DNA of 64,000 bases from a virus (lineage: Duplodnaviria > Caudoviricetes). The stretch lies in IMG/VR virus record IMGVR_UViG_3300032281_000616, positions 96,001 to 160,000 of that record. One strand, written 5' to 3'. Of the stretch, positions 1 to 64,000 are shown piece by piece; positions within the stretch are counted from its first letter, which is position 1; each line of letters begins with the position of its first letter. Position numbers and translations under genes: made by a program. The notes beneath the pieces are model-generated. The model was not told the DNA's origin. It ran no database searches and was given only the letters and a program-made list of their open reading frames with translations.

Positions 1-1
1 A

Positions 2-1336
2 TTTGAAAAATATATGGAGCATTATGATCTCCATAATAATGGTTGGCAATATTTTAGACAATTTTTAATTGAAGGGGAATTATATTTTGAACAGATTATT
101 CATGAGGATTATGTGAATGAAGGTGTGCTTGGGGTTATCAATATCCCTTCTGATTTGATCGATCCAGTTTATGGAAATATACAGAATATGTTGGTTAAAG
201 GATTTCTTTACCAAAAGCCTATTTTCGATAAAAATGATCCTAGAAAAGTAGAAAAATATGAACCAATTCCTTATGAGGAAAATCAAGTAGTTTATATCAA
301 TAACTCTTCATATAATGACACTAAGGAGTTTATTGTTCCATTTATTGAAAACGCTAGACGAGCATATCGTCAGTTATCCATGATGGAGGATGCTATTGTC
401 ATCCATAGAATGGTCCATGCTCCTTTACGATTTGTTTTTAACGTAGACGTTGGTAGATTACCTGTTCCACAAGCTGAAGCGTATCTTAGAAAACTACAAG
501 CTCAATATTGGTCCACCAAAACATTTGATGCCGATCAGGGAGATATTGTTAAGAAATATAGTCCTCAATCAACCCTAGATTCTTATTGGTTTGCTAAAAG
601 ACAAGGGACAGAACCTACAACTGTTCAAGAAATCGGTGGACAATCAGGTGATGATCAAATGGAAGGGTTGTATTTCTTCATCAAGAAACTTTATCGTTCT
701 TTGAAAACACCAACCTCTCGTTTAGATCCAGACGACTCGTTTCGAGATGGTGCAGACATTCTACGTGAAGAATTGAAATTTGCAAGGATGATCATGCGCC
801 AACAGCAAAAATTCGCCTCTGGTCTAAAAAGAGGATTCATCACGCATCTTAAACTACGTAAAATGTTTAAGGAGTATGATTTAACTGAGCAAAATATAAA
901 TGTTATTTTCAATCCTCCATCTAATTTCTATGAACTTAGAAATAACCAAAAGATGGAATTAAAGATCAACTCTTTCAGTAATATGATTTCTAGTGGAAAA
1001 ATAGCCACTGCTTTCGCTATGAAAAAGGCTCTTGGATTTACTGATAAAGAAATCTTAGCTAATAACGAATTTCTTCGTTTGCAAATGGCTCTGGAATGGG
1101 AATTGAATATGTTGTTAACGATGGGTCCAGACTTCAAGAATCAACTATTACAACAAGCCCAAGCTGGTGCTCCAGCCGAAGGTGGTAATATGGGTGGAGG
1201 AGCACCACCTATGGGTGGAGGTGGAATGCCACCAGATATGGGTGGAGGAATGGATATCGGTGGTGGTGAAGAACCACCCCCAAATGCGGGAAATCCACCA
1301 GAATTACCTATAGTTGGTGAAGAACCACAAGCTTAA
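2..1336 (+). CDS. gp20: Portal protein (T4 gp20-like), 5' part outside the window
   Basis: T4-type portal motifs (FRQFLIEGELYFEQI, ARRAYRQLSMMEDAIVIHRMVHAPLRFVFNVDVGRLP, YFFIKKLYRSLKTPTSRL, ILREELKF). Frame is open to the window edge. G/P/M-rich C-terminal tail. Confidence 0.93.
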   Translation, partial: FEKYMEHYDLHNNGWQYFRQFLIEGELYFEQIIHEDYVNEGVLGVINIPSDLIDPVYGNIQNMLVKGFLYQKPIFDKNDPRKVEKYEPIPYEENQVVYINNSSYNDTKEFIVPFIENARRAYRQLSMMEDAIVIHRMVHAPLRFVFNVDVGRLPVPQAEAYLRKLQAQYWSTKTFDADQGDIVKKYSPQSTLDSYWFAKRQGTEPTTVQEIGGQSGDDQMEGLYFFIKKLYRSLKTPTSRLDPDDSFRDGADILREELKFARMIMRQQQKFASGLKRGFITHLKLRKMFKEYDLTEQNINVIFNPPSNFYELRNNQKMELKINSFSNMISSGKIATAFAMKKALGFTDKEILANNEFLRLQMALEWELNMLLTMGPDFKNQLLQQAQAGAPAEGGNMGGGAPPMGGGGMPPDMGGGMDIGGGEEPPPNAGNPPELPIVGEEPQA

Positions 1337-1623
1337 TCACAGAAACTCACACAGTTAAACGCTGAACTATAATAATACCCAGTATAATTATTAGCTGTCA
1401 AATTAATTGTTGTGGATGGTGTATTACACTTATAAAAATAATTTTGAGATCCATTATTGGATGTTACAGACGCATATTGTGTTGATTGACCCCATAAAAT
1501 AAATTCATTTGCAGAATTTCGATAATACCCGGTTGAATTATTAGAACTGAGATTTGTTGTAGTTGAGGGAATTCCACAAGAAATCGCATAATATTGTGTT
1601 CCATTATTATCAGTCAGAGCCAT
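1333..1623 (-). CDS. Small Ser/Thr/Asn-rich protein with an internal ~30-aa repeat, probably a virion protein
   Basis: 96-aa ORF preceded by TAAATA-N5-ATG; two NNG..Y..C..PSTT.NL..NN.TGYY repeats. Confidence 0.7.
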   Translation of the reverse strand: MALTDNNGTQYYAISCGIPSTTTNLSSNNSTGYYRNSANEFILWGQSTQYASVTSNNGSQNYFYKCNTPSTTINLTANNYTGYYYSSAFNCVSFCD

Positions 1624-1651
1624 GAAAATATTTAATTGATTAAATAGTTTT

Positions 1652-2791
1652 ATGTCAGAATTGTGTAATGTTCAACCAATATCAGCCTTTATGAGCACAA
1701 ATCTATCGTCTAAGATAGAGTGTTTTCAAGCTTTGGGTGCTAGAATTTTGAGAATGTTGGGTCATCCAATGATCAATGTTGAACTTCACCCTGACCAATT
1801 ATACGATTCTATTAGCATGGCTTGTGAATTTTATACACAATATGCTGGGTATACAAAGGAGTATTTGATATTTGATAGCAATCTATATGATAAAAATAAA
1901 GGTCTTAGATTGGACCATCTTTTCACAGTCGCTAATACAGGATTTACTTTATCAGAAAAATTAAATGAGGTCAAAAAATCCAATCCAGATTATAATGTTA
2001 CCTTAAGAGAAAATTTATACATTCTCACATCAGCCATACCCAGTTCATATTTCGTGTCAAGTTCTACCTTAAGTTCTTCTATCCCATCTGATGGTTTACC
2101 AGCAATGCAGGTAATGGAGGAATCTACATATTCACAATTGACAGCATTTAATTCATCTTTAAGTTCATTATTCATTGTATCACCAAAAAAACCTTTCACG
2201 GTTCAATGTGAAGAAGTTGAAAATGTTGTAAAATATAACAACATGTTTGATTACGATGTTATGGATTATCGAAAAGTCATTGATGTAATTGATTTCGTGG
2301 AAGGAAGCTCTAGTGGTGTCAATACATTGTTTTCTATGGAACAAACAATGGCACAACAAACATACTATTCTTACGCTATGGGTAATTTCGGATTTGATTT
2401 ATTATCATGGCATACTGTAAAAGACTGGCAAGATACTAGAGAAAAACTCTTAGCTATAAAAAGAGATATACATTTCGATCCAAGAACACAATACTTGAGA
2501 CTTATGCCACAACCAAAATCAAATAGATTTTATGGAGTCTTGGAATGTTATGTTGAACGCCCACTGAAAGATATTGTAAAAGAAAAATGGGTTCTCGATT
2601 ATGCCACAGCATTGTCTAAAATTATGTGGGGTCGTATACTAACACACATAACAGGGGTGACTTTATTGGGTGGTGGGACTTTAAATGGTGAATCTGTTTT
2701 ACAAGAAGGTGTTTCTGAAAAACAAGCATTGGAAGAATTTCTCATTGAGGGTGGTCACACTAGCGCACCTCCGATGATGTTTGTTGGATAA
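1652..2791 (+). CDS. gp13: Neck protein (T4 gp13-like)
   Basis: LGHPMINVELHPDQLYDSI...EFY, WVLDYATALSKIMWGRIL, GVTLLGGGTLNG motifs; late promoter at 1641-1646. Confidence 0.85.
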   Translation: MSELCNVQPISAFMSTNLSSKIECFQALGARILRMLGHPMINVELHPDQLYDSISMACEFYTQYAGYTKEYLIFDSNLYDKNKGLRLDHLFTVANTGFTLSEKLNEVKKSNPDYNVTLRENLYILTSAIPSSYFVSSSTLSSSIPSDGLPAMQVMEESTYSQLTAFNSSLSSLFIVSPKKPFTVQCEEVENVVKYNNMFDYDVMDYRKVIDVIDFVEGSSSGVNTLFSMEQTMAQQTYYSYAMGNFGFDLLSWHTVKDWQDTREKLLAIKRDIHFDPRTQYLRLMPQPKSNRFYGVLECYVERPLKDIVKEKWVLDYATALSKIMWGRILTHITGVTLLGGGTLNGESVLQEGVSEKQALEEFLIEGGHTSAPPMMFVG

Positions 2792-2826
2792 TTGACAAAA
2801 TATTCCATTTGACTAAATAATCTCGA

Positions 2827-5493
2827 ATGAAATTATTTGGCGAAGAAGTTAACCATACTTCAACAAATTCTCCACTAAACATCATACAGGTTGAAAATTT
2901 TGAAGAAATTTTCTTTGGTGTTTTTGAGGTTGAACTAAATGAACAGAAATATCCACTAGAAAAAATCTCTGATTATAAGGGACATCCAGTGGTTCAAATT
3001 CCTATCATTGTTGAAGGAGAGGAAGTATTATATCCATTTGTCCTCATCAAAGGACAATCCGAGATTCTGTTCAACGAGTCAAATATTGAATTACCTATAG
3101 ACCACGAAGATTTTGTTTTGGAAACTGATAATATAGATGAAGATACACTATCTGAATCTAAACAGGAAATTTTGGAGCAAATAGAGAGAGCTAAAGAGGA
3201 AGCTAGAAAGGCTATAAAAAGAGCCAAGATCTTGGAAGCTAATGAACTTTCATCCGAATCCAAGAAAAACAATAAGCTTCTTAAAAATGTCTTAGAGAAA
3301 GCTAGAGAGAGTTTGGTCAGTGAATTTACTAATATTTCTGATAAACTGAAGGGTGAGATATTAAAGGAATATAGCAACAATTATTATGAACTAAAAGACG
3401 GGTTTGATAATAGAGCTTCTGATATTAAGGAAGATTTGAAGCTTGAATTAAAAAAGGACTTCAAAAATGCTTCATTGATTTTTGACACAAAAATCAAATC
3501 TCTCATCAAAAGGCTATACAACGAAAGCGTTTATCCGAAATTGGAAAAGGATTTAAATGAAATTGCCTTACAAATAGTCGAGAAAGTTTCTTCTATAGAA
3601 TCAAATTTGGAAGGAAAATTGGGAAGCAAAGCTGAAAAAACTTTAGTGGAAAGTGTTTCTAAAGAATTATCAGTTATTCAAAAGGCTAATATTGAACTCA
3701 ATGATAATATAAATAAAGGGGTAAACAAAGCACTCAGCCGTGCTGGCAATGTCAAAACTTTAGTTGAAAAAATTGATAAGGAAATCAATGAAAAAATTGA
3801 GAGTCAATTATCTGATATCGAAAAATATTTTGATGAACGAATCGTAAACATTCAAGAAAAAACATTCGATGTAACAGAGGAATCTAGAAAATATATTATT
3901 GATTTGGTCAATAAATCTAAAATGGATTTGTTGGAGGAAATCAAAAAAATTCCTAAAGAAAAACCAGTCGAATATATTTTAGAATCTAAGAAAAAAGATC
4001 CAGAAAAAGTCAATCTAGATAAACTCAAAAAGGAATATGATTCTATCATCCATAATAAATTCGAAAATTATAAAACAGATTTAAGAAAATATATCGCTGT
4101 TTATTCTGGTGGTGGTTCAGTCGCTCAACAATTTGCTGATGGTGGGATGATGAATGGAGACTTGACCGTAGTAGGAACAATATCAGCATCTAATTATTTG
4201 GGTATTACTGTTGGAGGTGGGGGTTCAGATGTATCCACATTATCAGGAAATTGGCAAAATACTTACACCACAGTTCAATCTAATAGTGCTTCTTGGATTA
4301 ATCCACCGATGGATTATCTACCATTGTCTGGTGGAACTGTCACAGGTGGTTTATCTGTAACTAATAATCTTACAGTAGATTCTAACACATTATTTGTTGA
4401 TAGTGTTAATAATAGAGTTGGTATAGGCACTATATCACCTACTGCTAGGCTTGATGTGTTATCCATTTCTGCCGCAACTAAGGGTTTAATTGTTCAGGGT
4501 GCAGCGTCCCAAACTGCGAATCTTGCTGAATTCAATTTTGATGCAACAACCTACTCACAGTTTAATAACCGAGGCGGGCTTTACATAAGAGACGATAAAA
4601 CTGAGGAATCAGTTTTGCTAACTTTGGATGGACCATTTGGAAGCACACTTTTCTATGGAACTCATTTTTCTATTCCTAACATTAATTTAAATAGTTCTCA
4701 AACACTGTATGTCGGCAGGGGTGGCGGTGGGCTAGCTGTGGGACCTTATGTTGGCAATATAACTTCGAAATTTGTAGTAAATGGGAACATGGTTGTCGGA
4801 ACAAGCTACACTCTTCTTACAGCACCTACAAATGGAGCTATTATACAGGGTAACGTAGGCATAGGAACTTCATCCCCATCAACTAGACTAGACGTTAATG
4901 GGACATTTAATGTATCGGGTAACACCACTTTGCTTGGAACTACTACAGCTACAGGTAAGATAACCGCTAATGGTCAAGGACTGTTAAGCGCATTATCACC
5001 TAATGATGTTCTGACAAAACAATTAGGAGACACAGCTTATGCAACATCTTATATTGGAGCATTATCCGCACAATTCGATTCAGATGTTAATACAACAACG
5101 TATAAAAACGTCCCTGATCTAACATTTGATCTTCCTGTAGGCACTTATTACATTGATTGTATTTTAATCCACAACGGCAACGCCTCTTACGCAACCTCTG
5201 GTGTTAAAGATCGTATTAACTTTACTGGCACCGCGACAGCCACAGGAACCACTTATAGAATCTTGGATAATGCTACAACGGCAGGTTCTGTTGTGAATGC
5301 TTTAGTATCAAGAAATGTATTAGTTGAATCAGCACCATCGAATAGATCACAAGTAACTTGGAGAAAGGGTAAACTGGTAGTTACGTCAGCGGGAACGATA
5401 TCAGTTCAAATCGCCCAAACAAATGCTGTTGCCGCTGCTAATACTACATTGGATATCGGGAGCTTTTTATCCATAACAAGATGCAATAACTAA
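2827..5493 (+). CDS. Large virion protein: long coiled coil followed by a fibre-like C-terminal region
   Basis: Residues ~100-420 are E/K/L heptad-rich; then a GGGGS linker and fibre-type repeats NRVGIGTISPTARLDV and NVGIGTSSPSTRLDVNG. Confidence 0.65.
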   Translation: MKLFGEEVNHTSTNSPLNIIQVENFEEIFFGVFEVELNEQKYPLEKISDYKGHPVVQIPIIVEGEEVLYPFVLIKGQSEILFNESNIELPIDHEDFVLETDNIDEDTLSESKQEILEQIERAKEEARKAIKRAKILEANELSSESKKNNKLLKNVLEKARESLVSEFTNISDKLKGEILKEYSNNYYELKDGFDNRASDIKEDLKLELKKDFKNASLIFDTKIKSLIKRLYNESVYPKLEKDLNEIALQIVEKVSSIESNLEGKLGSKAEKTLVESVSKELSVIQKANIELNDNINKGVNKALSRAGNVKTLVEKIDKEINEKIESQLSDIEKYFDERIVNIQEKTFDVTEESRKYIIDLVNKSKMDLLEEIKKIPKEKPVEYILESKKKDPEKVNLDKLKKEYDSIIHNKFENYKTDLRKYIAVYSGGGSVAQQFADGGMMNGDLTVVGTISASNYLGITVGGGGSDVSTLSGNWQNTYTTVQSNSASWINPPMDYLPLSGGTVTGGLSVTNNLTVDSNTLFVDSVNNRVGIGTISPTARLDVLSISAATKGLIVQGAASQTANLAEFNFDATTYSQFNNRGGLYIRDDKTEESVLLTLDGPFGSTLFYGTHFSIPNINLNSSQTLYVGRGGGGLAVGPYVGNITSKFVVNGNMVVGTSYTLLTAPTNGAIIQGNVGIGTSSPSTRLDVNGTFNVSGNTTLLGTTTATGKITANGQGLLSALSPNDVLTKQLGDTAYATSYIGALSAQFDSDVNTTTYKNVPDLTFDLPVGTYYIDCILIHNGNASYATSGVKDRINFTGTATATGTTYRILDNATTAGSVVNALVSRNVLVESAPSNRSQVTWRKGKLVVTSAGTISVQIAQTNAVAAANTTLDIGSFLSITRCNN

Positions 5494-5495
5494 TC

Positions 5496-5867
5496 ATGAT
5501 AACTATATTACCTGATAAAACCGAAACAGAAAAACGTCTTATTGAAATCAATGATCAATTAGAACTTCTTATCAACAATATCAAATCTGCTGCATTTAAT
5601 CTCAATAAAGCAATGGATATATTTTGGGAAACTGAAGACAATCTATTGATCGAGATGATGAACCAGAAAGGTCCTGTCGAAATGAATAATATATTCCAAA
5701 AACATGCAGAGACAGCCAATGGGATTAATTTTATTCTCAATCAAAGAGGAGTTGATTCCATTGCTTCAATAGGTATGAGAAAACCCGTTGTTTTGGGTGA
5801 GGATGGGTTATTTAAAATTGTATATCCTGAAGAAGAACATATTGTTTTACCAGAGGAGAACCCTTAA
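5496..5867 (+). CDS. Hypothetical protein, possibly a fibre-associated chaperone
   Basis: 123-aa ORF starting 2 nt after the fibre gene; function inferred from position only. Confidence 0.55.
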   Translation: MITILPDKTETEKRLIEINDQLELLINNIKSAAFNLNKAMDIFWETEDNLLIEMMNQKGPVEMNNIFQKHAETANGINFILNQRGVDSIASIGMRKPVVLGEDGLFKIVYPEEEHIVLPEENP

Positions 5868-5874
5868 TTAACGA

Positions 5875-6363
5875 ATGATAAATCCATCTCCAAGAAATTG
5901 TAAATTCAAACAAGGATATTTTCATCCAAAAAATGAGAGTAAATTAATCGGTCAAGATGTTCCGATGTATAGATCTGGTATTGAATTAGAATTCATGAGA
6001 TGGTTAGATTCGAATGATAATGTTCTAAGATGGAGTAGTGAGGGTGTAACTGTAAAATACTACGATCCTGTTAAAAGGAAAGATCGAACATATTTTACAG
6101 ATAATTATGTTGAAATCAGAGAAGGTGACAAGATTAAAAAATATCTGATAGAACTTAAGTCTGAAAGAGAAACTGTTAAACCAGATCCCCGATCCAAGAA
6201 GAAAAAATCAGCTTTATTGGTTGAACAATCAACTTGGGTAACAAACAACGCTAAGTGGAAATACGCTATAAAGTTCTGTGAAAAGAATGATATGGAGTTT
6301 TTATTGTTGGCTTATACTAAAAAGGATGGATTTTACCCTGTAAAATTAGATTTCTTAATTTAA
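5875..6363 (+). CDS. gp4: Head completion nuclease (T4 gp4-like, TnsA-type fold)
   Basis: QGYFHPKN, YRSGIELEFMRWLD, WSSE...Y.DPV...RTYFTD, YLIELK, NNAKW..A..FC motifs. Confidence 0.85.
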   Translation: MINPSPRNCKFKQGYFHPKNESKLIGQDVPMYRSGIELEFMRWLDSNDNVLRWSSEGVTVKYYDPVKRKDRTYFTDNYVEIREGDKIKKYLIELKSERETVKPDPRSKKKKSALLVEQSTWVTNNAKWKYAIKFCEKNDMEFLLLAYTKKDGFYPVKLDFLI

Positions 6364-6379
6364 ATGTGTAAATAATAGT

Positions 6380-7051
6380 ATGTTACGATTAAAATTGATG
6401 TATCCAGACCAAAACATCTTCGATGGTATGGAAATTGTAGAAGAACAAAACAAACTTGGAACAGGGAGCACTCTATATATTCAAGGACCATACACAGGTG
6501 TTGCGAAAAATAAAAACAAACGTGTATATCCTAAAGAAGAATTAGATAGAGATATTTCGAGATACATTAATGAAATGGTTAATACCAATAGATCGATGGG
6601 TGAATTGAATCACAGTAGCACCAGTGAGGTAAATCCAGAACGTGCCTGTCATATGGTAACTAAGTTATATGAAGACAATGGGACTTGGTATGGTAAATCT
6701 AAAATTTTATCAGGAGAAGGTTTACCAATTGGTAATTTGGTTAAAGGTTTGATTAATCAAGGTGTATCGCTTGGAGTTTCTACTAGATCTTTGGGAACCT
6801 TAGAAGAGTCAACCGATCATAATATCGTCAGGAATTTACATATTGTTGCTTGGGATATGGTAGCCGACCCAAGTTTCCCAACAGCATTTGTTAACGGAAT
6901 TTTGGAATCTCGTGAGTTTGTTATCGGCGATAATGGAAAATATGAAGAATTTTATTCTCGATTTGATAAGGGTATCTCAAAAATTCCAAGAAAAGATGCT
7001 GATTCTTATCTACGTGAACAAGTTATAAAATTTATCAACTCTCTTAATTAA
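6380..7051 (+). CDS. gp21: Prohead protease (T4 gp21-like)
   Basis: KNKNKRVYP, GELNH, GVSTRSLGTL, WDMVADPSFPTAF motifs. Confidence 0.92.
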   Translation: MLRLKLMYPDQNIFDGMEIVEEQNKLGTGSTLYIQGPYTGVAKNKNKRVYPKEELDRDISRYINEMVNTNRSMGELNHSSTSEVNPERACHMVTKLYEDNGTWYGKSKILSGEGLPIGNLVKGLINQGVSLGVSTRSLGTLEESTDHNIVRNLHIVAWDMVADPSFPTAFVNGILESREFVIGDNGKYEEFYSRFDKGISKIPRKDADSYLREQVIKFINSLN

Positions 7052-7059
7052 ATACTATT

Positions 7060-7680
7060 ATGAGCAATTCTAAGAAAAAAGAACAACCCAAGTGGCTTAG
7101 ACATCCTAAATCTCAACAAGAGAAAAAGGAGTTTGGTAAAGCCAAGGAAGAGGGTGTCCCAGTAAGAGGAAAACGCAAACCAGCTAATTTAGGAAATTTG
7201 TATGACGATAAAGAAATTGGTAGCAATATCAAAAAACAAAATAAATCCAAAAAGCCTTCCAGAGATACTATTCGAAAAGGAGAAGAAGACGAACAATCAC
7301 TTTCTAAACAAATGAAGAAATCAGGAAAGGTCACATTCAAAGGACCCAACGTGAAGGATCGTAAAAAATTCGCTCCAGCGACTAAAGTAGAAACACCCAA
7401 AAAAGGTAAAGGTTCTTATAATAGAAAAAACAAGAATGATGAAGATGAAGAATCTAAATCCTGTTGGAAGGGTTACGTGAAAAAAGGAATGAAAAAGAAA
7501 GGTGATAGAAAAGTCCCTAACTGTGTAAAGGAGTCCTATGAGGAAAACGCAACTATACATAGATTTGTTAATTCCGTTCTTTCTAAAAATTATTCTAAAG
7601 CTGATGACTATCTTAAAAGGATAGTAGAACAAAAACTAGCTAAAAAAATTAAAGCTGAGTTAAATACACCATTATTTTAA
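7060..7680 (+). CDS. Lys-rich prohead-core-associated protein
   Basis: Lies between gp21 and gp22; CWKGY...VPNCV motif; helical C-terminus; late promoter at 7049-7054. Confidence 0.6.
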   Translation: MSNSKKKEQPKWLRHPKSQQEKKEFGKAKEEGVPVRGKRKPANLGNLYDDKEIGSNIKKQNKSKKPSRDTIRKGEEDEQSLSKQMKKSGKVTFKGPNVKDRKKFAPATKVETPKKGKGSYNRKNKNDEDEESKSCWKGYVKKGMKKKGDRKVPNCVKESYEENATIHRFVNSVLSKNYSKADDYLKRIVEQKLAKKIKAELNTPLF

Positions 7681-7701
7681 TACAAAAGACTAAATATATC
7701 T

Positions 7702-8598
7702 ATGAGCCTTAAAAATCTGTTTTCAGAAGATGTTCAAAAGATTCTAACCGAAGAATCTTTGAATGCCATTCAAGAAGCTTTTGATTCCAAAGTTGAACTT
7801 GCAGTAGAAGCTGCATTGATCGAACAGGATGATCAATATGCTGATAAACTAAAATCACTTATCACTGTGCTTGATAAAGATCGCACTAAGAAAATGAAGC
7901 GTCTGGTTGAAGCCGTTGATAAGAACAATGCATCTAAACTCGTTAAGGTAGTTAAACTTTATGAGCGTAAGATCAATAAGGACTTAGATAAAGGTGCTAA
8001 AAATTTCAAAAAACAAATCGTTGAAACTGTTGGACAATTCATTGACGCATACATCGCTGAAGCAGTCGATGCTCAAGATATTGCCCAAGCTGTTAAAAAC
8101 AAATCCGCTTATAATGTTCTTGAGAACATGAGAGCAGTTCTGGGTGTTGATGTTGCTATGGTCAATAATTCTATTAAAGGTGCTGTTCTAGATGGTAAAA
8201 ATAGAATCGATAAGTTAGAAGAAGAAAACAACTCACTCAAAGGTAAACTTAATAAGTTAACCGAATCTTATGAAAAGGTTCAGGTTAAGTCTCTTCTAGA
8301 AGAGAAAACTGCTAAACTACCAGAAACCAAAAAGAACTTTATCCGTAAAGCTCTAGATGGTAAATCTGTTAAGTTTATTAATGAAAACTTTGATTATACG
8401 CTTCGTCTATTTGAGAAACAAGAGAAAGAAAAACTTGTAACTCTTAAAGAAGAAGCAATCAATAATCGGTCTGTCAAGCCCGATGTGGTTCCTAGACAAA
8501 AAATTGTAGAAGAATCACTAAATAATAATGATGATAGCCATGGTGACATGTATATCTCAGAGCTTTCCAAAACTTGGGGGACCAAAAAAGTATCCTAA
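7702..8598 (+). CDS. gp22: Prohead core scaffold (T4 gp22-like)
   Basis: Acidic coiled-coil protein directly upstream of the major capsid gene; late promoter at 7691-7696. Confidence 0.8.
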   Translation: MSLKNLFSEDVQKILTEESLNAIQEAFDSKVELAVEAALIEQDDQYADKLKSLITVLDKDRTKKMKRLVEAVDKNNASKLVKVVKLYERKINKDLDKGAKNFKKQIVETVGQFIDAYIAEAVDAQDIAQAVKNKSAYNVLENMRAVLGVDVAMVNNSIKGAVLDGKNRIDKLEEENNSLKGKLNKLTESYEKVQVKSLLEEKTAKLPETKKNFIRKALDGKSVKFINENFDYTLRLFEKQEKEKLVTLKEEAINNRSVKPDVVPRQKIVEESLNNNDDSHGDMYISELSKTWGTKKVS

Positions 8599-8666
8599 GT
8601 CTAAAAATCTCACAACGCTTATGAGGTCACAATGACCTGAACAAATATAGAAAGAAATAAAATTAT

Positions 8667-10142
8667 ATGAAAGAAATTCCACAAACTGGTAATGAAAGCA
8701 AAATTCAAGGGCTTGTTAGAAAATGGGCTAAGGTTCTAGATTACGAAAGTAATTCTATCCCAGCCATTCAAAACGAGCATGTCTATAAGACAACTGCGAT
8801 GCTATTAGAAAACCAAGAAAGATGGTGTATCGAAGAAGCTGGAAACTCTTCTGCTGGTATTTTCGGAGCTACTGCTGGGGCCAATGCAACACAAGGTCTT
8901 GTCAAAGCTGACGGATATGCTACTGGAGACTCCCGCCTTCCTAAGATTCTCATTCCTATGATTCGTCGTACTTTCCCTGAACTTATCTCCAACGAGATTT
9001 GCGGTGTTCAACCTATGGGTGGTCCGGTTGGTCTAGCTTTCGCTCTGCGTTATGCATATCAATCAAACTTCCTAAATGAAACCGATCACGTTGGTCAAAC
9101 AAGTGTTGGAACTCGTGGCACAAACCCAGGTCTTGGATATGGTGGAAACGGTCCTACAAGTCCGTCTCTATCCACTGTCCCGTCCTCGGAACTTGGCTAT
9201 CAACTTCTTGATACTCGTTTTACTGGTGTTAGCTCTGCTGCCTTAAGTGGTCACGCAGAATGGGGCTTCAGTCTACAAGATACAGGTGTCGCACAACTAC
9301 TCGAAAACTACGAGAACACTGGTCGTATTCCACAAATCGAAATGAAGTTTGAAAAAACCTCAGTCGAAGCTGGAACTCGCAGACTTGCTACCCGTTGGTC
9401 TATCGAACTTGAACAAGATATCAAAAATATGCAAGGCATCGACATCGATGGCGAGCTTACTAATGCTATGTCTTATGAAATTCAAGCCGAAATCGACCGT
9501 GAAGTTGTTATGCGTATGATCCAAGCCGCGTTTAACGCTGGTTATGGTGCTGGTATCTCCATCTGGAGTCCAGTAAGTGCTGATGGTCGTTGGACTGCTG
9601 AACGTAATCTTACATTCTATCAACGTCTTGTAATCGAAGCTGGTCGTATGGCTGCTCGTAACCGTAGAGGTGCCGCTAACTTTGTTATCGCTACTCCTCG
9701 CGTTTGCAGTATCCTCGAAATGCTTCCTGACTTCAAGGTATACGAAATCAATGGCACAGTTTCTACTGCTGGTGTTGGTATCGCTAAAGTTGGTACTGTT
9801 GGATCTCGTTTCACCGTTTATCGTGACACTCGTACCGAGACACAGAACTCAACTCTATACGGAGACAATGGATATCGTCCAACTCGCACTGATGCAGTCG
9901 AGTATTGCTTGATGGGTTATAAAGGTTCTGAGTATTATGATACGGGAATAATCTATTGTCCATATATTCCAATCATGGTTCAAAGAGCTATCGATCCTGT
10001 TAACTTCACACCTCGCGTTGGTCTAATGACCCGTTACGGTATCGTTAACAACATCTTCGGTGCAAATCTTTATTACCATATTATTGTAGTCAAGGGACTA
10101 GGCGTTGCGTTTACACCCGGAAGTACTAGCGTGTATTTGTAA
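8667..10142 (+). CDS. gp23: Major capsid protein (T4 gp23-like)
   Basis: LIPMIRRTFPELISNEICGVQPMGGPVGLAFALR, WSIELEQDIKNMQGID, YEIQAEIDREVV, YCPYIP, FTPRVGLMTRYG. Confidence 0.97.
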   Translation: MKEIPQTGNESKIQGLVRKWAKVLDYESNSIPAIQNEHVYKTTAMLLENQERWCIEEAGNSSAGIFGATAGANATQGLVKADGYATGDSRLPKILIPMIRRTFPELISNEICGVQPMGGPVGLAFALRYAYQSNFLNETDHVGQTSVGTRGTNPGLGYGGNGPTSPSLSTVPSSELGYQLLDTRFTGVSSAALSGHAEWGFSLQDTGVAQLLENYENTGRIPQIEMKFEKTSVEAGTRRLATRWSIELEQDIKNMQGIDIDGELTNAMSYEIQAEIDREVVMRMIQAAFNAGYGAGISIWSPVSADGRWTAERNLTFYQRLVIEAGRMAARNRRGAANFVIATPRVCSILEMLPDFKVYEINGTVSTAGVGIAKVGTVGSRFTVYRDTRTETQNSTLYGDNGYRPTRTDAVEYCLMGYKGSEYYDTGIIYCPYIPIMVQRAIDPVNFTPRVGLMTRYGIVNNIFGANLYYHIIVVKGLGVAFTPGSTSVYL

Positions 10143-10191
10143 GTCATTACAAATCAACTAGTTACAGCCTAGTAACAATACGAATCAAATT

Positions 10192-10226
10192 GAAACCAGA
10201 GGAACCGAAGATCCTCTGGTTTCTTC
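10192..10226 (+). terminator. Intrinsic terminator after the capsid gene
   Basis: 12-bp stem GAAACCAGAGGA/TCCTCTGGTTTC, 8-nt loop, followed by TTC. Confidence 0.7.
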
Positions 10227-10279
10227 GTGTCTGGAACGATATTTGTTGACATTTTAGGAGCATATGGTTAAATACTCTT

Positions 10280-11851
10280 ATGACAGATATCGACATCAAA
10301 GACAAACTTCTAAAAGTATCCAAGGAACAATACAAAGGATCTCTAAGATTTTTTAAACCAAAGCTTACTGAATTAATCATCGGTAAGGAAGCTCTGGATC
10401 ATATCAAAAAAAGAATAGACACTAAACTACAAAAATCACACACATTAATGCTGTATTGTTATCTGAATGATATTTATGAAACACCTAAATGTGTCTGTGG
10501 ATTTGATACAAAATTTAATACTACCACGAAGGAGTTTATGAAGTATTGTAGTAATAAATGTAGATTTGATAATTTCTCTGAGGTGGTGGAAGTCAGAAAG
10601 CAATCAAACTTAGAAAAATATGGAACAAGTAATTATCTTGCTAGTGAAGAGGGTAAGAGAAAAATAAAAGATTCTAATATTGAAAAATATGGTGTATCAA
10701 ACTACACACAGACTGATGAATATAAAGAGAGTGTTAGAGGGAAAAAGAATTCTCCTGAACAAATCCTTAAAACAAAAGAGGCGCATCTAAAAAGATCATA
10801 TACCAATCTTATTAAAAAATTTACCCACTGTAAACCTCTTTTCTCATTAGAAGAATTCGGTGGAGTGAGAGGATATAAACAATATCCTTGGTCATGTAAT
10901 AAATGTAAATCTAGTTTTATATCCTCATGTGATAATGGAAGTTCTCCTATATGTAATTATTGCGAACCTACAGGATCTAAACATGAAGTTGTTTGTAAAG
11001 AATTGCTAGAATCATTAGAGGTGGATTACAAATATCGATACAGAAAGCTACCATCTGGTAAAGAAATAGATCTATTTGTTCCAGATAAAATGTTTGGAAT
11101 AGAACTATGTGGGTTATATTGGCACTCTACCGCTGGTCCTAGTTACGCAAAACCAAATCATGTTAATAAACTAAACGAATGCGAAGAGAATGGAATAAAA
11201 TTATTTACAATATTTGATGATGAAATGTATAATCCAGTAAAGAAACGAATAGTTTTAAATAAAATTAAAAATTCAGTTGGACAAAACAAGAGAAAAATAC
11301 ACGCCAGAAAATGTAAAATAATTGAATTGGATTCGAATATATGTAGTAAATTTTTGGAAAAATATCACATTCAAGGTGCTATAGGTTCCTCTTATAAATA
11401 CGGTTTAACATATAAAAATAGGCTCGTTGCAGTAATGACATTTAATAAAGGAAGAACTTCAACTGGACACAAACCCGTAGAGGGGGAATGGGAACTTGGT
11501 AGATATTGTACGATCTTTAATTTTAATGTAGTTGGTGGTGCGAGTAAATTATTAGCTCATTTTATAAAAAATATAAACCCCACTAAAATCTATTCATATG
11601 CTGATCGAAGATGGAGTAATGGTGATATGTATAATAAAATAGGCTTCACTTTTGTTAAAAATACTACACCAAACTATTGGTATACTAAAACGTTCAAAAC
11701 TAGAGAACACAGAGTCAAATTTCAAAAGCATAAGCTAGTTGATATGCCTTCTTACGATGAGTCTCTGACAGAAGAAGAAATAATGAAAAGAGAAAAATAT
11801 TTTAAGATTTGGGATTGTGGGTCAAAACTTTATGAGTGGACTAAATTTTAA
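10280..11851 (+). mobile_element. Free-standing Hef-like homing endonuclease
   Basis: N-terminal Zn/KYG repeats (CSNKC, LEKYG, IEKYG), nuclease core EIDLFVPDKMFGIELCGLYWHS, C-terminal HIQG...LVAVMTF...GGASKLL...SYADRRWSNG...IWDCG domain. Confidence 0.8.
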
Positions 11852-11906
11852 CCTCCCCCATATATCCAATGAAAAATGAAAAATATTTTAAGATTTGGGA
11901 TTGTGG
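11792..11906 (+). repeat. 29-bp direct repeat (11792-11820 and 11878-11906)
   Basis: GAAAAATATTTTAAGATTTGGGATTGTGG occurs twice, then continues with largely synonymous divergence. Confidence 0.9.
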
Positions 11907-11946
11907 TAGTAAATTATACGAATTGAATAATTACTAAATATTTAAT

Positions 11947-12468
11947 ATGAAGTTTGATCAGTTATTTACTATATTTGAAAGTTTGGATAACCCATACCCA
12001 TGGAAGAATACATTTAAAACATCGCAAGTGATCGATGATTGGGATGATGATGGAGAAGAATATCCCAAAGATGTATTAGACCCTGTTCAAATGATTCATT
12101 TTAAGACTGAAAATGGAACACCGTATATGTGGTATGCTAGGCAAAATAGATATAATGATACATACTGGGAAATAGCTTTTGGAATGATCAAAGGTCAAAG
12201 AGAAAATGGTGAATATCAATTGGATATTGAAAAGACTGGAACCGGGAATGCATTTAGAATCTTTGCAACAATTATAGATATAACAAATTCTTTCATAGAT
12301 TATGATGGTGATAATTATGATGTTAGAGTATTAACTATATCATCTAAGGGGAATAATCGAACCTCTTTATATAAAAAATATTTAATTCCCAAAATAGAAG
12401 GATTTGATATATCACATGAACAAAATAATGGAGATGAAACCGAACTCCACCTAAGCAGAAATTTTTAA
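11947..12468 (+). CDS. Hypothetical late protein
   Basis: 173-aa ORF with TAAATA-N6-ATG; TGTGNAFRIFATI motif. Confidence 0.75.
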   Translation: MKFDQLFTIFESLDNPYPWKNTFKTSQVIDDWDDDGEEYPKDVLDPVQMIHFKTENGTPYMWYARQNRYNDTYWEIAFGMIKGQRENGEYQLDIEKTGTGNAFRIFATIIDITNSFIDYDGDNYDVRVLTISSKGNNRTSLYKKYLIPKIEGFDISHEQNNGDETELHLSRNF

Positions 12469-12514
12469 CTATTTAATATATTGTGAAATATTCCCAATTT
12501 GACTAAATAATAAT

Positions 12515-12964
12515 ATGGCTAATTATATTTTTCAGACAAATCTTTTATCTGCCGCTAAAACAGGATTCCCACCATTAGTGGGAACATCATTATCAGCTAC
12601 TGGCGTATCTTTTCTTTCTGGTGCTGGTGTAGTATTTGCATCCAGAAATGTGGGTATTGTTTCTCTATCGACTGATGACGTTGGTATTGCATTTAATCCA
12701 GTTACTCTCACTATTGCAACCAGTTCTCTACCAACATTCAATCTTACAGCTTATCCATCGGTCACAGTCAATGTTGCTGGATCTGTCTTTAATATCCCAG
12801 CTAATTTAACAACATCAAATTTCGCTGTGGTTAAAACGACTCCCGGTGATTACACAGTATTTCCTTGGTTATCTACAACCACAACTGTTCCAACATCTGC
12901 TCTATCAGCCACTCATGAAGTATCTACACAAGATTCTCGTCGTAAGCGTCTATTGGGTTATTAA
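12515..12964 (+). CDS. Probable virion structural protein
   Basis: S/T/V-rich 149-aa ORF with TAAATA-N5-ATG and a basic C-terminus RRKRLLGY. Confidence 0.7.
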   Translation: MANYIFQTNLLSAAKTGFPPLVGTSLSATGVSFLSGAGVVFASRNVGIVSLSTDDVGIAFNPVTLTIATSSLPTFNLTAYPSVTVNVAGSVFNIPANLTTSNFAVVKTTPGDYTVFPWLSTTTTVPTSALSATHEVSTQDSRRKRLLGY

Positions 12965-12971
12965 TTCTCGT

Positions 12972-13023
12972 TGTTTGTTATCATAGCTAAAACCTTTCAG
13001 GTGAAATTCTGAAAGGTTTTTTT
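12972..13023 (+). terminator. Terminator module, copy 1
   Basis: TGTTTGTTATCATAGCT + stem AAAACCTTTCAG/CTGAAAGGTTTT + T run. Confidence 0.75.
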
Positions 13024-13549
13024 GTTGACAATGAACGTCATAAAATTAAATATGAGTGATATGTATAAAGAAGAAATTGAAAAATTCGAAGCAGAATTAC
13101 AAAAAATTCCCGAGTCACATAAACAGAATGTGATCAATTTATTTACACAAAATGTGGCGGGCCTAAAAAAACTGGATGAATTTAAAAAGAATTTATCATT
13201 GCCAATTCGACACAAGATCGATACGTCTATGTTGCTTTGTAGAAATTATAGAAAACTTAAACAACATTTGAAAGTAGAAGATTATGTATACGGTCTTTAT
13301 TTTAAAAATCTATCGGATTTGAAAAAATTCGCTAGAAAAAATAGAGCCATTATTCAACAAATCGAACGATTGAAATATGATGATAATTATACCGATTCCC
13401 CACACAAGGAATCGTGGTATCAGATTTATTATTTTAAAAATACAAACATTTTTAATTACTATTTACAGTACCTCCCATTCTTCAAAAAAAAGGATAAAGA
13501 TGATTACGTTCCTAAAAGATTCCCAAAAAATACCATTCCTTATAAATAA
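13022..13549 (+). CDS. Hypothetical protein (true start probably 13052 or 13061)
   Basis: Basic/aromatic ORF; TTGACA (13025)-N16-TAAATA (13047) overlaps the annotated start. Confidence 0.6.
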   Translation: MLTMNVIKLNMSDMYKEEIEKFEAELQKIPESHKQNVINLFTQNVAGLKKLDEFKKNLSLPIRHKIDTSMLLCRNYRKLKQHLKVEDYVYGLYFKNLSDLKKFARKNRAIIQQIERLKYDDNYTDSPHKESWYQIYYFKNTNIFNYYLQYLPFFKKKDKDDYVPKRFPKNTIPYK

Positions 13550-13558
13550 GGATATAGA

Positions 13559-13609
13559 TGTTTGTTATCATAGCTAAAAACCTTTCGGGAGGAATTCTGA
13601 AAGGTTTTT
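13559..13609 (+). terminator. Terminator module, copy 2
   Basis: Near-identical to 12972-13023: TGTTTGTTATCATAGCTAAAAACCTTTCGG...CTGAAAGGTTTTT. Confidence 0.75.
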
Positions 13610-13708
13610 CTTATTAAATACTATTATCAGAAGAAATTAAAGAAAAATGAGACAAGCTAGACTAAAAAGACGCATTAATAAATCTTCAACAATAGAAACA
13701 CCAAACCC

Positions 13709-14446
13709 GTGTTTGTGAGAGGTAGTGGTAGTGGTCAAGAGTATAAAAGGGTTGATATTAAACCATATAGGGGAATTGTAGTAAAAACAAACGATCCTCT
13801 AGGGTTGAATCGTGTCAAAGTTTATATACCCGAGTTATCTAATCAACCATTTGATTCTTGGTTTGAGCAATATGATCAAATCCATGTTAAAGGTGTTGGT
13901 GAAAATTTAAAAACATTATGGAATGATAAAGAGACTAATGGTGATTGGACAGATGTTGATATTTTTGAAAAGATAGCTCAAGCTATACCATGGGCTGAAC
14001 AATGCTCACCTATAGTTGGAGAATCTAATAATTTCAGATTTTATAAAGACGGTAAACTATGTGTTATATCGGATTGTAATTATGGGGAAGGATTTTCTAC
14101 TACAGAAATACCAACTTTATCCAGTGGTTCATTTTCTCCAGCTTTTCTGTATGAAAATTTTGGAACCCGATTAGGTGATGCTTTCTCGAACCCAATTTCA
14201 AATTTATCTGGTAAATGTAATCCATATTCGTTTTCGTATGCACCCTCTAAACATGTTAACAAAGGCAAAGGATTGTTTGGAATCCCAGAAGTTGGGTCAA
14301 AGGTTTGGGTATTTCATTACGAAGGAGATTCTAATTATCCTGTTTATTTCGGTAAATATCATGATTATAGAGAATTATCTCTTATCGATGATACAGATAA
14401 TATGAATATCCTAGGAGTCAAGAAATCCATAGACTTTGACAGTTGA
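13709..14446 (+). CDS. Baseplate hub gp5/VgrG-type N-terminal OB-fold protein
   Basis: YRGIVVKTNDPLGLNRVKVYIPEL ... GLFGIPEVGSKVWVFHYEGDSNYPVYFG; GTG start uncertain. Confidence 0.8.
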   Translation: MFVRGSGSGQEYKRVDIKPYRGIVVKTNDPLGLNRVKVYIPELSNQPFDSWFEQYDQIHVKGVGENLKTLWNDKETNGDWTDVDIFEKIAQAIPWAEQCSPIVGESNNFRFYKDGKLCVISDCNYGEGFSTTEIPTLSSGSFSPAFLYENFGTRLGDAFSNPISNLSGKCNPYSFSYAPSKHVNKGKGLFGIPEVGSKVWVFHYEGDSNYPVYFGKYHDYRELSLIDDTDNMNILGVKKSIDFDS

Positions 14447-14462
14447 TATCTTAAATACTAAT

Positions 14463-16049
14463 ATGTCTCTTATATATAGGAACAAAACAATCTTGAATCA
14501 ACGTGGTGGATCTTTAGATATCGATAACACCACTGAACAAGAGAAGATAAAATTATCTCATAGATCTGGATCTAATATAAATTTTACCAATGTCGTAAAC
14601 TCGGAATTAGCTACAAATAATAAACAGACTAATGTAGTAAATGATATTTTTGAAACTTCTGGTGGTGATAAAACAGTTTATACCAATAAGGTTTCGACAA
14701 ATAGAGTTGGAGAAAATTCTTATACTTTAAAAGGATTTACTAATGAGTCTCAAATTCAAGCATTTGAAGATTGGAAAAATACTTATAGAGAAATAGCACT
14801 AAAGAATTCCGAATTTAAAACCACCAGAGGTGGATATAGTATTCCTAATGGAACAACTACAAATCTAAATGGAGAAAAATCAAAAAATCCAACCCTTGGT
14901 AATGATATTCTATCGGTTTCTAACACATTCACTGGATATAAGGGTATTCCTATAAGGAAAAGTGATAAGGATGAAGTGGTTGAATTCTCCAGAGTCTTAG
15001 ATTATAAAAAAACCAAACCAGCTACAAATAGAAAGTTAGATTCTAAACTTATAGAAAAATCCGCTGGTATATCTGGATCAAATGCTCCCGGTGTTGTCGA
15101 GTTTGGTGGTTCTGTATCTTCATCGACTGAAGGTGGAACATGGACATTGAATTCTATTAGTCTTGATAAGGATATTTTAGATATTCAAGATAAATTAACT
15201 CCAATAGAATCTAAAATGGGTAATGGTGGAGATGATATTAATTTTATTAAACGTCATAGATATGAACAAATCGGAGCGACCATAAACGATTATCCATCTA
15301 TAAGAATAGATGAAAAGGGTAGGAGTCAACCACTAGAGATGTTAATATCTACAATTGGTGCTTATAAAAATCACGATTATGTTCCTCATGTAGAGGAGAT
15401 AGATAACAGTTCTAATTTTCCATGTGGGAATGACGATAAAGTAGTAGGGAATAGAATCGCTAGAACGGTTGGCTCTGGTGGTATCAATTTAAAAACTACT
15501 GGACCTATGGAATTGGGTGGTGCTACTTTAAAGGCAGGATTCAAAAAAATAAATATAAACGCTTCTCATGGAGTTCAGATATCTTCTGAGAATGGATTGG
15601 AATTACAATCCTTAAAAACGATTGTGTTGAGAACAAACCGTCAGGTATATGTTGAGTCATCATTAGGAATTAATAAAAATTTGATCGTTGGTGGTGGTCA
15701 ATATGTAGAAGGAGAATTGTATTGTCAGCATATAACAGCACCTTTAGAGGTTCATCAGACCCAAGACACAACTGTATTGGGTAAATTCGCTACAGATGCT
15801 AATAGAAGATTAGTAATCAGTGAGACATTGATAGGTGGTCAATGGTATCCATCATATGCCTTAGCTGACGACGATCTTATTTTGAATTATCCCCACAGTC
15901 ACCATCATCACGGTATACCTATGAGGTTAACTACCAGTAATGAAATGGTGAGAGAATTCGCTCATAAAGAGGGTATGAATTCTCATGGAACAACGGTTCA
16001 ATCTTTACCTCAAATACACGAGAGAAAGTTAGCTCAAAAGTTAGTGTAA
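14463..16049 (+). CDS. Baseplate hub/spike C-terminal beta-rich protein
   Basis: EQEKIKLSHRSGS.I.F motif typical of the gp5 region after the OB fold; beta-helix-like stretches; C-terminal HSHHHH; own TAAATA-N5-ATG at 14452-14465. Confidence 0.7.
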   Translation: MSLIYRNKTILNQRGGSLDIDNTTEQEKIKLSHRSGSNINFTNVVNSELATNNKQTNVVNDIFETSGGDKTVYTNKVSTNRVGENSYTLKGFTNESQIQAFEDWKNTYREIALKNSEFKTTRGGYSIPNGTTTNLNGEKSKNPTLGNDILSVSNTFTGYKGIPIRKSDKDEVVEFSRVLDYKKTKPATNRKLDSKLIEKSAGISGSNAPGVVEFGGSVSSSTEGGTWTLNSISLDKDILDIQDKLTPIESKMGNGGDDINFIKRHRYEQIGATINDYPSIRIDEKGRSQPLEMLISTIGAYKNHDYVPHVEEIDNSSNFPCGNDDKVVGNRIARTVGSGGINLKTTGPMELGGATLKAGFKKININASHGVQISSENGLELQSLKTIVLRTNRQVYVESSLGINKNLIVGGGQYVEGELYCQHITAPLEVHQTQDTTVLGKFATDANRRLVISETLIGGQWYPSYALADDDLILNYPHSHHHHGIPMRLTTSNEMVREFAHKEGMNSHGTTVQSLPQIHERKLAQKLV

Positions 16050-16050
16050 A

Positions 16051-16677
16051 CTATTTAATAGAATCCACAATACCGTAAGAAACGCATTCTTCTGAAGTAA
16101 GATAGATATCTTTAGTCATCAACTCATCCAATTTCTTCATGGGAATTTTTGTATTCTTCTTATAGAAGTCTTTTAGGAGCCTCATTAGCATTGTTGCTGA
16201 ATCCATACCTGCTTGCAGCTCTGCAAAGGTTCCATAAATTTCACTTGATAATTGATGAATTAGCATATGTGCGTGTCTTCCACAATATCTTTTTTTGCCC
16301 ACCGATGATATTAGAGTTCCAGCGGATGCTACTAAACCATCAGCATAAGTATATACATCTGATTTTAGATTTAGAATTGTGTCAACTGTAGAGAATGCTG
16401 CATAAATCTCACCTCCCGGTGTATTGATATGTAAATGAATGACTGGTAGATACTCATCACCTAGAGTGTTTTTTAGGTTTTGTAATTTTGTATCCAATTC
16501 CACCAAGACACGGTTTAATTCTAGGCAAGATTGTTCATCTATTTCACCATAGAAAAATAGTTTATTTTCTACGACTCTTATACCACAAGATGGTTGTTGA
16601 GCTTCCTGCGAATTTATAAATAAGGGAAATCCAGTAATTGTCTTCGAATCCTTTTCTTCTTCCTCTTCATCCGACAT
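16051..16677 (-). CDS. clpP: ClpP-like (S14) protease
   Basis: LFFYGEID, IHLHINTPGGEIYAA, GLVASAGTLI (catalytic Ser), MLIHQ, YLTSEECVSYGIVD; start chosen 10 nt after the upstream stop. Confidence 0.88.
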   Translation of the reverse strand: MSDEEEEEKDSKTITGFPLFINSQEAQQPSCGIRVVENKLFFYGEIDEQSCLELNRVLVELDTKLQNLKNTLGDEYLPVIHLHINTPGGEIYAAFSTVDTILNLKSDVYTYADGLVASAGTLISSVGKKRYCGRHAHMLIHQLSSEIYGTFAELQAGMDSATMLMRLLKDFYKKNTKIPMKKLDELMTKDIYLTSEECVSYGIVDSIK

Positions 16678-16687
16678 ACGATGTCTC

Positions 16688-16885
16688 TTAGCTTTCCATC
16701 TCATCTCTTTTAGATTTATCATAATTTTTAAAATAGTCAATAGGGAATTCGGTGATTCCGGTTTTTATAGCTTCTTGTATATAAGGATTACACATCCTAC
16801 ATTTATTGCATATGTTATTCAGAGACATATTATCAATCAATATATCCCTGAATGTTATATTATAACATATACATTTTGTGATCAT
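16688..16885 (-). CDS. BFD-like [2Fe-2S] protein
   Basis: CICYNIT...ICNKCRMCNPYI (C-x-C...C-x2-C); ATGA overlap with the reductase stop codon. Confidence 0.6.
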   Translation of the reverse strand: MITKCICYNITFRDILIDNMSLNNICNKCRMCNPYIQEAIKTGITEFPIDYFKNYDKSKRDEMES

Positions 16886-19182
16886 ACAAGCTCACATGAG
16901 CCACCACTACAGGCTTGTGCTCCCATTGTATCAGCATTAATATGTGTTTCGTGATCCTCAACAACCTGAGTCCAATCTAATTCTACATATTCACGTTTAA
17001 GATCACACCACGTTTTCCATAATGATACATGCTTCATGCAATATGTTGCTCGTTTGATGTCACCGTCAAAATATCTATCACCGAATTGTTTAACTCTACG
17101 AATCCAATCAATTTTATTGTTATATTTCTCATATGCTTCTTTTCTAATGAAATACGAAGCTAAATCTGAATAATTTCTAGTAGATGGATAAATTGGTTCT
17201 CCGGGGCTAAGTGTTAAATTCTCACCATATCCCAATACAGTGTCACAAGCTCTCCATAAATTATTATTAAAAGCGGCAAGACCATCTACAATTAATCCTG
17301 ATGCAAATACAGACGCATCACCATACTCCTTAACAAGTTCTAATGGAGTTAATACCGTAGCGAATGGTGCTTGAGCATAGTCCAGATCACCCGAAGAGGA
17401 TAACAACGAAATACCAGCAAACCATTGCTGATTATCAAATATGAAATTCTCAACATCATCCCATTCATCTGATTTTACTGTAATGGTATTAGATACATTA
17501 TGTCTAGTTTTAGGATTGACACAACGCTCGACAACTGTTCCATAATCTACCCAATTTTGCTGAGTCAACTTAACCTTTTCTAAAAGATCCACAGCTTTTA
17601 GTTGGTTTTTTACAATAGCTCCCGGAGGAACTTCGCATAAAAATGAAATAACTTTATCTGTTTTGTTAGAAGACCATACAGATTCCTCGACAGCAGCAGG
17701 ATTTCTTTTTTCGGTTTCTTGTAAAGAAAATTCTGTCTTGTTTGCTTGGACTCTACGAATATATCTTTTAGCGTGATGTGGATGAATACCAGACGCAGTT
17801 CCAAGAACACAACTAGTGCTACCCGCAGGTTTAATGCACCCAGATCTAGCGCAAGGTTTAATACCGAGTAGTTTAGCGACCTTCTCATTTGTTTCTAGAA
17901 TGAACTTAACCCCAGCTTGTTGTATTTCTTCATTAAAAAGAATATCTGGATTGTCCATCATACCAGTAATGGAGCATCCGAGTAATGCTTCTTCTTCGAA
18001 AATTTCTTGCGATTCTTTAGAAAGATACTTGAAATTAGTATAACCAGCTTGGAGAGTTCCTATAATCGCTGATGCTTCACAAGCCTTTAAAAAGTTTTCT
18101 TTACTATCACACCATTTACCATTAATCTCAGTTAGATTACATCCTTGAAATCCACTACGACCATCTCTAGTTTTAGGATACATACCAATTTCAACACATG
18201 GGTTGTAACCAATATCTAAATCATCCATCCAAATAAATCCGGGTTCTCCGAATTCTTTTGTAGATTTCATTAGTTTAGCAAATTCTGCGCGAGTTACATG
18301 ACCCTTTAAAAGTGCAGCACTGTTATTGGAACGTCCACGTTGAGGATTAGTAATAAACCAATCACCAATCTTGGCGTTTAGCATTTCGTCATCATCGTGT
18401 GAAAATAAGCAAAGAGTAGCAGAACGTCGAACACCTCCTGATAAAACAGCATCAGAGATATGCATGATGATATCATAAGCATCAATGGGGCGAAGTTTTC
18501 CTACAAATTCTCCTGTTCCCGAATTGTGTAATCTCTCCTTTAATACTCGTTCTACTTTAATCAAAGATGCTTTTAATCCTTCTGGACCCGGAGCTTTAAA
18601 TTGTCCAGCAATCAACGCCCCCTCTTCTCTAATTTTTGAAAAATCGAAATCTATCCAAGCACCACTATATTCACTATTTGGAGTTTCTAAATAAGATTCG
18701 ATCAATACTCCTACAGCATCAGCCCAACCTTCGATAGAATCTTCAATAATATATTTTGTCTTTACAGCACCTTCTCTACGGTAATTAAATTTAGGTAATT
18801 GTGATACATGTTGCTTTTGAACCGAAAACCCGACTCCGCAACCACATAGGAGAGAATACATAATTTCTTGAAATACTCTACTTCTATCAATGTGTGTAAA
18901 TAGACAATTATAAACTTTCAATTCATGTTTAACAATAGGATCGCCAGCAAATTGTAGAGTTCTCTGTGCCGCCAACACCCTCTTTTTGTTTTGCATGGAT
19001 TGTGCGAATTGTAGTAATTCTTCCAATTCTGGATGTTCTTCTATTTGTTTCGCATATTTTTTCCTATGCATTTCAAAGACCCTACCCACTGCTTCTTCCC
19101 ATGTTTCTCTTCTTTTTTTGTCTTTGTTGTATCTCGCATAACGAGAATAAAATGTATAATCTGATAGTGCTTTAATGCTCAT
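16882..19182 (-). CDS. nrdJ: Ribonucleotide reductase large subunit, monomeric class II (NrdJ/RTPR)-like
   Basis: RETWEEAVGR, YNCLF, GCGVGFSV, GGVRRSA, NPCVEI, CNLTEIN, CIKPAGSTS, C-terminal ACSGGSCEL; probable start MSIKALSDY. Confidence 0.88.
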   Translation of the reverse strand: MSIKALSDYTFYSRYARYNKDKKRRETWEEAVGRVFEMHRKKYAKQIEEHPELEELLQFAQSMQNKKRVLAAQRTLQFAGDPIVKHELKVYNCLFTHIDRSRVFQEIMYSLLCGCGVGFSVQKQHVSQLPKFNYRREGAVKTKYIIEDSIEGWADAVGVLIESYLETPNSEYSGAWIDFDFSKIREEGALIAGQFKAPGPEGLKASLIKVERVLKERLHNSGTGEFVGKLRPIDAYDIIMHISDAVLSGGVRRSATLCLFSHDDDEMLNAKIGDWFITNPQRGRSNNSAALLKGHVTRAEFAKLMKSTKEFGEPGFIWMDDLDIGYNPCVEIGMYPKTRDGRSGFQGCNLTEINGKWCDSKENFLKACEASAIIGTLQAGYTNFKYLSKESQEIFEEEALLGCSITGMMDNPDILFNEEIQQAGVKFILETNEKVAKLLGIKPCARSGCIKPAGSTSCVLGTASGIHPHHAKRYIRRVQANKTEFSLQETEKRNPAAVEESVWSSNKTDKVISFLCEVPPGAIVKNQLKAVDLLEKVKLTQQNWVDYGTVVERCVNPKTRHNVSNTITVKSDEWDDVENFIFDNQQWFAGISLLSSSGDLDYAQAPFATVLTPLELVKEYGDASVFASGLIVDGLAAFNNNLWRACDTVLGYGENLTLSPGEPIYPSTRNYSDLASYFIRKEAYEKYNNKIDWIRRVKQFGDRYFDGDIKRATYCMKHVSLWKTWCDLKREYVELDWTQVVEDHETHINADTMGAQACSGGSCELV

Positions 19183-19337
19183 AATTTTATATAAATGTTC
19201 GTGTAAACTTTGCTTGATTCTAAACCATCTTCCTCTCAAAGTCAACTCGTTTCGTTCGATTATTTAGTCTCCAAAATGGCTCAAATCAAGAGCGTAGAAA
19301 TATATCCGATATGATAAATAAAGGACTAAATAAGATT

Positions 19338-22307
19338 ATGATAGTTAAAAAGATACTAATGTTGTTAACCGAAAACAATGCATCTGATATCGTTTCTGGT
19401 AATATAGTTAAAAGAGTCAAGGATATATTCACGAATCTATATTATACCGATGATGTGACAGAAAAGAACGATATCGGTATGAATCAGACAGATAAAATCA
19501 ATTCGAGAACATATATTTTACCTTATTTTGATCAAGAAGACGATGCCGTAACTGTACAAATATTGTACAGAATGATGAGAATACTCAGAAATTATAAAAA
19601 CACACAAGTTAGAAATTATGACCAACTGGAGATATCTGTGAAAGATTTGTTGAAGGATAGAGTGAAGGAGGTTGAGTCTGAAACTAGGAAAATCATAATT
19701 GATCATACCAAGACATCATACGGAAAGGTTTTAGTTACTTATCCAGATGATATATCACCAAGATCTAATTTATCTAAACAAATAAAACAAGCCCAAAATA
19801 TATACTTTTCTCAAAATAATACACCGAAGGAATCAGATAATTACGGTAATTACGATTACCCAAGATTTAAATTTTTCAGTAAAAACAAAGAATCTTTAGG
19901 AGATAAACAATTCTATGTGAAATTAGAATTGGCTAAGTTGATAAATGCTTTAGTTTTTCCTAATGTAACAGTCGAAGAGATTGGAAATACAACATCGAGT
20001 GAAGAAAATCCTATAACAAATAACAAAGAAACTAAATCATCAGAATTATCAATCAAATTTGTAAAAACTATAAACACCCCATATGGTAAAAAGCATCAAA
20101 TAGAATTACCACAATCAAAATCTTATGGTGTGTATCAAGATGCTAAGTCTAGGGGATATACACCAAAATTGATGGCTTTCGATTTCAATACCAAAAATCA
20201 TTTAATATCCAGCAGCCCAAGTGAGTATAAAATACTCAAATCTTTATTTGATAAATACGGTTTAAACACATCTGAATTAGATTCATTATATTCCGATGTT
20301 GAAGAACCGATAAAAAATGAATCCGAAAAAGGATTAATATTTACGAATTTAGAGTCCGATAAAATTGGATTATCGTATGTAAGAAATCAACCAATTGAAT
20401 CGAAGGAATTTTTGAAAAATTTAATACAGTATATATTTTATGATTATTCTTGGAATTCTACATTATATCGATACGAAGTATCAGCGGATTATAAGCAGTT
20501 AATGATGTTTAAAGATATAATGGAAAGATTTGAATTTGATATAAAGGAATTAGAAAAAATAATAAAGGAAAAGATTAAGATTGGTGTAATAGATGATTCA
20601 GAAAAGGCTGAAGGAGAATTGAATCCCCAATTTAAAAATATTATAGATAATAAATTAAATGAGAATTATCCCAATAGTAAATTTGAACTATACGATTTAC
20701 AAAAAGAAGGTGTTAAATTTTTAACATCTAGAAAGTATGCTATTCTAGGCTCCGAAACAGGAGCCGGGAAAACTATACAATTTATATATGCTGCTGATTT
20801 ATTGACCAGAGAAAAGAAAGAAAATGTATTGATCGTCACTTTGAAAGCTGTTCAAAAACAAATAGTGCAAGAAATAATAGATGTTTTGGGAGAAGAGGCG
20901 AGATCAGAAATATCGACAGATCCAATGAACCCAAAACGATGGACGATTCTTAGATATCCCAATTTTTCAAGTGGAAATAATTTAGAAAATGTCATAGATA
21001 AATTATTATTTACAAAATTTAAAGTTCTTATTCTAGACGAATTGCACAGAGTCAAACACGAAAAACGAGGAAGTAAAGTAGTTATAACATCGGCAAACAT
21101 AGAAAAGATATCCAAAAATATACCCATAAGGTGGGGAGCTACAGCAACATTATCATCTAACGAACCTATAAATGTTAGAAATCAACTAAGATTATTGGGT
21201 CATCCATTGGGTAATATATCGATTGGAAAATTCAAAAAAGAATTTTGTGGTATGGTTCTTAAAGATATAAGACGAAAACCATCTAAAAAGGTTTATAACG
21301 ACGAGGATGATTTAGACAATGATTACGGACAAAATTATGGTGGCGCGACAAAGGCGTATGTGAACGGAACCATAGAGCAACAGTTGGAAGCAGCCGAAAA
21401 TTTACATCGGTGGTTATCCTTAACGGGTGTTTATATCAGACATAGTAAAAAGGATATGAGAGCGGCCAAAGGAGAAAAAATGCCTGATGCCAATATCGAA
21501 AAAAAATCAAATCCTATAAATAAAGACCTTTTAAAAATCATGGTAGACCACAAATTAAAATCGTACAAAGACGAAGATTTGGAAATATCTAAACTTATAG
21601 CATTTAGAGAGAGTATTGCTCAACTCAAGGTGCAGGATACCGTGAATGAAACAATCAAAATTATAACAGAAAACCAAAACGATTCAACACACAACTATGC
21701 AAAATCTAAAGTTCTAATATTTACAAATTTTGCTCAGTCAGGGAAGTCATTATATACACAATTATCGGAAAAATTGCAAAATATAAATCCAAAATGGAAA
21801 GTTTACACATATTTGAGCGGAACACCAAAAGATCAAATAATTAATGTTAAGAAAAATATGGAACATAAGGATTCGAAGGTTCTGATAATGAGTATGAAAA
21901 TGGGTGGGACTGGTATTTCATTTCCGAATACTTTTGCTAATATGTTAATCAATGATTTTGATTGGACCCCAGAATCGATAGAACAAAGTGAGGGTAGAAT
22001 TTTTAGAATCAATACTGTGCAAAATGTCAATATCAAGTATATGTTAGCTGATGGGAAAGATCAAGAACTTTTTGAAAAAGTGGAATTGAAGAAAAAGATA
22101 GCTGAAATTATTCAAACATATAGACAGAATTATTTGGAATCAGAAAATGGTGCAGAGTGGGTTTCTAAAATAGTTGATTTGCAGAAAGAATTGATAAAGA
22201 TAGATGATGATATCAATTCCATTACGGCTAGTGACGTAAGTGGAAATTTAGCTGAATCGTTTGAAGAATTCTTCAATATATACTCATCCATTAGAATACT
22301 TAAATAA
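19338..22307 (+). CDS. SNF2-family (SF2) helicase/ATPase
   Basis: LYDLQKEGV, SETGAGKT, ILDELHR, GATAT, LIFTNF, GGTGISF, DWTP...EQSEGRIFR; start set by TAAATA-N5-ATG at 19327. Confidence 0.88.
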   Translation: MIVKKILMLLTENNASDIVSGNIVKRVKDIFTNLYYTDDVTEKNDIGMNQTDKINSRTYILPYFDQEDDAVTVQILYRMMRILRNYKNTQVRNYDQLEISVKDLLKDRVKEVESETRKIIIDHTKTSYGKVLVTYPDDISPRSNLSKQIKQAQNIYFSQNNTPKESDNYGNYDYPRFKFFSKNKESLGDKQFYVKLELAKLINALVFPNVTVEEIGNTTSSEENPITNNKETKSSELSIKFVKTINTPYGKKHQIELPQSKSYGVYQDAKSRGYTPKLMAFDFNTKNHLISSSPSEYKILKSLFDKYGLNTSELDSLYSDVEEPIKNESEKGLIFTNLESDKIGLSYVRNQPIESKEFLKNLIQYIFYDYSWNSTLYRYEVSADYKQLMMFKDIMERFEFDIKELEKIIKEKIKIGVIDDSEKAEGELNPQFKNIIDNKLNENYPNSKFELYDLQKEGVKFLTSRKYAILGSETGAGKTIQFIYAADLLTREKKENVLIVTLKAVQKQIVQEIIDVLGEEARSEISTDPMNPKRWTILRYPNFSSGNNLENVIDKLLFTKFKVLILDELHRVKHEKRGSKVVITSANIEKISKNIPIRWGATATLSSNEPINVRNQLRLLGHPLGNISIGKFKKEFCGMVLKDIRRKPSKKVYNDEDDLDNDYGQNYGGATKAYVNGTIEQQLEAAENLHRWLSLTGVYIRHSKKDMRAAKGEKMPDANIEKKSNPINKDLLKIMVDHKLKSYKDEDLEISKLIAFRESIAQLKVQDTVNETIKIITENQNDSTHNYAKSKVLIFTNFAQSGKSLYTQLSEKLQNINPKWKVYTYLSGTPKDQIINVKKNMEHKDSKVLIMSMKMGGTGISFPNTFANMLINDFDWTPESIEQSEGRIFRINTVQNVNIKYMLADGKDQELFEKVELKKKIAEIIQTYRQNYLESENGAEWVSKIVDLQKELIKIDDDINSITASDVSGNLAESFEEFFNIYSSIRILK

Positions 22308-22311
22308 GATT

Positions 22312-22653
22312 ATGGACAAAGGTTTATTTGATGCGTATGAGAACATTCTAGAGGAATCTTGGGGTGGATTAGCAATGAATCGCCCACCTATTAAAGGGGG
22401 CGCACAGGCACCACAGGACGCTAAGAACACCCTATCTAGTGCTAGTTCTAAGATCGGTATAGAGCAGGGTAGTTTATTCAACCAATCTCAATCTAGTGGA
22501 CAGAATCCTTATGAGCAAGAAGAATCTGGAGCTATTGACAAACAAAGAGTATTTGATATAATTGATCATCTATCAAAGGATTTGGATTCATCTAAGATCA
22601 CCGATAGAACTGCTGTAATGGTTCTTGGTAAACTCAAAAAATTAATAAAATGA
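22312..22653 (+). CDS. Hypothetical late protein
   Basis: TAAATA-N5-ATG at 22301-22314; 113 aa. Confidence 0.7.
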   Translation: MDKGLFDAYENILEESWGGLAMNRPPIKGGAQAPQDAKNTLSSASSKIGIEQGSLFNQSQSSGQNPYEQEESGAIDKQRVFDIIDHLSKDLDSSKITDRTAVMVLGKLKKLIK

Positions 22654-22811
22654 AACAGCGAGAGAAGAAATTTTCGAATTATTAAAAAATAACTTGAAAA
22701 ATAATAACCAAAAAACTAAATAACTTTACAACTAAATGCACTCCAATTACCAACCGATGTTTGAAGGGAAAGACAATCGCGCCGATTGTTGACGGAGGAA
22801 CTTTATTGATT

Positions 22812-22828
22812 AAACACTAGAATAAAGT
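22812..22828 (+). promoter_or_regulatory. AAACACTA-type promoter upstream of the tRNA cluster
   Basis: TTAAACACTA-GAA-TAAAGT about 100 nt upstream of the first tRNA. Confidence 0.55.
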
Positions 22829-22922
22829 ATGGACCTCCTAAGCAAGGGGCATCTGATAACGCAGTTAGAAAAAGATGTTTAGGTTTTGGTATAGATCCGA
22901 AAAAAAGAATAAAAATTTAAAT

Positions 22923-22995
22923 CGCAGGTAGGTGGTCTGGTTGACCATTCCGGGTTCATATCCCGGAGAGGAGGATTCGATTTCCTCACCCGCAA
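22923..22995 (+). tRNA. tRNA-fMet (CAT), initiator type
   Basis: C1:A72 mismatch; anticodon stem CCGGG/CCCGG with loop TTCATAT; T arm GAGGA-TTCGATT-TCCTC; no encoded CCA. Confidence 0.8.
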
Positions 22996-23001
22996 CATAA
23001 T

Positions 23002-23098
23002 GGGTACATAGGCTAATGCGCGAAAATGAAATAGAGCTAAGTGTATCACAGGTTGTGACGATAAGATTAGCTAGAGGTTCAACTCCTCCGTGTGCTCA
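23002..23098 (+). ncRNA. tRNA-like RNA with a non-canonical core
   Basis: Acceptor GGGTACA/TGTGCTC-A; T arm GAGG-TTCAACT-CCTC; helix GGCTAAT/ATTAGCT replaces the D and anticodon arms. Confidence 0.5.
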
Positions 23099-23108
23099 CA
23101 ATTCAAAC

Positions 23109-23179
23109 TGGAATATCGTCTAATGGTAAGACAACGCTTTCATACGGCGAGAACGACAATTCGATTTTGTCTATTCCTA
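23109..23179 (+). tRNA. tRNA-Met/Ile2 (CAT)
   Basis: TGGAATA/TATTCCT acceptor; GTC-TAATGGTAA-GAC D arm; loop TTCATAC; T arm GACAA/TTGTC. Confidence 0.65.
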
Positions 23180-23184
23180 CATAT

Positions 23185-23257
23185 GCGTGTTAACGATGGG
23201 ATTATGATTTGCTCGTAATGCGAATCATGAAGGTTTCGATTACCTTCAGCCGCACCA
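23185..23257 (+). ncRNA. Degenerate D-armless tRNA-like element ending in CCA
   Basis: Hairpin ATGATTTGC-TCGTAAT-GCGAATCAT; T hairpin TGAAGGT-TTCGATT-ACCTTCA; 3' GCCGCACCA; poor acceptor pairing. Confidence 0.4.
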
Positions 23258-23418
23258 TGAAATACATCAAAGCTATTGACTTTATTCAGTGGATATGGAA
23301 GAATACATTCAACACAGAGAAATCAAAATCACAAATTAAAAGAGATCTGGAACAAGGTTCTGTTAAATTGAATGATAGAAAAATTAAAGTGGATGATGTG
23401 TTTGAGTTTGAAGACTAA
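23257..23418 (+). CDS. Small S4-like RNA-binding protein (53 aa)
   Basis: SKSQIKRDLEQGSVKLNDRKI resembles the S4 motif at the C-terminus of bacterial TyrRS. Confidence 0.6.
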   Translation: MKYIKAIDFIQWIWKNTFNTEKSKSQIKRDLEQGSVKLNDRKIKVDDVFEFED

Positions 23419-23419
23419 T

Positions 23420-23508
23420 GTGCGGGCGGCAACGATGGTGGTGTTGCATTGGTCTGTAAAACCAATCCCTACGGGTAAACAATGTGGATTCGAATTCCAC
23501 CCTTCACA
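23420..23508 (+). tRNA. tRNA-Tyr (GTA)
   Basis: ATTGGT-CTGTAAA-ACCAAT anticodon arm; long variable arm; GTGGA-TTCGAAT-TCCAC. Confidence 0.85.
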
Positions 23509-23590
23509 CCGATGTTGGATAGCACCCAACTGATTTGGATAACAAAAGCGTGATAAGTCCAAAGAGAACCAAAAATAAAACGCGCACAAA

Positions 23591-23662
23591 TCCCATGTAG
23601 CACAACAGCAGTGCGTTCGACTGTTAATCGAAAGGTTGTAGGGGCAGAACCTACCTTGGGAG
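23591..23662 (+). tRNA. tRNA-Asn (GTT)
   Basis: TCCCATG/CTTGGGA-G; TTCGA-CTGTTAA-TCGAA; atypical T loop GGCAGAA. Confidence 0.8.
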
Positions 23663-23749
23663 CGAGGTTGATGTATAATTCTAACGACGACGAAGTATGA
23701 AAAAACTGTTGAATTGGCTGTGATCCGAGGCGATATGATCGGATAATAA

Positions 23750-23844
23750 CTAGGTGTTGCGATAGCTTGGTAATCGGGCCGACTTGGAATCGGTTGTGGG
23801 CAGAAAGAGTCTGTCTATCGGGGGTTCGAATCCCTCCACCTAGA
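23750..23844 (+). tRNA. tRNA-Pro (TGG) with a long variable arm
   Basis: CTAGGTG/CACCTAG-A; CGAT/ATCG D stem; GCCGA-CTTGGAA-TCGGT; 25-nt variable region; GGGGG-TTCGAAT-CCCTC. Confidence 0.8.
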
Positions 23845-23845
23845 C

Positions 23846-23920
23846 GGGTGTGTAATTCAATGGTAGAATAACTCCCTTTTAAGGAGTAAGCTACAGGTTC
23901 GAGTCCTGTCACACTCACCA
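23846..23920 (+). tRNA. tRNA-Lys (TTT)
   Basis: Canonical cloverleaf; ACTCC-CTTTTAA-GGAGT; encoded CCA. Confidence 0.92.
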
Positions 23921-23925
23921 ATTTA

Positions 23926-24001
23926 TCCGAGTATAGCTTTAATGTAGAAGCCTCCGACTGTGAATCGGACTGTTCTGGTTCAAGTCCAGATGCGCGGACC
24001 A
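23926..24001 (+). tRNA. tRNA-His (GTG)
   Basis: TCCGA-CTGTGAA-TCGGA; T arm TCTGG-TTCAAGT-CCAGA; encoded CCA; T-1/A73 instead of G-1/C73. Confidence 0.8.
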
Positions 24002-24012
24002 TAAATAAGTAT

Positions 24013-24675
24013 ATGACTTGCGATACCGTAGTAATCAGTGATATTCATCTAGGTAGTCCTGTGTGTAATAGAGAAAAAGTGTTGAAGGTTCTTTCTTTAG
24101 ACTTTAAAAGACTTATTATAAATGGTGATTTATTCGATAATTATTCATTTAAAAGATTTAATAAAAAAGACTGGGATATTCTAAGTAAACTTAGAAAATT
24201 AAGTAAAACACATAATATCATCTTTATCCATGGCAACCATGATTCGAATGGAGAATTTATGAGTGCTATTATGGGTATGGAATTTGTCGAATACTACGAA
24301 TTTGAACTCAACAATTCTAAATTCTTTTTGGAACATGGTGATAAATATGATCATTGGATCAAACATAAACCATTTATTACATGGTTCTTTACTGGGATAT
24401 ATTACTGGTTACAGAGAATCGATAAATCACATCGAATTTCCAGACTGACAAAAAAATTAAGCAAATCTTGGATTCAAGCTAAGGATATTGTTAGAACTAA
24501 GTTTGTAGAAAAGCGTGGTAAAAAATATGATGTCTTAATGGCAGGTCACACACACCATGCTGAAATCGTTGATTGTGGTGCCTGTGTTTATGTAAACAGT
24601 GGATCTTTCTGTGAAGTAAAATGTTCGTATATTAAAATTTATGAACATGGAAACTTTGAATTAATTTTCATGTGA
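24013..24675 (+). CDS. Calcineurin-like metallophosphoesterase (LpxH/YbbF-like)
   Basis: ISDIHLG, NGDLFD, HGNHD, EHGD, AGHTH metal-binding motifs. Confidence 0.85.
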   Translation: MTCDTVVISDIHLGSPVCNREKVLKVLSLDFKRLIINGDLFDNYSFKRFNKKDWDILSKLRKLSKTHNIIFIHGNHDSNGEFMSAIMGMEFVEYYEFELNNSKFFLEHGDKYDHWIKHKPFITWFFTGIYYWLQRIDKSHRISRLTKKLSKSWIQAKDIVRTKFVEKRGKKYDVLMAGHTHHAEIVDCGACVYVNSGSFCEVKCSYIKIYEHGNFELIFM

Positions 24676-24686
24676 TATTAAATAAC

Positions 24687-24723
24687 TTGACTTTATAAAA
24701 CACTAAGGTATGATTATCGTATG
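24687..24723 (+). promoter_or_regulatory. Promoter combining TTGACT, AAACACTA and TATGAT, with the ATG at the predicted +1
   Basis: TTGACT-TTAT-AAAACACTA-AGG-TATGAT-TATCGT-ATG. Confidence 0.75.
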
Positions 24724-24957
24724 TCATCTGAACTGACCCAACACATCGAAGCTATGGGATTAATCTTCACTGAAATGGAGAGACGTAGAAAAGAAGACCC
24801 TGATGATTTCAAAGATCTCTTAGATCAAGCTGATGGTAATTTCGGAATAGCCTATGCCTTTTTATTTTTGTTGGTTGAGGATAATCTCAGGGATCGAATG
24901 ATAATAAAAAGACACGCGAAAAAACCACAACTATTAGAATGTATTTATGGAAATTGA
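24721..24957 (+). CDS. Hypothetical protein
   Basis: 78-aa ORF at the predicted +1 of the motif promoter. Confidence 0.7.
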   Translation: MSSELTQHIEAMGLIFTEMERRRKEDPDDFKDLLDQADGNFGIAYAFLFLLVEDNLRDRMIIKRHAKKPQLLECIYGN

Positions 24958-25102
24958 TCAACAACTAATGAAACAAATCATCAGCATCTTAAAATCCATG
25001 TATGACATGGCTCAAGACGAAAACTGGGATGAATCAGATGCTCAATCTTTGATTATGGATGGTGCTGATTTATACGCAGACTATTTTAGAAATAATAATT
25101 GA
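24947..25102 (+). CDS. Small acidic hypothetical protein (51 aa)
   Basis: ORF read by hand, overlapping the upstream stop (MEIDQQLMKQII...). Confidence 0.5.
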   Translation: MEIDQQLMKQIISILKSMYDMAQDENWDESDAQSLIMDGADLYADYFRNNN

Positions 25103-25248
25103 ATAATTTCACTTCCTACTGGTCGGGTGGTAGGCTATACGGTATGATTACTTCATTAAATCCGTTACTGTTGCGCCAATGTGAAGGGCAATCCGAAACG
25201 GCTCAGTCTCTAGCTAAAAGGTTCTGATCAAACTGATTGAGACAAACT

Positions 25249-25323
25249 GCGCCAATGATGTAATTGGTAACATAATAGACTTCCACTCTATTCTTTAGGA
25301 TTCGAGTTCCTATTGGCGCACCA
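25249..25323 (+). tRNA. tRNA-Gly (TCC)
   Basis: GCGCCAA/TTGGCGC-A-CCA; ATAGA-CTTCCAC-TCTAT; TAGGA-TTCGAGT-TCCTA. Confidence 0.85.
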
Positions 25324-25325
25324 AT

Positions 25326-25397
25326 TCTCTCTAAGCATAGATAGCGATGCTCTGGCTTTGTAACCCAGATAGGTGAGCGCAAGTCTCACAGGGAGAT
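25326..25397 (+). tRNA. tRNA, probably Thr (TGT), atypical
   Basis: TCTCTCT/AGGGAGA; GCAT/ATGC D stem; C31:C39 mismatch gives a 9-nt loop CTTTGTAAC; T loop CGCAAGT. Confidence 0.6.
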
Positions 25398-25402
25398 CAT
25401 TT

Positions 25403-25609
25403 ATGAAAACTTTTTATAGAGTAGTTTGTGACGAACATAAACATATGTGTAAAGCTTTAATGATAGAAAATCATGATTGTTCTTTAGAAGATTCAAATAA
25501 AAATTTGGCTATTTGGTTGAAATATCACCATGGTTGTAATTTGAGATTGGTTCATAGTGAACAAGCACTAGATCAGCTATTATGCGAATATGATGATTAC
25601 ATAAAATAA
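25403..25609 (+). CDS. Hypothetical protein
   Basis: Probable start MKTFYRVVC just after the tRNA (the ORF-track start overlaps the tRNA). Confidence 0.6.
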   Translation: MKTFYRVVCDEHKHMCKALMIENHDCSLEDSNKNLAIWLKYHHGCNLRLVHSEQALDQLLCEYDDYIK

Positions 25610-25610
25610 T

Positions 25611-25928
25611 ATGAATGTAGAAATTAAAGAAGTTTATGCTGCTTATGAGACAGTAGATGACTATGGTCGTCTCGGAAGTTGTAGAGGAATATTCACATCT
25701 AGAAGTGGGGCAGATAAAGAAGCTATTGGAATAGGGTGGTGGGATGGTATAGGATCAGTAATAGCTAAAAATGTTATAATTGTTGATGGTGTTGTTTATT
25801 TACTTGAGTCTCCAACGCCTGTAGAATTGGATGTTAGTAGTGAAGAAGCCAAAGCAGCGAGAGAAAAGATCAAAGCTTCTGCATTAGCTAAACTTAGTGT
25901 GGATGAAAGAAGGGTATTGGGGGTGTAG
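25611..25928 (+). CDS. Hypothetical protein
   Basis: 105-aa ORF, tightly packed with its neighbours. Confidence 0.7.
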   Translation: MNVEIKEVYAAYETVDDYGRLGSCRGIFTSRSGADKEAIGIGWWDGIGSVIAKNVIIVDGVVYLLESPTPVELDVSSEEAKAAREKIKASALAKLSVDERRVLGV

Positions 25929-26017
25929 TAAAATGTGGTGTAACTGTAAAAATAATAACATGGATAATTTAGAATATTTGTGTCCGAATTGTCACAATAT
26001 AGAAACATATAAAAATT

Positions 26018-26070
26018 GTTCAGTGGATTGAAGTAATCCTGAAAGGTTGGCGCGATACCAACACTGAGCG
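26018..26070 (+). ncRNA. Mini tRNA-like element (acceptor stem and T arm only)
   Basis: GTTCAGT/ACTGAGC stem enclosing GATT-GAAGT-AATC and GTTGG-CGCGATA-CCAAC. Confidence 0.35.
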
Positions 26071-26076
26071 GCATTA

Positions 26077-26358
26077 ATGATTGACTTCATCATAACAGCG
26101 TGTATAATACTTTTATTCATTGGAGAACCTATATACGATAAAGGACATATTATGAAATTTAGAATAGTGCAGAAACATAACGGTGTGGATTATTATTACA
26201 TAATTCAACAACGATGGCTCTTATTTTGGAAGAAGCCATGGGATCACTATCTCACCTCAAATTTTCATTCTTGTAAATGTTGTGAAAAGGCTATAGATGA
26301 TTTTGAATTGAAGTTAAAAACTAATCATGTAATTTTAGAAAAAACAATTGAGGATTAG
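26077..26358 (+). CDS. Hypothetical protein (start may be internal, MKFRIVQK)
   Basis: YYYIIQQRWLLFW motif. Confidence 0.55.
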   Translation: MIDFIITACIILLFIGEPIYDKGHIMKFRIVQKHNGVDYYYIIQQRWLLFWKKPWDHYLTSNFHSCKCCEKAIDDFELKLKTNHVILEKTIED

Positions 26359-26419
26359 CATAATGGCAATGCTCCCGACTTTGACTCGGGCTATAAAGGT
26401 TCGATTCCTTTATCCTCTG
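26349..26419 (+). tRNA. tRNA-Gln (TTG)
   Basis: CCCGA-CTTTGAC-TCGGG; AAAGG-TTCGATT-CCTTT; G73; no CCA. Confidence 0.88.
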
Positions 26420-26446
26420 CATTAAACACTAGAATATAATACTGAC

Positions 26447-26632
26447 ATGTGGTATCCACTTAACATACATAAAAATGAAGAAGTGAATTGTGGGGGAGAA
26501 ATTCTATTTTGGGATTACTCCTGCTACGAACCCGATTGTGCTTGTGGGTATGCTGATTATTATTGGAGATGTGAAGAGTGTGGAGAAATCTTTGATTGGG
26601 AAGATATGGATAAATTTGAAAAAGAAGATTGA
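26447..26632 (+). CDS. Small Cys-rich (Zn-ribbon-like) protein
   Basis: Preceded by AAACACTA(26424)-GAA-TATAAT-N6-ATG; CACG...CEECG. Confidence 0.7.
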   Translation: MWYPLNIHKNEEVNCGGEILFWDYSCYEPDCACGYADYYWRCEECGEIFDWEDMDKFEKED

Positions 26633-26638
26633 TAAATT

Positions 26639-26881
26639 ATGAAAAAGAAAACAAACTACATACAATGCTCACTTTTAAAAAATGAGAATATCCACCACAT
26701 GGCATGGATTCCAGAAAGGTTTGCTGTTATTGGAAATTATATTAAAATTAAAAAGGATGATGGATCTTGGGATGATGGATGGAAAGTCACTGGTGATGGA
26801 GAACGAAGAATTCTTACAGCTAAGGATGCTGATCAACAATCACAACTTTACAAGAAAACAAGAAAAGCTTCAGATATATGA
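26639..26881 (+). CDS. Hypothetical protein
   Basis: 80 aa; AWIPERFA..G.YIKIK motif. Confidence 0.7.
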   Translation: MKKKTNYIQCSLLKNENIHHMAWIPERFAVIGNYIKIKKDDGSWDDGWKVTGDGERRILTAKDADQQSQLYKKTRKASDI

Positions 26882-27123
26882 ATTTGACAATTAAAGATAT
26901 TATCAAAGATAATAGTGTAAAATTTAGAGAATACAGAAAAGGTATTTTATATTATCAGATTGTAATTATGAATGATGTGTCTATAGAGGATGCTGGTTTA
27001 TACACATTCCCAGTTCCATTAGAAGATTGTGGAGACGCTACATTCAAAGCTTCTGATAAAGCTATCATGTTTATGAGGTATATTAGAAAAGCTTTGGATG
27101 AAGGAACATTCGTGAAGATTTAA
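26878..27123 (+). CDS. Hypothetical protein
   Basis: ATGA-coupled to the upstream gene; FPVPLEDCGDATF...KAIMFMRYIRK. Confidence 0.75.
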   Translation: MNLTIKDIIKDNSVKFREYRKGILYYQIVIMNDVSIEDAGLYTFPVPLEDCGDATFKASDKAIMFMRYIRKALDEGTFVKI

Positions 27124-27124
27124 T

Positions 27125-27542
27125 ATGGAAGAGTATTATACAATGTCATCTGAAATGTTTATTAAATTCGGTGATAAAGGACAAAACTCTAGAAAATGAA
27201 TACGGTGGGTTGGAGGATTATCGTGGGGATGATTCTTATGACGAAAAATCAATCTCATTTTACCAATTAAAAAGGTTAGCGGATTTGATTGGTGAAGATT
27301 ATGATTTGAGTGCAGTTACACACTATTCTGGATATTTAGAAGGATGATTAGTTTCTTGGAGTGATGTGAATCCAGAATACGAAAAAGAATTAAAGGCTTT
27401 CGAGAATAGATTTAATACATATTCGTATAAATTAAAGAAATATGAGGAAATTTTAAATTTATATAATATCTGGAAAAAGGAACGTGAGATAGAAGCTTTG
27501 AAAGAAAAAATCAAAAAGAAAGAAAAGGAATTATCCAAATGA
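27125..27542 (+). pseudogene. Disrupted ORF (frameshift plus in-frame TGA)
   Basis: Protein-like reading continues after a frameshift near 27180 and across TGA 27345-27347 (YLEG*LVSW). Confidence 0.5.
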
Positions 27543-27844
27543 ATATTACACAAGAAATTATAAAAGAACTATATGAACTAGCGTCATGGGAAGGATGTGA
27601 GACTGGTGATCTATGTTATACTTTGATAGACATATATGAAGGTTGTATGAGTTATGCTTCCGACGAATTCCAACAAATATTAAAAAAGGAAATCATAGAA
27701 CAATATAATTTTCTAAAAAAGCAAAAAATGGAAGAAGATATCGAAACGATAGAGCTTATGAATAATATGTCTATTGACGATAAACGAAAACTAGTTTTAG
27801 ATAAACTAACTCAGGAAGATAAAGAAATTTTAGGATTATGTTAA
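27539..27844 (+). CDS. Hypothetical protein
   Basis: 101 aa, coupled to its neighbours. Confidence 0.7.
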   Translation: MNITQEIIKELYELASWEGCETGDLCYTLIDIYEGCMSYASDEFQQILKKEIIEQYNFLKKQKMEEDIETIELMNNMSIDDKRKLVLDKLTQEDKEILGLC

Positions 27845-28263
27845 AAGTGAAAATTAAACTATTAAATGAATATGCGCAAGTTCCAAAGAGAGCTTTGGAG
27901 AATGACGCTTGTTATGATGTAGTCGCAACATCTAAGAAAGATCTAGGAGATGGACGTATTCAATACGGTCTAGGATTTGCTCTGGAGATTCCAGAGAATA
28001 CACAAGCCGACTTCAGACCCAGAAGTTCAATACATAAGACTGGATTGATTCTATCCAACTCAATCGGAACTATTGATGAAGGTTATCGTGGAGAAATCGG
28101 TGCTGTTTTTTATCATGTAATTCCTTCATTACCACCTTACGAAGTCGGTGATAGAATTTTACAAATGCAAATTCGCTCCAGAGAAGATGTGGATTTTGAA
28201 GTTGTAGACAATTTATCAGATTCGGTTAGAGGAACTGGTGGATACGGTAGCACTGGGAAGTAA
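27838..28263 (+). CDS. dut: Trimeric dUTPase
   Basis: ACYDV, RPRSS, GTIDEGYRGEI, RGTGGYGSTG motifs. Confidence 0.93.
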   Translation: MLKVKIKLLNEYAQVPKRALENDACYDVVATSKKDLGDGRIQYGLGFALEIPENTQADFRPRSSIHKTGLILSNSIGTIDEGYRGEIGAVFYHVIPSLPPYEVGDRILQMQIRSREDVDFEVVDNLSDSVRGTGGYGSTGK

Positions 28264-28401
28264 CTAAAGATCCCAACTCAAAGCTACATCAGTTCCTTGA
28301 TATTGTCCATCTTCTCCGGTTTTAAATTCTGTAGATACTCTCTGGGGAAGGGGAGCACAAGATAATATCAAGAGAGATGAAATGATCGATAAAATCTTCA
28401 T
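28264..28401 (-). CDS. Small lipoprotein (45 aa), o-spanin-like candidate
   Basis: Hand translation MKILSIISSLLILS|CAPLPQRVSTEFKTGEDGQYQGTDVALSWDL; lipobox; directly downstream of the endolysin. Confidence 0.6.
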   Translation of the reverse strand: MKILSIISSLLILSCAPLPQRVSTEFKTGEDGQYQGTDVALSWDL

Positions 28402-28414
28402 AAGTGATTGATTA

Positions 28415-30352
28415 TTAAAGGTTAGCGGCTTGAAAATGCATAAAGTCTATATTCCTAGCTTTACCTAAGCTAGTCCAACCCTCTGCTTCGACAATCTTCC
28501 AAAATGGTTCGTATTCAGGTCTAGCTAAAAATGCTTTATCTTTACCCCATTTCAATTGATTTCTATCTGGATCAATATCCACAGCAGCACCCCAGGAGTT
28601 TGATACAACCATACCATCCACAATAAAATTATGGGTATCTTCGACTTCGATATCAAAAACGTCCACAAGTCCTTTTTCGAGATATTTCACATCTTTGACA
28701 CTTTTGTAGATAAAATCTGGAAATAATTCCTCATATCCCATACAGTGAGATGTTCCCTTATTATGTTTAGAATCTTTCACCCTATCGAAATACATTATGT
28801 CCTCAACACATGTAAATATATTATTAGTATCGACCGAAGTAAACATCCACCCGTCTCGCCTATTACACTTAACTCCACATATTTCAGTCTCCCCACCGTT
28901 CCTCTTATCCAATTTCGAATTTCTGAATCCATGGAGAGATAGCAAAAGTCGAAGATTTAGCATTAAATTATACGAGGCACATTTGAAAGAATGTTTAACC
29001 GCCCTACTCGATTTTATTATACACCCATCCGTGTATAAATAACCTCTAATAAATGATCGTTGCTGATCGATAGTTGATGACCAAACTTCGGTGGGAATAT
29101 CTTTATCGAAAGATTTTTTATTATATGGTAAAAACCTTTCCCATATATCTCTTTTGTTTATAATGAACTGTTTTTCATTCTTTTTAATGTTCTCAGAACC
29201 AAAATAATTATCAAATAATTTTTCCGCGTGTTTTCTGATTCTATCACTTTTTGGAATCTGTATAGACATGTATGATGGCGATCCTTTTCGATGATGAATA
29301 CACCCATCACCTATAAACATGCCTAGAATTTCATACCAAGAATCCCAGTTAATATCTCCATCAACTATTGATTTTTTAAGGAAAACTATTTTATCCCCCT
29401 TAATTATATCTTTAGCTTCCACCATCTCTGTCCAATATTTGGCTCTTATTTGACCGTTTTTGTTTTTGTGTTGTATATATTCTGTCGGTTCTAATGTCTT
29501 CTTTTTCAAAACTAAAATTTTATGTTCCGGCGAACAGTCAATATCTCCACCACAAACCACGACTTTTACTAGCGGTTTTTTCCCATTCTCGAAGAAATTT
29601 TTAACCTTTTTTGTGACCAAATTTCCAGATTCGAATGAATAAACATAATCACCGATGGATATATTTTCGATAGGAACAATACCTTTTGGTGTCCACACCG
29701 GAGAACCTTTCGGTAAACAATGCTTACTCCATGAAGATCCACCGCGCATTTTTCTCACATTCAACACACCACCGAATCGATTAAGTCTTAGTTCTTTTAT
29801 TGCATCAATACCATAGTGATCTAAAGTATTTTTGAATATTCTTTGTAGAGAATCATGAACCTTTTCATGACAAGTGATTTTAGAAACCTTAGAATCTAAA
29901 TCCCAAGCTAAAAGCATTTCATATGGTAATTGTAAAGTTGTTTGGTTTGTCCCGACAGCACCATAAAACTTCACCATACTATTATAATCTTGCTTAGGCC
30001 AATCATTATAATGTTTTTTTACATCTACAGATTGAGATACATCAGGTTTCTTAACATGTAGGCTATCTTTTTTAAGCAATTGTTCATAAGCTGATTGAGT
30101 CATGTTACCCCAAAGACCATCAATATTTCCAATGTTTATATTAGATCTCACAGCAGCTACTTGAATTACACCAGTAACTAATTTTTCACCATTCCAAGTA
30201 GTTGGAAAATTGTAATATTTGAAAGCAGCTTCTTTACTTTTTTTACCAAAATCACCATCAATAGTTTCGGTGTAGAAACCAGAGTCTTTTAATATCTTTT
30301 GTGCTAATTTTTCTTTCATCTGAATTCTGGTTGTTCTGTTTTCTCTACCCAA
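28415..30352 (-). CDS. Endolysin (peptidoglycan-binding-like N-terminus plus M15-family Zn peptidase) containing an intein
   Basis: IDGDFG/IDGLWG..T PG-binding-like repeats; R.MRGGSSWSKH|SWGAAVDID (H-x6-D after splicing); FW...EAEGW.SLG...DFMHFQ. Confidence 0.88.
   Translation of the reverse strand: MGRENRTTRIQMKEKLAQKILKDSGFYTETIDGDFGKKSKEAAFKYYNFPTTWNGEKLVTGVIQVAAVRSNINIGNIDGLWGNMTQSAYEQLLKKDSLHVKKPDVSQSVDVKKHYNDWPKQDYNSMVKFYGAVGTNQTTLQLPYEMLLAWDLDSKVSKITCHEKVHDSLQRIFKNTLDHYGIDAIKELRLNRFGGVLNVRKMRGGSSWSKHCLPKGSPVWTPKGIVPIENISIGDYVYSFESGNLVTKKVKNFFENGKKPLVKVVVCGGDIDCSPEHKILVLKKKTLEPTEYIQHKNKNGQIRAKYWTEMVEAKDIIKGDKIVFLKKSIVDGDINWDSWYEILGMFIGDGCIHHRKGSPSYMSIQIPKSDRIRKHAEKLFDNYFGSENIKKNEKQFIINKRDIWERFLPYNKKSFDKDIPTEVWSSTIDQQRSFIRGYLYTDGCIIKSSRAVKHSFKCASYNLMLNLRLLLSLHGFRNSKLDKRNGGETEICGVKCNRRDGWMFTSVDTNNIFTCVEDIMYFDRVKDSKHNKGTSHCMGYEELFPDFIYKSVKDVKYLEKGLVDVFDIEVEDTHNFIVDGMVVSNSWGAAVDIDPDRNQLKWGKDKAFLARPEYEPFWKIVEAEGWTSLGKARNIDFMHFQAANL
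28598..29719 (-). mobile_element. LAGLIDADG intein (374 aa)
   Basis: Starts CLPKGSPVWTPKG, ends VFDIEVEDTHNFIVDGMVVSN, +1 Ser; LAGLIDADG helices LGMFIGDG and FIRGYLYTDG. Confidence 0.92.
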
Positions 30353-30708
30353 GATAAAGGAGCATAACTTGGATCATTTGAATATTTATTTACATACTCC
30401 AATACGATATCTTTATTTACTATTGTTTCGTCTATTGTAACTGATGTGAGTCTTTTAGTCTCTTCTTGAACTTCTGTTTCTCTAATAGATTTCACACTAT
30501 AAGCCTTAACCCAAGAATCACCAGATGCTCCTAGAATAAAGAGTGATCCAATTGCTAAGAAAAACTGCATATACGGAGTTGGGTCGAATTGAGCACCCAT
30601 GTATAAGTTTACAAATAATACAGTAAATGCGCAACCAATAAAGATGGCACTCCATATTTGACGAACTGACTTCATAAATTCTGTTTTATCTAGGGGATCT
30701 CTTTTCAT
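30316..30708 (-). CDS. Two-TM membrane protein, holin candidate
   Basis: Two hydrophobic segments plus a charged C-terminal tail; directly upstream of the endolysin. Confidence 0.55.
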   Translation of the reverse strand: MKRDPLDKTEFMKSVRQIWSAIFIGCAFTVLFVNLYMGAQFDPTPYMQFFLAIGSLFILGASGDSWVKAYSVKSIRETEVQEETKRLTSVTIDETIVNKDIVLEYVNKYSNDPSYAPLSWVEKTEQPEFR

Positions 30709-31394
30709 ATTCTAAATTTGGTTAAGGGAAAATAAATCATTAAAATGTTTTTGATCACCAACCAAGCAATAAATGCGGATACTAGACCTATGACCCAATT
30801 TTTGTAAACTTTAGCTGATGCACTAACTTCTTTTTCTTTCGTTAATTGTTTTTTTAGAGACTCTGACTCTTGACTTTTATCTGTTAAATTTTTTGATAGA
30901 TATACATTTTGTTCCCTTAAAGTATAAGCTTCCTCCTCTTTATTATAAGCTAATTTCTCTGTTTTATCTAAAGTATCCTTGATTATCTTTAGAATTTTTT
31001 CTTGATCCTTGGATAGTTTAGATAATTCATCGTTTTGTTTTTCTAAAAACATATTCCTAGCTTCGACTTTTTTCAATTCAGAAATAAGATTCAAAACCTC
31101 TAATTCAGAAATTGCAACCTTGGCTAAAGCCTTTTCTTTCATTTTCTCAGCTTGGGTCAATGCTTCAATTATAGATAATTTCTGATCTGATACCGTTTGT
31201 TTATTTTCCCCTAATTTATCACCTATCTTAACATTATTAATAATAGTTTCATCAACATCAACCTTAGCTTGCTTAACTGTAGGAATTACACTCTCTGTTT
31301 GTTTAGGAGGTGGGGGTATAATAGGATTAGGTAATTCTTTGGGATTACATCCAATGACCACTAATGCTGATAATAATATTAGAATTTTTTTCAT
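30705..31394 (-). CDS. Lipoprotein with coiled coil and C-terminal TM, unimolecular spanin candidate
   Basis: MKKILILLSALVVIG|CN lipobox; long heptad region; C-terminal WVIGLVSAFIAWLVIKNILMIYF. Confidence 0.65.
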   Translation of the reverse strand: MKKILILLSALVVIGCNPKELPNPIIPPPPKQTESVIPTVKQAKVDVDETIINNVKIGDKLGENKQTVSDQKLSIIEALTQAEKMKEKALAKVAISELEVLNLISELKKVEARNMFLEKQNDELSKLSKDQEKILKIIKDTLDKTEKLAYNKEEEAYTLREQNVYLSKNLTDKSQESESLKKQLTKEKEVSASAKVYKNWVIGLVSAFIAWLVIKNILMIYFPLTKFRI

Positions 31395-31723
31395 CTTGTT
31401 TCTTTAAGTATTTGTTTGATCTCAGCTAAAGAATCTTTAATAACTACAGAATTTTCTTCTAAGCGAACAATACGCCTATCTATAGCATTTCTGTCAGCAT
31501 CTAGAACGGTTTTGGCTGTTGACCAATCGGAGGCAGTGAATTTACTACCAGATACGATAGCAGCAGATAATTCCAATTCCTTTATAGATTTTTCTATATT
31601 AGTTATTCGCTCCATTGCTTGGTTTAAGAACCAAGATGAAACCATAATCGCTATAGACATAATAAATCCCCCTATTTTAAGGACCCAGTTGACAGTTGTA
31701 TCGTGTTTACTTTGTGGAGGCAT
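31391..31723 (-). CDS. Single-TM coiled-coil protein in the lysis cassette (holin/antiholin-like)
   Basis: N-terminal TM; IDRRIVRLEE coiled coil; first gene of the coupled cassette. Confidence 0.55.
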   Translation of the reverse strand: MPPQSKHDTTVNWVLKIGGFIMSIAIMVSSWFLNQAMERITNIEKSIKELELSAAIVSGSKFTASDWSTAKTVLDADRNAIDRRIVRLEENSVVIKDSLAEIKQILKETR

Positions 31724-31793
31724 GACTGTATATGATTATTTATTCAAAATGACTTGATTAAACACTAAACCATGCTTAAATAGTAATCGACTT

Positions 31794-32156
31794 ATGAAAA
31801 AGACAATACTCACACTGATTTTGATGTGCTCCACCTTAATTGGGGCTCAGGTTGAGCAGGGGAAGGCATCATTCTACTCTGTCAAGTGCAACGGTGGAAC
31901 GCATACAGCGAGTGGTGTTCGATTGGTGGATAGCTCTATGACAGCAGCGCACAGAACTTTACCGTTCGGAACTTTAGTGAAGGTAACGAATACTAGAAAT
32001 AATAAAAGCGAAATTGTTAAAATCACCAATAGAGGACCATTTATCCGTGGTCGTATTATCGATGTAACGATTGGAGTGGCTAAAAAATTAGACTTTATTA
32101 AATCTGGTATTACATCAGTTAAAATCGAGGTAGTTGGTAAAACAAAGATTAAATAA
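31794..32156 (+). CDS. rlpA: RlpA-family lytic transglycosylase (double-psi beta-barrel) with signal peptide
   Basis: GKASFY, TASG, TAAHRTLPFGTLVKVTN, NRGPF..GRIIDV. Confidence 0.9.
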   Translation: MKKTILTLILMCSTLIGAQVEQGKASFYSVKCNGGTHTASGVRLVDSSMTAAHRTLPFGTLVKVTNTRNNKSEIVKITNRGPFIRGRIIDVTIGVAKKLDFIKSGITSVKIEVVGKTKIK

Positions 32157-32207
32157 TGTCCGATAGATCAAGTTTTATTTGATCTATTGACCGATATATA
32201 AACAATT

Positions 32208-32408
32208 ATGAAAACATTTGAAAAATTTTTTAAAGGAGTTAATTCTGATATCGAGTATAATCCACAGCAATTAAAGATGGGTGTGGACGTTGAGATGGAG
32301 CATACGGATAATAAAGAAGTAGCGGAAACGATTGCTAAACAGCATCTAGAGGAAGATCCAGAGTATTACACCAAACTTAAAAAAATGGAGAAAGGATTTG
32401 ATAAATGA
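32208..32408 (+). CDS. Small hypothetical protein (G..VEMEH...A..HL.E.PEYY family)
   Basis: Recognisable phage motif QLKMGVDVEMEHT...HLEEDPEYYTKL. Confidence 0.7.
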   Translation: MKTFEKFFKGVNSDIEYNPQQLKMGVDVEMEHTDNKEVAETIAKQHLEEDPEYYTKLKKMEKGFDK

Positions 32409-32818
32409 AATTTAAAATATGGTTAAATACCCTTGATAGATTCCTAGATGGGTGTGAATGGTATATAAACCCAAGTGGTGAACTCTTCTTTGAGGATTTT
32501 ATGAATGGGGAATTGGTAAAGGCAGCGGAGGATTCTTATAAAATATTAAGATATACTGGCTTACATGACCTAAATGGGGAAGAGATTTATGAAGGTGATA
32601 TAGTAAAATTATATTATCATCATGAAAGTATTGTAACTAATCAATACGAAATAAAATATGGATGTGGCCGATGGTTACTTGATGATTGGGATTGTTTATC
32701 TGATCTATACCTAGATAATACCAAAAAATACGGTGATGTATGTAAAGTTATTAAAGTAGGATCTGTATATAATAAAAATGCGGATCTATTGAATAAATTA
32801 ATCCAAACGATTAAATAG
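32405..32818 (+). CDS. YopX-family protein
   Basis: MKFKIW...RYTGLHDLNGEEIYEGDIV...VGSVY. Confidence 0.85.
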   Translation: MKFKIWLNTLDRFLDGCEWYINPSGELFFEDFMNGELVKAAEDSYKILRYTGLHDLNGEEIYEGDIVKLYYHHESIVTNQYEIKYGCGRWLLDDWDCLSDLYLDNTKKYGDVCKVIKVGSVYNKNADLLNKLIQTIK

Positions 32819-32826
32819 TAATACTT

Positions 32827-33393
32827 ATGAGTAATGAAATTATCCGAGTCTCAGATCAAGATTTTTCCATAGAGGAATGCTGGATTGATGTCTCTGGATA
32901 TGAGGGTCTTTATATGGTTTCTAATCTCGGAAGAATAAAATCCCTCAATTATAAAAAGGGTGGATATTCTAATATCATGTCATCTTCCCCCACTTTAAAA
33001 AAATATCATCGAATTAAACTATCTAAAAATAATACATCATGCACCAAAAGTGTTCATAGAATAGTGTTGGAAAGTTTCGAACCAACCAACGATAATTCTC
33101 TTATAATCAATCACAAAAACGGAATTAAAGACGATAATAGATTATCTAATTTAGAGTGGGTGACATATAAACAAAACATTAGACACGCTGTTGATGTATT
33201 GGGGAGAAGAATTGGTCCTATAAAAGGTGTTCAACAATTGTCAACGAATGGAGAAATTTTGAAAGAATGGGATTCTATAACAGACGCCAGTAAGTCGTTG
33301 GGGATATATCATTCGAGTATTTCGCAATGTTGTAATGGGAGCGTTATTAGAAAAACGTGTGGTGGATTTAAATGGAAATTTTTAAATAATTAA
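32827..33393 (+). mobile_element. NUMOD4-HNH homing endonuclease
   Basis: WIDVSGYEGLYMVSNLGRIKS, VHRIV, INHKNGIKDDNRLSNLEWVT, C-terminal NUMOD1-like HTH. Confidence 0.9.
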
Positions 33394-33396
33394 AAT

Positions 33397-33597
33397 ATGA
33401 ATATAATTAGATTAAGTGAAAAAAGTGTTAAATTGTGTTGTAATAAACGAAACTGCCCAATTGTGACTGATATTGGTGATGGTAAGGTAGAAATTACAGA
33501 CGATTATGGTAATAAAATAATTGTCAAAAAAGAGGAAGCTCTACTCTTATCAGATGGTGTTAAAACATTAAACGGAGAAAAACTTTTGCTTGGCTGA
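33397..33597 (+). CDS. Hypothetical protein
   Basis: 66 aa; CCNKRNCP motif. Confidence 0.65.
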   Translation: MNIIRLSEKSVKLCCNKRNCPIVTDIGDGKVEITDDYGNKIIVKKEEALLLSDGVKTLNGEKLLLG

Positions 33598-33880
33598 TTT
33601 AATTTTAATTAGTGGGTCCATGATTGGACTGTGTTTGATAATCAAATATAGCACAATCCTAAATTATCCACGCAACATTATAAAGAAAAACAATTTTTTT
33701 AAAGAATTAATCGAATGCGCACAATGTTTAGGATTTTGGATAGGACTCTTTTATGGGCTATTGTTGACAGGTTCAGTTTTATGTTCCTTGGTATTAGCCT
33801 TCTACTCCTCCTGCATATGCTGGTTCGGTGATCATATAATGATGGTAATTTGGAAATATCTATACCCAGATGAAGACTGA
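33590..33880 (+). CDS. Small membrane protein with CxxC
   Basis: Hydrophobic helices; LIECAQCLGFWIG. Confidence 0.65.
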   Translation: MADLILISGSMIGLCLIIKYSTILNYPRNIIKKNNFFKELIECAQCLGFWIGLFYGLLLTGSVLCSLVLAFYSSCICWFGDHIMMVIWKYLYPDED

Positions 33881-34088
33881 ATGTAGATGTGACACCCCTA
33901 AAAATCATATAATATATATCTCCGAATATGGGGAGAATAATATGTTAGAATTGCAACAGATCGAGGTCTGTGATTCTTGTAAGGAGATGTATGATAGTCT
34001 GGGTCTATCACTTACAGATTTTGAGATTAAGAAGTATTTTGGTTGATTGACTTTATAAAAAACTAGGATATATTGTAGTTAAGTCTTT

Positions 34089-34883
34089 TTGACACATCTC
34101 AAAAATATAAATAACTATATGACAAAATTTCAAGAATTTTATGAAAAGTTTTCTAGGGGAGAATTATCACCAATAAATAAAAGAAGAAAATTATTAATCG
34201 AATCTCAGTATGTATATCCATCATCTGGAGATAAAGCCATTATGGATCTATACGCTTTATATGCTTTGTGGTGGGAACTTGGGGGTGGTAAAACAGCATA
34301 CGATCAAGCCGAAACTAATATAAGACCACATAAAGTTCGGGAGAGAATCAATAGATATTTTGAGGAAGCTCTGGCAGTAATTTCTAATGTTCTTCTGGAC
34401 GAAACCAAAGACGCAATTGCAGATGAAGCAGAAAACATATTCGATGAATATTTGATACCATCTACTGAAGTTGTTAAATGGTTCAAGAGTAATGCACTTC
34501 TTCCGAAATTAGCTAAAGCTTATAATGATGGATCTGGAGATGTATGGTTTAATGTATTTGATTATGGAGAAACCATACATATTTTATCTGCACCATTTTG
34601 GGAAGAATATGCTGATTTGTATGGGGGTAAGAAATGGAGTGTTATAACCCAAGTCACCAAGGAGTTAGATAATGCGATTAGAAGGGATAATACCCTAGCG
34701 TTAATGCATACCTTCGACAAATTCATGGATCTCGAACACAATACAGGTTCTCTTTATTCTAAATTGAAAAGAATGAAAGTGTCTAAGGAAACTCTGGATT
34801 TAAGAGCGGGATTCAGATCTCCTAAAGATTTCACACCTTATGTTAGTGATCGAGTAAAAAAACTAATAGGGTTAATGAGATGA
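34089..34883 (+). CDS. Hypothetical protein
   Basis: Long ORF downstream of a TTGACT...AAAAACTA-GGA-TATATT promoter-like site; start uncertain. Confidence 0.7.
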   Translation: MTHLKNINNYMTKFQEFYEKFSRGELSPINKRRKLLIESQYVYPSSGDKAIMDLYALYALWWELGGGKTAYDQAETNIRPHKVRERINRYFEEALAVISNVLLDETKDAIADEAENIFDEYLIPSTEVVKWFKSNALLPKLAKAYNDGSGDVWFNVFDYGETIHILSAPFWEEYADLYGGKKWSVITQVTKELDNAIRRDNTLALMHTFDKFMDLEHNTGSLYSKLKRMKVSKETLDLRAGFRSPKDFTPYVSDRVKKLIGLMR

Positions 34884-36367
34884 TTGGAAGGAATCATTTG
34901 TTTAGCCTTCTTGAGAACATCCTGCTCTGAGATTTCTCTACCACTTAATAACATCTCAGCCACCCAATCTTGTAATTTGGGTAAATACATACCGATCTGT
35001 TTGGGGTTTGTTTTGAATTGTGGAAACCATTGCATCATTTTATTACCATTAGCATACTGAGCTATTTGTTTTTTCAGAGCATCAGCACCTCCCGGAACTG
35101 TGTTTAGTTTAGCTTCTGCTCTCTCAATCTTATCCATAAACTCTTGTTTATCAAATAGACCGGGACCACGAGAAGCTTCATCACAATATGCCACAGCCTT
35201 AACAGTCTCCCATGAAGGATCATGAATCAATTTTCTGAGAGTCTTTATATTGAGTGTATCTAGATTATGAACCATCATATGTTTAGCTACAGCATCAAGA
35301 ATGTTCTTTTTATCATTCGGTCCTAGTTTAGCGAATCTCATTCTTTTGAAGATTCCCTCAACAATAGGAACACCAGCAGCTTCATGACCATAATATGTAG
35401 AATGTCCATTCTTTTCACCTCTAGTTGTAGCTTTTCCAAAGTCGTGGAAAAGAACAGCTAAGTTAATCACAGGATCACTATAAGGTGAAACTTTTAAGCA
35501 TTCGTGAATGTGACCAAGAACTTTACTCTCCCCTTCTGGATGATATTTCGGATTATGCATCATTCCATCCATCGCATGAAACTCTGGAAGAATATCTTGT
35601 AATATTCCAGCTTCAGTAAGCTTACTTAAAAAGTTTGATAGAGTTCTTCCTGATTTGGCTGCTTTAAACATTTCTTGAGAAATACTCTCCATAGAAATCA
35701 GAGAAGAATCTTGTAACAAGTGCTTCAATTCTTTAGCAGCTTGTAGAGTCTCTGGCTCAATATCAAAGTCCATCTTAGCTGCGAATCTGAAGACACGAAG
35801 CAAACGGGTAGCATCCTCCTTAAACCTCTCTCTAGGATTACCAACTGCACGAATTAATTTATTCTGAAGATCCTGTAAACCACCCTGATAATCTACAATC
35901 CTACCACGATGATCAAGACCAAAACTATTGATAGTAATATCCCTACGTTTGGTATCCGTTTCAAAACTATCAACCTCTACAGAAACATTACTCTGTCTTC
36001 CCATTTCAGTTTGAGAATCTTCCCTAAATTTAGCTAAGTCATAAGCATAGTTGTTATATAGGATAGTATAAACTGGTTGAGAATCATTCTTTGATATATT
36101 ACGCAACTCAAAATGTTGAGACAAATCCTCGAAGGGGATATTAGTTGCCATATCAACATCATCGATCTCGTTACCCATAATAAGGTCACGAGGAACACCA
36201 CCAACAATATAAATCTCTCCAGAAGGAAACAGATCAACAATCTTGTTCATCAGATTCAAGGCTACTCGGAGTTCTTCAGAAGATGAGATAGCCTTATTCC
36301 ATTTCTCTGAAAAGTCATCTAGATTATTATTGACTGATTCGAAGAAGAATTTTTTGAATGGGATCAT
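34838..36367 (-). CDS. cca: tRNA nucleotidyltransferase (class II CCA-adding/poly(A)-type) with HD domain
   Basis: YIVGGVPRDLIMG...DDVDMAT, DTKRRDITIN, RFKEDATRLLRVFRFA, LFHDFGK. Confidence 0.88.
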   Translation of the reverse strand: MIPFKKFFFESVNNNLDDFSEKWNKAISSSEELRVALNLMNKIVDLFPSGEIYIVGGVPRDLIMGNEIDDVDMATNIPFEDLSQHFELRNISKNDSQPVYTILYNNYAYDLAKFREDSQTEMGRQSNVSVEVDSFETDTKRRDITINSFGLDHRGRIVDYQGGLQDLQNKLIRAVGNPRERFKEDATRLLRVFRFAAKMDFDIEPETLQAAKELKHLLQDSSLISMESISQEMFKAAKSGRTLSNFLSKLTEAGILQDILPEFHAMDGMMHNPKYHPEGESKVLGHIHECLKVSPYSDPVINLAVLFHDFGKATTRGEKNGHSTYYGHEAAGVPIVEGIFKRMRFAKLGPNDKKNILDAVAKHMMVHNLDTLNIKTLRKLIHDPSWETVKAVAYCDEASRGPGLFDKQEFMDKIERAEAKLNTVPGGADALKKQIAQYANGNKMMQWFPQFKTNPKQIGMYLPKLQDWVAEMLLSGREISEQDVLKKAKQMIPSNHLINPISFFTRSLT

Positions 36368-36372
36368 ATCGG

Positions 36373-37209
36373 TTATTTAATAGATTTTGGAATAGCAATA
36401 TCATTACCAAATCCTTGTAATTTATTCATATCTACTTTACATGGAATAATACCTCTATATTTTTCCTTATATTCCTTAAGAGGTTTTGCGTAATTTGCTT
36501 TATACCACCATACTAATTTTCCTTGAACTATATCAGAATGTTTTAGTTCTAAATTTTCTACGATCCAGCCTTCTTCCATAGATTCTCTAATAGCAGCTTC
36601 CATAGGATCTTCACCCGGATCAACCTTACCTCCCGGTAAACCATATTTTCCGTTACCATCATCATCAGATTTTCTATCCGATGGTCTGGTAGTCGCGGCT
36701 ATCTTCCCATCGGGAAACTGATAAACCACGAATACAGCAAATGGTGATTTAGTGAATTCTTCGTCCTCGTCATCCGAACTATACATATATGGATTTTCAT
36801 CCTCGTCCATCATCCAATTTCGGGAAGTATACATACTAGGCAATTCAGGATACAATTCCTTCAAATACTTTAACGTTTTTCTTTGCCCAGTTGACATATC
36901 ATTATTAATCGTTTCACAATGTATTTGATTTGTAGGTTCTACAACAATCCTAGCCCAACCTTTTTGTAGTAGAATTTTACTCATATTATCTTCATCATAC
37001 TCAGATAATATTTTACCATGCCTAACTAATCGCCTAGCTGCATTCTCATGTTCTGCCCATTTCCATACAGTTTCAAGATTTCCATGCCTATCCATCCAAA
37101 AACCATACGGTGGAGATTTTGGGATTTTTGATAAAGATTTTATACTTGGTGTATTAACTTCATAATTTTGTTCTTGTAAGAGTGTAAAATATTTTTTGAA
37201 GGTGATCAT
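36373..37209 (-). CDS. Protein with a C-terminal Nudix hydrolase domain
   Basis: Nudix box GLPGGKVDPGEDPMEAAIRESMEEG. Confidence 0.85.
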   Translation of the reverse strand: MITFKKYFTLLQEQNYEVNTPSIKSLSKIPKSPPYGFWMDRHGNLETVWKWAEHENAARRLVRHGKILSEYDEDNMSKILLQKGWARIVVEPTNQIHCETINNDMSTGQRKTLKYLKELYPELPSMYTSRNWMMDEDENPYMYSSDDEDEEFTKSPFAVFVVYQFPDGKIAATTRPSDRKSDDDGNGKYGLPGGKVDPGEDPMEAAIRESMEEGWIVENLELKHSDIVQGKLVWWYKANYAKPLKEYKEKYRGIIPCKVDMNKLQGFGNDIAIPKSIK

Positions 37210-37214
37210 ATCAG

Positions 37215-38939
37215 TTATTTAATTCTACTCAATAATTGAGAAAAGGTTTTTATTTTGCTTTCTTTAAATTGGAAGTATCCTTGTTCTGGGGGAGATTTTC
37301 TAGAGCGTAATGTGAGAACTGGAATTTCTTCTCGACCAGTTTGAACAGCACCAGAATGTAAGTAATTATAGAAATTGTTTATTTGATTTTGATAATCGTC
37401 AAAATGAATATTTAAAGATTTGAATATTTTAAAATCTCTCAAATAATTATCAAGAGACATATCTTCATCAAATGAAGGAATATATGAAATAACTATTTTC
37501 CCTCGTTCTTCTTCCACATATATATGATTAACGTTTTTTCTAATGGGTGAGAAAAATTTCTCTTCCAAGGCTGCTTGTTTAATTCTCATATTTCTGTCTT
37601 CTGGATATGTTTTCACTGGATTGTCGAATGTCAACACGAAAAAATTTGATCTTTTTCTCTCTGTCTTTTCGAAGGTGTTTCGGTATTTATCTGAAACAAT
37701 ATTATCCAAAACTTTATTTTTAAAGGTTTTCCATGAAGATGAGATATAGCCTTTCTCTAATAGATTTTCATTTAAACGCTCTTCGAATTTTTCTATATCA
37801 CTTTCATAACTATCATCGTAATTCCTCAAGTCATCTAAAAAAGACCTTAGTTTATCCATTCTGGTTTTAGATCGATAATCTGATTGGCTATCATACTCGA
37901 TAGTAACATTTACCCCATCTTCTGAAAAATTATCGGAATACAAATAATCTGGATATATATTAATATCATTCAGAGCATTTTTTACTATCTCTATAAAATC
38001 TCTATCATCAAAATAATCTTCCAGTCCTTCAAAATTATAAGTGATAAATCCAATAGCATTATAATACTCATCAGATATATCATCTGTATTCAAATGATAA
38101 TGTTTAAAATCGTATTGAGAAACTAAATCATTCAATTGTTTTTCAACATACTCAGCGATAATTCCATCGTATCCCTCACCGACCCGTTCATTATAACTAA
38201 CTAAAGCGTCCTCAGAATTATCATTAGCCACTACATATTTGGTCATCTTTTCAGTCTCCATCATGTCAATCTGATTCTGATTCAGAGATGTATCGCGGTC
38301 TTGAACATCCATGCATTGATTAGAGTCCAAATGAAGTAAAGTATATGGTTCATCATTTTCTGTGAAATAATAATACGGAGCACCATAATTATCAAAGTAT
38401 CGAGGATCTTTGACACACCACTTCGTATTACGAAAATGTTTAGCACCAGCTTCAGATTCGGTAACTACATACAATTTATATTCATCATACTCCTCCATTA
38501 GAGTAATACCTTTCTCCTTCTCCCTTACCATCTCACCCTTGGTCTTAATACCCGAAAACTTATCAACCACTTCAGCTAAGTCTCCATAAGATTTAAAACG
38601 ATTTATGTCCCTATACTCTGCTGGAAATTGAGGTTTTATTTTAAGAGTGGTGAATAGTTTTAGAGTGTTGTTTACTTTATCCGAATCTTCTTCCCCTCTC
38701 AAAATACCGTTCTTAAACATCTTAAGAATCCAATTCAGGTACATTCCATTAGGGGATGGATCAAACATCTCGGAAACCCACCGAATAAAGTCGGCTTTAT
38801 TGTCATCGTTTTCAATCTTAAAACCACCTATATTGTTTGATAAAGGAACCAAGGATAAGAGCTTTGGTATTTTTTCTTCCACGCCTTCTTCTAATAAAGT
38901 CGAATAAATGTCGGATAATTCACACAAGGATAAATGCAT
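37215..38939 (-). CDS. Large hypothetical late protein
   Basis: TAAATA-N5-ATG sets the start at 38939; FDPSPNGMYLNWI, DINRFKSY, TKWCV motifs. Confidence 0.75.
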   Translation of the reverse strand: MHLSLCELSDIYSTLLEEGVEEKIPKLLSLVPLSNNIGGFKIENDDNKADFIRWVSEMFDPSPNGMYLNWILKMFKNGILRGEEDSDKVNNTLKLFTTLKIKPQFPAEYRDINRFKSYGDLAEVVDKFSGIKTKGEMVREKEKGITLMEEYDEYKLYVVTESEAGAKHFRNTKWCVKDPRYFDNYGAPYYYFTENDEPYTLLHLDSNQCMDVQDRDTSLNQNQIDMMETEKMTKYVVANDNSEDALVSYNERVGEGYDGIIAEYVEKQLNDLVSQYDFKHYHLNTDDISDEYYNAIGFITYNFEGLEDYFDDRDFIEIVKNALNDINIYPDYLYSDNFSEDGVNVTIEYDSQSDYRSKTRMDKLRSFLDDLRNYDDSYESDIEKFEERLNENLLEKGYISSSWKTFKNKVLDNIVSDKYRNTFEKTERKRSNFFVLTFDNPVKTYPEDRNMRIKQAALEEKFFSPIRKNVNHIYVEEERGKIVISYIPSFDEDMSLDNYLRDFKIFKSLNIHFDDYQNQINNFYNYLHSGAVQTGREEIPVLTLRSRKSPPEQGYFQFKESKIKTFSQLLSRIK

Positions 38940-38953
38940 AATAGTATTTATGC

Positions 38954-38990
38954 TTGACTTAAGCAAAATCGATGGTATAATATACTCATG
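38954..38990 (+). promoter_or_regulatory. Sigma70-type promoter with the ATG at the predicted +1
   Basis: TTGACT-N16-TATAAT-N6-ATG. Confidence 0.75.
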
Positions 38991-39638
38991 CCTTATTTAA
39001 ATCACAACGTTCCAACAATCACCTGCCTGATTCGCAATCAATATCTTTTTAATCATGAAAGCGGCCATGGTGAATACTCGCTGTGTGATGTGCATAGTGT
39101 TGCCTCTATGGAAAAAAGAGTTCCCCTATTCGAAGCATTTTTAACAAATGGTGTGAACTGGACTAGAAGACCAATTACCGCTTTTTGTTGGAAAGAATGT
39201 GAACCTGTCAACTTAGAGGAAGCAATGTATTGGGATTGTTTCAGCCCATATATAGATGTAAACGTGAGAGCAAGAATGAAAAACCTAAGAGCGAAACTTA
39301 TCACCCCAAGTAATGAGAAAAAATGGGGAGAATATATGATGACTCTCGATTGGGGGTGGGAAAATAAAGCAATGATTGATACGAATTTTAGCGAAACTCC
39401 AGAACATAAGTGTGGACACTTATTTAAAATGGATAATGGTAATTTTTATATCTACCCAAATAATAGAATTATATGGCATGATGATGCATGGGTCGATACT
39501 CCACTCGATAAAAATCCCAATTACAAAATTGATCTAACCGTATATAGCGTAGAAAACAAACGACATCAATTCACAGATGATAGCTATATGACCGAATTTA
39601 AAAACACCCCACCTTCAAAAAACACTGAATTGGAATAA
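38988..39638 (+). CDS. Hypothetical protein
   Basis: YLNHNVP, WDCFS, HKCGH, YPNNRI motifs. Confidence 0.8.
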   Translation: MPYLNHNVPTITCLIRNQYLFNHESGHGEYSLCDVHSVASMEKRVPLFEAFLTNGVNWTRRPITAFCWKECEPVNLEEAMYWDCFSPYIDVNVRARMKNLRAKLITPSNEKKWGEYMMTLDWGWENKAMIDTNFSETPEHKCGHLFKMDNGNFYIYPNNRIIWHDDAWVDTPLDKNPNYKIDLTVYSVENKRHQFTDDSYMTEFKNTPPSKNTELE

Positions 39639-39723
39639 ATGTAATGCGTTGCTGTGGCGATATCATGGATAATAAAAAAATCCTATATAAAATGAAAAAA
39701 AAAATACAAAAAAATTTTTTAAG

Positions 39724-39813
39724 CTATACAGGAAAATTGAGAAAATTTATTAAAAAATATATTTTTCTATACAGGAAAATTGAGAAAATTTATTAAAAAA
39801 TATATTTTTCTAT
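39724..39813. repeat. 43-bp tandem repeat (2 copies plus 4 nt) in a very AT-rich tract
   Basis: CTATACAGGAAAATTGAGAAAATTTATTAAAAAATATATTTTT at 39724-39766 and 39767-39809. Confidence 0.92.
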
Positions 39814-39866
39814 GGCCCCCTCCCCATCCATAAAACACTAGCATACCTATCCAATTCCTAACGCAA

Positions 39867-39898
39867 GCATACTCTAGTGTTTCATCACTAGAGTATGC
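39867..39898. repeat. 13-bp perfect inverted repeat built on the AAACACTA motif
   Basis: GCATACTCTAGTG-TTTCAT-CACTAGAGTATGC. Confidence 0.9.
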
Positions 39899-39939
39899 AG
39901 GGGCATCGATCATTACAACCGATGCCCCTTCCTAGTGTT

Positions 39940-40161
39940 TCAACTCCAGAGGAGTTCGTTGAGTTCGAACTGGTCAACCTTGCGCACGTTGCAGGCAGCG
40001 GCGGACCTCCTTTGTTGCGGGCTCCAAGGCTTAGGGCCGAAGGCATCATGGAAAGCCTCCTCTTCACTGTCACCATGCCCTAGTAGGCACTGGCGTTTGA
40101 GATACGCGGAGCGTTTGGTGATGACATAGGCGGCGGTATCAGGCGTTAATGTGGTGGACAT
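39940..40161 (-). CDS. Small GC-rich hypothetical protein
   Basis: Motif promoter with N6-ATG; TGA stop overlaps the next motif. Confidence 0.75.
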   Translation of the reverse strand: MSTTLTPDTAAYVITKRSAYLKRQCLLGHGDSEEEAFHDAFGPKPWSPQQRRSAAACNVRKVDQFELNELLWS

Positions 40162-40584
40162 GATTGAATTCTATTCTAGTGTTTCAAACGGAAAGGGGTG
40201 GCCTCGCGGGGAATCGAACCCTCATAATCTGTCCGGGGGTAGCTATTCCCCATCTCCACCTCACGCTTGCAATCGCTGGCGGTTGATTATGTTTTTCCTA
40301 GCCCTCTTCAAGGGCTACCCGCACCGAGCGGAAAAGGCATTTAAGCTACTTACATCCTATCTTAGTGTTTCATCCGCTGGGTGGCTTCGTCACTCTCCTT
40401 GGCAATGACTAGCAAGTGGAGTAAAAAGGAACGGGTGAACTATCGCCACCCAGCGGCATCATCATTCTGCTCTAGTGTTTCATCCTCTGAAGCACTTTCG
40501 AAAGCTCTTAGAATCGCTTCCAAGCTCTCGAAAGTGCCGCCCCTTGTCCGGGTTAGGGACAAGGGGCGGGAAGGGCTTGGAGGG

Positions 40585-41085
40585 TTATTCCGCTGCGGTT
40601 GCGGGGGCGGTTGCAGTCGCCACCATTGCGGCAATCGCATCTTCAGACAATCCAAGGGCCGCGCCATACTTACGAATTTGAGCAACCAACCCATCGATGG
40701 TCGGCGTCTTGCTAACGGTTTCAGAATAGTCGCGAACCTTAATCGCTTCCCATGCCTCCCCGATCAAATCCTTGGTTTCGAAAACAGGGTTGCCGTCCTC
40801 ATCCAAGGCTTGCACCTCAACAGCTTCCCCATCGACTTCGACCGATTCCATCACTGGCACGGTTTTGAAGCGGCGATCCGTTGCGACCTTGTAAAGCACC
40901 TCAAAGCACTCTTTTTCAGACATAGGGATGGGAGGGGCCTTGGCAACGGCAGCGGGGCGGGTGAAGCCCTTGCGGAGTTCAGTGGCCTCATTTTTGAGGT
41001 TTTCTGTGATTCCGAACGTGAATTGAACGGGCTTCTTAGCAGTTGCGGTTGGGGCGGCGATAGGGGTAGTAGTGGTGGTTTGCAT
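40585..41085 (-). CDS. Ala/Thr-rich hypothetical protein
   Basis: 166 aa, GC-rich codons, motif promoter at 41104. Confidence 0.75.
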   Translation of the reverse strand: MQTTTTTPIAAPTATAKKPVQFTFGITENLKNEATELRKGFTRPAAVAKAPPIPMSEKECFEVLYKVATDRRFKTVPVMESVEVDGEAVEVQALDEDGNPVFETKDLIGEAWEAIKVRDYSETVSKTPTIDGLVAQIRKYGAALGLSEDAIAAMVATATAPATAAE

Positions 41086-41193
41086 AACGTCTATATTCTA
41101 TCTTAGTGTTTTATTCGACTTGCTTCTTTCGAGAGCTTCCCGCATCCTTTCTGGTAGGATGAACCATTTCGTGCTTTCATTCTGTCCTAGTGT

Positions 41194-41274
41194 TTAATGC
41201 TCTTTGCTTTCGAGGTAGGCATCCAATAGGGCATCGTTCTTTTCGGTGGAGTCGGTGGGAATCATGATGATCAT
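41194..41274 (-). CDS. Micro-ORF (26 aa)
   Basis: MIIMIPTDSTEKNDALLDAYLESKEH; bracketed by motifs at 41292 and 41188; stop lies inside the motif. Confidence 0.55.
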   Translation of the reverse strand: MIIMIPTDSTEKNDALLDAYLESKEH

Positions 41275-41437
41275 GCCCCTTCATTCTGCTCTAGTGTTTC
41301 AACGACCCACTCACCCGCTTTTTTCATTCCCTTATGTATAGGATGGGAATCGGGGGCGTTTTCTAAATATACGGCGAAACAAATCAGGAGAATTATGGCG
41401 GAAAGATATTTCATCCCCTCTATTCTATCCTAGTGTT

Positions 41438-41605
41438 TTATCGTTTCTTGAAGTCCGAAAAACCAATCATAAGACTCCAAAAGTGAATCCACTTCTTAAT
41501 CTTAGCAATTCTGGTCTTATTCAATACTCTCACAGTCTTATTTACTGGAGTCAAAGTATCATAGTACCTACCAGAGATCTTATCTGTATAGTTGATGGGT
41601 TTCAT
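41438..41605 (-). CDS. Micro-ORF (55 aa)
   Basis: MKPINYTDKISGRYY...; motif at 41624; TAA inside the motif at 41431. Confidence 0.65.
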   Translation of the reverse strand: MKPINYTDKISGRYYDTLTPVNKTVRVLNKTRIAKIKKWIHFWSLMIGFSDFKKR

Positions 41606-42068
41606 GGTAAACTAATTCTACCCTAGTGTTTTATAAACAATTTTAGCGGAAGAAATCATGATAATTTTCCGCTTGCGTTCTTTAGGATATGTTTTTTTAT
41701 CAGTATGGTTGAAAGACCCGAGATTGTTGAAAAGGCATCGAACCTTTATTAGTATCATTTCATTTATCTAGTTTGTTACAGTAACTTTCTGCTTGGGAAT
41801 GTTATAGCAGTCTCCCTTCTCTATCTTATCAGGAATCATTATCATGGAGGCAGTTCAGTGAACCTTATCCCCGCTTATAGTAAGAGGATCTTTTAAGACA
41901 ATATTATTTAGTCTGGTGATCGTATTTTTATATATAAGAAAGTGTGTCCCCCTCCCGTTCCATCACCACATATTCATCGGGAGGGGGACTGTTTACCACC
42001 ACAGTAAATGTTTTATTAGATCATGGCAAGTTTGTCAGATCAATAAAGTTATTAAATTGATAAAGTTA

Positions 42069-42170
42069 TCATGACAAACTCCTATAGAGATTGTATAACT
42101 CTTCTCGATGCCATTCATCGATATACAATTCTCTATCCAATCTTATCCTCAACCATTCTTTCAGTCGCAT
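42069..42170 (-). CDS. Micro-ORF (33 aa)
   Basis: GAACACTA-GCG-TAGACT-N6-ATG; MRLKEWLRIRLDRELYIDEWHREELYNLYRSLS. Confidence 0.55.
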   Translation of the reverse strand: MRLKEWLRIRLDRELYIDEWHREELYNLYRSLS

Positions 42171-42295
42171 GTCCTTAGTCTACGCTAGTGTTCTATTGAT
42201 ATATTCCAGTGCAAGTTTTCTACCACACTTTGATCAATCTGTCAAATCAACTTTTTTATTAGATTGATTTAATTGTCAGATCAAAGTAATAATAG

Positions 42296-42523
42296 TTATG
42301 ATTCAAAGGTATCTACGATCATATTGTAGAACTTACAGGCGAATTCCTCATCAGATTTGATACCCGGAAGATTACATATCTTCCATGATTTTTCCTCGAT
42401 AAGATTTTCTATAGTAACAGAACTAGTATTACCTACAATCAAACCGAGATACTTCAGTTCATTCTCAGTAAGTTCAAGGGTAAAAATACGCTCAGATGGA
42501 GGAGTAATATTAGTAATTTTCAT
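42296..42523 (-). CDS. Hypothetical protein
   Basis: Motif promoter with N6-ATG. Confidence 0.75.
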   Translation of the reverse strand: MKITNITPPSERIFTLELTENELKYLGLIVGNTSSVTIENLIEEKSWKICNLPGIKSDEEFACKFYNMIVDTFES

Positions 42524-42544
42524 AGTGTTATTCTAGGTTAGTGT

Positions 42545-42847
42545 TTATTGCTTAGAACCCCATGCCAAGAGTTCCTGATAGGTTTCAAACTCGTAAATCT
42601 TAACATTACCTTCATCATTGAGCATCTTCATACATTCTTGAAGAGTCTCAGTTCCTTCAGAATACCAGTTATTACCCTCAGTCATAGAGAAAAAGAATTT
42701 GGGTTTGAATGATAGTTTACCCATATCATCAGATGCAATATATCCCGGATAGTTATCAGATGAAATGAATCCATAATACTTCATGGAATTCACCTCTTTA
42801 ATATCTACAACGGACTTACTTTGCTCCTCAAAAATTACAGTCTTCAT
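42545..42847 (-). CDS. Hypothetical protein, paralogue of 42968-43261
   Basis: Shared EVNS.K.YGF...TEGN.W...YxFxTxxEL..W pattern. Confidence 0.75.
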   Translation of the reverse strand: MKTVIFEEQSKSVVDIKEVNSMKYYGFISSDNYPGYIASDDMGKLSFKPKFFFSMTEGNNWYSEGTETLQECMKMLNDEGNVKIYEFETYQELLAWGSKQ

Positions 42848-42884
42848 ATACGTTTATTCTATTCTAGTGTTCTATAAGAAAAAG

Positions 42885-42946
42885 AAACCCTCTCTGAGTC
42901 ATGATGAAAAACAAACGGCATTTGTTAATATACTCAGAGAGGGTTT
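42885..42946. terminator. 15-bp inverted repeat (terminator-like, 32-nt loop)
   Basis: AAACCCTCTCTGAGT ... ACTCAGAGAGGGTTT. Confidence 0.6.
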
Positions 42947-42967
42947 TACACCACCATGATGCAAACT

Positions 42968-43261
42968 TTATTCAGCCAACCAAGTAAACAATTCTTTAGA
43001 AGTATCGAATTGATATACTGTGAAGTTTTTATTCAAAAGATTTTCGATTGTACCTTGAAGATTACTTCGTGAATGTGAAGGCCATGAATTTCCTTCAGTC
43101 AATTCTGTAATGGCTTTCATTTGATAATTTCCACCACCATAACTCACTCTTGAAATAAATCCTTTTGAATTTGTATGATTCTGAACAAACCCATAAAATT
43201 TATACGAATTCACTTCTGATACATTTACTGTATCCCGACTTGTATTGATCACTTCTTTCAT
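42968..43261 (-). CDS. Hypothetical protein, paralogue of 42545-42847
   Basis: Same shared pattern as its paralogue. Confidence 0.75.
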   Translation of the reverse strand: MKEVINTSRDTVNVSEVNSYKFYGFVQNHTNSKGFISRVSYGGGNYQMKAITELTEGNSWPSHSRSNLQGTIENLLNKNFTVYQFDTSKELFTWLAE

Positions 43262-43300
43262 ATATTCTTGTATTCTTTGAATTTCTTTGTTTCGTTGGAT

Positions 43301-43888
43301 TTAGATATTCTCAGCCAACTTAATGAGTTCTTTTACCGTATCCAGAGGAATAGTTTGGCATCCTACCACAACCTTATCCTCATAAACCTTGGCTGTATAC
43401 TCATCGGAGATCTTCAGTTCCTTATATTCTCCGAGTGGGGTGACACTCTCGAATGGTACACATACACCACTATCAGTACAAACTACACAGAACTCATGGG
43501 TTTTAAGATAATCATGAACTAAATCAGATTTATTGCTTGTTGATTCCTTGGATACCAAAACAACATTCTTAACCTTTATATGGGCAAATGAACCATTAAC
43601 ATAGGATACCTTTTTACCAATAAGTTTGGTGGCTGCTTTGAATTGTTTCATATAGTCTGGTTCAGAACTTACCAGTTCAAACTTATCATCATCCCACCAA
43701 GAACGATCATTACCCTTAGAATCGACAATATGGATGTCTCTTCCATTACTACCGATTTCATTGATTGTATATGTTTCACTTACATCATAATCGAATGATC
43801 CATAATGCTTAGGGAGTAGTTTTACTTTGTATCCGATTTTCAAGCCTGCTGGTGTTGTTGTTTTTTCTTTCATTGTGATGATATTCAT
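43301..43888 (-). CDS. Hypothetical protein; C-terminus shared with 43893-44420
   Basis: YTAKVYEDKVVVGCQTIP. Confidence 0.75.
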   Translation of the reverse strand: MNIITMKEKTTTPAGLKIGYKVKLLPKHYGSFDYDVSETYTINEIGSNGRDIHIVDSKGNDRSWWDDDKFELVSSEPDYMKQFKAATKLIGKKVSYVNGSFAHIKVKNVVLVSKESTSNKSDLVHDYLKTHEFCVVCTDSGVCVPFESVTPLGEYKELKISDEYTAKVYEDKVVVGCQTIPLDTVKELIKLAENI

Positions 43889-43892
43889 AGTT

Positions 43893-44420
43893 TTATGACA
43901 ATTTCTTATGTAATTCTACAATTTCTTCTACCTTGGACCAAGGGATGAATTGGCATCCTACTTTAATGAAATCTTTCTCCACAATAGCTTCATAATCTCC
44001 CACATCCTTAACAATGTTTGATACAATAGTTAGTTGGTTTACTGGGATGACTAAATCATTGGTCATTCTGAGGGCTACAGAAAAGCCATTCCTTTTAATA
44101 TCATCAGTGACTAAAGCGGATGATCTATTAGTAGGTTTGGTAAAGATTTCGATACTTTCTGGAGTGTATGTATCAATAAACATAGTAACAATCTTACCAG
44201 ATTGAAGAATGTCATAAGCCTTATTTACTAATTCTTTCATAGTTTCGGGCTTATCAACAACTTCAAATCTAACAGTGAAGAATGATTCATCGGTTCCTTC
44301 TACAAAAAGAAGTTCATCGTCTTCATCATCATAACGATCAAATGTATAAATTTTATCAGCAACCAATGCGAAGTTGGGGTTGATACAACGAATCTTATCA
44401 CCTTTCTTTATATTTTTCAT
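43893..44420 (-). CDS. Hypothetical protein
   Basis: YEAIVEKDFIKVGCQFIP; N-terminal KKGDKIRCI. Confidence 0.75.
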   Translation of the reverse strand: MKNIKKGDKIRCINPNFALVADKIYTFDRYDDEDDELLFVEGTDESFFTVRFEVVDKPETMKELVNKAYDILQSGKIVTMFIDTYTPESIEIFTKPTNRSSALVTDDIKRNGFSVALRMTNDLVIPVNQLTIVSNIVKDVGDYEAIVEKDFIKVGCQFIPWSKVEEIVELHKKLS

Positions 44421-44427
44421 ATGTTGA

Positions 44428-44619
44428 TTAGTATGAGAAGTTTTGTGAGAGGGAAGTAGTCACTCCATTAGTCTTAAAGATAGGAGTTGATCTTGAGCTA
44501 AGGGAACGCTTGATAGAAATGGCACCTTTCTTAGGCTTAGAATATACCATTTGAACCCATGATGTACGAAGCATCTTTTGTGGGGCGCGGAAGTCTGATT
44601 TGTTATTGTTGCTGGACAT
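44428..44619 (-). CDS. Small basic protein
   Basis: Motif promoter with N6-ATG. Confidence 0.6.
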   Translation of the reverse strand: MSSNNNKSDFRAPQKMLRTSWVQMVYSKPKKGAISIKRSLSSRSTPIFKTNGVTTSLSQNFSY

Positions 44620-44647
44620 GCTCTGATTCTAGGTTAGTGTTTGATTA

Positions 44648-44974
44648 TTAAAGATTTGCATCGAATCCATCGCATCCGATAACATTACCCTTATCATCTC
44701 TGATAAGATTACCGGGAGACAATAGATCTTTTCTTGCTGGTGCTGCCATCTTTACCAAGGTTGATACGATATAATAAGTATCATCGACTTGATCCGGTAG
44801 ATCCATGACATCTCCCACTGTATTCTTATAGATAGGAATATTCATGATACTGCAAAGTTCGTGTCTTTGCATATTAACTCTTGGAACCGGATAAGACTTA
44901 TCAGGATCAATCGACATCTTGAAATCTTTTGAGATGATATTGATCGTGTGAGGTGTAAGATTGATGAACTTCAT
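44648..44974 (-). CDS. Hypothetical protein (INLTPH family)
   Basis: Motif sets the start at MKFINLTPH; YYIVS, DLLSPG.LIRD..G.VIGC. Confidence 0.75.
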   Translation of the reverse strand: MKFINLTPHTINIISKDFKMSIDPDKSYPVPRVNMQRHELCSIMNIPIYKNTVGDVMDLPDQVDDTYYIVSTLVKMAAPARKDLLSPGNLIRDDKGNVIGCDGFDANL

Positions 44975-44999
44975 GTCAGTATTCTGCTTTAGTGTTTCA

Positions 45000-45302
45000 T
45001 CAGAGGATTTTCTTGAGAGCACTGAGGAATCTCTTTCCTGAATTACCAGATTTATTCATAATAAATAAACCAGAATTTAGGGCTGCGATTGCACCAATTC
45101 CGCCACAATCAGTTCCCCAGATACTTCCACCCTTCAAAGGAACCATTGAAAGCAAGTGATAGTATTCCCCATCACACTCCACTAACTTATCCATATCGTT
45201 TGGAGTAAATGACTTATGAATAGATATCACCCTATCATTCTTGATATTGATATTCCATCCATACTTTTCACATTCTGATTTGAAGTCTTGTGGGGTGATC
45301 AT
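45000..45302 (-). CDS. Hypothetical protein
   Basis: Motif promoter with N6-ATG; TGA abuts the next motif. Confidence 0.75.
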   Translation of the reverse strand: MITPQDFKSECEKYGWNINIKNDRVISIHKSFTPNDMDKLVECDGEYYHLLSMVPLKGGSIWGTDCGGIGAIAALNSGLFIMNKSGNSGKRFLSALKKIL

Positions 45303-45350
45303 GTTTATATCTTAGGCTAGTGTTTCATGAATACTTAACTCTATTTTTCA

Positions 45351-45509
45351 TTATTCTTGAGAGAATTTATCAATCATCCTACGATACTTTTTCTTTTCCC
45401 TACGCATCGTGCGCTTTTTGGTAGCATTACTACCAACATCGAAACAATCATCGTAATCTTTTTTCCCAGAGTGAATATGAGAACGACTATAATAATTTCG
45501 AACTTGCAT
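45351..45509 (-). CDS. Micro-ORF (52 aa, basic)
   Basis: Motif promoter with N6-ATG; MQVRNYYSRSH...KKRTMRREKKKYRRM. Confidence 0.6.
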   Translation of the reverse strand: MQVRNYYSRSHIHSGKKDYDDCFDVGSNATKKRTMRREKKKYRRMIDKFSQE

Positions 45510-45585
45510 GTCAGTATTCTACTTTAGTGTTTCATCTATCCCAACTCAGGGTAGTTTAATGAGATACCCTAGCTCATTGTTTTGA

Positions 45586-47115
45586 TTATTCTTCCCGATT
45601 GCGGCGTGATGGAGCATCTGTAAGATGAATAAGACTTTCCATCGCACGAGTCGCTGCAACATAACGAAGATGTTTTTCTTGCTGTTGCATCCATGGAAGA
45701 ACTGCGTATTTGGATGGAGAAAATTGCGCATCACCCAACCAGTAAACAGTTTTCCATTCAAGACCCTTAGCCTTATGAATAGAACTGAAGGTCACGATAT
45801 TCGGAAGATTCCCATCCTTAGAATCAGTGAACATATCAGCGATAAGTTTCTCCAGAGAATAAAGATCATCCTTTCCGAGAGATTGGACACGTTCAATCAG
45901 AATGATCATGGTATCCAACTTATCTTCCAATTGTTGCATCTTAGCATAAGAAGCTTTCTCGAACTCCTTATTGAAGAATTCATTAAGTTTGATGATGAAG
46001 TCGGAGAGAGTCTTAACCTTTTTCCACTTATTCACCAGTTTGATAAGATCCTTACCAATATCTTTTCCTTCGATACGGCAACCGATACCTTGACGAATAA
46101 GAGCGAAAGCAAGGGCAACATTAGGAGCATTGTTTCGGCAAAGAATCCCAACATTACGATCAAGCTTGATATTCATAGCTTGATCGACAAACTCTTGATA
46201 CTTCATAGAAGTGACAGAACCCTCACAGTTTCCTTCATAGGCCATGATATCAGGAAAGAACTCTTGAGCAGTCTTAATGATATTCTTTCCACAGCGGTAG
46301 CAGATGGAAAGTGGAAGCTCTTCACATTCAAAACGCTCACGAATGAGATTCATTGAATCATTCTCAGCACCAGTGAATCCCATAATTGCTTGTCCTTCAT
46401 CACCAATAAAGATACAACGACCATCTGGTTTGACAAGTTTAGCAGCAAGAAGTTTACGACAAACATTTGTATCTTGAGCTTCATCAACGACAACCCAATC
46501 ATATTGTTGACCCTTGATATCATAGATCAGGGGAAGATACTGCATATCATCAAAATCAATTGAACGAAAATCAAGATTGGAGTCCCTAAGAACTTGCTTG
46601 GCAATTTCAATAACTTCACCAAGATCAGCATCAAAGTCTGTATCGATATCATGATGAGTGATGATTTCCATCCATGCTTGAGTATCATCGATAGAAGTTT
46701 GACCCTTAACACCAAACGCATTTTGTTTAGCGAAACCTACAAGTTTAGTAATAAAGTTGCGAGTATATTGAAGATCTTGACGTTGGCAATACTTTTCAGT
46801 GATCCAATAAACTTTACCATTCTTTGGAACATTATGCCAACCTTTAGCTTTATAGAGCATACCCTTACCCGTTGCATGAAATGTTCCAGAAATAGCATTA
46901 GGAACGCCCATACGAGAAAGTTTCTCTTTAAGTTGCCATGCAGCTTTAGCACCAAAAGCCAACATGATAACATCACCTTTCATGAATTGTGCGCAATGCG
47001 TCACAAGAAAAGTTTTACCGGAACCAGCACGGGCTGGAATGATAAGGTTTCTCTTATTAGGGTTAGGATTACGAACCCAAGATTCGACATCAAGTTGTTG
47101 TTGAGATAGTTGCAT
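45586..47115 (-). CDS. UvrD/Rep-type superfamily 1 helicase
   Basis: ARAGSGKT, VVVDEAQD, FIGD..QAIMGFTGA, YRC, SIHKAKGLEW, YVAATRA. Confidence 0.9.
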   Translation of the reverse strand: MQLSQQQLDVESWVRNPNPNKRNLIIPARAGSGKTFLVTHCAQFMKGDVIMLAFGAKAAWQLKEKLSRMGVPNAISGTFHATGKGMLYKAKGWHNVPKNGKVYWITEKYCQRQDLQYTRNFITKLVGFAKQNAFGVKGQTSIDDTQAWMEIITHHDIDTDFDADLGEVIEIAKQVLRDSNLDFRSIDFDDMQYLPLIYDIKGQQYDWVVVDEAQDTNVCRKLLAAKLVKPDGRCIFIGDEGQAIMGFTGAENDSMNLIRERFECEELPLSICYRCGKNIIKTAQEFFPDIMAYEGNCEGSVTSMKYQEFVDQAMNIKLDRNVGILCRNNAPNVALAFALIRQGIGCRIEGKDIGKDLIKLVNKWKKVKTLSDFIIKLNEFFNKEFEKASYAKMQQLEDKLDTMIILIERVQSLGKDDLYSLEKLIADMFTDSKDGNLPNIVTFSSIHKAKGLEWKTVYWLGDAQFSPSKYAVLPWMQQQEKHLRYVAATRAMESLIHLTDAPSRRNREE

Positions 47116-47164
47116 AAGTGGTGGTTTCTCGTTACGTCCCTATTCTAGGCTAGTGTTTCATCAA

Positions 47165-47365
47165 TTAACCTTCAGTGTCAAACATCTGAACAGTGAAACC
47201 TTCCCCTTCAAAAATTCTATTCTCATAATGAAGATCAAGAGGAATGATTCCATATTCTTCCAACACTTCACCAAATTTATCCTCTTGATCCGAAATAGAA
47301 TCAAGATAATGTAGTTCAGATACCTTATTATTTTCAGTGATAATTACTAGATAGTGTGTAAACAT
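47165..47365 (-). CDS. Small acidic hypothetical protein
   Basis: Motif promoter with N6-ATG. Confidence 0.7.
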   Translation of the reverse strand: MFTHYLVIITENNKVSELHYLDSISDQEDKFGEVLEEYGIIPLDLHYENRIFEGEGFTVQMFDTEG

Positions 47366-47390
47366 GTTAGTATTCTAGGCTAGTGTTTCA

Positions 47391-47666
47391 TCAGTCAACT
47401 ACGGACCAAATTACATCAGTGACAATTTTTCTCTTCTTCATCGGTAGATTCTTCACATTTTCAATGATTTTTTCACAATCATCGTAAGGAATACCGCGCA
47501 AAGCTAGATTGTTTGCTGTGATGGTTCTATTAAAAGTCTTAATCCATTGAGTTTTTTCATTATTCTTAGCAATTAGATAGAATCGTTTATCGTTAGATCT
47601 TTCTTCAGTGTCGGTGTAATAATCCCAAACCAATTCAACATGATAAGTATCTGGTGAGTTGTGCAT
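47391..47666 (-). CDS. Hypothetical protein
   Basis: Motif promoter with N6-ATG; stop abuts the next motif. Confidence 0.7.
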   Translation of the reverse strand: MHNSPDTYHVELVWDYYTDTEERSNDKRFYLIAKNNEKTQWIKTFNRTITANNLALRGIPYDDCEKIIENVKNLPMKKRKIVTDVIWSVVD

Positions 47667-47688
47667 GACCTAATCTTAATCTAGTGTT

Positions 47689-47871
47689 TCATACTGTAAT
47701 ATCCAACTTAGACTTCTTACGATTCATGATGACTTGAAACCATTCATCCAGTTGATCTTTACCAGATTTTCCACCATAACCCTGAAGTTGATTTTGTCGA
47801 ATACTCATCCCCATATTGAGAGCTTTATCAACTAGAAATTTTACTTCTTGTTCTGTGTATGTATTTTCCAT
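47689..47871 (-). CDS. Hypothetical protein
   Basis: TGA inside the motif at 47682. Confidence 0.65.
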   Translation of the reverse strand: MENTYTEQEVKFLVDKALNMGMSIRQNQLQGYGGKSGKDQLDEWFQVIMNRKKSKLDITV

Positions 47872-47893
47872 TGTGGTGATTTATTATTTTGAA

Positions 47894-48006
47894 ATCAAGT
47901 GATAGGACTCGAACCTATAATAATGCCGGTTGTGACGATGCGCTCGGGACAGTGCTATTTTACGCTTATCCTATTACTCACTTACCAGTGTGTCTGCCAC
48001 ACTTAA
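47894..48006 (-). ncRNA. 113-nt tRNA-like RNA
   Basis: Acceptor TTAAGTG/CACTTGA; T arm ATAGG-TTCGAGT-CCTAT; oversized non-canonical interior. Confidence 0.5.
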
Positions 48007-48080
48007 AATTATCAGAAAATTTGATAGTAACGCTACACCATCATATTCGGGGGTGGATACAGCCAGATTCTTAGACTTAT

Positions 48081-48350
48081 TCACTTCATAGGGACAAGAA
48101 GAGTAATCATTTGCTCATCCCCATCTTCATCCTTAACATAGAGATTGGTTCCATCGAATGCGATATCTCCACAATCCTTCATAAAGACCAGACTGAATGA
48201 ATTATTATCGTCTTCCCAATCAAATTCCAACCACCAATCTTCATCATTAGAATCTTCCCATGATGGATAAACCAGAACATTATCATCGATAACGCAGGCA
48301 GAACAATCTTGAATAAGTTTAAGTGCTTCGGCTTGTGTGATGTTTATCAT
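48081..48350 (-). CDS. Small acidic hypothetical protein
   Basis: Motif promoter at 48369. Confidence 0.7.
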   Translation of the reverse strand: MINITQAEALKLIQDCSACVIDDNVLVYPSWEDSNDEDWWLEFDWEDDNNSFSLVFMKDCGDIAFDGTNLYVKDEDGDEQMITLLVPMK

Positions 48351-48375
48351 AACGTCCTCAGTTTAGGATAGTGTT

Positions 48376-48630
48376 TCAACGATACAAGTAGCGATCAGTA
48401 TCATCAGGAAAATCCGAAATGACACAATTATAAAGTTGTTCATCTAAGAAAACATCCATAATAAGTTCGATCTTATTATTAGACAAATGAGGTTCTTCCA
48501 ACTTTGTCTTGATATATTCAAGAGCATTTTCTCTTGTAAATCTTAGTGTTGAGTGTGCGCCCATATTATTGTGTTCTTGTTTTACCTTTGGTAATCTTCG
48601 GACCACCTTCATTGTATCCGGTCCAAGCAT
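48376..48630 (-). CDS. Hypothetical protein (start probably internal)
   Basis: TGA inside the motif at 48369. Confidence 0.6.
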   Translation of the reverse strand: MLGPDTMKVVRRLPKVKQEHNNMGAHSTLRFTRENALEYIKTKLEEPHLSNNKIELIMDVFLDEQLYNCVISDFPDDTDRYLYR

Positions 48631-48814
48631 TCTGAGATTTATGAACCTTTAGTTCTTCATCGGGTAATGCTTCCCTGATTTCAAACCATTTATATTGTTT
48701 AAGATTAGATTTTTTCAAAGCATTCATATAGTTTTCACACTTATGCTTTGCATTCGTTTCCAACCTGACCATCTTTTTCTTGGATTTACCAGCAAGTAAT
48801 GTATAAAGTTTCAT
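48566..48814 (-). CDS. Small basic hypothetical protein
   Basis: ATGA-coupled to the upstream ORF. Confidence 0.6.
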   Translation of the reverse strand: MKLYTLLAGKSKKKMVRLETNAKHKCENYMNALKKSNLKQYKWFEIREALPDEELKVHKSQNAWTGYNEGGPKITKGKTRTQ

Positions 48815-49080
48815 CTTTCGTATTGAGGAAATTGTTCTTTGAATGCTTTATAATGTGTCCAATAACCTGATCCTTTTGATGGTGGAAGTTCTTTTCCAAT
48901 ATCAAAAGTTATTGCATAGAAGGTTTCATCTTTGAATAAATCAGATGGACAAGTCCAAACTTGGCGCATGATTCCATTCACTTCCATATTACAATCAAAT
49001 TCCCAATGTTTCATATTAGTCTTGTTTGTAATATCTCCTAGCATTAACTTTCTTATTAAATCCTCTCCATCCTCCACCAA
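48811..49080 (-). CDS. Hypothetical protein (start probably internal)
   Basis: Coupled to the downstream ORF. Confidence 0.55.
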   Translation of the reverse strand: MVEDGEDLIRKLMLGDITNKTNMKHWEFDCNMEVNGIMRQVWTCPSDLFKDETFYAITFDIGKELPPSKGSGYWTHYKAFKEQFPQYER

Positions 49081-49228
49081 CTCTTACAAAGTATTTGTAA
49101 TCAGGATAATCTTTAGGATGATCAAGAGACATAATACCATTCTCGGTGGAATGATCGAAATCACGAAGTTTCCAATCTTCTACAAAGAAACCAGAATCAT
49201 TAGGATCAATTTGATAGTCTCGAAGCAT
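49016..49228 (-). CDS. Hypothetical protein
   Basis: Motif promoter with N6-ATG. Confidence 0.7.
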   Translation of the reverse strand: MLRDYQIDPNDSGFFVEDWKLRDFDHSTENGIMSLDHPKDYPDYKYFVRVGGGWRGFNKKVNARRYYKQD

Positions 49229-49249
49229 GAGAGTATTATGGTTTAGTGT

Positions 49250-49540
49250 TCAATAACACCGATCAGGATGCCATCCGCGAGGATAACGCTCGATGAGTTT
49301 AATTTCATCAATCAAATAACCGTCTTCTTCTGTATATCTAAACTTAACAACCCCATCAACTTCAACCCTAGCTTCGACAGGAAAATCCTTTCGATCACAT
49401 CCAAAACCTTCATGGATTAAACTTTGATAGACACATTTAGCCGCATACTCAGAATGGTGAGTATCTTCTGATTTATTTTCAGATGATTCACTCCAACCTA
49501 ATCGAATTTCTCTTGGCCATACTAGAATGCTTTTGATCAT
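49250..49540 (-). CDS. Hypothetical protein
   Basis: Motif promoter with N6-ATG; stop inside the next motif. Confidence 0.72.
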   Translation of the reverse strand: MIKSILVWPREIRLGWSESSENKSEDTHHSEYAAKCVYQSLIHEGFGCDRKDFPVEARVEVDGVVKFRYTEEDGYLIDEIKLIERYPRGWHPDRCY

Positions 49541-49561
49541 GTTACTATTGTGGTTTAGTGT

Positions 49562-49747
49562 TTAATACTTTCCAACTTGCCACATAAGAACATCAAATCC
49601 TGCTAATTGATATTTCAAACGCTTCTTATTAGCTTTATCAATATCCTTAATAAAATGTTTCTTATGAAGCACGGGTTCACCAGTTTTCCAAGACCAAACC
49701 ATAATCTGATACTTACCAATATGTTTGTCTTTATTCATAAGATTCAA
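49562..49747 (-). CDS. Hypothetical protein
   Basis: Stop inside the motif at 49556. Confidence 0.62.
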   Translation of the reverse strand: MNLMNKDKHIGKYQIMVWSWKTGEPVLHKKHFIKDIDKANKKRLKYQLAGFDVLMWQVGKY

Positions 49748-49959
49748 TTCCTTTCACATGAGATAATTAATTCAGCTTTATGTCCTCTATATGGATCAGA
49801 TGAAAGGTAATCATGAAGTTCGGAAGAATATCCATCCCACATAATACCTATACTTTGTCGATCAATTCTATTCAAGATTTTATCTATAGCTTCTTCCACC
49901 ACACTTTCAGAAACATCTCCACAATACATAGATACTTCGATAGTTATTTTCTTACGCAT
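49744..49959 (-). CDS. Hypothetical protein
   Basis: ATGA-coupled to the downstream ORF. Confidence 0.6.
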   Translation of the reverse strand: MRKKITIEVSMYCGDVSESVVEEAIDKILNRIDRQSIGIMWDGYSSELHDYLSSDPYRGHKAELIISCERN

Positions 49960-49970
49960 ATTGATTTATT

Positions 49971-50189
49971 TCATTGTTCAACTTTCACAAATGCAGATTC
50001 CCAATGACCAAATGCACCGAAAGAAGTATCCATAGGAGCCATCCAAGGTTGATTATGTTCAGAGATAAGAACCCAAAGAGGAAAATCTGGTAATTTTTGA
50101 AGGGTGTAAAGACAGCATACGGGTGTATCTTTTTTATAAAGGAATTGATCACCGGACTTCATCGGAGTGTATTGATTGACCGTTTGCAT
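49971..50189 (-). CDS. Hypothetical protein
   Basis: Motif promoter with N6-ATG. Confidence 0.7.
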   Translation of the reverse strand: MQTVNQYTPMKSGDQFLYKKDTPVCCLYTLQKLPDFPLWVLISEHNQPWMAPMDTSFGAFGHWESAFVKVEQ

Positions 50190-50211
50190 GTCCTAATACT
50201 ATCGTAGTGTT

Positions 50212-50412
50212 TCATTCATCAAGATCGCAAGCAACTTCAGCAGTTAAAGCCACCAAAAATCTCTCATCAGAATTTAATACTTTCCAATTCTTTTGAATCT
50301 CTTGAGGAACATAATTTCTCCAATCTGATCTCGAATATTGAAAGGTATCATCTGATAGATCGAAATCTTGATAAGATCTACTGAAGTTGTTTTGTAGTGT
50401 TGCTCCAAACAT
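50212..50412 (-). CDS. Hypothetical protein
   Basis: Stop inside the motif at 50205. Confidence 0.6.
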   Translation of the reverse strand: MFGATLQNNFSRSYQDFDLSDDTFQYSRSDWRNYVPQEIQKNWKVLNSDERFLVALTAEVACDLDE

Positions 50413-50602
50413 AATCGATATTACTCATTGCTGTCTCAATACCATCCATGGAATAACAATAGTCGATCATCATTTGATCATACTTATCGAGTTCATTGAA
50501 CTTATTCCAATACTCTTCTGTTTTAAGTTCAGCAAGTTCAAAGGATTCGTGGATGTTAATCATACGAACCTTGATCGCATTAAAGAGTGCTAAATTTCTC
50601 AT
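50378..50602 (-). CDS. Hypothetical protein
   Basis: Packed between its neighbours. Confidence 0.55.
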   Translation of the reverse strand: MRNLALFNAIKVRMINIHESFELAELKTEEYWNKFNELDKYDQMMIDYCYSMDGIETAMSNIDYVWSNTTKQLQ

Positions 50603-50607
50603 ATAAC

Positions 50608-50925
50608 TTATTTTTTAGGAACATCACGACCTTCCCAGATCTTAGTAAAGTCTCCAAAAGCTTCATCAATAAGAGGATCTACTGTATAATCACAGATAGT
50701 TTCTTCTGGTTGATTTCCGAGAACAATATGGACCCAGAGTGTTTTACCATCAGGATTCTTAACATAAAGATGAGATTCATCAGTAGCTTCGATTTCACCC
50801 ACAGCTTCTTCAGTATTATCCACAAATACTCCACCATCGCCATTATCTACAGAATGTAGAGTCAATCCTTTATTAAGTAGGCACTTAATGATATCTTCAA
50901 TAACAGGAGTCCAGTTGTTTTTCAT
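50608..50925 (-). CDS. Acidic hypothetical protein
   Basis: Motif promoter with N6-ATG; WVHIVLGN..ETICDY. Confidence 0.75.
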   Translation of the reverse strand: MKNNWTPVIEDIIKCLLNKGLTLHSVDNGDGGVFVDNTEEAVGEIEATDESHLYVKNPDGKTLWVHIVLGNQPEETICDYTVDPLIDEAFGDFTKIWEGRDVPKK

Positions 50926-50947
50926 GTCCTTAGTTTACTCTAGTGTT

Positions 50948-51217
50948 TCAACGATTGAATAGGTCTTCAACTTCAGGAGAACAATCGATTAGAAGAACTT
51001 TATTTTTCTCTTCATATAATTCAAATGCCCTTTTTATTACGAATTCGTCTGTTTCATAAAAAGAATCAGTATATTCAAAATATATGATTCTTTTATATTT
51101 GTTAAAGAAAGACCAGAAACCCACTCTTTCTTTATAGATGTGAAGGCTACTCTCCCAGCTAACCATTTTAGTTATCTCGTAAAAGTAAACATCATCCTTA
51201 TAGATAACCTTTTTCAT
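50948..51217 (-). CDS. Hypothetical protein
   Basis: Stop inside the motif at 50941. Confidence 0.68.
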   Translation of the reverse strand: MKKVIYKDDVYFYEITKMVSWESSLHIYKERVGFWSFFNKYKRIIYFEYTDSFYETDEFVIKRAFELYEEKNKVLLIDCSPEVEDLFNR

Positions 51218-51362
51218 GGAAATTTATACGTGTGATTAACCAAAAACCACAAGATTATGGTTATAACAGAGAAAATTTTATCTATTGTGTAAGAGGAGTC
51301 ATCAAATAATACACCTACACAGGTCCATCCGATAAAGAATGCAGTAATTATAAGTAGCATAG

Positions 51363-51656
51363 TTAAATTGTGTAAAATTTGTTATTATCAATAGGATTAC
51401 CATTAAGATAAGCCTGACCCTTACTTGTAGAAATACTTACACCGGGAATTCCATTAAGTCTTTCACGGGTGACTCTAGTATTCCAGCCAGATAGAGATAC
51501 CTCGATGACTAAAGTTTTATGATTCTTTATAGCAATCAGATTACCATGAAGAAACATTTCCATTTGATCTGGACCAAATTCCACTGAAGTATTGGACCTA
51601 TCAAATGAATGGTTGAACATAAATGCATTAACAGCATCTTCAGTAATCTTTCTCAT
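51363..51656 (-). CDS. Hypothetical protein
   Basis: Motif promoter with N6-ATG; LHGNLIA...GWNTRVTRERLNG. Confidence 0.78.
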   Translation of the reverse strand: MRKITEDAVNAFMFNHSFDRSNTSVEFGPDQMEMFLHGNLIAIKNHKTLVIEVSLSGWNTRVTRERLNGIPGVSISTSKGQAYLNGNPIDNNKFYTI

Positions 51657-51670
51657 ACCCTTAGTTTATT

Positions 51671-51958
51671 CTAGTGTTTGATCATTACAACAGGATGAAC
51701 AAATCCTGTAAGTTTAGTTATATTATTATAGAAAGGATTCTCTTTCGACTTTCCTAATAGACTCCAACATTTACCATTTCTATAATTAAATCTCCAGTGT
51801 CTAAACATCATAGAGTCTCCATTAGACCAAGCAGGAGATTTAACCTTCAATGTCTCATCGTTGTTTTCTACAACATAAAGTTTATATGGTATCCAATCAA
51901 CTGAGATCCAGTCTCCCGGAGATAAATCTTTACTCGTCATTTTCTTCAATCTCTGCAA
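51671..51958 (-). CDS. Hypothetical protein
   Basis: Ends AAA CAC TAG, i.e. on the motif itself. Confidence 0.65.
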   Translation of the reverse strand: MQRLKKMTSKDLSPGDWISVDWIPYKLYVVENNDETLKVKSPAWSNGDSMMFRHWRFNYRNGKCWSLLGKSKENPFYNNITKLTGFVHPVVMIKH

Positions 51959-52087
51959 TCAGATTATCTATTCTCTTCTTCAGATAATCCTTAAACATAT
52001 CGATCTGATCATCCGGTAGATAATTAAAATCGATAACATCATAAGCTTTCCGTAGAATATCATCTACTAATTTGATGTATTCCATAA

Positions 52088-52330
52088 TCAATGTCTGTTA
52101 ATATAATTAATAAATTTTTCGAGATGTTCATCAGCCTTTTCTTCTGTTCTACAAAATGTTTTATTCATCTTGAAAACATGAAAGGAAACAGTATCAGGAT
52201 ATAGCCTATTGATATAGGCAATAGAAGACATCCATTATTCTTCTGTTTCATCATAGTAAGGTTTAGATACTTTAAGAATATCGGATGCCCTTACATAATC
52301 ACCATCAGGAAGTTTGATCATCTTGCTCAT
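52088..52330 (-). pseudogene. Motif-driven 80-codon ORF with an internal TAA
   Basis: MSKMIKLPDGDYVRASDILKVSKPYYDETEE*WMSSIAYINR...; TAA at 52235-52237. Confidence 0.5.
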
Positions 52331-52351
52331 ATCAGTATTATGGTTTAGTGT

Positions 52352-52747
52352 TTAATAATGACGATAACCATCAGAGTCAAACTTCACACCCAATTCGTCT
52401 GTGGCGTATTGTTCTATGTCGTGACTAATTTCTGAAAGCATATTAGAAACTCTTTCTCTCATATCTTCCAACTTTTCCAATATCGGTTTACCGTGAATCA
52501 ATTCTCTCAACATCAAAGCGGCTTTTTTCTCAACGTCTTTGTTATAACTATCACATAAATTATTGAAGAAATAAGCAATAGGAATGACATGTCCACCAAT
52601 TTTCAATTCACAATCAATTCCTTCATGTCCATCATCATAAACGTTTTTATAAATCTTATCAAATCCACTACCCACAGAAACCTCTGCAAAAGCATTTGCT
52701 AAGATGATAGATACTGGAGAATGTTTAGTTAAAGAAATTTTTTCCAT
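52352..52747 (-). CDS. Hypothetical protein
   Basis: Motif promoter with N6-ATG; stop inside the next motif. Confidence 0.75.
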   Translation of the reverse strand: MEKISLTKHSPVSIILANAFAEVSVGSGFDKIYKNVYDDGHEGIDCELKIGGHVIPIAYFFNNLCDSYNKDVEKKAALMLRELIHGKPILEKLEDMRERVSNMLSEISHDIEQYATDELGVKFDSDGYRHY

Positions 52748-52761
52748 GAGACTATTATGGT

Positions 52762-53082
52762 TTAGTGTTTAAAGACTTCGGGTAGAATAGCTTTCAATTG
52801 ATTATCGTATTTTGAATTCAATTCTTTGGTTTCTACAGTTTTATTACCTCCGATATTTACCAATGATTCAATCAACTTCACCCCTGCTTCCCCTTCGATG
52901 ATTTTGAAAGGTTCAAACCAACCTTGATAAGATTCAATATATACTTTATTACCTTTAAACTTCTCAACTTCACCCCATAAACAATATGGGAATTTATCAT
53001 AAGACCAGAATGCGTATAGTTTTTGATTCATATTATTTATAGGAAAGGAATGTTCTGACCGAATCGAAATTCGTTGAGTCAC
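52762..53082 (-). CDS. Hypothetical protein (start may be MNQKLYAFW)
   Basis: Ends AAA CAC TAA on the motif. Confidence 0.68.
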   Translation of the reverse strand: MTQRISIRSEHSFPINNMNQKLYAFWSYDKFPYCLWGEVEKFKGNKVYIESYQGWFEPFKIIEGEAGVKLIESLVNIGGNKTVETKELNSKYDNQLKAILPEVFKH

Positions 53083-53235
53083 TTCAAATGCTTATTAGCA
53101 TCCGCGACTCATCAGATAACGTTACCATTATCACGAGGATTTACCCACATTGCTTTATCAGAATCACCCGACTTCATCATAGGCTTATATCAACCCCTAC
53201 TAGTTATTGATTAAATAACGTGGATGTTTAAAATG

Positions 53236-53310
53236 TGAGAGAGACAGGATTCGAACCTGCATCGATCCATTACGGTACTACGGAGTAGAATTCCGTTCCG
53301 ATACACTCCC
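53236..53310 (-). tRNA. Pseudo-tRNA lacking the D arm (TCT in the loop)
   Basis: GGGAGTG/CTCTCTC; ACGGA-ATTCTAC-TCCGT; long variable region; GCAGG-TTCGAAT-CCTGT. Confidence 0.45.
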
Positions 53311-53328
53311 ATTAAAATCTATTACTAT

Positions 53329-53565
53329 TTATGGTGGCAACTCAGGACCAACATAATCAAAAAATCCAGTTTCAGTATTATATGCTAAATTTGGATCTGT
53401 TAGTTCTCCAACGATATAATCAATATAATCATTGACTGCTTCTAGTTGTTCTCTAGAATATCGACATCCTTCAGATACGCTCTTATCAATATCAATATCA
53501 TTATCTCTTCCAGATAAGATCCATTCAACAATCTCTTGTTGAGTCATGTTTTGTTGTTTCAACAT
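53329..53565 (-). CDS. Small acidic hypothetical protein
   Basis: AAACACTA-AAG-TATAAT-N6-ATG. Confidence 0.72.
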   Translation of the reverse strand: MLKQQNMTQQEIVEWILSGRDNDIDIDKSVSEGCRYSREQLEAVNDYIDYIVGELTDPNLAYNTETGFFDYVGPELPP

Positions 53566-53751
53566 AGTCTTATTATACTTTAGTGTTTTATGTGACCATT
53601 CTCTTTCAGATATCTAATGATAGCATCTTGGTCTGACTTTGTGTAATATCTTTTCAGTTTTCGTCTAGTTTGAATTGTATCCAAACCTTTGTATGAATTG
53701 ACAAAGGATTCATGGAATACTAAACCTTTGATGACAACACTCACAATAAAA

Positions 53752-53827
53752 TGGTCCTCCTAACCAGATTCGAACTGGTAACTAACGGTTTATGAAACCG
53801 CTACTCTGACCGTTGAGTTATAGGAGG
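53752..53827 (-). tRNA. tRNA-Ile2 (CAT), putative lysidine substrate
   Basis: CCTCCTA/TAGGAGG-A-CCA; GCGGT-TTCATAA-ACCGT; lies directly downstream of tilS. Confidence 0.82.
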
Positions 53828-53832
53828 ATATA

Positions 53833-54444
53833 TTACAAATAAAATTTCTTTAATACGACTTTCTCCAACCCTCTTCGTTCTTCGATTTTAGGAAGGATTT
53901 CATTTCTAATCCAGTTTCTTTCATATTTACTATCTGAATTGGTTTCATCAACTACTACATATCCAGATAATCCTCTTTTATCAACCCAATCCTCTAAATT
54001 AGATTTACTGTTTTTAATAAAAGGTCGCAGCAAAGTAAAATTATCAAACTCACTAATTTGTTGAATCGGTTTATATTCTGGACAACCTTTTAGACAATTC
54101 ATAATATACTGTTCAACACAATCACCTAGATGATGACAGACTATAATTGATTCACCAATCTCATCGAAGAAACTTAATCTCTCTTGTCTCAAATTATCTT
54201 CAATGTTCTTAGTGTATTTTACGCGACATTCACCAATTGTCAAATGAATTTTGTAGTCATCACAAAACTTTCGACAAACATCAACCATCTTTAGATTCTG
54301 TTCTCTTTGATTATGATTGAAGTGGATAGCTTTGAAATTATAACCTAATGTTAAAAGAAGATGAGAGCATGCTAAACTATCAACTCCACCAGAGATAGCA
54401 ACCGAAAATTGCTCAGGAATGATTTTTCTATTGATATGAATCAT
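53833..54444 (-). CDS. tilS: tRNA(Ile)-lysidine synthetase
   Basis: VAISGGVDS PP-loop, HFNH, HHLGD..E, LLRPF, VDETN....YERNWIR; true start MIHINRK (the ORF-track extension lies in the tRNA duplicate). Confidence 0.88.
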   Translation of the reverse strand: MIHINRKIIPEQFSVAISGGVDSLACSHLLLTLGYNFKAIHFNHNQREQNLKMVDVCRKFCDDYKIHLTIGECRVKYTKNIEDNLRQERLSFFDEIGESIIVCHHLGDCVEQYIMNCLKGCPEYKPIQQISEFDNFTLLRPFIKNSKSNLEDWVDKRGLSGYVVVDETNSDSKYERNWIRNEILPKIEERRGLEKVVLKKFYL

Positions 54445-54459
54445 TATTGTATGAGATAG

Positions 54460-55193
54460 CCGCACCCGGACTCGAAAATACACTTTTAGACTAAATAGTA
54501 TTATGAAGATGCTTAATTGTGATAGGTGTAATGAAGAATTCGAAGTTTCATATGACCAATGGAAGAATCGGAGGAGTAAAAAGAAAATCCATAATAGGAA
54601 TAATTATTGTTCGCTGGAATGCAGATTATTGGGACAAGGAAAAAGCCCAAGAATAGAAGTTTCGTGTGAAAGTTGTGGTTGTTTTTTTATGAAACATTAT
54701 AGCGAGGTTACGAGAACCCCTAAAAATTTTTGTTCTAGATCTTGCTCTGCTACATATAACAACACTCACAAAACAAAGGGTAATCGCAGAAGTAAGTTAG
54801 AAAAATGGTTAGAAGAACAATTAACTGTGTTATATCTAGAACTAGAAATTCTATATTCGAACAAAACCACCATTAATTCTGAGCTTGATATTTATATACC
54901 ATCCCTAAAATTAGCCTTTGAACTTAATGGAATATTCCATTATGAACCAATATATGGTGAAGATAAGCTAAATCAAATCCAAAACAATGATAATAGAAAA
55001 TTTCAGGCTTGTTTAGAGAAAGGTATCGAATTATGTATTATCGATACTTCTCAACACAAATACGTTAAGCCTTCTACTTCACAAAAATATCTTGATATTA
55101 TCACACATTTAGTTAACTCTAAATTAGAGTCATCCAAAACAGACTACGTGGAAGTAGTGTGATTTCCTGTTTCTGACCGCACCCGGACTCGAA
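54460..55193. repeat. 17-bp direct repeat of the tRNA-Leu 3' end flanking an endonuclease gene
   Basis: CCGCACCCGGACTCGAA at 54460-54476 and 55177-55193. Confidence 0.88.
54503..55162 (+). mobile_element. Zn-finger plus PD-(D/E)xK-like putative homing endonuclease
   Basis: CxxC...YCSLEC, CxxC...FCSRSC, ELDIYIPSLKLAFELNGIFHY; own late promoter at 54492. Confidence 0.78.
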
Positions 55194-55292
55194 CCGGGAA
55201 GCCTTTCGGCGGCAGATTTTCGACAAGGTATAATATATTTCACTTATACCCTATTAGAAAGTCTGCGATGTTTACCTTTTCATCATACGGCC
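55174..55292 (-). tRNA. tRNA-Leu (TAA) with a 38-nt insertion in the anticodon
   Basis: GGCCGTA/TGCGGTC-A; GCAGA-CTT[38 nt]AAAA-TCTGC; variable arm GCCGAAAGGC; CCCGG-TTCGAGT-CCGGG. Confidence 0.8.
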
Positions 55293-55304
55293 ATTGATTT
55301 TTAG

Positions 55305-55472
55305 TTATCCTACATATTCTTCAGTGTCAATATCAATCAATTCATTGTCGTAAACTGATCCATCCTCTTCATTGAATACACATTCCATATCCATGATCTT
55401 ATCATTGAGATCATCTTCATCTTCAGCATTGATAAAGACATTAAATTTCATTGTTACGATGTATTGCTTCAT
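55305..55472 (-). CDS. Micro-ORF (55 aa, very acidic)
   Basis: Motif promoter with N6-ATG; MKQYIVTMKFNVFINAEDEDDL... Confidence 0.65.
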   Translation of the reverse strand: MKQYIVTMKFNVFINAEDEDDLNDKIMDMECVFNEEDGSVYDNELIDIDTEEYVG

Positions 55473-55497
55473 GTCAGTAGTTTACTTTAGTGTTTCA

Positions 55498-55869
55498 TCA
55501 ATCAAAATCGAATCCAAGAAGAAAATACCAATTTCCGATCTTAGCTTCTCTCAATCCACCCCTAGAAAATTCATATCCAATTTGGGAATCATATACATAA
55601 TCCCAATCATCTGGTCTATAACCTTCACAACAAGCGAAGACTGGATATGATTCGTAATAGTCCTCTCTAGCTCCCATCTTATTATTGATCTCTCCTAGAG
55701 AGTATGGAGATGATGGTTTGGATGATTTAATCCTTTCAGCTATTTCATCTGCTTTCTTATAGATCTCATCAGCGATAGGTTGATATTCTTTAGGCCAACC
55801 TTTACGTGATTGATAATGATTATAATCATGAACCCATTGAGGGAAATCAGATATTGTTCTGAAGTTCAT
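55498..55869 (-). CDS. Hypothetical protein
   Basis: TGA abuts the motif at 55488. Confidence 0.7.
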   Translation of the reverse strand: MNFRTISDFPQWVHDYNHYQSRKGWPKEYQPIADEIYKKADEIAERIKSSKPSSPYSLGEINNKMGAREDYYESYPVFACCEGYRPDDWDYVYDSQIGYEFSRGGLREAKIGNWYFLLGFDFD

Positions 55870-55870
55870 A

Positions 55871-56194
55871 TCAAAAGATTTGGTTCAACATATCCATAAC
55901 TCTTTCCTTGAGCCTAACATCCCAACCGGGAACTCTATTGATTCTTTTTGTTTTAAGGATACCTTTGTTTGTTACTGTATTAACCGCACATATCCTGACA
56001 GCATCAGTACCGCACTTCTTCGATACACCATTAGGAGAAATTGAAGAGTAAACAAATAGACTGATATTTGGATTCTTTTTAGTTTGATAAGCGTATACAT
56101 ATTCATTACCCTTAATGGTTTTGCTCCAGCCTTTATCATGCTTTAGAAGAGCATCCATTTCCAATTCTGTAATAGTGCAATAAGTAGCAGCCAT
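55871..56194 (-). CDS. Hypothetical protein
   Basis: Motif promoter with N6-ATG; GTDAVRI...KRINRV.GW. Confidence 0.75.
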   Translation of the reverse strand: MAATYCTITELEMDALLKHDKGWSKTIKGNEYVYAYQTKKNPNISLFVYSSISPNGVSKKCGTDAVRICAVNTVTNKGILKTKRINRVPGWDVRLKERVMDMLNQIF

Positions 56195-56219
56195 ATTAGG
56201 ATTGTGAGTTAGTGTTTCA

Positions 56220-56561
56220 TCAGTTTTCTTTAACGTCTTTCAATCCAAGAATAAACATAAAAGCGCACACGATTCGAGTGGCGAATTTAGCGAATCCTTC
56301 CACATAAAACATATCAAATACAGATAGACTACCAGACCTGATAGCCCATGAGTATCCAATAAGACCAACAATCATACCTAAGACATATCCTAGACCGTTT
56401 CTAGTATGTCCAAGGATTAAATAAGCACCACCAAGACCACTAATGAATCTTAGGCATGTACCAAAGCCTCCCAGACTAAAATCCAAGAAACACCCAAAAG
56501 CCAAAAATAGTAATCCAATAATGATTCGAAATCCACCTAAAATATTTATTATTGAATTCAT
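56220..56561 (-). CDS. Multi-pass membrane protein
   Basis: About four hydrophobic helices. Confidence 0.7.
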   Translation of the reverse strand: MNSIINILGGFRIIIGLLFLAFGCFLDFSLGGFGTCLRFISGLGGAYLILGHTRNGLGYVLGMIVGLIGYSWAIRSGSLSVFDMFYVEGFAKFATRIVCAFMFILGLKDVKEN

Positions 56562-56575
56562 AATTATACAACCCC

Positions 56576-56612
56576 GAGGGGTTTAGTAGGGATAGAACCT
56601 ACTAAACCCCTC
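56576..56612 (-). terminator. 15-bp hairpin, terminator-like
   Basis: GAGGGGTTTAGTAGG-N7-CCTACTAAACCCCTC. Confidence 0.65.
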
Positions 56613-56622
56613 CATCCCACCT

Positions 56623-57039
56623 TTAGACGCCGATTTCCACCACAGTCTCGACATCTGAATCATCAGAACTTCCTGATACTTCTGCCTTAAGTTGTGCAGT
56701 AAGTTCAGCCAACTTCTTACGAAGACGCTCTTGCTTCTTAGCTTCCTTAGCAGCAGCCTTTTCTTCTTCTGTAAGAACCACCTTCTCAACCTTAACCTTC
56801 TTAGCAAGATTAAGACCATCTACCACGATGGCAAAGGTATCCACTTCTTGTGGATCACCATTATCATCAGGCATAAGCCCTACTTGATTGTTGAATGCTA
56901 CTTCTAGGAGAAGAGTGATTACACCTTTATCAGTAAGGTTATAATCTTCCTTCAACTTTTGAAGTGTTGCCTTTTGTTCTTCGCTAACATTCACTACGAC
57001 TTGTTTAGCGACCGACTTCTTTTCTGTTTCAGTTTCCAT
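56623..57039 (-). CDS. Hypothetical protein with an E/K-rich helix
   Basis: Motif promoter with N6-ATG. Confidence 0.75.
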   Translation of the reverse strand: METETEKKSVAKQVVVNVSEEQKATLQKLKEDYNLTDKGVITLLLEVAFNNQVGLMPDDNGDPQEVDTFAIVVDGLNLAKKVKVEKVVLTEEEKAAAKEAKKQERLRKKLAELTAQLKAEVSGSSDDSDVETVVEIGV

Positions 57040-57068
57040 ACCGTTATTTTAGTTTAGTGTTTAATCGT

Positions 57069-57266
57069 TTATTTTCCTACCGTGAAAGCAATGATTAGAG
57101 CAATCGCAATGATCAACAGAACCAAAGCAAAGCTAATCCAAATGGGGGATAGAACCCACCACCATGACCATGCAATATATCCCGTAAGTTTTAGGCCAAT
57201 GAAAAGCACAGTCAAAAGACCTACAAATCCAATGCCTCCAGATGATGTTGTAGTATTATTACTCAT
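57069..57266 (-). CDS. Small membrane protein (GIGF.GLL...LKLTG.I.WSWWWVL.PIW family)
   Basis: Recognisable phage membrane motif; motif promoter with N6-ATG. Confidence 0.78.
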   Translation of the reverse strand: MSNNTTTSSGGIGFVGLLTVLFIGLKLTGYIAWSWWWVLSPIWISFALVLLIIAIALIIAFTVGK

Positions 57267-57287
57267 ATTGTTATTTTATTCTAGTGT

Positions 57288-57806
57288 TTAATCAATATAT
57301 TCTTCAGGATTATCCTTATAAGCTTGTTCCATATCAGACTCTTGTTTCTTAGTAAACCAATCCATCATATAAAGACCAAGAGCATCCCTAAGAGCAGGGA
57401 TAAATCCATTGTGTTTGGAATATTCTTTAAAATCAGAAGATGGTGGTTCCCAATAACCATAAGATTCATACGTTTCGTAACCAACTTCGAACTTTAAGAA
57501 GTTTTCTGATGCGATTACAATCACACCATCCAAAGATAGACCATAGGGAGTGTCATAAGACATAAAAGAATTCTCAACCCTTTCGAATTGACCAAATTTC
57601 TCATTAATAGATTTCAGAAATCCGTTGAATGATTTACGAACACTTTCACAATACGAGATATTACGAAGGATGTTTCGAACTTCTGATTCAGTTCCCACAC
57701 CATAAGTAAGTTCAGCATCATGCCAATCTTTATCAGGTGTTTTTACTAGAAGGTTTTCCCAACTACAATCATCTTCTAGGATAGTCTCAACTTTGAACTC
57801 GATCAT
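57288..57806 (-). CDS. Acidic hypothetical protein
   Basis: Motif promoter with N6-ATG; stop inside the next motif. Confidence 0.75.
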   Translation of the reverse strand: MIEFKVETILEDDCSWENLLVKTPDKDWHDAELTYGVGTESEVRNILRNISYCESVRKSFNGFLKSINEKFGQFERVENSFMSYDTPYGLSLDGVIVIASENFLKFEVGYETYESYGYWEPPSSDFKEYSKHNGFIPALRDALGLYMMDWFTKKQESDMEQAYKDNPEEYID

Positions 57807-57828
57807 GGTGTGAGTTTATGTTAGTGTT

Positions 57829-58362
57829 TCATCCTTCAACGTCTTCCGGTATATCAAGGATATTATCAGCCTTGATGGTGAAGCATAGAGGACGATCTTC
57901 ATCAGTAGGACTAAGAAGTTTCTTAGCTTCTGATGGGGGAAGATACTCAGCAAACTTAGCCTTATCAACAATCTCACCGTTTACATAATACACAGACTTT
58001 GGAATATGATTATTAGCTTGGGATGGATAAAGACGAAGATAAAGATTATCCTTATGTTCGATGACATGAGGAAACCATGATTTCTTTGTCAATTTGTCCA
58101 CATACCACGACCCCCATGGTAGTTCACCAACTTCACCACGTTCACCAGATGCAATTCCTTCCTTCACAGCAGAAAGATTAGCATAATTTACACCAGCTTG
58201 CACCACGGCAACTGTGTGTTTCTCAAGGATAACACCTTCTTTCTTAAAAGAAGCAGCAGGTGTAGGATTGCTTTTCCATGATGCTTTTACAAATTGACCC
58301 TTACAAGAAAGGATTTTGTTGCGAATAGCTTCAGCACTTAGGGGATTAGTTGTCGTTGTCAT
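57829..58362 (-). CDS. Hypothetical protein
   Basis: Motif promoter with N6-ATG; stop inside the next motif. Confidence 0.78.
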   Translation of the reverse strand: MTTTTNPLSAEAIRNKILSCKGQFVKASWKSNPTPAASFKKEGVILEKHTVAVVQAGVNYANLSAVKEGIASGERGEVGELPWGSWYVDKLTKKSWFPHVIEHKDNLYLRLYPSQANNHIPKSVYYVNGEIVDKAKFAEYLPPSEAKKLLSPTDEDRPLCFTIKADNILDIPEDVEG

Positions 58363-58384
58363 ATCGTTAGTATATCTTAGTGTT

Positions 58385-58612
58385 TTATTGATACTTTGTA
58401 ATTAGTGGATGTTGATTAGTAAACTTATATGTTTTACCTTCCCAACCACGAATCTTTTGACCTTGCTCATTATAGAAATGAGAGATAGATCCATTGGTTG
58501 AAGAGATGATCATATTAGTAGTTTTACGAGCAGATTGAATCTTCTGATCGAAATCCTTTGTGGTTAGTTTATAGAATAGATTGATTAGTTTTTTCATATT
58601 AAAAATCTCCAC
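58385..58612 (-). CDS. Hypothetical protein
   Basis: Stop inside the motif at 58378. Confidence 0.6.
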   Translation of the reverse strand: MEIFNMKKLINLFYKLTTKDFDQKIQSARKTTNMIISSTNGSISHFYNEQGQKIRGWEGKTYKFTNQHPLITKYQ

Positions 58613-58913
58613 TTTCAGAAAACCGTAGTTGGAATTCTCTCAACATGCTTTCTCTTTTGGGTGTCATTTCACCTTTCCAGATTGGAAATAGTTTACAATC
58701 TTCGTCTTGTGCAACCAACACATGACAGGTCCATGATACATTATAGACTGGGATATTACACACACCATCATCCCAATCGTACCAATCATCCCCATCACTC
58801 ATATATAAAAAACATGATGGCATATCATAAACATGATCTCCATCTAATCTAAATGCCTGTAAAGCTGGTCTTGTTTTATCAACTAATTTGATATACCAAT
58901 CGGGTGGTTTCAT
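58599..58913 (-). CDS. Hypothetical protein
   Basis: Motif at 58929 with N6-ATG. Confidence 0.7.
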   Translation of the reverse strand: MKPPDWYIKLVDKTRPALQAFRLDGDHVYDMPSCFLYMSDGDDWYDWDDGVCNIPVYNVSWTCHVLVAQDEDCKLFPIWKGEMTPKRESMLREFQLRFSESGDF

Positions 58914-58920
58914 ACTCTCA

Positions 58921-59175
58921 TTATTCGTTAGTGTTTAATAGATAATTAGATTCCATATCCATCACACCATCCGCTATCATAATACTAACGATAGCTGTAA
59001 AGGTTATTTCATTAAGAGGATCACTTGGTTTGATGATAGGATCTACAACTTTACCATCGATCACACTATATGTAGCCAAACCTTTGGGTATGATCTTACC
59101 TGATTCTACCTCATAGAAAACATCATGTAGAAAACCTACAGTATCATACATCTCAAAGTATCTATGAATATTCAT
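58921..59175 (-). CDS. Hypothetical protein
   Basis: 84 aa, packed with its neighbours. Confidence 0.62.
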   Translation of the reverse strand: MNIHRYFEMYDTVGFLHDVFYEVESGKIIPKGLATYSVIDGKVVDPIIKPSDPLNEITFTAIVSIMIADGVMDMESNYLLNTNE

Positions 59176-59176
59176 G

Positions 59177-59581
59177 TTAGTATTTTTCCTTTATGTATTT
59201 TTCTCCATCATAATACCACAAATTCTTATACCCAACGGCCCTTAAATTTCTTAGGCAATTCGAGCATGGTTTTGATATAGCGGTTTCTCCTAGATTATTG
59301 AGTCTCACATTCACAAAGGTTAGATGGAAACAATCCTCCAATCCAAGTCGAATCAAGGATGAAATTTCTGAATGCAATCCAGCCTTATAATTTCCTTGTG
59401 TTCTATTGGATTTGTATTGACCAAACTTATAGTATAAGTTTTGCTTATCATATGAATTATTACCAATGGTAATCAATTTAGATCCATGATATACGAAAGT
59501 TGTATGGAAACTCTTACCCGATTGATACAAAGGCTTCATCGCCCTAGTAATATCTTCTAAACGGGAGAAGTTAATTGCCAT
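59177..59581 (-). CDS. Zn-dependent cytidine/dCMP deaminase-fold protein
   Basis: HSE and SKPCSNC Zn motifs; IGNNS. Confidence 0.8.
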   Translation of the reverse strand: MAINFSRLEDITRAMKPLYQSGKSFHTTFVYHGSKLITIGNNSYDKQNLYYKFGQYKSNRTQGNYKAGLHSEISSLIRLGLEDCFHLTFVNVRLNNLGETAISKPCSNCLRNLRAVGYKNLWYYDGEKYIKEKY

Positions 59582-59602
59582 GAGTGTATCTTACTTTAGT
59601 GT

Positions 59603-60292
59603 TTACACAGTCAAAGCAAACCCAGTCTTATCAATCTTAGCATGACGCTTACCTTTCAAGGCAACGATGCAACCCTTCGGATCAAGAAACCTAAGATCAT
59701 GATCATCACCACTTACAATGCGCTTACCATTAAATTTCTTAGGTTGTTCACCATTAAAAACGATAGCAACATTTCCCTTACTTCCAAGAATAGCTTGACA
59801 CTTGAGGTCATTATCTTCCTTTCTAGAAAAGGTTAGATGATAATTTTTAGGAAGCTTCTTCTCCAAGAATTCTACCATACGATCAAAATCTGGAGTGTAA
59901 TCATAAAATTGAACATCATCAAACATCTCCATAAGAGTCATGCCGTTATGCTTAATCTTATGCCAAGGTAGATCACTCGTGAGATTCAATCTAAAACAAG
60001 GAGTAAGACCCTTCTTCAAAGACTTCTTGATAGCTGAAGAAATTTCCTTAATAAGTTGTTCCATGAACCCATTCTTATTAGTGAAGAAGTATTTTGTCTT
60101 ATTGATACGGGCTAATTGAACAGATGAATAAGCACCCATTCCAGCCGTATTCAAACACGCAGCACGACAACCAGCACTGGAATTCTTACAGACATTAAAA
60201 CCTGATAATTTTTCAGGAGCAAGATGGATACCAAATGTGAGATATCCAAGATCAAGAGACTTTTTTAATTTTGTGTTTGTGGTGAGAAGCAT
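59603..60292 (-). CDS. GP88-family protein (Cys-cluster, radical-SAM-like)
   Basis: VCKNSSAGCRAACL, FRLNLTSD, QFYDYT, YHLTFS, GDDHDLRFLD. Confidence 0.75.
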   Translation of the reverse strand: MLLTTNTKLKKSLDLGYLTFGIHLAPEKLSGFNVCKNSSAGCRAACLNTAGMGAYSSVQLARINKTKYFFTNKNGFMEQLIKEISSAIKKSLKKGLTPCFRLNLTSDLPWHKIKHNGMTLMEMFDDVQFYDYTPDFDRMVEFLEKKLPKNYHLTFSRKEDNDLKCQAILGSKGNVAIVFNGEQPKKFNGKRIVSGDDHDLRFLDPKGCIVALKGKRHAKIDKTGFALTV

Positions 60293-60313
60293 GTCTAAAT
60301 TATACCTTAGTGT

Positions 60314-60532
60314 TTAACCAAATCTTTTCTTAAAATATGTGTATTGTCTTTTTGTATCTAAAATAATTTTAATGTTTATTCTAGGCATACGTCCAAAATT
60401 ATCTTCTTCGATATAATACTTGTAACCTTTCCGACCACAATAATACATTATACATGCAAACAGGTGTGGTTTATTCATCACACTATACATACAAATCACA
60501 GGATCAGGTGGAATATAAAATTTGGATTTCAT
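60314..60532 (-). CDS. Hypothetical protein
   Basis: Stop inside the motif at 60308. Confidence 0.6.
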   Translation of the reverse strand: MKSKFYIPPDPVICMYSVMNKPHLFACIMYYCGRKGYKYYIEEDNFGRMPRINIKIILDTKRQYTYFKKRFG

Positions 60533-60978
60533 GTAAAACTAACGGTTTGTTTGAAACAGTCTGGTTTAGGAATTCTTTTGTATTGATAGTTTTCATCCAT
60601 CTTATACCAAATCTCCCCATCTTCGGGATACTCGTCTCCCCAACAAATACCATCAATACAATTAAGATAGTGTTTCTCAATCAGAAGATATGTATAGTAA
60701 CATTCACAGATACCATAACAATCATTTTGATCCTCCACACATTTGATCAATAGATCTAAGTCGGTGAATGAACCACGATAAGCTTTACCGAAATATGTAT
60801 CAGTTGGATCTGGTTTATTTTCAATCCACCAACGTTTACCAAACTCCATCTTTTCATCTTGAGTCATACCATTGATCAGATTTGTATACTCCTTTTCTTT
60901 CTCTCTACGAGCTTCCCATGCCTTAATATGAGAGTCTGAGAAGGCGATGAGATTGTAAATGTATTTTGGTGATTCCAT
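60529..60978 (-). CDS. Hypothetical protein
   Basis: 149 aa downstream of the motif at 61028. Confidence 0.72.
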   Translation of the reverse strand: MESPKYIYNLIAFSDSHIKAWEARREKEKEYTNLINGMTQDEKMEFGKRWWIENKPDPTDTYFGKAYRGSFTDLDLLIKCVEDQNDCYGICECYYTYLLIEKHYLNCIDGICWGDEYPEDGEIWYKMDENYQYKRIPKPDCFKQTVSFT

Positions 60979-61046
60979 AAGTTTGTCAGATTAGTTAATT
61001 TATTAAATCGATGAAGTTATTATATTCTAGTGTTTAATCATTTATG

Positions 61047-61427
61047 TTACACATATTTTTCAATAGCTTCTTTTAGACGAATTAAATCTCCTTTATCACA
61101 GTCTGGTGATTCAATCCATTGTATGATACCGCTTATGGCTTCATTACTAGTTCCACCAAATAAAAAAGATTCGATTGCATCAAGTCTATCCTGATACATT
61201 TTATCCAAGTCTGCTGTTTTGTTTACGATGCTTTCAAAGACTCTATCGTTTTCTTTGAAGTAATCACAAATTGAATCGTATTCATCATCCCTCAATAATC
61301 CGCTTTTGTAAAAGATTTCAGCTACCTTATATTTGTCTACGTATTCTTCCATATCATCAGAAAGATTGCATGCTTCCACCATGTCATATATAGACCCTAC
61401 AACATAACTCATTCTATCTTCATCCAT
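61047..61427 (-). CDS. Acidic hypothetical protein
   Basis: 126 aa, packed with its neighbours. Confidence 0.7.
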   Translation of the reverse strand: MDEDRMSYVVGSIYDMVEACNLSDDMEEYVDKYKVAEIFYKSGLLRDDEYDSICDYFKENDRVFESIVNKTADLDKMYQDRLDAIESFLFGGTSNEAISGIIQWIESPDCDKGDLIRLKEAIEKYV

Positions 61428-61428
61428 A

Positions 61429-61746
61429 TTAGTTTTCTTTCAAAAATGCGCTTAAAATATCAACTTGAAACATACCAAAGAACATACCTTCCGCTTGCTT
61501 AGAAAAAGCGTAAAAATCAGCAGACTTAAATGCTACATCAGCGGGGTATACAAAAGCATACAGACGACCCTCATGAGATACGTTAATGAAATCTGGTTCG
61601 TATTCACAAATCTTAGCGTCCTTAATTTGTTTATATAGCTTCTCACAACTCTCCTTAGAAGATGGTTGTTGACTAGCTAATATAAATCCCGGACGATCCG
61701 AATACAGACTCTTAAGGTCTTCGATTGGTAGTTCTTTGTATGTCAT
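61429..61746 (-). CDS. Hypothetical protein
   Basis: 105 aa, packed with its neighbours. Confidence 0.7.
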   Translation of the reverse strand: MTYKELPIEDLKSLYSDRPGFILASQQPSSKESCEKLYKQIKDAKICEYEPDFINVSHEGRLYAFVYPADVAFKSADFYAFSKQAEGMFFGMFQVDILSAFLKEN

Positions 61747-61927
61747 TTTTAATAAAATTCAAATCCTTTTTACTATACCATCCAATCCAACTTTCATCAA
61801 ATTCTACAATATATTTTCTAATTTTAGAATCCCAACCACTTACAACACCCGTTTTATTGAATGTTAACATTTTGTTGTTTTTTATAGAGACTATAGTGTT
61901 TGTATATTTACTCATACCCTTATCCAA
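61712..61927 (-). CDS. Small SH3-like hypothetical protein
   Basis: GVVSGW....YIVEFD..WIGWY...DL pattern. Confidence 0.5.
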   Translation of the reverse strand: MDKGMSKYTNTIVSIKNNKMLTFNKTGVVSGWDSKIRKYIVEFDESWIGWYSKKDLNFIKNDIQRTTNRRP

Positions 61928-62457
61928 TAGGTTTCGCCACCCGCAGAAATATCAAAGTAATCTGACTGAAGTTCTTGAGCAGCAGACTCCCAATCAATTT
62001 TCATATGATTGAATGGCCATTGACCTGATTGGAATTCTTTAGGAAATTCACATACATCATTGGCTAATTGTTCTGCATATTCTGTAAAGTATGATTCGTG
62101 GATCAACCCTTCTCCATAAGACCAATCAGGTGAATCCTCACCTTGAGAGATTACTTCAGTGAGTAGATCAAGTTCATCCTTATCAAAGGACTGATTGAAT
62201 TGATCTAGAGCTTCTTGTGCTTCTTCGACAACTTCATGAAGTTCATTAAGTCTACGTCTAATAAACGCAACCGAATCATCATCCTCATCCTTACTGTCTG
62301 GATCAGTATCATTTTCTCGAAGAAAATCATCAAGATCTCCCTTAGCTTCTTCCAGTGCTTCCACTAAAGAATTATACTCGTCTTGTAATTCTTCATGGCG
62401 AGTAATGATGTCGCGGGAATCGATGATATCGTCACCCCAATTGAAATCTGTTTTCAT
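61912..62457 (-). CDS. Very acidic protein, ArdA-like antirestriction candidate
   Basis: About 30% D/E; FTEYAEQL...IDWESAAQELQSDY; motif promoter with N6-ATG. Confidence 0.55.
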   Translation of the reverse strand: MKTDFNWGDDIIDSRDIITRHEELQDEYNSLVEALEEAKGDLDDFLRENDTDPDSKDEDDDSVAFIRRRLNELHEVVEEAQEALDQFNQSFDKDELDLLTEVISQGEDSPDWSYGEGLIHESYFTEYAEQLANDVCEFPKEFQSGQWPFNHMKIDWESAAQELQSDYFDISAGGETYWIRV

Positions 62458-62485
62458 AGTGTTATTTTATTCTAGTGTTTTATAA

Positions 62486-63163
62486 TTAATATCCCCACGC
62501 TTCTAGCGTATGTTTAAATGGTTTACCTTTAATACCCATAACAAGATCAAGCATTTCCTTGGCAATATCATTGATTTCCTTTTGTGCATGATCCGAGTAT
62601 CTTAGTTTCAACAAATTTGCAAAGCTTCTCATATTGAAACTAATATCTGCTTGGATCTGAGAATTGTATGTTTTGAAGAATCGGGCAGATTCTTTTGCTC
62701 TTTTGCGGCCAAGAGTAGGCTCAAGGTCTTTTAAACATTGATGATATAGCTGATTCCCCATTTCTGTGTATCTCTGTAGAATTTCACTCCAATTATCTCC
62801 AAGATAGTAGTCTAGTTCTTGAGCGTCAGCTTTTATGTTTTCCCAATCTTGCGGGATATAATACTTATCTTCTTTAAGTTCCTTATATCTTGCGGATTCA
62901 GCATTCATACTAGAAATCCTATGTTTCAATAAATGAATATGTGAAGCAATATCTGTATCGACCAAAAAATGAACCATGCCTTTTTCAAAAGGTGTTTCGT
63001 GTCCATTATCCCATAGATCTTTAATCAACTTGGGAATACGTTCTTCTTTATCAGGTGATAAATTTCTGCTTGTGCTAGTCCACGCTGAACATGCGATGAT
63101 TTTATCTGACCCATAGTATCCAATTAACGAAACGGTGTTGGAATTGTTATTAGTATTGTTCAT
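62486..63163 (-). CDS. thyX: Flavin-dependent thymidylate synthase
   Basis: GHETPFE, LLKHRISSMNAESARY, NMRSFANLLKLR, HAQKEI. Confidence 0.9.
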   Translation of the reverse strand: MNNTNNNSNTVSLIGYYGSDKIIACSAWTSTSRNLSPDKEERIPKLIKDLWDNGHETPFEKGMVHFLVDTDIASHIHLLKHRISSMNAESARYKELKEDKYYIPQDWENIKADAQELDYYLGDNWSEILQRYTEMGNQLYHQCLKDLEPTLGRKRAKESARFFKTYNSQIQADISFNMRSFANLLKLRYSDHAQKEINDIAKEMLDLVMGIKGKPFKHTLEAWGY

Positions 63164-63845
63164 ATTTAAAATGTTTATATTTATTTGGTGGATTACCTTT
63201 TCGAATGTTTAAAAGCGATGTTACACTGACCCCACTCAATCTACTCAATTCTTGTATTGAACCAGCTTCAATTTCGGTAGAGTCTATAATGTTGATTAAT
63301 TTACATTTTATAGATATGGGTGTTAACCTACCTTTCAATTTTTTACTTATATTTGGGCGTTTAGTTCCTTTAAGTTTGCTGGGAACCCCTCTCAATTTAG
63401 AAGATCTTTTTTCTATTTGTTCTGGTGTAAAAACCTGTAATTTTCTTTTCTGTCTTATCTTTTCCTTTGTGGATTCTGAATGTATACGTCCTCGATTAGC
63501 ATCCCCAATCTTTTTTTTATGTTCTTCGGATTTGGGTTTGTTCTGTTTCGGTGGTATATTTCCACCAGAAGCTATATTCATTCCAATACTTGCATCCGTG
63601 CTGTTTTTCTCATTTATCCAATAAATTTCGCGTTCAGATAAATCTTCTTCTGATACTTTCTCCAACACTTCAAATTTATGATTAGATACCCCATATTTTT
63701 TAAATGAATTGTGTAGATATGGTTGATTTCTTGTATTACTTAAAAATCTATAATGCATCCACCTTTTATGAATATTTGCAGATAGCCCTATATAAATTTT
63801 ATTAGAAGGACTTGTGATGATGTAAATACCTGATATGATTTCCAT
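63150..63845 (-). mobile_element. GIY-YIG homing endonuclease with NUMOD3 repeats
   Basis: SGIYIITSPSNKIYIG; KSEEHKKKIG and SESTKEKIRQ repeats; overlaps the thyX start by 14 nt. Confidence 0.9.
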
Positions 63846-63924
63846 ATCATTATTTAATCTATCAACCTATTAATTCTACTTTATTATCCATATTATCAAA
63901 AATTATTATCAGAAAACGTTTATA

Positions 63925-63953
63925 CTCTGCTCTGCCATCTGAGCTATACCTCC
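63925..63953 (-). tRNA. Isolated tRNA 5' half
   Basis: GGAGGTA-TA-GCTC-AGATGGCA-GAGC-AGAG, then diverges. Confidence 0.55.
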
Positions 63954-63965
63954 GTTTTATATATG

Positions 63966-64000
63966 TGGAGGCAGGATGATTCGAACATCCGACACGAGGG
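63966..64000 (-). tRNA. tRNA 3' half (cut by the window edge)
   Basis: CCCTC-GTGTC-GGATG-TTCGAAT-CATCC-TGCCTCC-A. Confidence 0.7.

Follow-up and report, generated by a model that had tools for sequence, protein, structure and literature searches.

The early-gene array and its phage

The window analysed here, a stretch of 64,000 nucleotides, belongs to the genome of an uncultured freshwater T4-like myovirus (IMG/VR record IMGVR_UViG_3300032281_000616; 202 kb, rated 100% complete, with terminal repeats). The window contains 54 copies of the motif AACACTA, whereas shuffled sequences have 9.0 +/- 2.9 and none reached 54. This over-representation is 6-fold, strand-specific and common to related phages, and relatives at just ~70% nucleotide identity keep the motif on the gene strand at about one copy per kb. 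The window holds 46 minus-strand copies within an early-gene array (Table 1), about 40 of them at 39933-60317, and the array extends beyond the window to ~199 kb of the genome. Over the whole genome the minus strand carries 76 copies, all at genome positions 130-200 kb, and plus-strand copies precede the tRNA block. Dozens of small early genes each lie behind the same predicted promoter of ~30 nt.

The major head protein finds its best identity (~33%) in cyanomyoviruses, nothing in the INPHARED collection closely matches 15 kb of the region, and a helicase query against JGI metagenomes returned relatives at 29-70% protein identity only. Exact matches to proteins of the window came only from the same genome under another assembly name. 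Pfam gave no match for eight cassette proteins, and with PHROGs a homing endonuclease and a ferredoxin alone could be named. Within an overall explanation that we hold to be probable, the phage represents a distant T4-like freshwater lineage and the motif region is its hyperplastic early-gene block.

Table 1. Features of the array and differences from related phages (positions in the window)
Positions	Strand	Feature	Remark
about 39095..62479	-	early-gene array, part within the window	46 AACACTA copies
39886..40535	-	650-nt block with four promoter copies	absent from sister phage
42547..42840	-	one cassette (100-aa ORF 42545-42847)	absent from sister phage
43278..43870	-	195-aa ORF, tandem paralogue of 43893-44420	absent from sister phage; motif at neither end
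44428..44974	-	two adjacent promoter-led ORFs (108 aa, 63 aa)	order inverted in relative R1
45002..45499	-	two-cassette block (52-aa and 100-aa ORFs, each promoter-led)	absent from sister phage
48081..48350	-	promoter-led 89-aa ORF	on the other side of a UvrD-type helicase gene in R1
48388..49019	-	promoter-less three-ORF insert, from the end of a 70-aa ORF to the next motif	downstream end alone abuts a motif
49154..50121	-	968 nt missing in sister phage	both breakpoints intragenic, motif at neither end
50948..51364	-	promoter-less two-ORF insert (48 aa, 89 aa), from upstream stop to motif 50941-50947	
52356..52752	-	one cassette (131-aa ORF 52352-52747 and promoter)	absent from sister phage
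54460..55176	+	homing-endonuclease gene (ORF 54503-55162)	PHROG HNH/homing endonuclease
57263..57296	-	typical promoter unit, ttgATTA-AACACTA-gaa-TAAAAT-aacaat-ATG	TAA of upstream 172-aa ORF overlaps first A of motif

Architecture of the predicted repeated promoter

The consensus of the 76 copies is tgATdA-AACACTA-N3-TAnAAT-N6-ATG, with the ATG fixed at +22 and a near-invariant -10 element in which T-12, A-11 and T-7 hardly vary. In sigma-70-type promoters the -10 hexamer lies 5-8 nt from the transcription start and the -35 hexamer a further 16-18 nt upstream. The predicted promoter here has a strongly conserved hexamer TAnAAT, and the 76 copies show no conservation at -35. The upstream box AAACACTA spans -23 to -16, at 3 nt from the hexamer, and AACACTA (-22 to -16) would be the upstream box of a compact early promoter. 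Since the -10 hexamer ends exactly 6 nt 5' of the ATG, the A of this codon is the predicted first base of the transcripts, which would make the mRNAs leaderless. Shine-Dalgarno-like sequences are rare, both before promoter-led genes (4 of 49) and before other genes (16 of 90). Late genes are preceded by TAAATA-N5-ATG, the TAAATA box being present before structural genes, and the late box and the early box both stand at leaderless distance from the ATG. Canonical -35/-10 promoters are not in excess (84 found, 81.8 expected); terminator-like hairpins number 11 in 20 kb, against 8.9 expected, with none paired with the motif, and no stem-loop was seen at the promoter copies. In a literature search, nothing relevant emerged on a promoter role of the octamer in phages or on T4-like early promoters that are leaderless.

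The fixed distance between motif and ATG, together with the lack of a Shine-Dalgarno sequence, would also suit a signal acting at the RNA level, be it to enhance translation or to direct processing by an endonuclease. However, the downstream half of the motif is a textbook -10 hexamer, with T-12, A-11 and T-7 nearly invariant, and complete copies without an ATG at +22 are present in the GC-rich stretch at 40-42 kb and upstream of the tRNA block. The late genes, moreover, carry a different box about equally far from the ATG, which is what two promoter classes would lead one to expect. An RNA-level role is for these reasons hardly credible.

Stop codons within the predicted promoter

All 20 ORF ends (ORFs of 60-229 aa) that the earlier note had placed within or against the motif are real minus-strand ends. 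Relative to the first base of the motif, the stop starts at -6 in four of them (TGA-TGA-AACACTA), at -3 in seven (TGA or TAA abutting the motif), at -2 in another seven (TAA or TGA overlapping the first A) and at +5 in two (CAC-TAG/TAA). Throughout the genome an upstream stop falls at -6 to +12 in 34 of 60 promoter-type copies, and in relatives in 29/49, 24/47, 13/30 and 10/12. The intergenic gaps at promoter junctions are quantised (14, 21, 22, 25 and 28 nt). The description of the region 39933-60317 as a succession of motif-promoter-gene-stop units holds for the 27 junctions that carry the promoter but not for the 18 without it, where genes meet through ATGA-type overlaps or gaps of 1-5 nt.

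The stops reside in conserved letters of the promoter, namely T[GA]A at -6 and -3, TAA at -2 and TAR at +5, and the -10 box also holds stop triplets (TAR/TAA). As a result all three frames are closed in 39 of 60 copies and at least two in 60 of 60, compared with 9% for random sequence. The idea that these letters arose gene by gene was weighed and discarded: in 220 copies from seven contigs they are equally frequent in the 120 abutting an ORF end and the 100 that do not. Stop letters that are just as common where no ORF ends are intrinsic to the promoter, which favours compaction, the simpler alternative that had been offered at the outset. In the proposed mechanism the promoter would fill the whole intergenic space, and an upstream ORF would read into it and end there, because the conserved letters that occupy the gap contain stops in all frames. 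The stops in the motif are a matter of compaction rather than of gene-specific design.

Gene gain and loss between related phages

Close relatives were found via the members of 90% protein clusters. The IMG/VR relatives were not close to each other, and two sister pairs were compared at the nucleotide level: the present phage with a sister phage (66-99.6% identity, 35 junctions) and R1, a relative ~70% identical to the present phage, with the contig L120 (~95%, 5 junctions). As the contigs L117, L118 and L119 are one sequence, and likewise L120 and L121, the relatives provided just one additional sister pair. The four runs compared are all assembled contigs, genes were called with a simple home-made caller and junctions were sorted by eye.

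The sister phage shows a collinear gene order with a mosaic identity that varies gene by gene between 66 and 100%. Exact promoter-to-promoter cassette indels occur at four of the 35 junctions and two further ones are probable, the flanking promoter copies being identical over 8-36 nt. The promoters on either side of the two-cassette block at 45002..45499 (motifs 45525-45531 and 44990-44996), which is also absent from the contigs of a second study, agree at 35 of 36 positions, and those flanking 52356..52752 share a 20-nt identical run. The 100-aa ORF lost with 42547..42840 is a paralogue of 42968-43261, and the crossover falls within the 8-nt TAGAATAA common to both -10 boxes (joint 42527>42854, with 8-nt ambiguity). 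A 734-nt insert in the sister phage sits between promoter copies identical over 32 nt, and a motif-to-motif indel (between 40479 and 39881) probably explains the 650-nt block. The swapped or displaced genes of R1 are mostly promoter-led.

Other differences follow different borders. At the site of the two-ORF insert 50948..51364 the sister phage has 93 nt, and it carries a 799-nt DNA-methylase gene (PF00145) between the typical promoter of Table 1 and its gene. Insertions of homing-endonuclease genes account for seven of the 35 junctions, some with short target duplications; the one at 54460..55176 comes with a tRNA 3' end duplicated over 17 nt and is absent from three other runs, and the motif is not involved in its mobility. 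Clean in-register indels are also found at motif-less ATGA/ATGAAAT junctions, and other indels are intragenic. The modular gain and loss of genes that had been suggested is therefore borne out by the exact and probable cassette indels and by the rearrangements in R1, but with no significant excess at motif junctions.

Breakpoints and promoter copies

With the relatives aligned, 23 of 44 indel ends fall at promoter junctions against an expected 41% (p=0.09), an enrichment that is not significant, and indels with both, one or no promoter ends number 6, 11 and 5 against 3.8, 10.7 and 7.6 expected. The comparison of R1 with L120 gave no promoter-to-promoter event in its five junctions. In the ~70% identical relative, synteny breaks affect promoter and other junctions alike (OR 0.85, p=1). 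The identity shifts of the mosaic in the sister phage occur at both junction types, and in 11 events of the sister pairs the border coincides with the 5' edge of the motif only. Within the 30-nt promoter the crossovers have no fixed place: they fall in the -10 box, in the spacer or in the ATG, but not on the octamer. The promoters flanking two variable blocks rank in the top 0.5% and 0.4% for similarity among 1770 pairs, and the similarity between adjacent promoters exceeds that of random pairs (permutation p=0.013).

The earlier note had suggested that the octamer may be an integron-like micro-recombination site, and a dedicated shuffling of cassettes, with the octamer as a site-specific element like attC/attI and a phage factor moving promoter-gene-stop units, would account for the self-contained in-register units, the exact cassette indels, the swap of two adjacent promoter-led genes in R1 and the transfer of another across the helicase gene; a promoter closing all reading frames would likewise make any ORF pluggable. 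The spread of the crossovers, none specific to the octamer, and the lack of significant enrichment of indel ends at motif junctions do not sustain that proposal, and many indels have one motif or none. A recombinase, which was to be sought in the rest of the genome, did not appear: the complete genome gave no match for a tyrosine recombinase (PF00589 Phage_integrase; the control search found 14/14 genomes) and lacks a serine recombinase (PF00239 Resolvase). No structured attC-like site or stem-loop was found either, and such a dedicated system is very improbable.

A pure compaction would treat the indels as illegitimate or endonuclease-driven, those respecting gene borders being the ones that survive and the promoter-to-promoter look arising by chance. 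The counts of both, one and no promoter ends agree with it, as do the equal synteny breaks and identity shifts at both junction types, and the 11 events bordered only by the 5' edge of the motif fit a conserved unit formed by the promoter plus its downstream gene. As the enrichment of indel ends is not significant, the promoter-to-promoter events could be selection-filtered illegitimate ones rather than homology-driven. On the other hand, two flanking promoter pairs belong to the most similar 0.5%, with 20-36-nt identity reaching non-consensus positions, neighbouring promoters resemble each other more than random pairs do, and recombination between promoter repeats has been demonstrated experimentally in other T4-type phages (PMC2839356). 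We regard chance alone as an unlikely account.

The reading that we find likely combines genome compaction with an opportunistic homologous recombination resembling that of the promoter-early stem-loop (PeSL) elements. The ~30-nt promoter copies would be the longest dispersed repeats of the region, and general homologous recombination, for which the complete genome encodes a RecA/UvsX homologue, would occasionally cross between two of them and so delete, insert or move whole expressible genes in register. This crossover would be one route of several, with homing endonucleases, illegitimate deletions within genes and the short homologies of ATGA start/stop overlaps contributing at least as much. 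Because crossovers in promoters are no commoner than at other gene borders, the data describe a compact genome and not a dedicated cassette-shuffling machine. A rather doubtful extension is that a universal plug-in interface has been selected, with a three-frame stop, promoter and leaderless start packed into 30 nt that double as portable homology and elevate the trade in early genes. Were it true, any ORF between two copies would be correctly terminated and transcribed, its translation would need no ribosome-binding site, and the element would be a stem-loop-free, leaderless PeSL analogue with an integron-like function without integrase in a lytic phage.

Comparison with known systems

Integrons have a tyrosine recombinase, IntI, beside the array and an imperfect-palindrome attC at each cassette border. 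The present region resembles them as an array of small, same-strand and mostly unknown genes with a repeated border element and whole-gene gain and loss. In contrast, it encodes no integrase, its border element is a directional promoter with no structured attC and no hairpin excess, each unit has its own promoter whereas integron cassettes are promoter-less, and the crossover positions are variable.

T4 promoters comprise sigma-70 early promoters, a class with the MotA box at -30 and late promoters with TATAAATA. Distinct classes are likewise seen on this T4-like genome, with the late-type TAAATA before structural genes, but the early box lies 3 nt from the -10 and not at -30/-35, its sequence is unrelated, and both classes here stand at leaderless distance from the ATG. 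The endonuclease-gene insertions that make up seven of the 35 sister differences recall the free-standing homing endonucleases of T4-like phages (seg/mob type). These insertions do not use the motif and are a second, separate way in which gene content changes, no less active than the first.

A close parallel is with PeSL elements, whose excised mini-circles are detectable by inverse PCR. Recombination between promoter copies is a mechanism already described for T4-type phages through these elements (Arbiol, Comeau & Krisch 2010, PMC2839356; Comeau, Arbiol & Krisch 2014, PMC4122927), with crossover points that fell in the stretch from the -10 box to the ATG (PMC2839356). Common to both are the repeated early promoters among small ORFan genes in a hyperplastic region of a T4-type genome, pairs of promoter copies that enclose the indels separating close relatives, with a crossover between -10 box and ATG, general homologous recombination as the mechanism (the proposed one in the present phage), and some events with one element or a degraded one. 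The element described here differs in lacking a stem-loop or terminator half, with the motif preceded by the last coding sequence of the gene before it; in having neither -35 hexamer nor Shine-Dalgarno sequence, only the box AAACACTA and a predicted leaderless start; in its size of ~30 nt, overlapping the upstream stop codon; and in an association with indels that does not exceed the background of gene borders.

The shuffling of modules through promoters, known from T4 relatives among the coliphages and vibriophages, would extend to a very distant uncultured freshwater lineage with a different, minimal promoter architecture. Its share, about one fifth of the non-endonuclease gene-content changes and not above the expectation from promoter placement, tempers the idea of such repeats driving plasticity. 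The promoter is perhaps the more interesting object: it places the AAACACTA box beside the -10, lacks a -35 and is predicted to yield leaderless transcripts. The phage would lend itself naturally to the study of leaderless expression and of whichever factor reads AAACACTA.

Promoter reading of the AACACTA motif

The window contains 54 copies of the heptamer AACACTA, where dinucleotide shuffles give 9.0 ± 2.9, and 76 minus-strand copies lie between 130 and 200 kb of the genome, on the same strand as the long block of small genes. Alignment of the copies gave the consensus tgA-T-d-A-AACACTA-r-a-n-TAnAAT-N6-ATG; counted from the first base of the motif, most copies have A at -4, T at -3, A at -1, a -10 hexamer and ATG at +22. 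The downstream half of the motif is a canonical -10 hexamer at a distance of exactly 6 nt from the ATG, so that the predicted transcription start is the A of the start codon. Conservation at the -35 position was absent across the aligned copies, and Shine-Dalgarno-like sequences are scarce (4 of 49 promoter-led genes, 16 of 90 other genes). The motif is shared by relatives of only about 70% nucleotide identity, which carry roughly one copy per kb on the gene strand. The placement of the hexamer, the missing -35 element, the scarce Shine-Dalgarno sequences and this conservation together point to a compact early promoter yielding leaderless mRNAs, its activity and start site both being predicted from sequence. 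Canonical two-hexamer promoters are no commoner than in shuffles (84 against 81.8) and terminator-like hairpins stand at shuffle level (11 against 8.9). Complete plus-strand copies in and around the tRNA cluster (see table) show that this promoter type is not restricted to the minus-strand array. The complete copies without ATG at +22 in a GC-rich island, with strong hairpins nearby, may represent small RNAs.

On the other strand, the structural genes have TAAATA 5 nt ahead of the ATG, a box which resembles the T4 late box and which again sits at leaderless distance. Given this distance and the lack of a Shine-Dalgarno sequence, late transcripts, with their T4-late-like box, may likewise be leaderless.

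Stop codons at the promoter junctions

All 20 ORF ends that the earlier note had placed in or against the following motif are real, with stops starting at -6, -3, -2 or +5, and the pattern is non-random. Genome-wide, an upstream stop falls at -6 to +12 in 34 of 60 promoter-type copies, and the proportion is the same in five related contigs. The gaps at promoter junctions are quantised (14, 21, 22, 25 or 28 nt); same-strand junctions lacking a promoter are mainly ATGA overlaps or gaps of 1–5 nt. Between 39933 and 60317 a promoter is present at 27 junctions and absent from 18, so the proposal that every gene is a cassette is only about 60% true.

The stops could have been written in for the genes upstream. 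Seven contigs together supplied 220 promoter copies, and stop-forming letters proved equally frequent in the 120 copies with an ORF end and in the 100 without: T at -3 (0.88 and 0.94, respectively), A at -1 (0.97 and 0.95), A at -4 (0.78 and 0.80), purine at +7 (0.86 and 0.79) and C at -2 (0.02 in both). This explanation was therefore rejected. The ORFs run up to the promoter, which ends them: at least two frames are closed in 60 of 60 copies and all three in 39 of 60, against 9% for three frames in random sequence of the same composition. Two indels illustrate this termination of incoming ORFs. In the relative L120, a deletion left a truncated ORF that is ended by TAA at -3 of the following motif; in the sister phage, the homologue of a 70-aa gene continues to a motif-abutting TGA at a place where the phage under study has a promoter-less insert. 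The letters belong to the promoter, and for the stop codons genome compaction, the simpler alternative in the earlier note, was right.

Junctions between the phage and its sister

The window covers bases 96001-160000 of a single 202,205-bp contig (33.8% GC) with direct terminal repeats at its ends and a completeness rating of 100%. The gp23-type major head protein (about 33% identity to cyanomyovirus counterparts), rIIB, Kyanoviridae-type small proteins, a UvrD-type helicase and many tRNAs indicate a distant T4-like myovirus. Close relatives occur in runs labelled freshwater metagenomes.

The sister phage was reached via cluster members at at least 90% identity and is represented by three assemblies: a 138,985-bp JGI contig, a 150,319-bp ENA scaffold and a Logan contig. 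About 56 kb are collinear, with gene-by-gene identity from 66% to 100%, and 35 block junctions were inspected at the nucleotide level. In class A, with four clear and two probable cases, both ends lie within promoter copies, in register. In class B (four cases) an inserted gene separates a promoter from the gene it originally served and captures that promoter. Class C (seven cases) comprises promoter-less inserts or replacements that abut the 5' edge of a motif on their downstream side and begin, upstream, at an ordinary gene end. Class D consists of seven homing-endonuclease insertions. The motif is not involved in class E (about ten cases), which includes clean whole-gene indels at ATGA/ATGAAAT overlaps, loss of one tandem paralogue, replacements inside genes and intragenic deletions.

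Junctions and local features (window coordinates unless a contig is named)
Feature	Coordinates	Observation
Class A cassette	42547-42840	Crossover in 8-nt TAGAATAA common to both copies; junction seen independently as contig joint
Class A block	45002-45499	Flanks 35/36 identical; also absent from a second study's contigs
Class A cassette	52356-52752	Identical run of 20 nt
Class A insert, in sister		734 nt; flanking copies identical over 32 nt
Class A, probable	39886-40535	
Class A, probable	near 41262-41438	
Class B example	57263-57292	DNA methylase present in sister
Sister's DNA methylase	L109:11119-11943 (sister contig)	274 aa, PF00145; equivalent to 57263-57292 of the window (class B example); missing in the phage under study; takes over next gene's promoter
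Class D example	54460-55176	PHROG homing/HNH endonuclease; flanked by 17-nt duplication of tRNA T-arm/acceptor end
Class E example	49154-50121	Intragenic deletion
tRNA-like 3' ends at indel borders	54460-55176, 47889-47950, 63989-64141	Include a GGTTCGAG...-type end ahead of replaced segment and a 12-nt repeat (ATGTTCGAA.CA) directly 3' of promoter
Tandem paralogue pairs	42545-43261, 43301-44420	97/100 aa and 195/175 aa; sister without one copy of each
Sharp single-gene allelic replacement	59177-59581	Promoter-led 134-aa gene, 71% identical to sister's, both neighbours 96%; borders: one promoter, one 1-nt gap
GC-rich island	40000-42000	47% vs 34%; segment most diverged from sister (66-77%); 650-nt indel
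Complete promoters without ATG at +22	motifs 40479, 40369, 41194	Within the GC-rich island
Inverted motif pair	39834 (plus), 39881 (minus)	Low-coordinate end of early array; imperfect palindrome beginning AAACACTAG
Double motif	42523-42545, 62457-62479	AACACTA-N9-AACACTATG; second heptamer copy forms spacer between -10 box and ATG; kept in sister
Complete plus-strand promoters	22813, 24699, 26425	In and around tRNA cluster
TAAATA about 5 nt before ATG	+ strand gene starts 1652, 2827, 6380, 7060, 7702, 10280, 11947	No Shine-Dalgarno
IS605 OrfB/TnpB (Cas12f-like) gene	L117:4147-5313 (contig of a relative)	Opposite strand, beside rIIB, within early array

Breakpoints and gene borders

The earlier note had suggested the octamer as a possible micro-recombination site and had asked whether indel breakpoints in relatives fall on it. 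Among 22 whole-gene, non-endonuclease events (44 ends), 23 ends lie on promoter junctions, promoters making up 41% of the gene junctions compared (binomial p=0.09); events with both, one or no promoter ends number 6, 11 and 5, against 3.8, 10.7 and 7.6 expected. When gene order is compared with that of R1, a relative at about 70% nucleotide identity, neighbours are separated at 28 of 38 promoter junctions and at 23 of 30 others (OR 0.85, p=1). Abrupt changes of identity from one gene to the next also occur at both types. Breakpoints thus follow gene borders and not the motif as such, and a dedicated octamer-specific system finds no support. In a second sister pair, R1 and L120 (about 95% identity), the five junctions include no promoter-to-promoter event; at four of them a motif marks the downstream end alone.

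There are signs that promoter homology matters in some events. Of all 1770 promoter pairs, those on either side of two variable blocks fall within the top 0.5% by Hamming distance and the top 0.4% by identical run, and neighbouring promoters resemble each other more closely than random pairs do (permutation p=0.013). In R1, a pair of neighbouring promoter-led genes has exchanged places, another promoter-led gene lies on the opposite side of the helicase gene, and a third gene, which is promoter-led in the phage under study but lacks a promoter in R1, has shifted by about 6 kb. As for the recombinase that the earlier note proposed to look for, no Phage_integrase or Resolvase domain was found in this genome by searches that worked on control genomes; a RecA/UvsX homologue is encoded.

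Comparison with known systems

We consider it likely that an early promoter, compact and probably leaderless, stops any incoming ORF with its own letters in a tightly packed genome, and that general recombination occasionally uses promoter copies as crossover points. An integron was rejected, there being no integrase, no attC and a promoter of its own on every unit. The closest described system is the promoter-early stem-loop (PeSL) element of T4-type phages, in which ORFans are flanked by repeated early promoters that adjoin a stem-loop, and recombination deletes, inserts or swaps genes. Crossovers in that system map to the stretch from the -10 box to the ATG or Shine-Dalgarno sequence, and mini-circles were found by inverse PCR (PMC2839356; PMC4122927). 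Both systems have repeated promoters located in the hyperplastic region, indels bounded by the element, and crossovers at similar positions. The element described here has no stem-loop, -35 or Shine-Dalgarno sequence, differs in promoter architecture and overlaps the upstream stop. On this reading, crossover between promoter copies is a stem-loop-free variant of a known mechanism.

What the first reader, a model, noticed from the sequence alone, without database searches (positions are those of the whole stretch)
55174..55292. tRNA-Leu(UAA) with a 38-nt mini-intron in the anticodon
Seen: removing 55221-55258 restores the loop CT-TAA-AA in an otherwise complete type II tRNA-Leu. The insert ends in G and holds a 9-bp hairpin (AGGGTATAA/TTATACCTT). 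Established: U34^A35 of tRNA-Leu(UAA) is the site of the cyanobacterial/plastid group I intron, which also ends in G, but such introns are hundreds of nt long. The insert is not at the canonical 37/38 site and does not form a clean bulge-helix-bulge. Inference: a minimal intron needing a trans-acting ribozyme or a protein nuclease/ligase, or an anticodon shield against host nucleases. A one-nt shifted excision would give GAA (Phe) instead.
Basis: partly seen in the sequence, partly recalled or inferred. Interest (0 to 1): 0.7.

Follow-up and report, generated by a model that had tools for sequence, protein, structure and literature searches.

The report
Hairpin mini-intron in phage tRNA-Leu
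A freshwater T4-like phage carries an otherwise perfect leucine tRNA gene split in mid-anticodon by a 38-base hairpin. The hairpin belongs to a conserved, apparently mobile family of phage tRNA inserts that are too small to splice themselves, and no known bacterial enzyme explains how they would be removed.

Summary
A minus-strand class II tRNA-Leu(UAA) gene lies at 55292..55174, with a 38-nt insert (55258..55221) exactly between U34 and A35.

The insert is not a one-off and not a group I remnant:
- Inserts of 30-39 nt sit at the same junction in at least 15 other tRNA genes of related T4-like phage contigs. These include tRNA(UAA) of class I and class II and two different tRNA(CAU) bodies.
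- All but one fold as a single hairpin that extends the anticodon stem.
- Homologous pairs show 9 double compensatory changes.
- The "terminal G" covaries with intron base 2 (C-G to U-A), so it is not a conserved omega-G.
- The genome has no group I core, no EndA, no RtcB and no RNase III. The site forms no bulge-helix-bulge.
- The phage does encode a T4 gp63/Rnl1-like ligase, a second RNA ligase and a small P-loop kinase.

Strain variants from two other studies lack the neighbouring homing-endonuclease cassette. They keep the tRNA plus insert unchanged while the flanks differ by 5-11%.

Best reading (about 0.5): a protein-dependent, cut-and-religate mini-intron. No RNA data exist. The closest published precedent is the 'enigmatic' tRNA introns of Lak megaphages, whose mechanism is also unknown. 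This scan has noted similar inserts in other phage genomes.

The parts
55174..55292 (-). Complete tRNA-Leu(UAA) gene with insert (class II, 3-bp D stem, long variable arm, discriminator A, no encoded CCA)
   Evidence: ARAGORN -i; Rfam RF00005 34.2 bits over model positions 1-71; cloverleaf kept in the MFE fold
55259..55292 (-). 5' exon: acceptor 5' strand, D arm, anticodon stem 5' strand, C32 U33 U34
   Evidence: Sequence read; ARAGORN drawing
55221..55258 (-). 38-nt mini-intron. i1-i2 pair with A35 and i38; small internal loop (i3, i4 / i37); 11-bp stem i5-i15 (55254-55244) with i26-i36 (55233-55223); 10-nt loop (55243-55234)
   Evidence: Folds; compensatory changes against the G020 homologue; identical in contigs of two other runs
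55174..55220 (-). 3' exon: A35-A38, anticodon stem 3' strand, variable arm, T arm, acceptor 3' strand, A73
54503..55162 (+). Free-standing homing-endonuclease-like gene (219 aa; two Cys-rich N-terminal motifs, PD-(D/E)XK/DUF559-like C-terminus), convergent with the tRNA and 12 nt from its 3' end
   Evidence: PHROG 559/3339/9084 homing or HNH endonuclease families, E down to 1e-14; no Pfam hit; translation
54460..54476 (-). 17-nt exact copy of the tRNA-Leu T-loop/acceptor 3' end (partner at 55177-55193). The two copies bracket the 717-nt endonuclease cassette
   Evidence: blastn-short of the pre-tRNA against the genome; sequence; contigs of runs X2, X3 and X4 join 54459 to 55177 with 17 shared letters
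53833..54444 (-). TilS-like PP-loop protein (tRNA-Ile lysidine synthetase family). Neighbour only, not shown to act on the intron
   Evidence: Pfam PF01171 E 1e-34
53752..53827 (-). Uninterrupted tRNA(CAU), probably the TilS substrate. In relatives G003 and G020 a tRNA(CAU) carries a 35-nt insert at 34/35
   Evidence: ARAGORN

Best explanation
The 38 bases are a genuine intervening sequence of a working phage tRNA-Leu(UAA) gene. They belong to a family of 30-39-nt hairpin mini-introns that sit between nucleotides 34 and 35 of tRNA(UAA) and tRNA(CAU) genes in freshwater and marine T4-like phages.

In the precursor, the insert and the anticodon-loop bases form one continuous rod. U33-A37 and U34-A36 pair, intron base 1 pairs with A35, intron base 2 pairs with the last intron base, and a long hairpin follows. 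The two junctions therefore lie one base pair apart at the foot of the hairpin.

The insert has no catalytic core. I infer that a protein endonuclease, not yet identified, cuts at both junctions, and that an RNA ligase rejoins the broken anticodon loop. The candidate ligase is the phage's own T4 gp63/Rnl1-like enzyme, with its P-loop kinase if the ends need healing.

Shown: the anatomy, the conservation, the covariation, the spread across tRNA types, and the presence of ligase and kinase genes. Inferred: that excision happens at all, the chemistry of the ends, and which enzymes act. The frequent neighbouring free-standing homing endonucleases suggest that the insert may also protect the tRNA gene from such nucleases, but that is a weaker add-on.
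For: 1. Intact tRNA. ARAGORN and Rfam accept it once the insert is allowed, and excision at 34/35 gives a canonical 7-nt loop with U33 and A37. It is the phage's only tRNA for UUA/UUG. UUA is 35% and UUG 22% of Leu codons.

2. Same junction in five more genes of relatives: G020 class II Leu-like (38 nt), G020 tRNA(CAU) (35 nt), G003 tRNA(CAU) (35 nt), G003 class I tRNA(UAA) (35 nt) and G005 class I tRNA(UAA) (39 nt). A metagenome pattern scan added at least 9 distinct class II tRNA-Leu(UAA) genes with 30-39-nt inserts at the same place. Six of those contigs share proteins with this phage group. A similar pattern gave no convincing tRNA with such an insert in 185,579 prokaryote species genomes; one degenerate Opitutia sequence was left unresolved.

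3. The RNA structure is selected. 14 of 15 inserts fold as one stable hairpin on the anticodon stem (z -2.4 to -5.8). Homologous pairs show 5 + 4 double compensatory changes, 3 single compatible changes and 2 breaks, and 0 of 5000 partner shuffles pair as well. G-U pairs on the tRNA-sense strand point to selection on RNA, not DNA.

4. Conservation. Contigs from two other runs carry 55177-55307 with 0 differences, while the flanks differ by 44/860 and 54/493.

5. Mobility. The inserts of a tRNA(UAA) (G003) and a tRNA(CAU) (G020) are significantly alike (z 4.2, 0/500 shuffles).

6. Ligation capacity. An Rnl1/gp63-like ligase (PHROG 562, 4e-31), a PF09414+PF21189 RNA ligase and a polynucleotide-kinase-like P-loop protein are present.

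7. Precedent. Lak megaphage tRNAs carry strain-invariant introns of unknown mechanism (PMC6784885).
Against: - The endonuclease step has no candidate. There is no bulge-helix-bulge, no EndA (PF01974), no RtcB and no RNase III in the genome. Ten genes shared only by intron-bearing genomes gave nothing telling in Pfam, and the subset also run against PHROGs gave nothing either.
- The ligase and kinase genes are also present in intron-less relatives G006 and G013, so they do not track the intron.
- The G020 Leu-like copy has a 6-nt T loop, and ARAGORN does not call it. Some copies may therefore be decaying.
- Homing-endonuclease genes of three families lie beside several intron-bearing tRNAs. This fits a purely selfish or immunity role in which tRNA function could be dispensable.
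- The junction geometry (cuts one base pair apart, leaving 1-nt 5' overhangs) matches no nuclease I know.
Confidence: 0.5

Rival explanations
1. The insert is never removed. The RNA is not a decoding tRNA but a tRNA-shaped molecule with its anticodon locked in a helix. It could be a decoy or sponge for a host tRNA-targeting enzyme, a regulatory RNA, or simply an insertionally silenced gene kept by linkage to selfish elements.
For: No splicing enzyme can be named. The rod buries U33-A37 in base pairs. One family member looks degenerate. 34/35 is a junction cut by several known anticodon nucleases (own knowledge: colicin E5, zymocin gamma-toxin, RloC).
Against: At least 15 independent genes keep full cloverleaf bodies, and an exact 34/35 placement restores a canonical loop. 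Loss of function would not keep the exons intact. The phage uses UUA as its commonest Leu codon and has no other tRNA for it. A decoy would not need the insert in two different anticodon families.
Confidence: 0.25
2. The insert exists mainly as DNA-level immunity against homing endonucleases, in the manner of 'collaborative homing' between an intron and a free-standing nuclease. It breaks a nuclease recognition site in the tRNA gene and spreads by gene conversion with the neighbouring nuclease gene. RNA removal is secondary, by whatever means.
For: Free-standing endonuclease genes lie within about 200 nt of intron-bearing tRNAs in five cases: G000 (PD-(D/E)XK-like), G020 (remnant), G005 (HNH, 5e-41), L410 (same family as G000) and L421 (SegE-like GIY-YIG). 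Precedent: cyanophage S-PM2 psbA intron plus F-CphI (PMC6083498; the concept is also in PMC2790892; only titles and abstracts seen).
Against: The G000 cassette sits at the tRNA's 3' end with a 17-nt duplication, not at the anticodon. Strains without the cassette carry the identical insert. A related seg-like gene sits beside an intron-less tRNA-Leu in G017. Endonuclease genes are common in T4-like tRNA clusters anyway, and I did not measure the background rate.
Confidence: 0.12
3. It is a collapsed group I intron that keeps only its ends. It is either dead or spliced by a ribozyme core supplied in trans.
For: The site is identical to the cyanobacterial/plastid tRNA-Leu(UAA) group I intron. This copy ends in G and follows a U. 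Related phage contigs do carry a 215-nt group-I-like intron in a tRNA(CAU), but at 33/34.
Against: No RF00028 signal at the site or anywhere in the genome above 13 bits. The last base is A in several members and covaries with base 2. The family's conserved feature is a plain hairpin, not P1/P10-type pairings.
Confidence: 0.05
4. It is a DNA-level miniature palindromic element (REP/MITE-like) that happened to land in tRNA genes.
For: It is a short imperfect palindrome, and different tRNA genes carry related copies.
Against: There is no other copy of the element in the 202-kb genome. Every copy sits at exactly 34/35 of a tRNA, which a 3-4-nt DNA target could not achieve. G-U pairs work only on the tRNA-sense RNA strand.
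Confidence: 0.04

Closest known systems
'Enigmatic' introns in tRNAs of Lak megaphages (Devoto et al. 2019, Nat Microbiol, PMC6784885)
   Same: Non-self-splicing inserts in the anticodon region of phage tRNA genes. They are identical across strains and cohorts and have no known mechanism. The authors state that phage tRNA introns had not been reported before.
   Different: The one Lak insert seen in Table S6 is longer (93 nt in tRNA-Tyr). At least one Lak intron may itself encode a tRNA, and the Tyr insert holds a T-arm-like stretch. They occur in 540-kb Prevotella phages that use an alternative code. Here the insert is a plain 30-39-nt hairpin, always at 34/35, in about 200-kb freshwater T4-like phages, in tRNA(UAA) and tRNA(CAU).
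Group I intron of cyanobacterial/plastid tRNA-Leu(UAA)
   Same: Exactly the same insertion point (U34/A35) in the same tRNA species. This copy ends in G.
   Different: 38 nt against more than 200 nt. No P3-P9 core and no Rfam match. The terminal G is not conserved in the family.
Archaeal/eukaryal protein-spliced tRNA introns (bulge-helix-bulge; EndA/TSEN plus RtcB or Trl1)
   Same: The size range, the hairpin content, the location in the anticodon loop, and the need for a nuclease plus a ligase. Yeast Trl1 is related to T4 Pnkp/Rnl1, which this phage resembles in part (own knowledge).
   Different: No bulge-helix-bulge can be drawn at these junctions. The site is 34/35, not 37/38. No EndA or RtcB homologue is present. 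The host is bacterial: the phage has a bacterial-type TilS and a class II tRNA-Tyr.
T4 Pnkp/Rnl1 anticodon-loop repair (answer to the PrrC nuclease)
   Same: A ligase of the gp63/Rnl1 family and a polynucleotide-kinase-like protein are encoded. The break left by excision would be an anticodon-loop nick, which is the natural Rnl1 substrate.
   Different: In T4 the break is host-inflicted damage at 33/34 of tRNA-Lys, and no intron is removed. No phosphatase module was found here. The genes also occur in intron-less relatives.
Collaborative homing of an ORF-less intron with a free-standing endonuclease (cyanophage S-PM2 psbA / F-CphI; T4 mobE / I-TevIII)
   Same: An ORF-less intervening sequence lies next to a free-standing homing-endonuclease gene in T4-like phages.
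   Different: Those introns are self-splicing group I introns in protein genes. Here the cassette's footprint is at the tRNA 3' end, and the insert persists unchanged without the nuclease.

Membership tests
Group I intron (Rfam RF00028) | Conserved catalytic core P3-P9, detectable by the covariance model | tested here: not met
   No RF00028 match at gathering score in the window. None at E<=10 on 55120-55340. The best hit in the whole genome is 13 bits, E 0.09, elsewhere. The insert is 38 nt.
Group I intron (Rfam RF00028) | Invariant 3'-terminal guanosine (omega-G) | tested here: not met
   The last base is G in G000, G005 and G020-CAU, but A in G020-Leu, G003-CAU and G003-UAA. It covaries with intron base 2 (C-G or U-A).
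Group I intron (Rfam RF00028) | Insertion at U34/A35 of tRNA-Leu(UAA) | tested here: met
   ARAGORN -i and comparison with intron-less homologues G006, G017 and G015.
Bulge-helix-bulge (EndA-type) tRNA intron | Two 3-nt bulges holding the splice sites, separated by a 4-bp helix | tested here: not met
   The MFE and centroid folds put both junctions inside one helix, one base pair apart. Forcing the BHB register by hand gives only 2 of 4 central pairs and requires melting the anticodon stem.
Bulge-helix-bulge (EndA-type) tRNA intron | Splicing endonuclease (PF01974) and RtcB ligase (PF01139) available | tested here: not met
   No match in the complete phage genome. The host genome is unknown, and bacteria generally lack EndA (own knowledge).
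Phage 'enigmatic' tRNA introns (Devoto et al. 2019) | Short insert without a ribozyme core in the anticodon loop of a phage tRNA gene whose exons make a normal tRNA | tested here: met
   virus record with terminal repeats, 100% complete.
Phage 'enigmatic' tRNA introns (Devoto et al. 2019) | Insert sequence invariant among diverged strains | tested here: met
   0 differences over 55177-55307 in contigs of runs X3 and X4, while the flanks differ by 5-11%.
Phage 'enigmatic' tRNA introns (Devoto et al. 2019) | Insert itself tRNA-like (described for some Lak introns) | tested here: not met
   A plain hairpin with a 10-nt loop and no T-loop motif.
T4-type heal-and-seal RNA repair (Pnkp + Rnl1) | Rnl1/gp63-family ligase | tested here: met
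   The 359-aa ORF at G000:173413-174492 matches PHROG 562 'RNA ligase and tail fiber protein attachment catalyst' at 4e-31. It matches PF09414 only weakly, and the genome search with PF09511 found nothing.
T4-type heal-and-seal RNA repair (Pnkp + Rnl1) | 5'-kinase and 2',3'-phosphatase modules | tested here: inconclusive
   A 133-aa P-loop protein matches AAA_33 (29 bits) and PHROG 505 polynucleotide kinase at 2e-6. No phosphatase domain was found. The adjacent 240-aa and 143-aa ORFs have no family.
T4-type heal-and-seal RNA repair (Pnkp + Rnl1) | Acts on this pre-tRNA | not testable with these tools
   This needs biochemistry or RNA sequencing.
Collaborative homing (intron + free-standing endonuclease) | Endonuclease gene adjacent to the interrupted gene | tested here: met
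   G000, G005, L410 and L421; remnant in G020.
Collaborative homing (intron + free-standing endonuclease) | Endonuclease cuts the intron-less allele at the insertion site, and the intron confers immunity | not testable with these tools
   The only footprint seen (17-nt repeat, empty site in other strains) is at the tRNA 3' end.

The most novel reading that the evidence does not exclude
T4-like phages of bacteria carry a mobile family of hairpin mini-introns that insert between nucleotides 34 and 35 of tRNAs. An as yet unknown protein endonuclease recognises the foot of the hairpin on the tRNA body and removes them, and a phage Rnl1-type ligase reseals the loop. This would be a protein-only tRNA splicing pathway in the bacterial world, which might also time or protect the supply of the phage's key tRNAs.
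Probability: 0.4. Interest if true: 0.85.

Novelty: new variant of a known kind. Interest (0 to 1): 0.66.

Why it matters
Textbooks say that bacterial and phage tRNA introns are self-splicing group I (rarely group II) ribozymes, and that protein-catalysed tRNA splicing belongs to archaea and eukaryotes. A conserved, structurally constrained 30-39-nt insert fits neither mechanism. It sits in mid-anticodon of the only tRNA for a phage's most-used leucine codon, and it recurs in many phage contigs and in two anticodon families.

If it is spliced, there is an undescribed nuclease activity, and the widely conserved phage RNA ligases gain a new role. If it is not spliced, phages maintain tRNA-shaped RNAs with masked anticodons for some other purpose.

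Either answer is directly testable with one RT-PCR or tRNA-seq experiment. The finding also matters for annotation: standard bacterial settings miss these tRNAs. Default ARAGORN and Rfam gathering mode both skipped this gene.

Tried and rejected
- **DNA similarity to deposited phages:** no match.
- **TilS as an anchor for relatives:** one distant locus only.
- **Exact-pattern scans for the T arm and for the intron/3' exon junction in IMG/VR:** nothing beyond G020.
- **Helicase-anchored loci (80) and class I D-arm loci (74):** no further mini-introns beyond G003 and G005. The other ARAGORN intron calls there looked spurious, apart from a 215-nt group-I-like intron.
- **My loose home-made hairpin scan:** too unspecific, discarded.
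- **GTDB genome scan:** 48 hits, essentially all chance matches in coding DNA or intron-less tRNAs. One doubtful Opitutia sequence was left unresolved.
- **Sequencing runs:** no RNA holder listed, so expression and splicing could not be examined.
- **Candidate splicing factors:** genes shared by intron-bearing G000 and G005 but absent from G006 and G013 gave only NUDIX, dUTPase, GIY-YIG and Kyano_Gp96 hits, or nothing.
- **The 240-aa ORF between the ligase and the kinase (P0006):** 23 close homologues, no family, an AlphaFold model of pLDDT 81 and no PDB fold match. No role can be assigned.
- **RNase III model:** rejected. The required 2-nt 3' overhang cannot give both junctions, and the phage has no RNase III.
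- **RNase P/RNase Z 'minihelix' model (suggested by earlier scan notes for tRNA-shaped inserts):** the registers needed for the two cuts disagree by 1-2 nt for this hairpin type, so it has no support here.
- **Promoter, terminator or repeated-element readings of the insert:** the TATAAT-like hexamer is not conserved in homologues, no U tract follows the hairpin, and there is no second copy in the genome.
- **Co-conversion of exon flanks between G000 and G020:** considered and dropped. The anticodon arm and variable arm are nearly identical, but the introns differ at half their positions.
- **Literature searches for a prior description of this hairpin type:** nothing found.

Full report
**What is there**

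The feature is on the minus strand. ARAGORN with default settings and Rfam at gathering threshold both miss it. With introns allowed, ARAGORN reports tRNA-Leu(taa) at c[55173,55293] with a 38-nt intron between loop positions 34 and 35. With permissive filters, Rfam's tRNA model matches 55174-55292 end to end at 34.2 bits, above its 29-bit cut-off, treating the extra bases as an anticodon-loop insertion.

The exons give a class II tRNA:
- a 7-bp acceptor stem and a 3-bp D stem with G18 G19;
- anticodon stem GCAGA/UCUGC and a long variable arm;
- a canonical T arm and discriminator A, with no encoded CCA.

The phage has its own CCA-adding enzyme at window 34838-36367.

Removing 55258..55221 gives the loop CUUAAAA. 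A shift of -1 gives GAA, and a shift of +1 gives UUA. Comparison with intron-less homologues that read ...ACTTAAAAT... fixes the junction at 34/35.

**Fold**

The whole precursor folds at -45.6 kcal/mol (z -5.0) and keeps the cloverleaf. The anticodon loop plus insert become one rod, made of:
- the anticodon stem, then a C32/A38 mismatch;
- a 4-bp helix (U33-A37, U34-A36, i1-A35, i2-i38) that contains both junctions;
- a 2x1 internal loop, an 11-bp stem and a 10-nt loop.

The two scissile bonds lie on opposite strands, one on each side of the i1-A35 pair. No bulge-helix-bulge can be formed.

**Genome**

The window is part of a 202,205-bp IMG/VR virus record with terminal repeats, judged complete. 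It is T4-like, with major head protein, helicases and ribonucleotide reductase. Earlier scan notes call it a freshwater T4-like phage. This tRNA is its only intron-bearing tRNA and its only tRNA for UUA/UUG. UUA is the commonest Leu codon at 35%, UUG is 22%, and AUA is 32% of Ile codons.

**Relatives**

The capsid protein found 238 related IMG/VR contigs. I assembled eleven of the larger ones and scanned them.

| Group | Genomes and inserts |
|---|---|
| Intron-less tRNA(UAA) | G006, G013, G015, G017 |
| Insert at the same junction | G005: class I tRNA(UAA), 39 nt. G003: class I tRNA(UAA), 35 nt, and an Ile2-like tRNA(CAU), 35 nt. G020: a different tRNA(CAU) body, 35 nt, and a class II Leu-like gene, 38 nt |

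ARAGORN misses the G020 Leu-like gene because its T loop has only 6 nt.

A metagenome pattern scan required GACTT, 30-42 nt, AAAATC, then a T arm. These contigs have 36-59% G+C and mostly ORFan neighbours. Six of them share proteins with this phage group. A comparable pattern over one genome for each of 185,579 prokaryote species returned only chance matches and intron-less tRNAs, plus one doubtful Opitutia sequence. On present evidence the family is viral.

**Selection on structure**

Fourteen of fifteen inserts fold as a single hairpin continuing the anticodon stem. The GC-rich L337 insert forms two small hairpins instead. z scores against shuffled inserts run from -2.4 to -5.8.

The two pairs of clear homologues have equal length and align without gaps:

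| Pair | Double compensatory | Single compatible | Broken pairs |
|---|---|---|---|
| G000 vs G020 Leu | 5 | 1 | 2 |
| G020 vs G003 CAU | 4 | 2 | 0 |

About 43% of stem bases differ in each pair. In 5000 shuffles of the 3' partners, none pairs as well.

Intron base 2 and the last base switch together from C-G to U-A in both pairs.

**Population data**

No RNA run holding this DNA is listed. Contigs of three other DNA runs from two studies, the second labelled freshwater, join position 54459 directly to 55177 through a 17-nt overlap. They therefore lack the 717-nt homing-endonuclease cassette. Even so, runs X3 and X4 carry 55177-55307 (tRNA plus insert) with no difference at all, while the TilS side differs at 44 of 860 positions and the upstream side at 54 of 493. 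The insert is thus independent of the cassette and as conserved as the exons.

**Mobility**

The insert of G003's tRNA(UAA) is significantly similar to that of G020's tRNA(CAU) (z 4.2, 0 of 500 shuffles). It is as similar as the two tRNA(CAU) inserts are to each other (z 4.5). The two tRNA(CAU) bodies are themselves unrelated. Related inserts therefore sit in at least four different tRNA bodies, always at 34/35 and always before A35. No other copy of the element exists in the genome. This argues against a DNA-level repeat element.

**What could remove it**

| Tested | Result |
|---|---|
| Group I core (RF00028), whole genome | Best hit 13 bits |
| Ribozyme families at the site | None |
| RtcB (PF01139) | Absent |
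| EndA (PF01974) | Absent |
| RNase III (PF00636) | Absent |
| 359-aa gp63/Rnl1-like ligase (PHROG 562) | Present, 4e-31 |
| 465-aa RNA ligase with PHA02142 OB domain | Present |
| 133-aa P-loop protein resembling polynucleotide kinase | Present |

The rejoining half of a cut-and-religate route is therefore available. However, the same genes occur in intron-less relatives.

I looked for a nuclease among genes shared by intron-bearing genomes only and found nothing recognisable. A 240-aa ORF between the ligase and the kinase occurs only in G000 and G005 among the genomes held. It has no family and no fold match. RNase III geometry and an RNase P/Z minihelix model do not reproduce both junctions.

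**Endonuclease neighbours**

- In G000, a 219-aa free-standing homing-endonuclease-like gene ends 12 nt from the tRNA.
- G020 keeps only its last 25 codons.
- G005 has an HNH endonuclease in the equivalent place.
- L410 has a relative of the G000 enzyme, and L421 has a SegE-like GIY-YIG enzyme.

This recalls collaborative homing of ORF-less introns with free-standing nucleases in T4-like phages (PMC6083498, PMC2790892). Three points weaken the link. The footprint of the G000 cassette is at the tRNA's 3' end. The insert persists without the cassette. A related nuclease also sits beside an intron-less tRNA-Leu in G017. I keep this as a secondary idea.

**Comparison with the literature**

My searches found no description of this hairpin type. 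Earlier notes of this scan pointed me to Devoto et al. 2019, which I read. Lak megaphage tRNAs contain 'enigmatic', strain-invariant introns. At least one may itself encode a tRNA, and the one I saw in Table S6 is 93 nt. The authors knew of no earlier report of phage tRNA introns, and the mechanism remains unknown.

The present case is the same kind of puzzle in a different form: a plain hairpin, fixed at 34/35, in about 200-kb T4-like phages, across tRNA species. The scan has noted similar inserts in at least 23 other genomes. I did not check those.

**Verdict**

The group I reading is not supported. A protein-dependent splicing route is the best available explanation, at about 0.5, but it is unproven. 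An unspliced, masked tRNA-like RNA is the main rival.

Noticed in passing
window 53752-54444 (-): A TilS-like PP-loop protein (PF01171, 1e-34) lies directly upstream of a tRNA(CAU). This is a phage-borne lysidine synthetase with its probable tRNA-Ile2 substrate. Among the genomes held, TilS was found only in this lineage.
   Followed up: partly
window 54460-55176: A 717-nt homing-endonuclease cassette is bracketed by a 17-nt repeat of the tRNA-Leu 3' end. Contigs of three other runs lack it exactly at the repeat (empty site). In them the tRNA would end ...GGCTA instead of ...GGTCA, and the acceptor stem still pairs.
   Followed up: yes
window 53236-53310 (-): A tRNA-like gene (Rfam 33 bits; ARAGORN calls it only at a lowered threshold) whose anticodon stem appears to close a 9-nt loop.
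   Followed up: no
window 23109-23179 and 23591-23662 (+): Two tRNA-model hits that default ARAGORN skips. One has anticodon CAU. The other has GUU with an odd T loop (GGCAGAA).
   Followed up: no
window 34838-36367 (-) and 10280-11851 (+): A phage CCA-adding enzyme (PHROG 2244). A full-length 523-aa member of the same endonuclease family as the 219-aa gene sits right after the major head gene.
   Followed up: no
L307:581-871 (+), also L273 and L311: IMG/VR phage contigs carry a tRNA(CAU) interrupted at 33/34 by a 215-nt insert that ends in G and looks like a true group I intron. I did not run Rfam on it.
   Followed up: no
G003, G005, G006, G020 (e.g. G006:23941-24013): Relatives encode a tRNA with anticodon CUA (amber-suppressor type). 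G000 has none.
   Followed up: no
L254-L327 (74 IMG/VR contigs): A widespread phage family of class I (short variable arm) tRNAs shares the D arm TAGCCGAATTGGTATAGGCA. Their anticodons include leucine-type (UAA, UAG, CAA) and others.
   Followed up: partly
L426:2197-2314 (-): A second tRNA with an anticodon-loop insert of about 40 nt lies on the same 5.7-kb metagenome contig as a mini-intron tRNA-Leu. Its splice register is unclear (UAU or CAU).
   Followed up: no
G000:C1:173413-176008 (outside the window): A gene cluster: Rnl1/gp63-like ligase, a 240-aa ORF of no known family (P0006), a 143-aa ORF, and a 133-aa P-loop kinase. Among the genomes held, P0006 occurs only in G000 and G005.
   Followed up: partly
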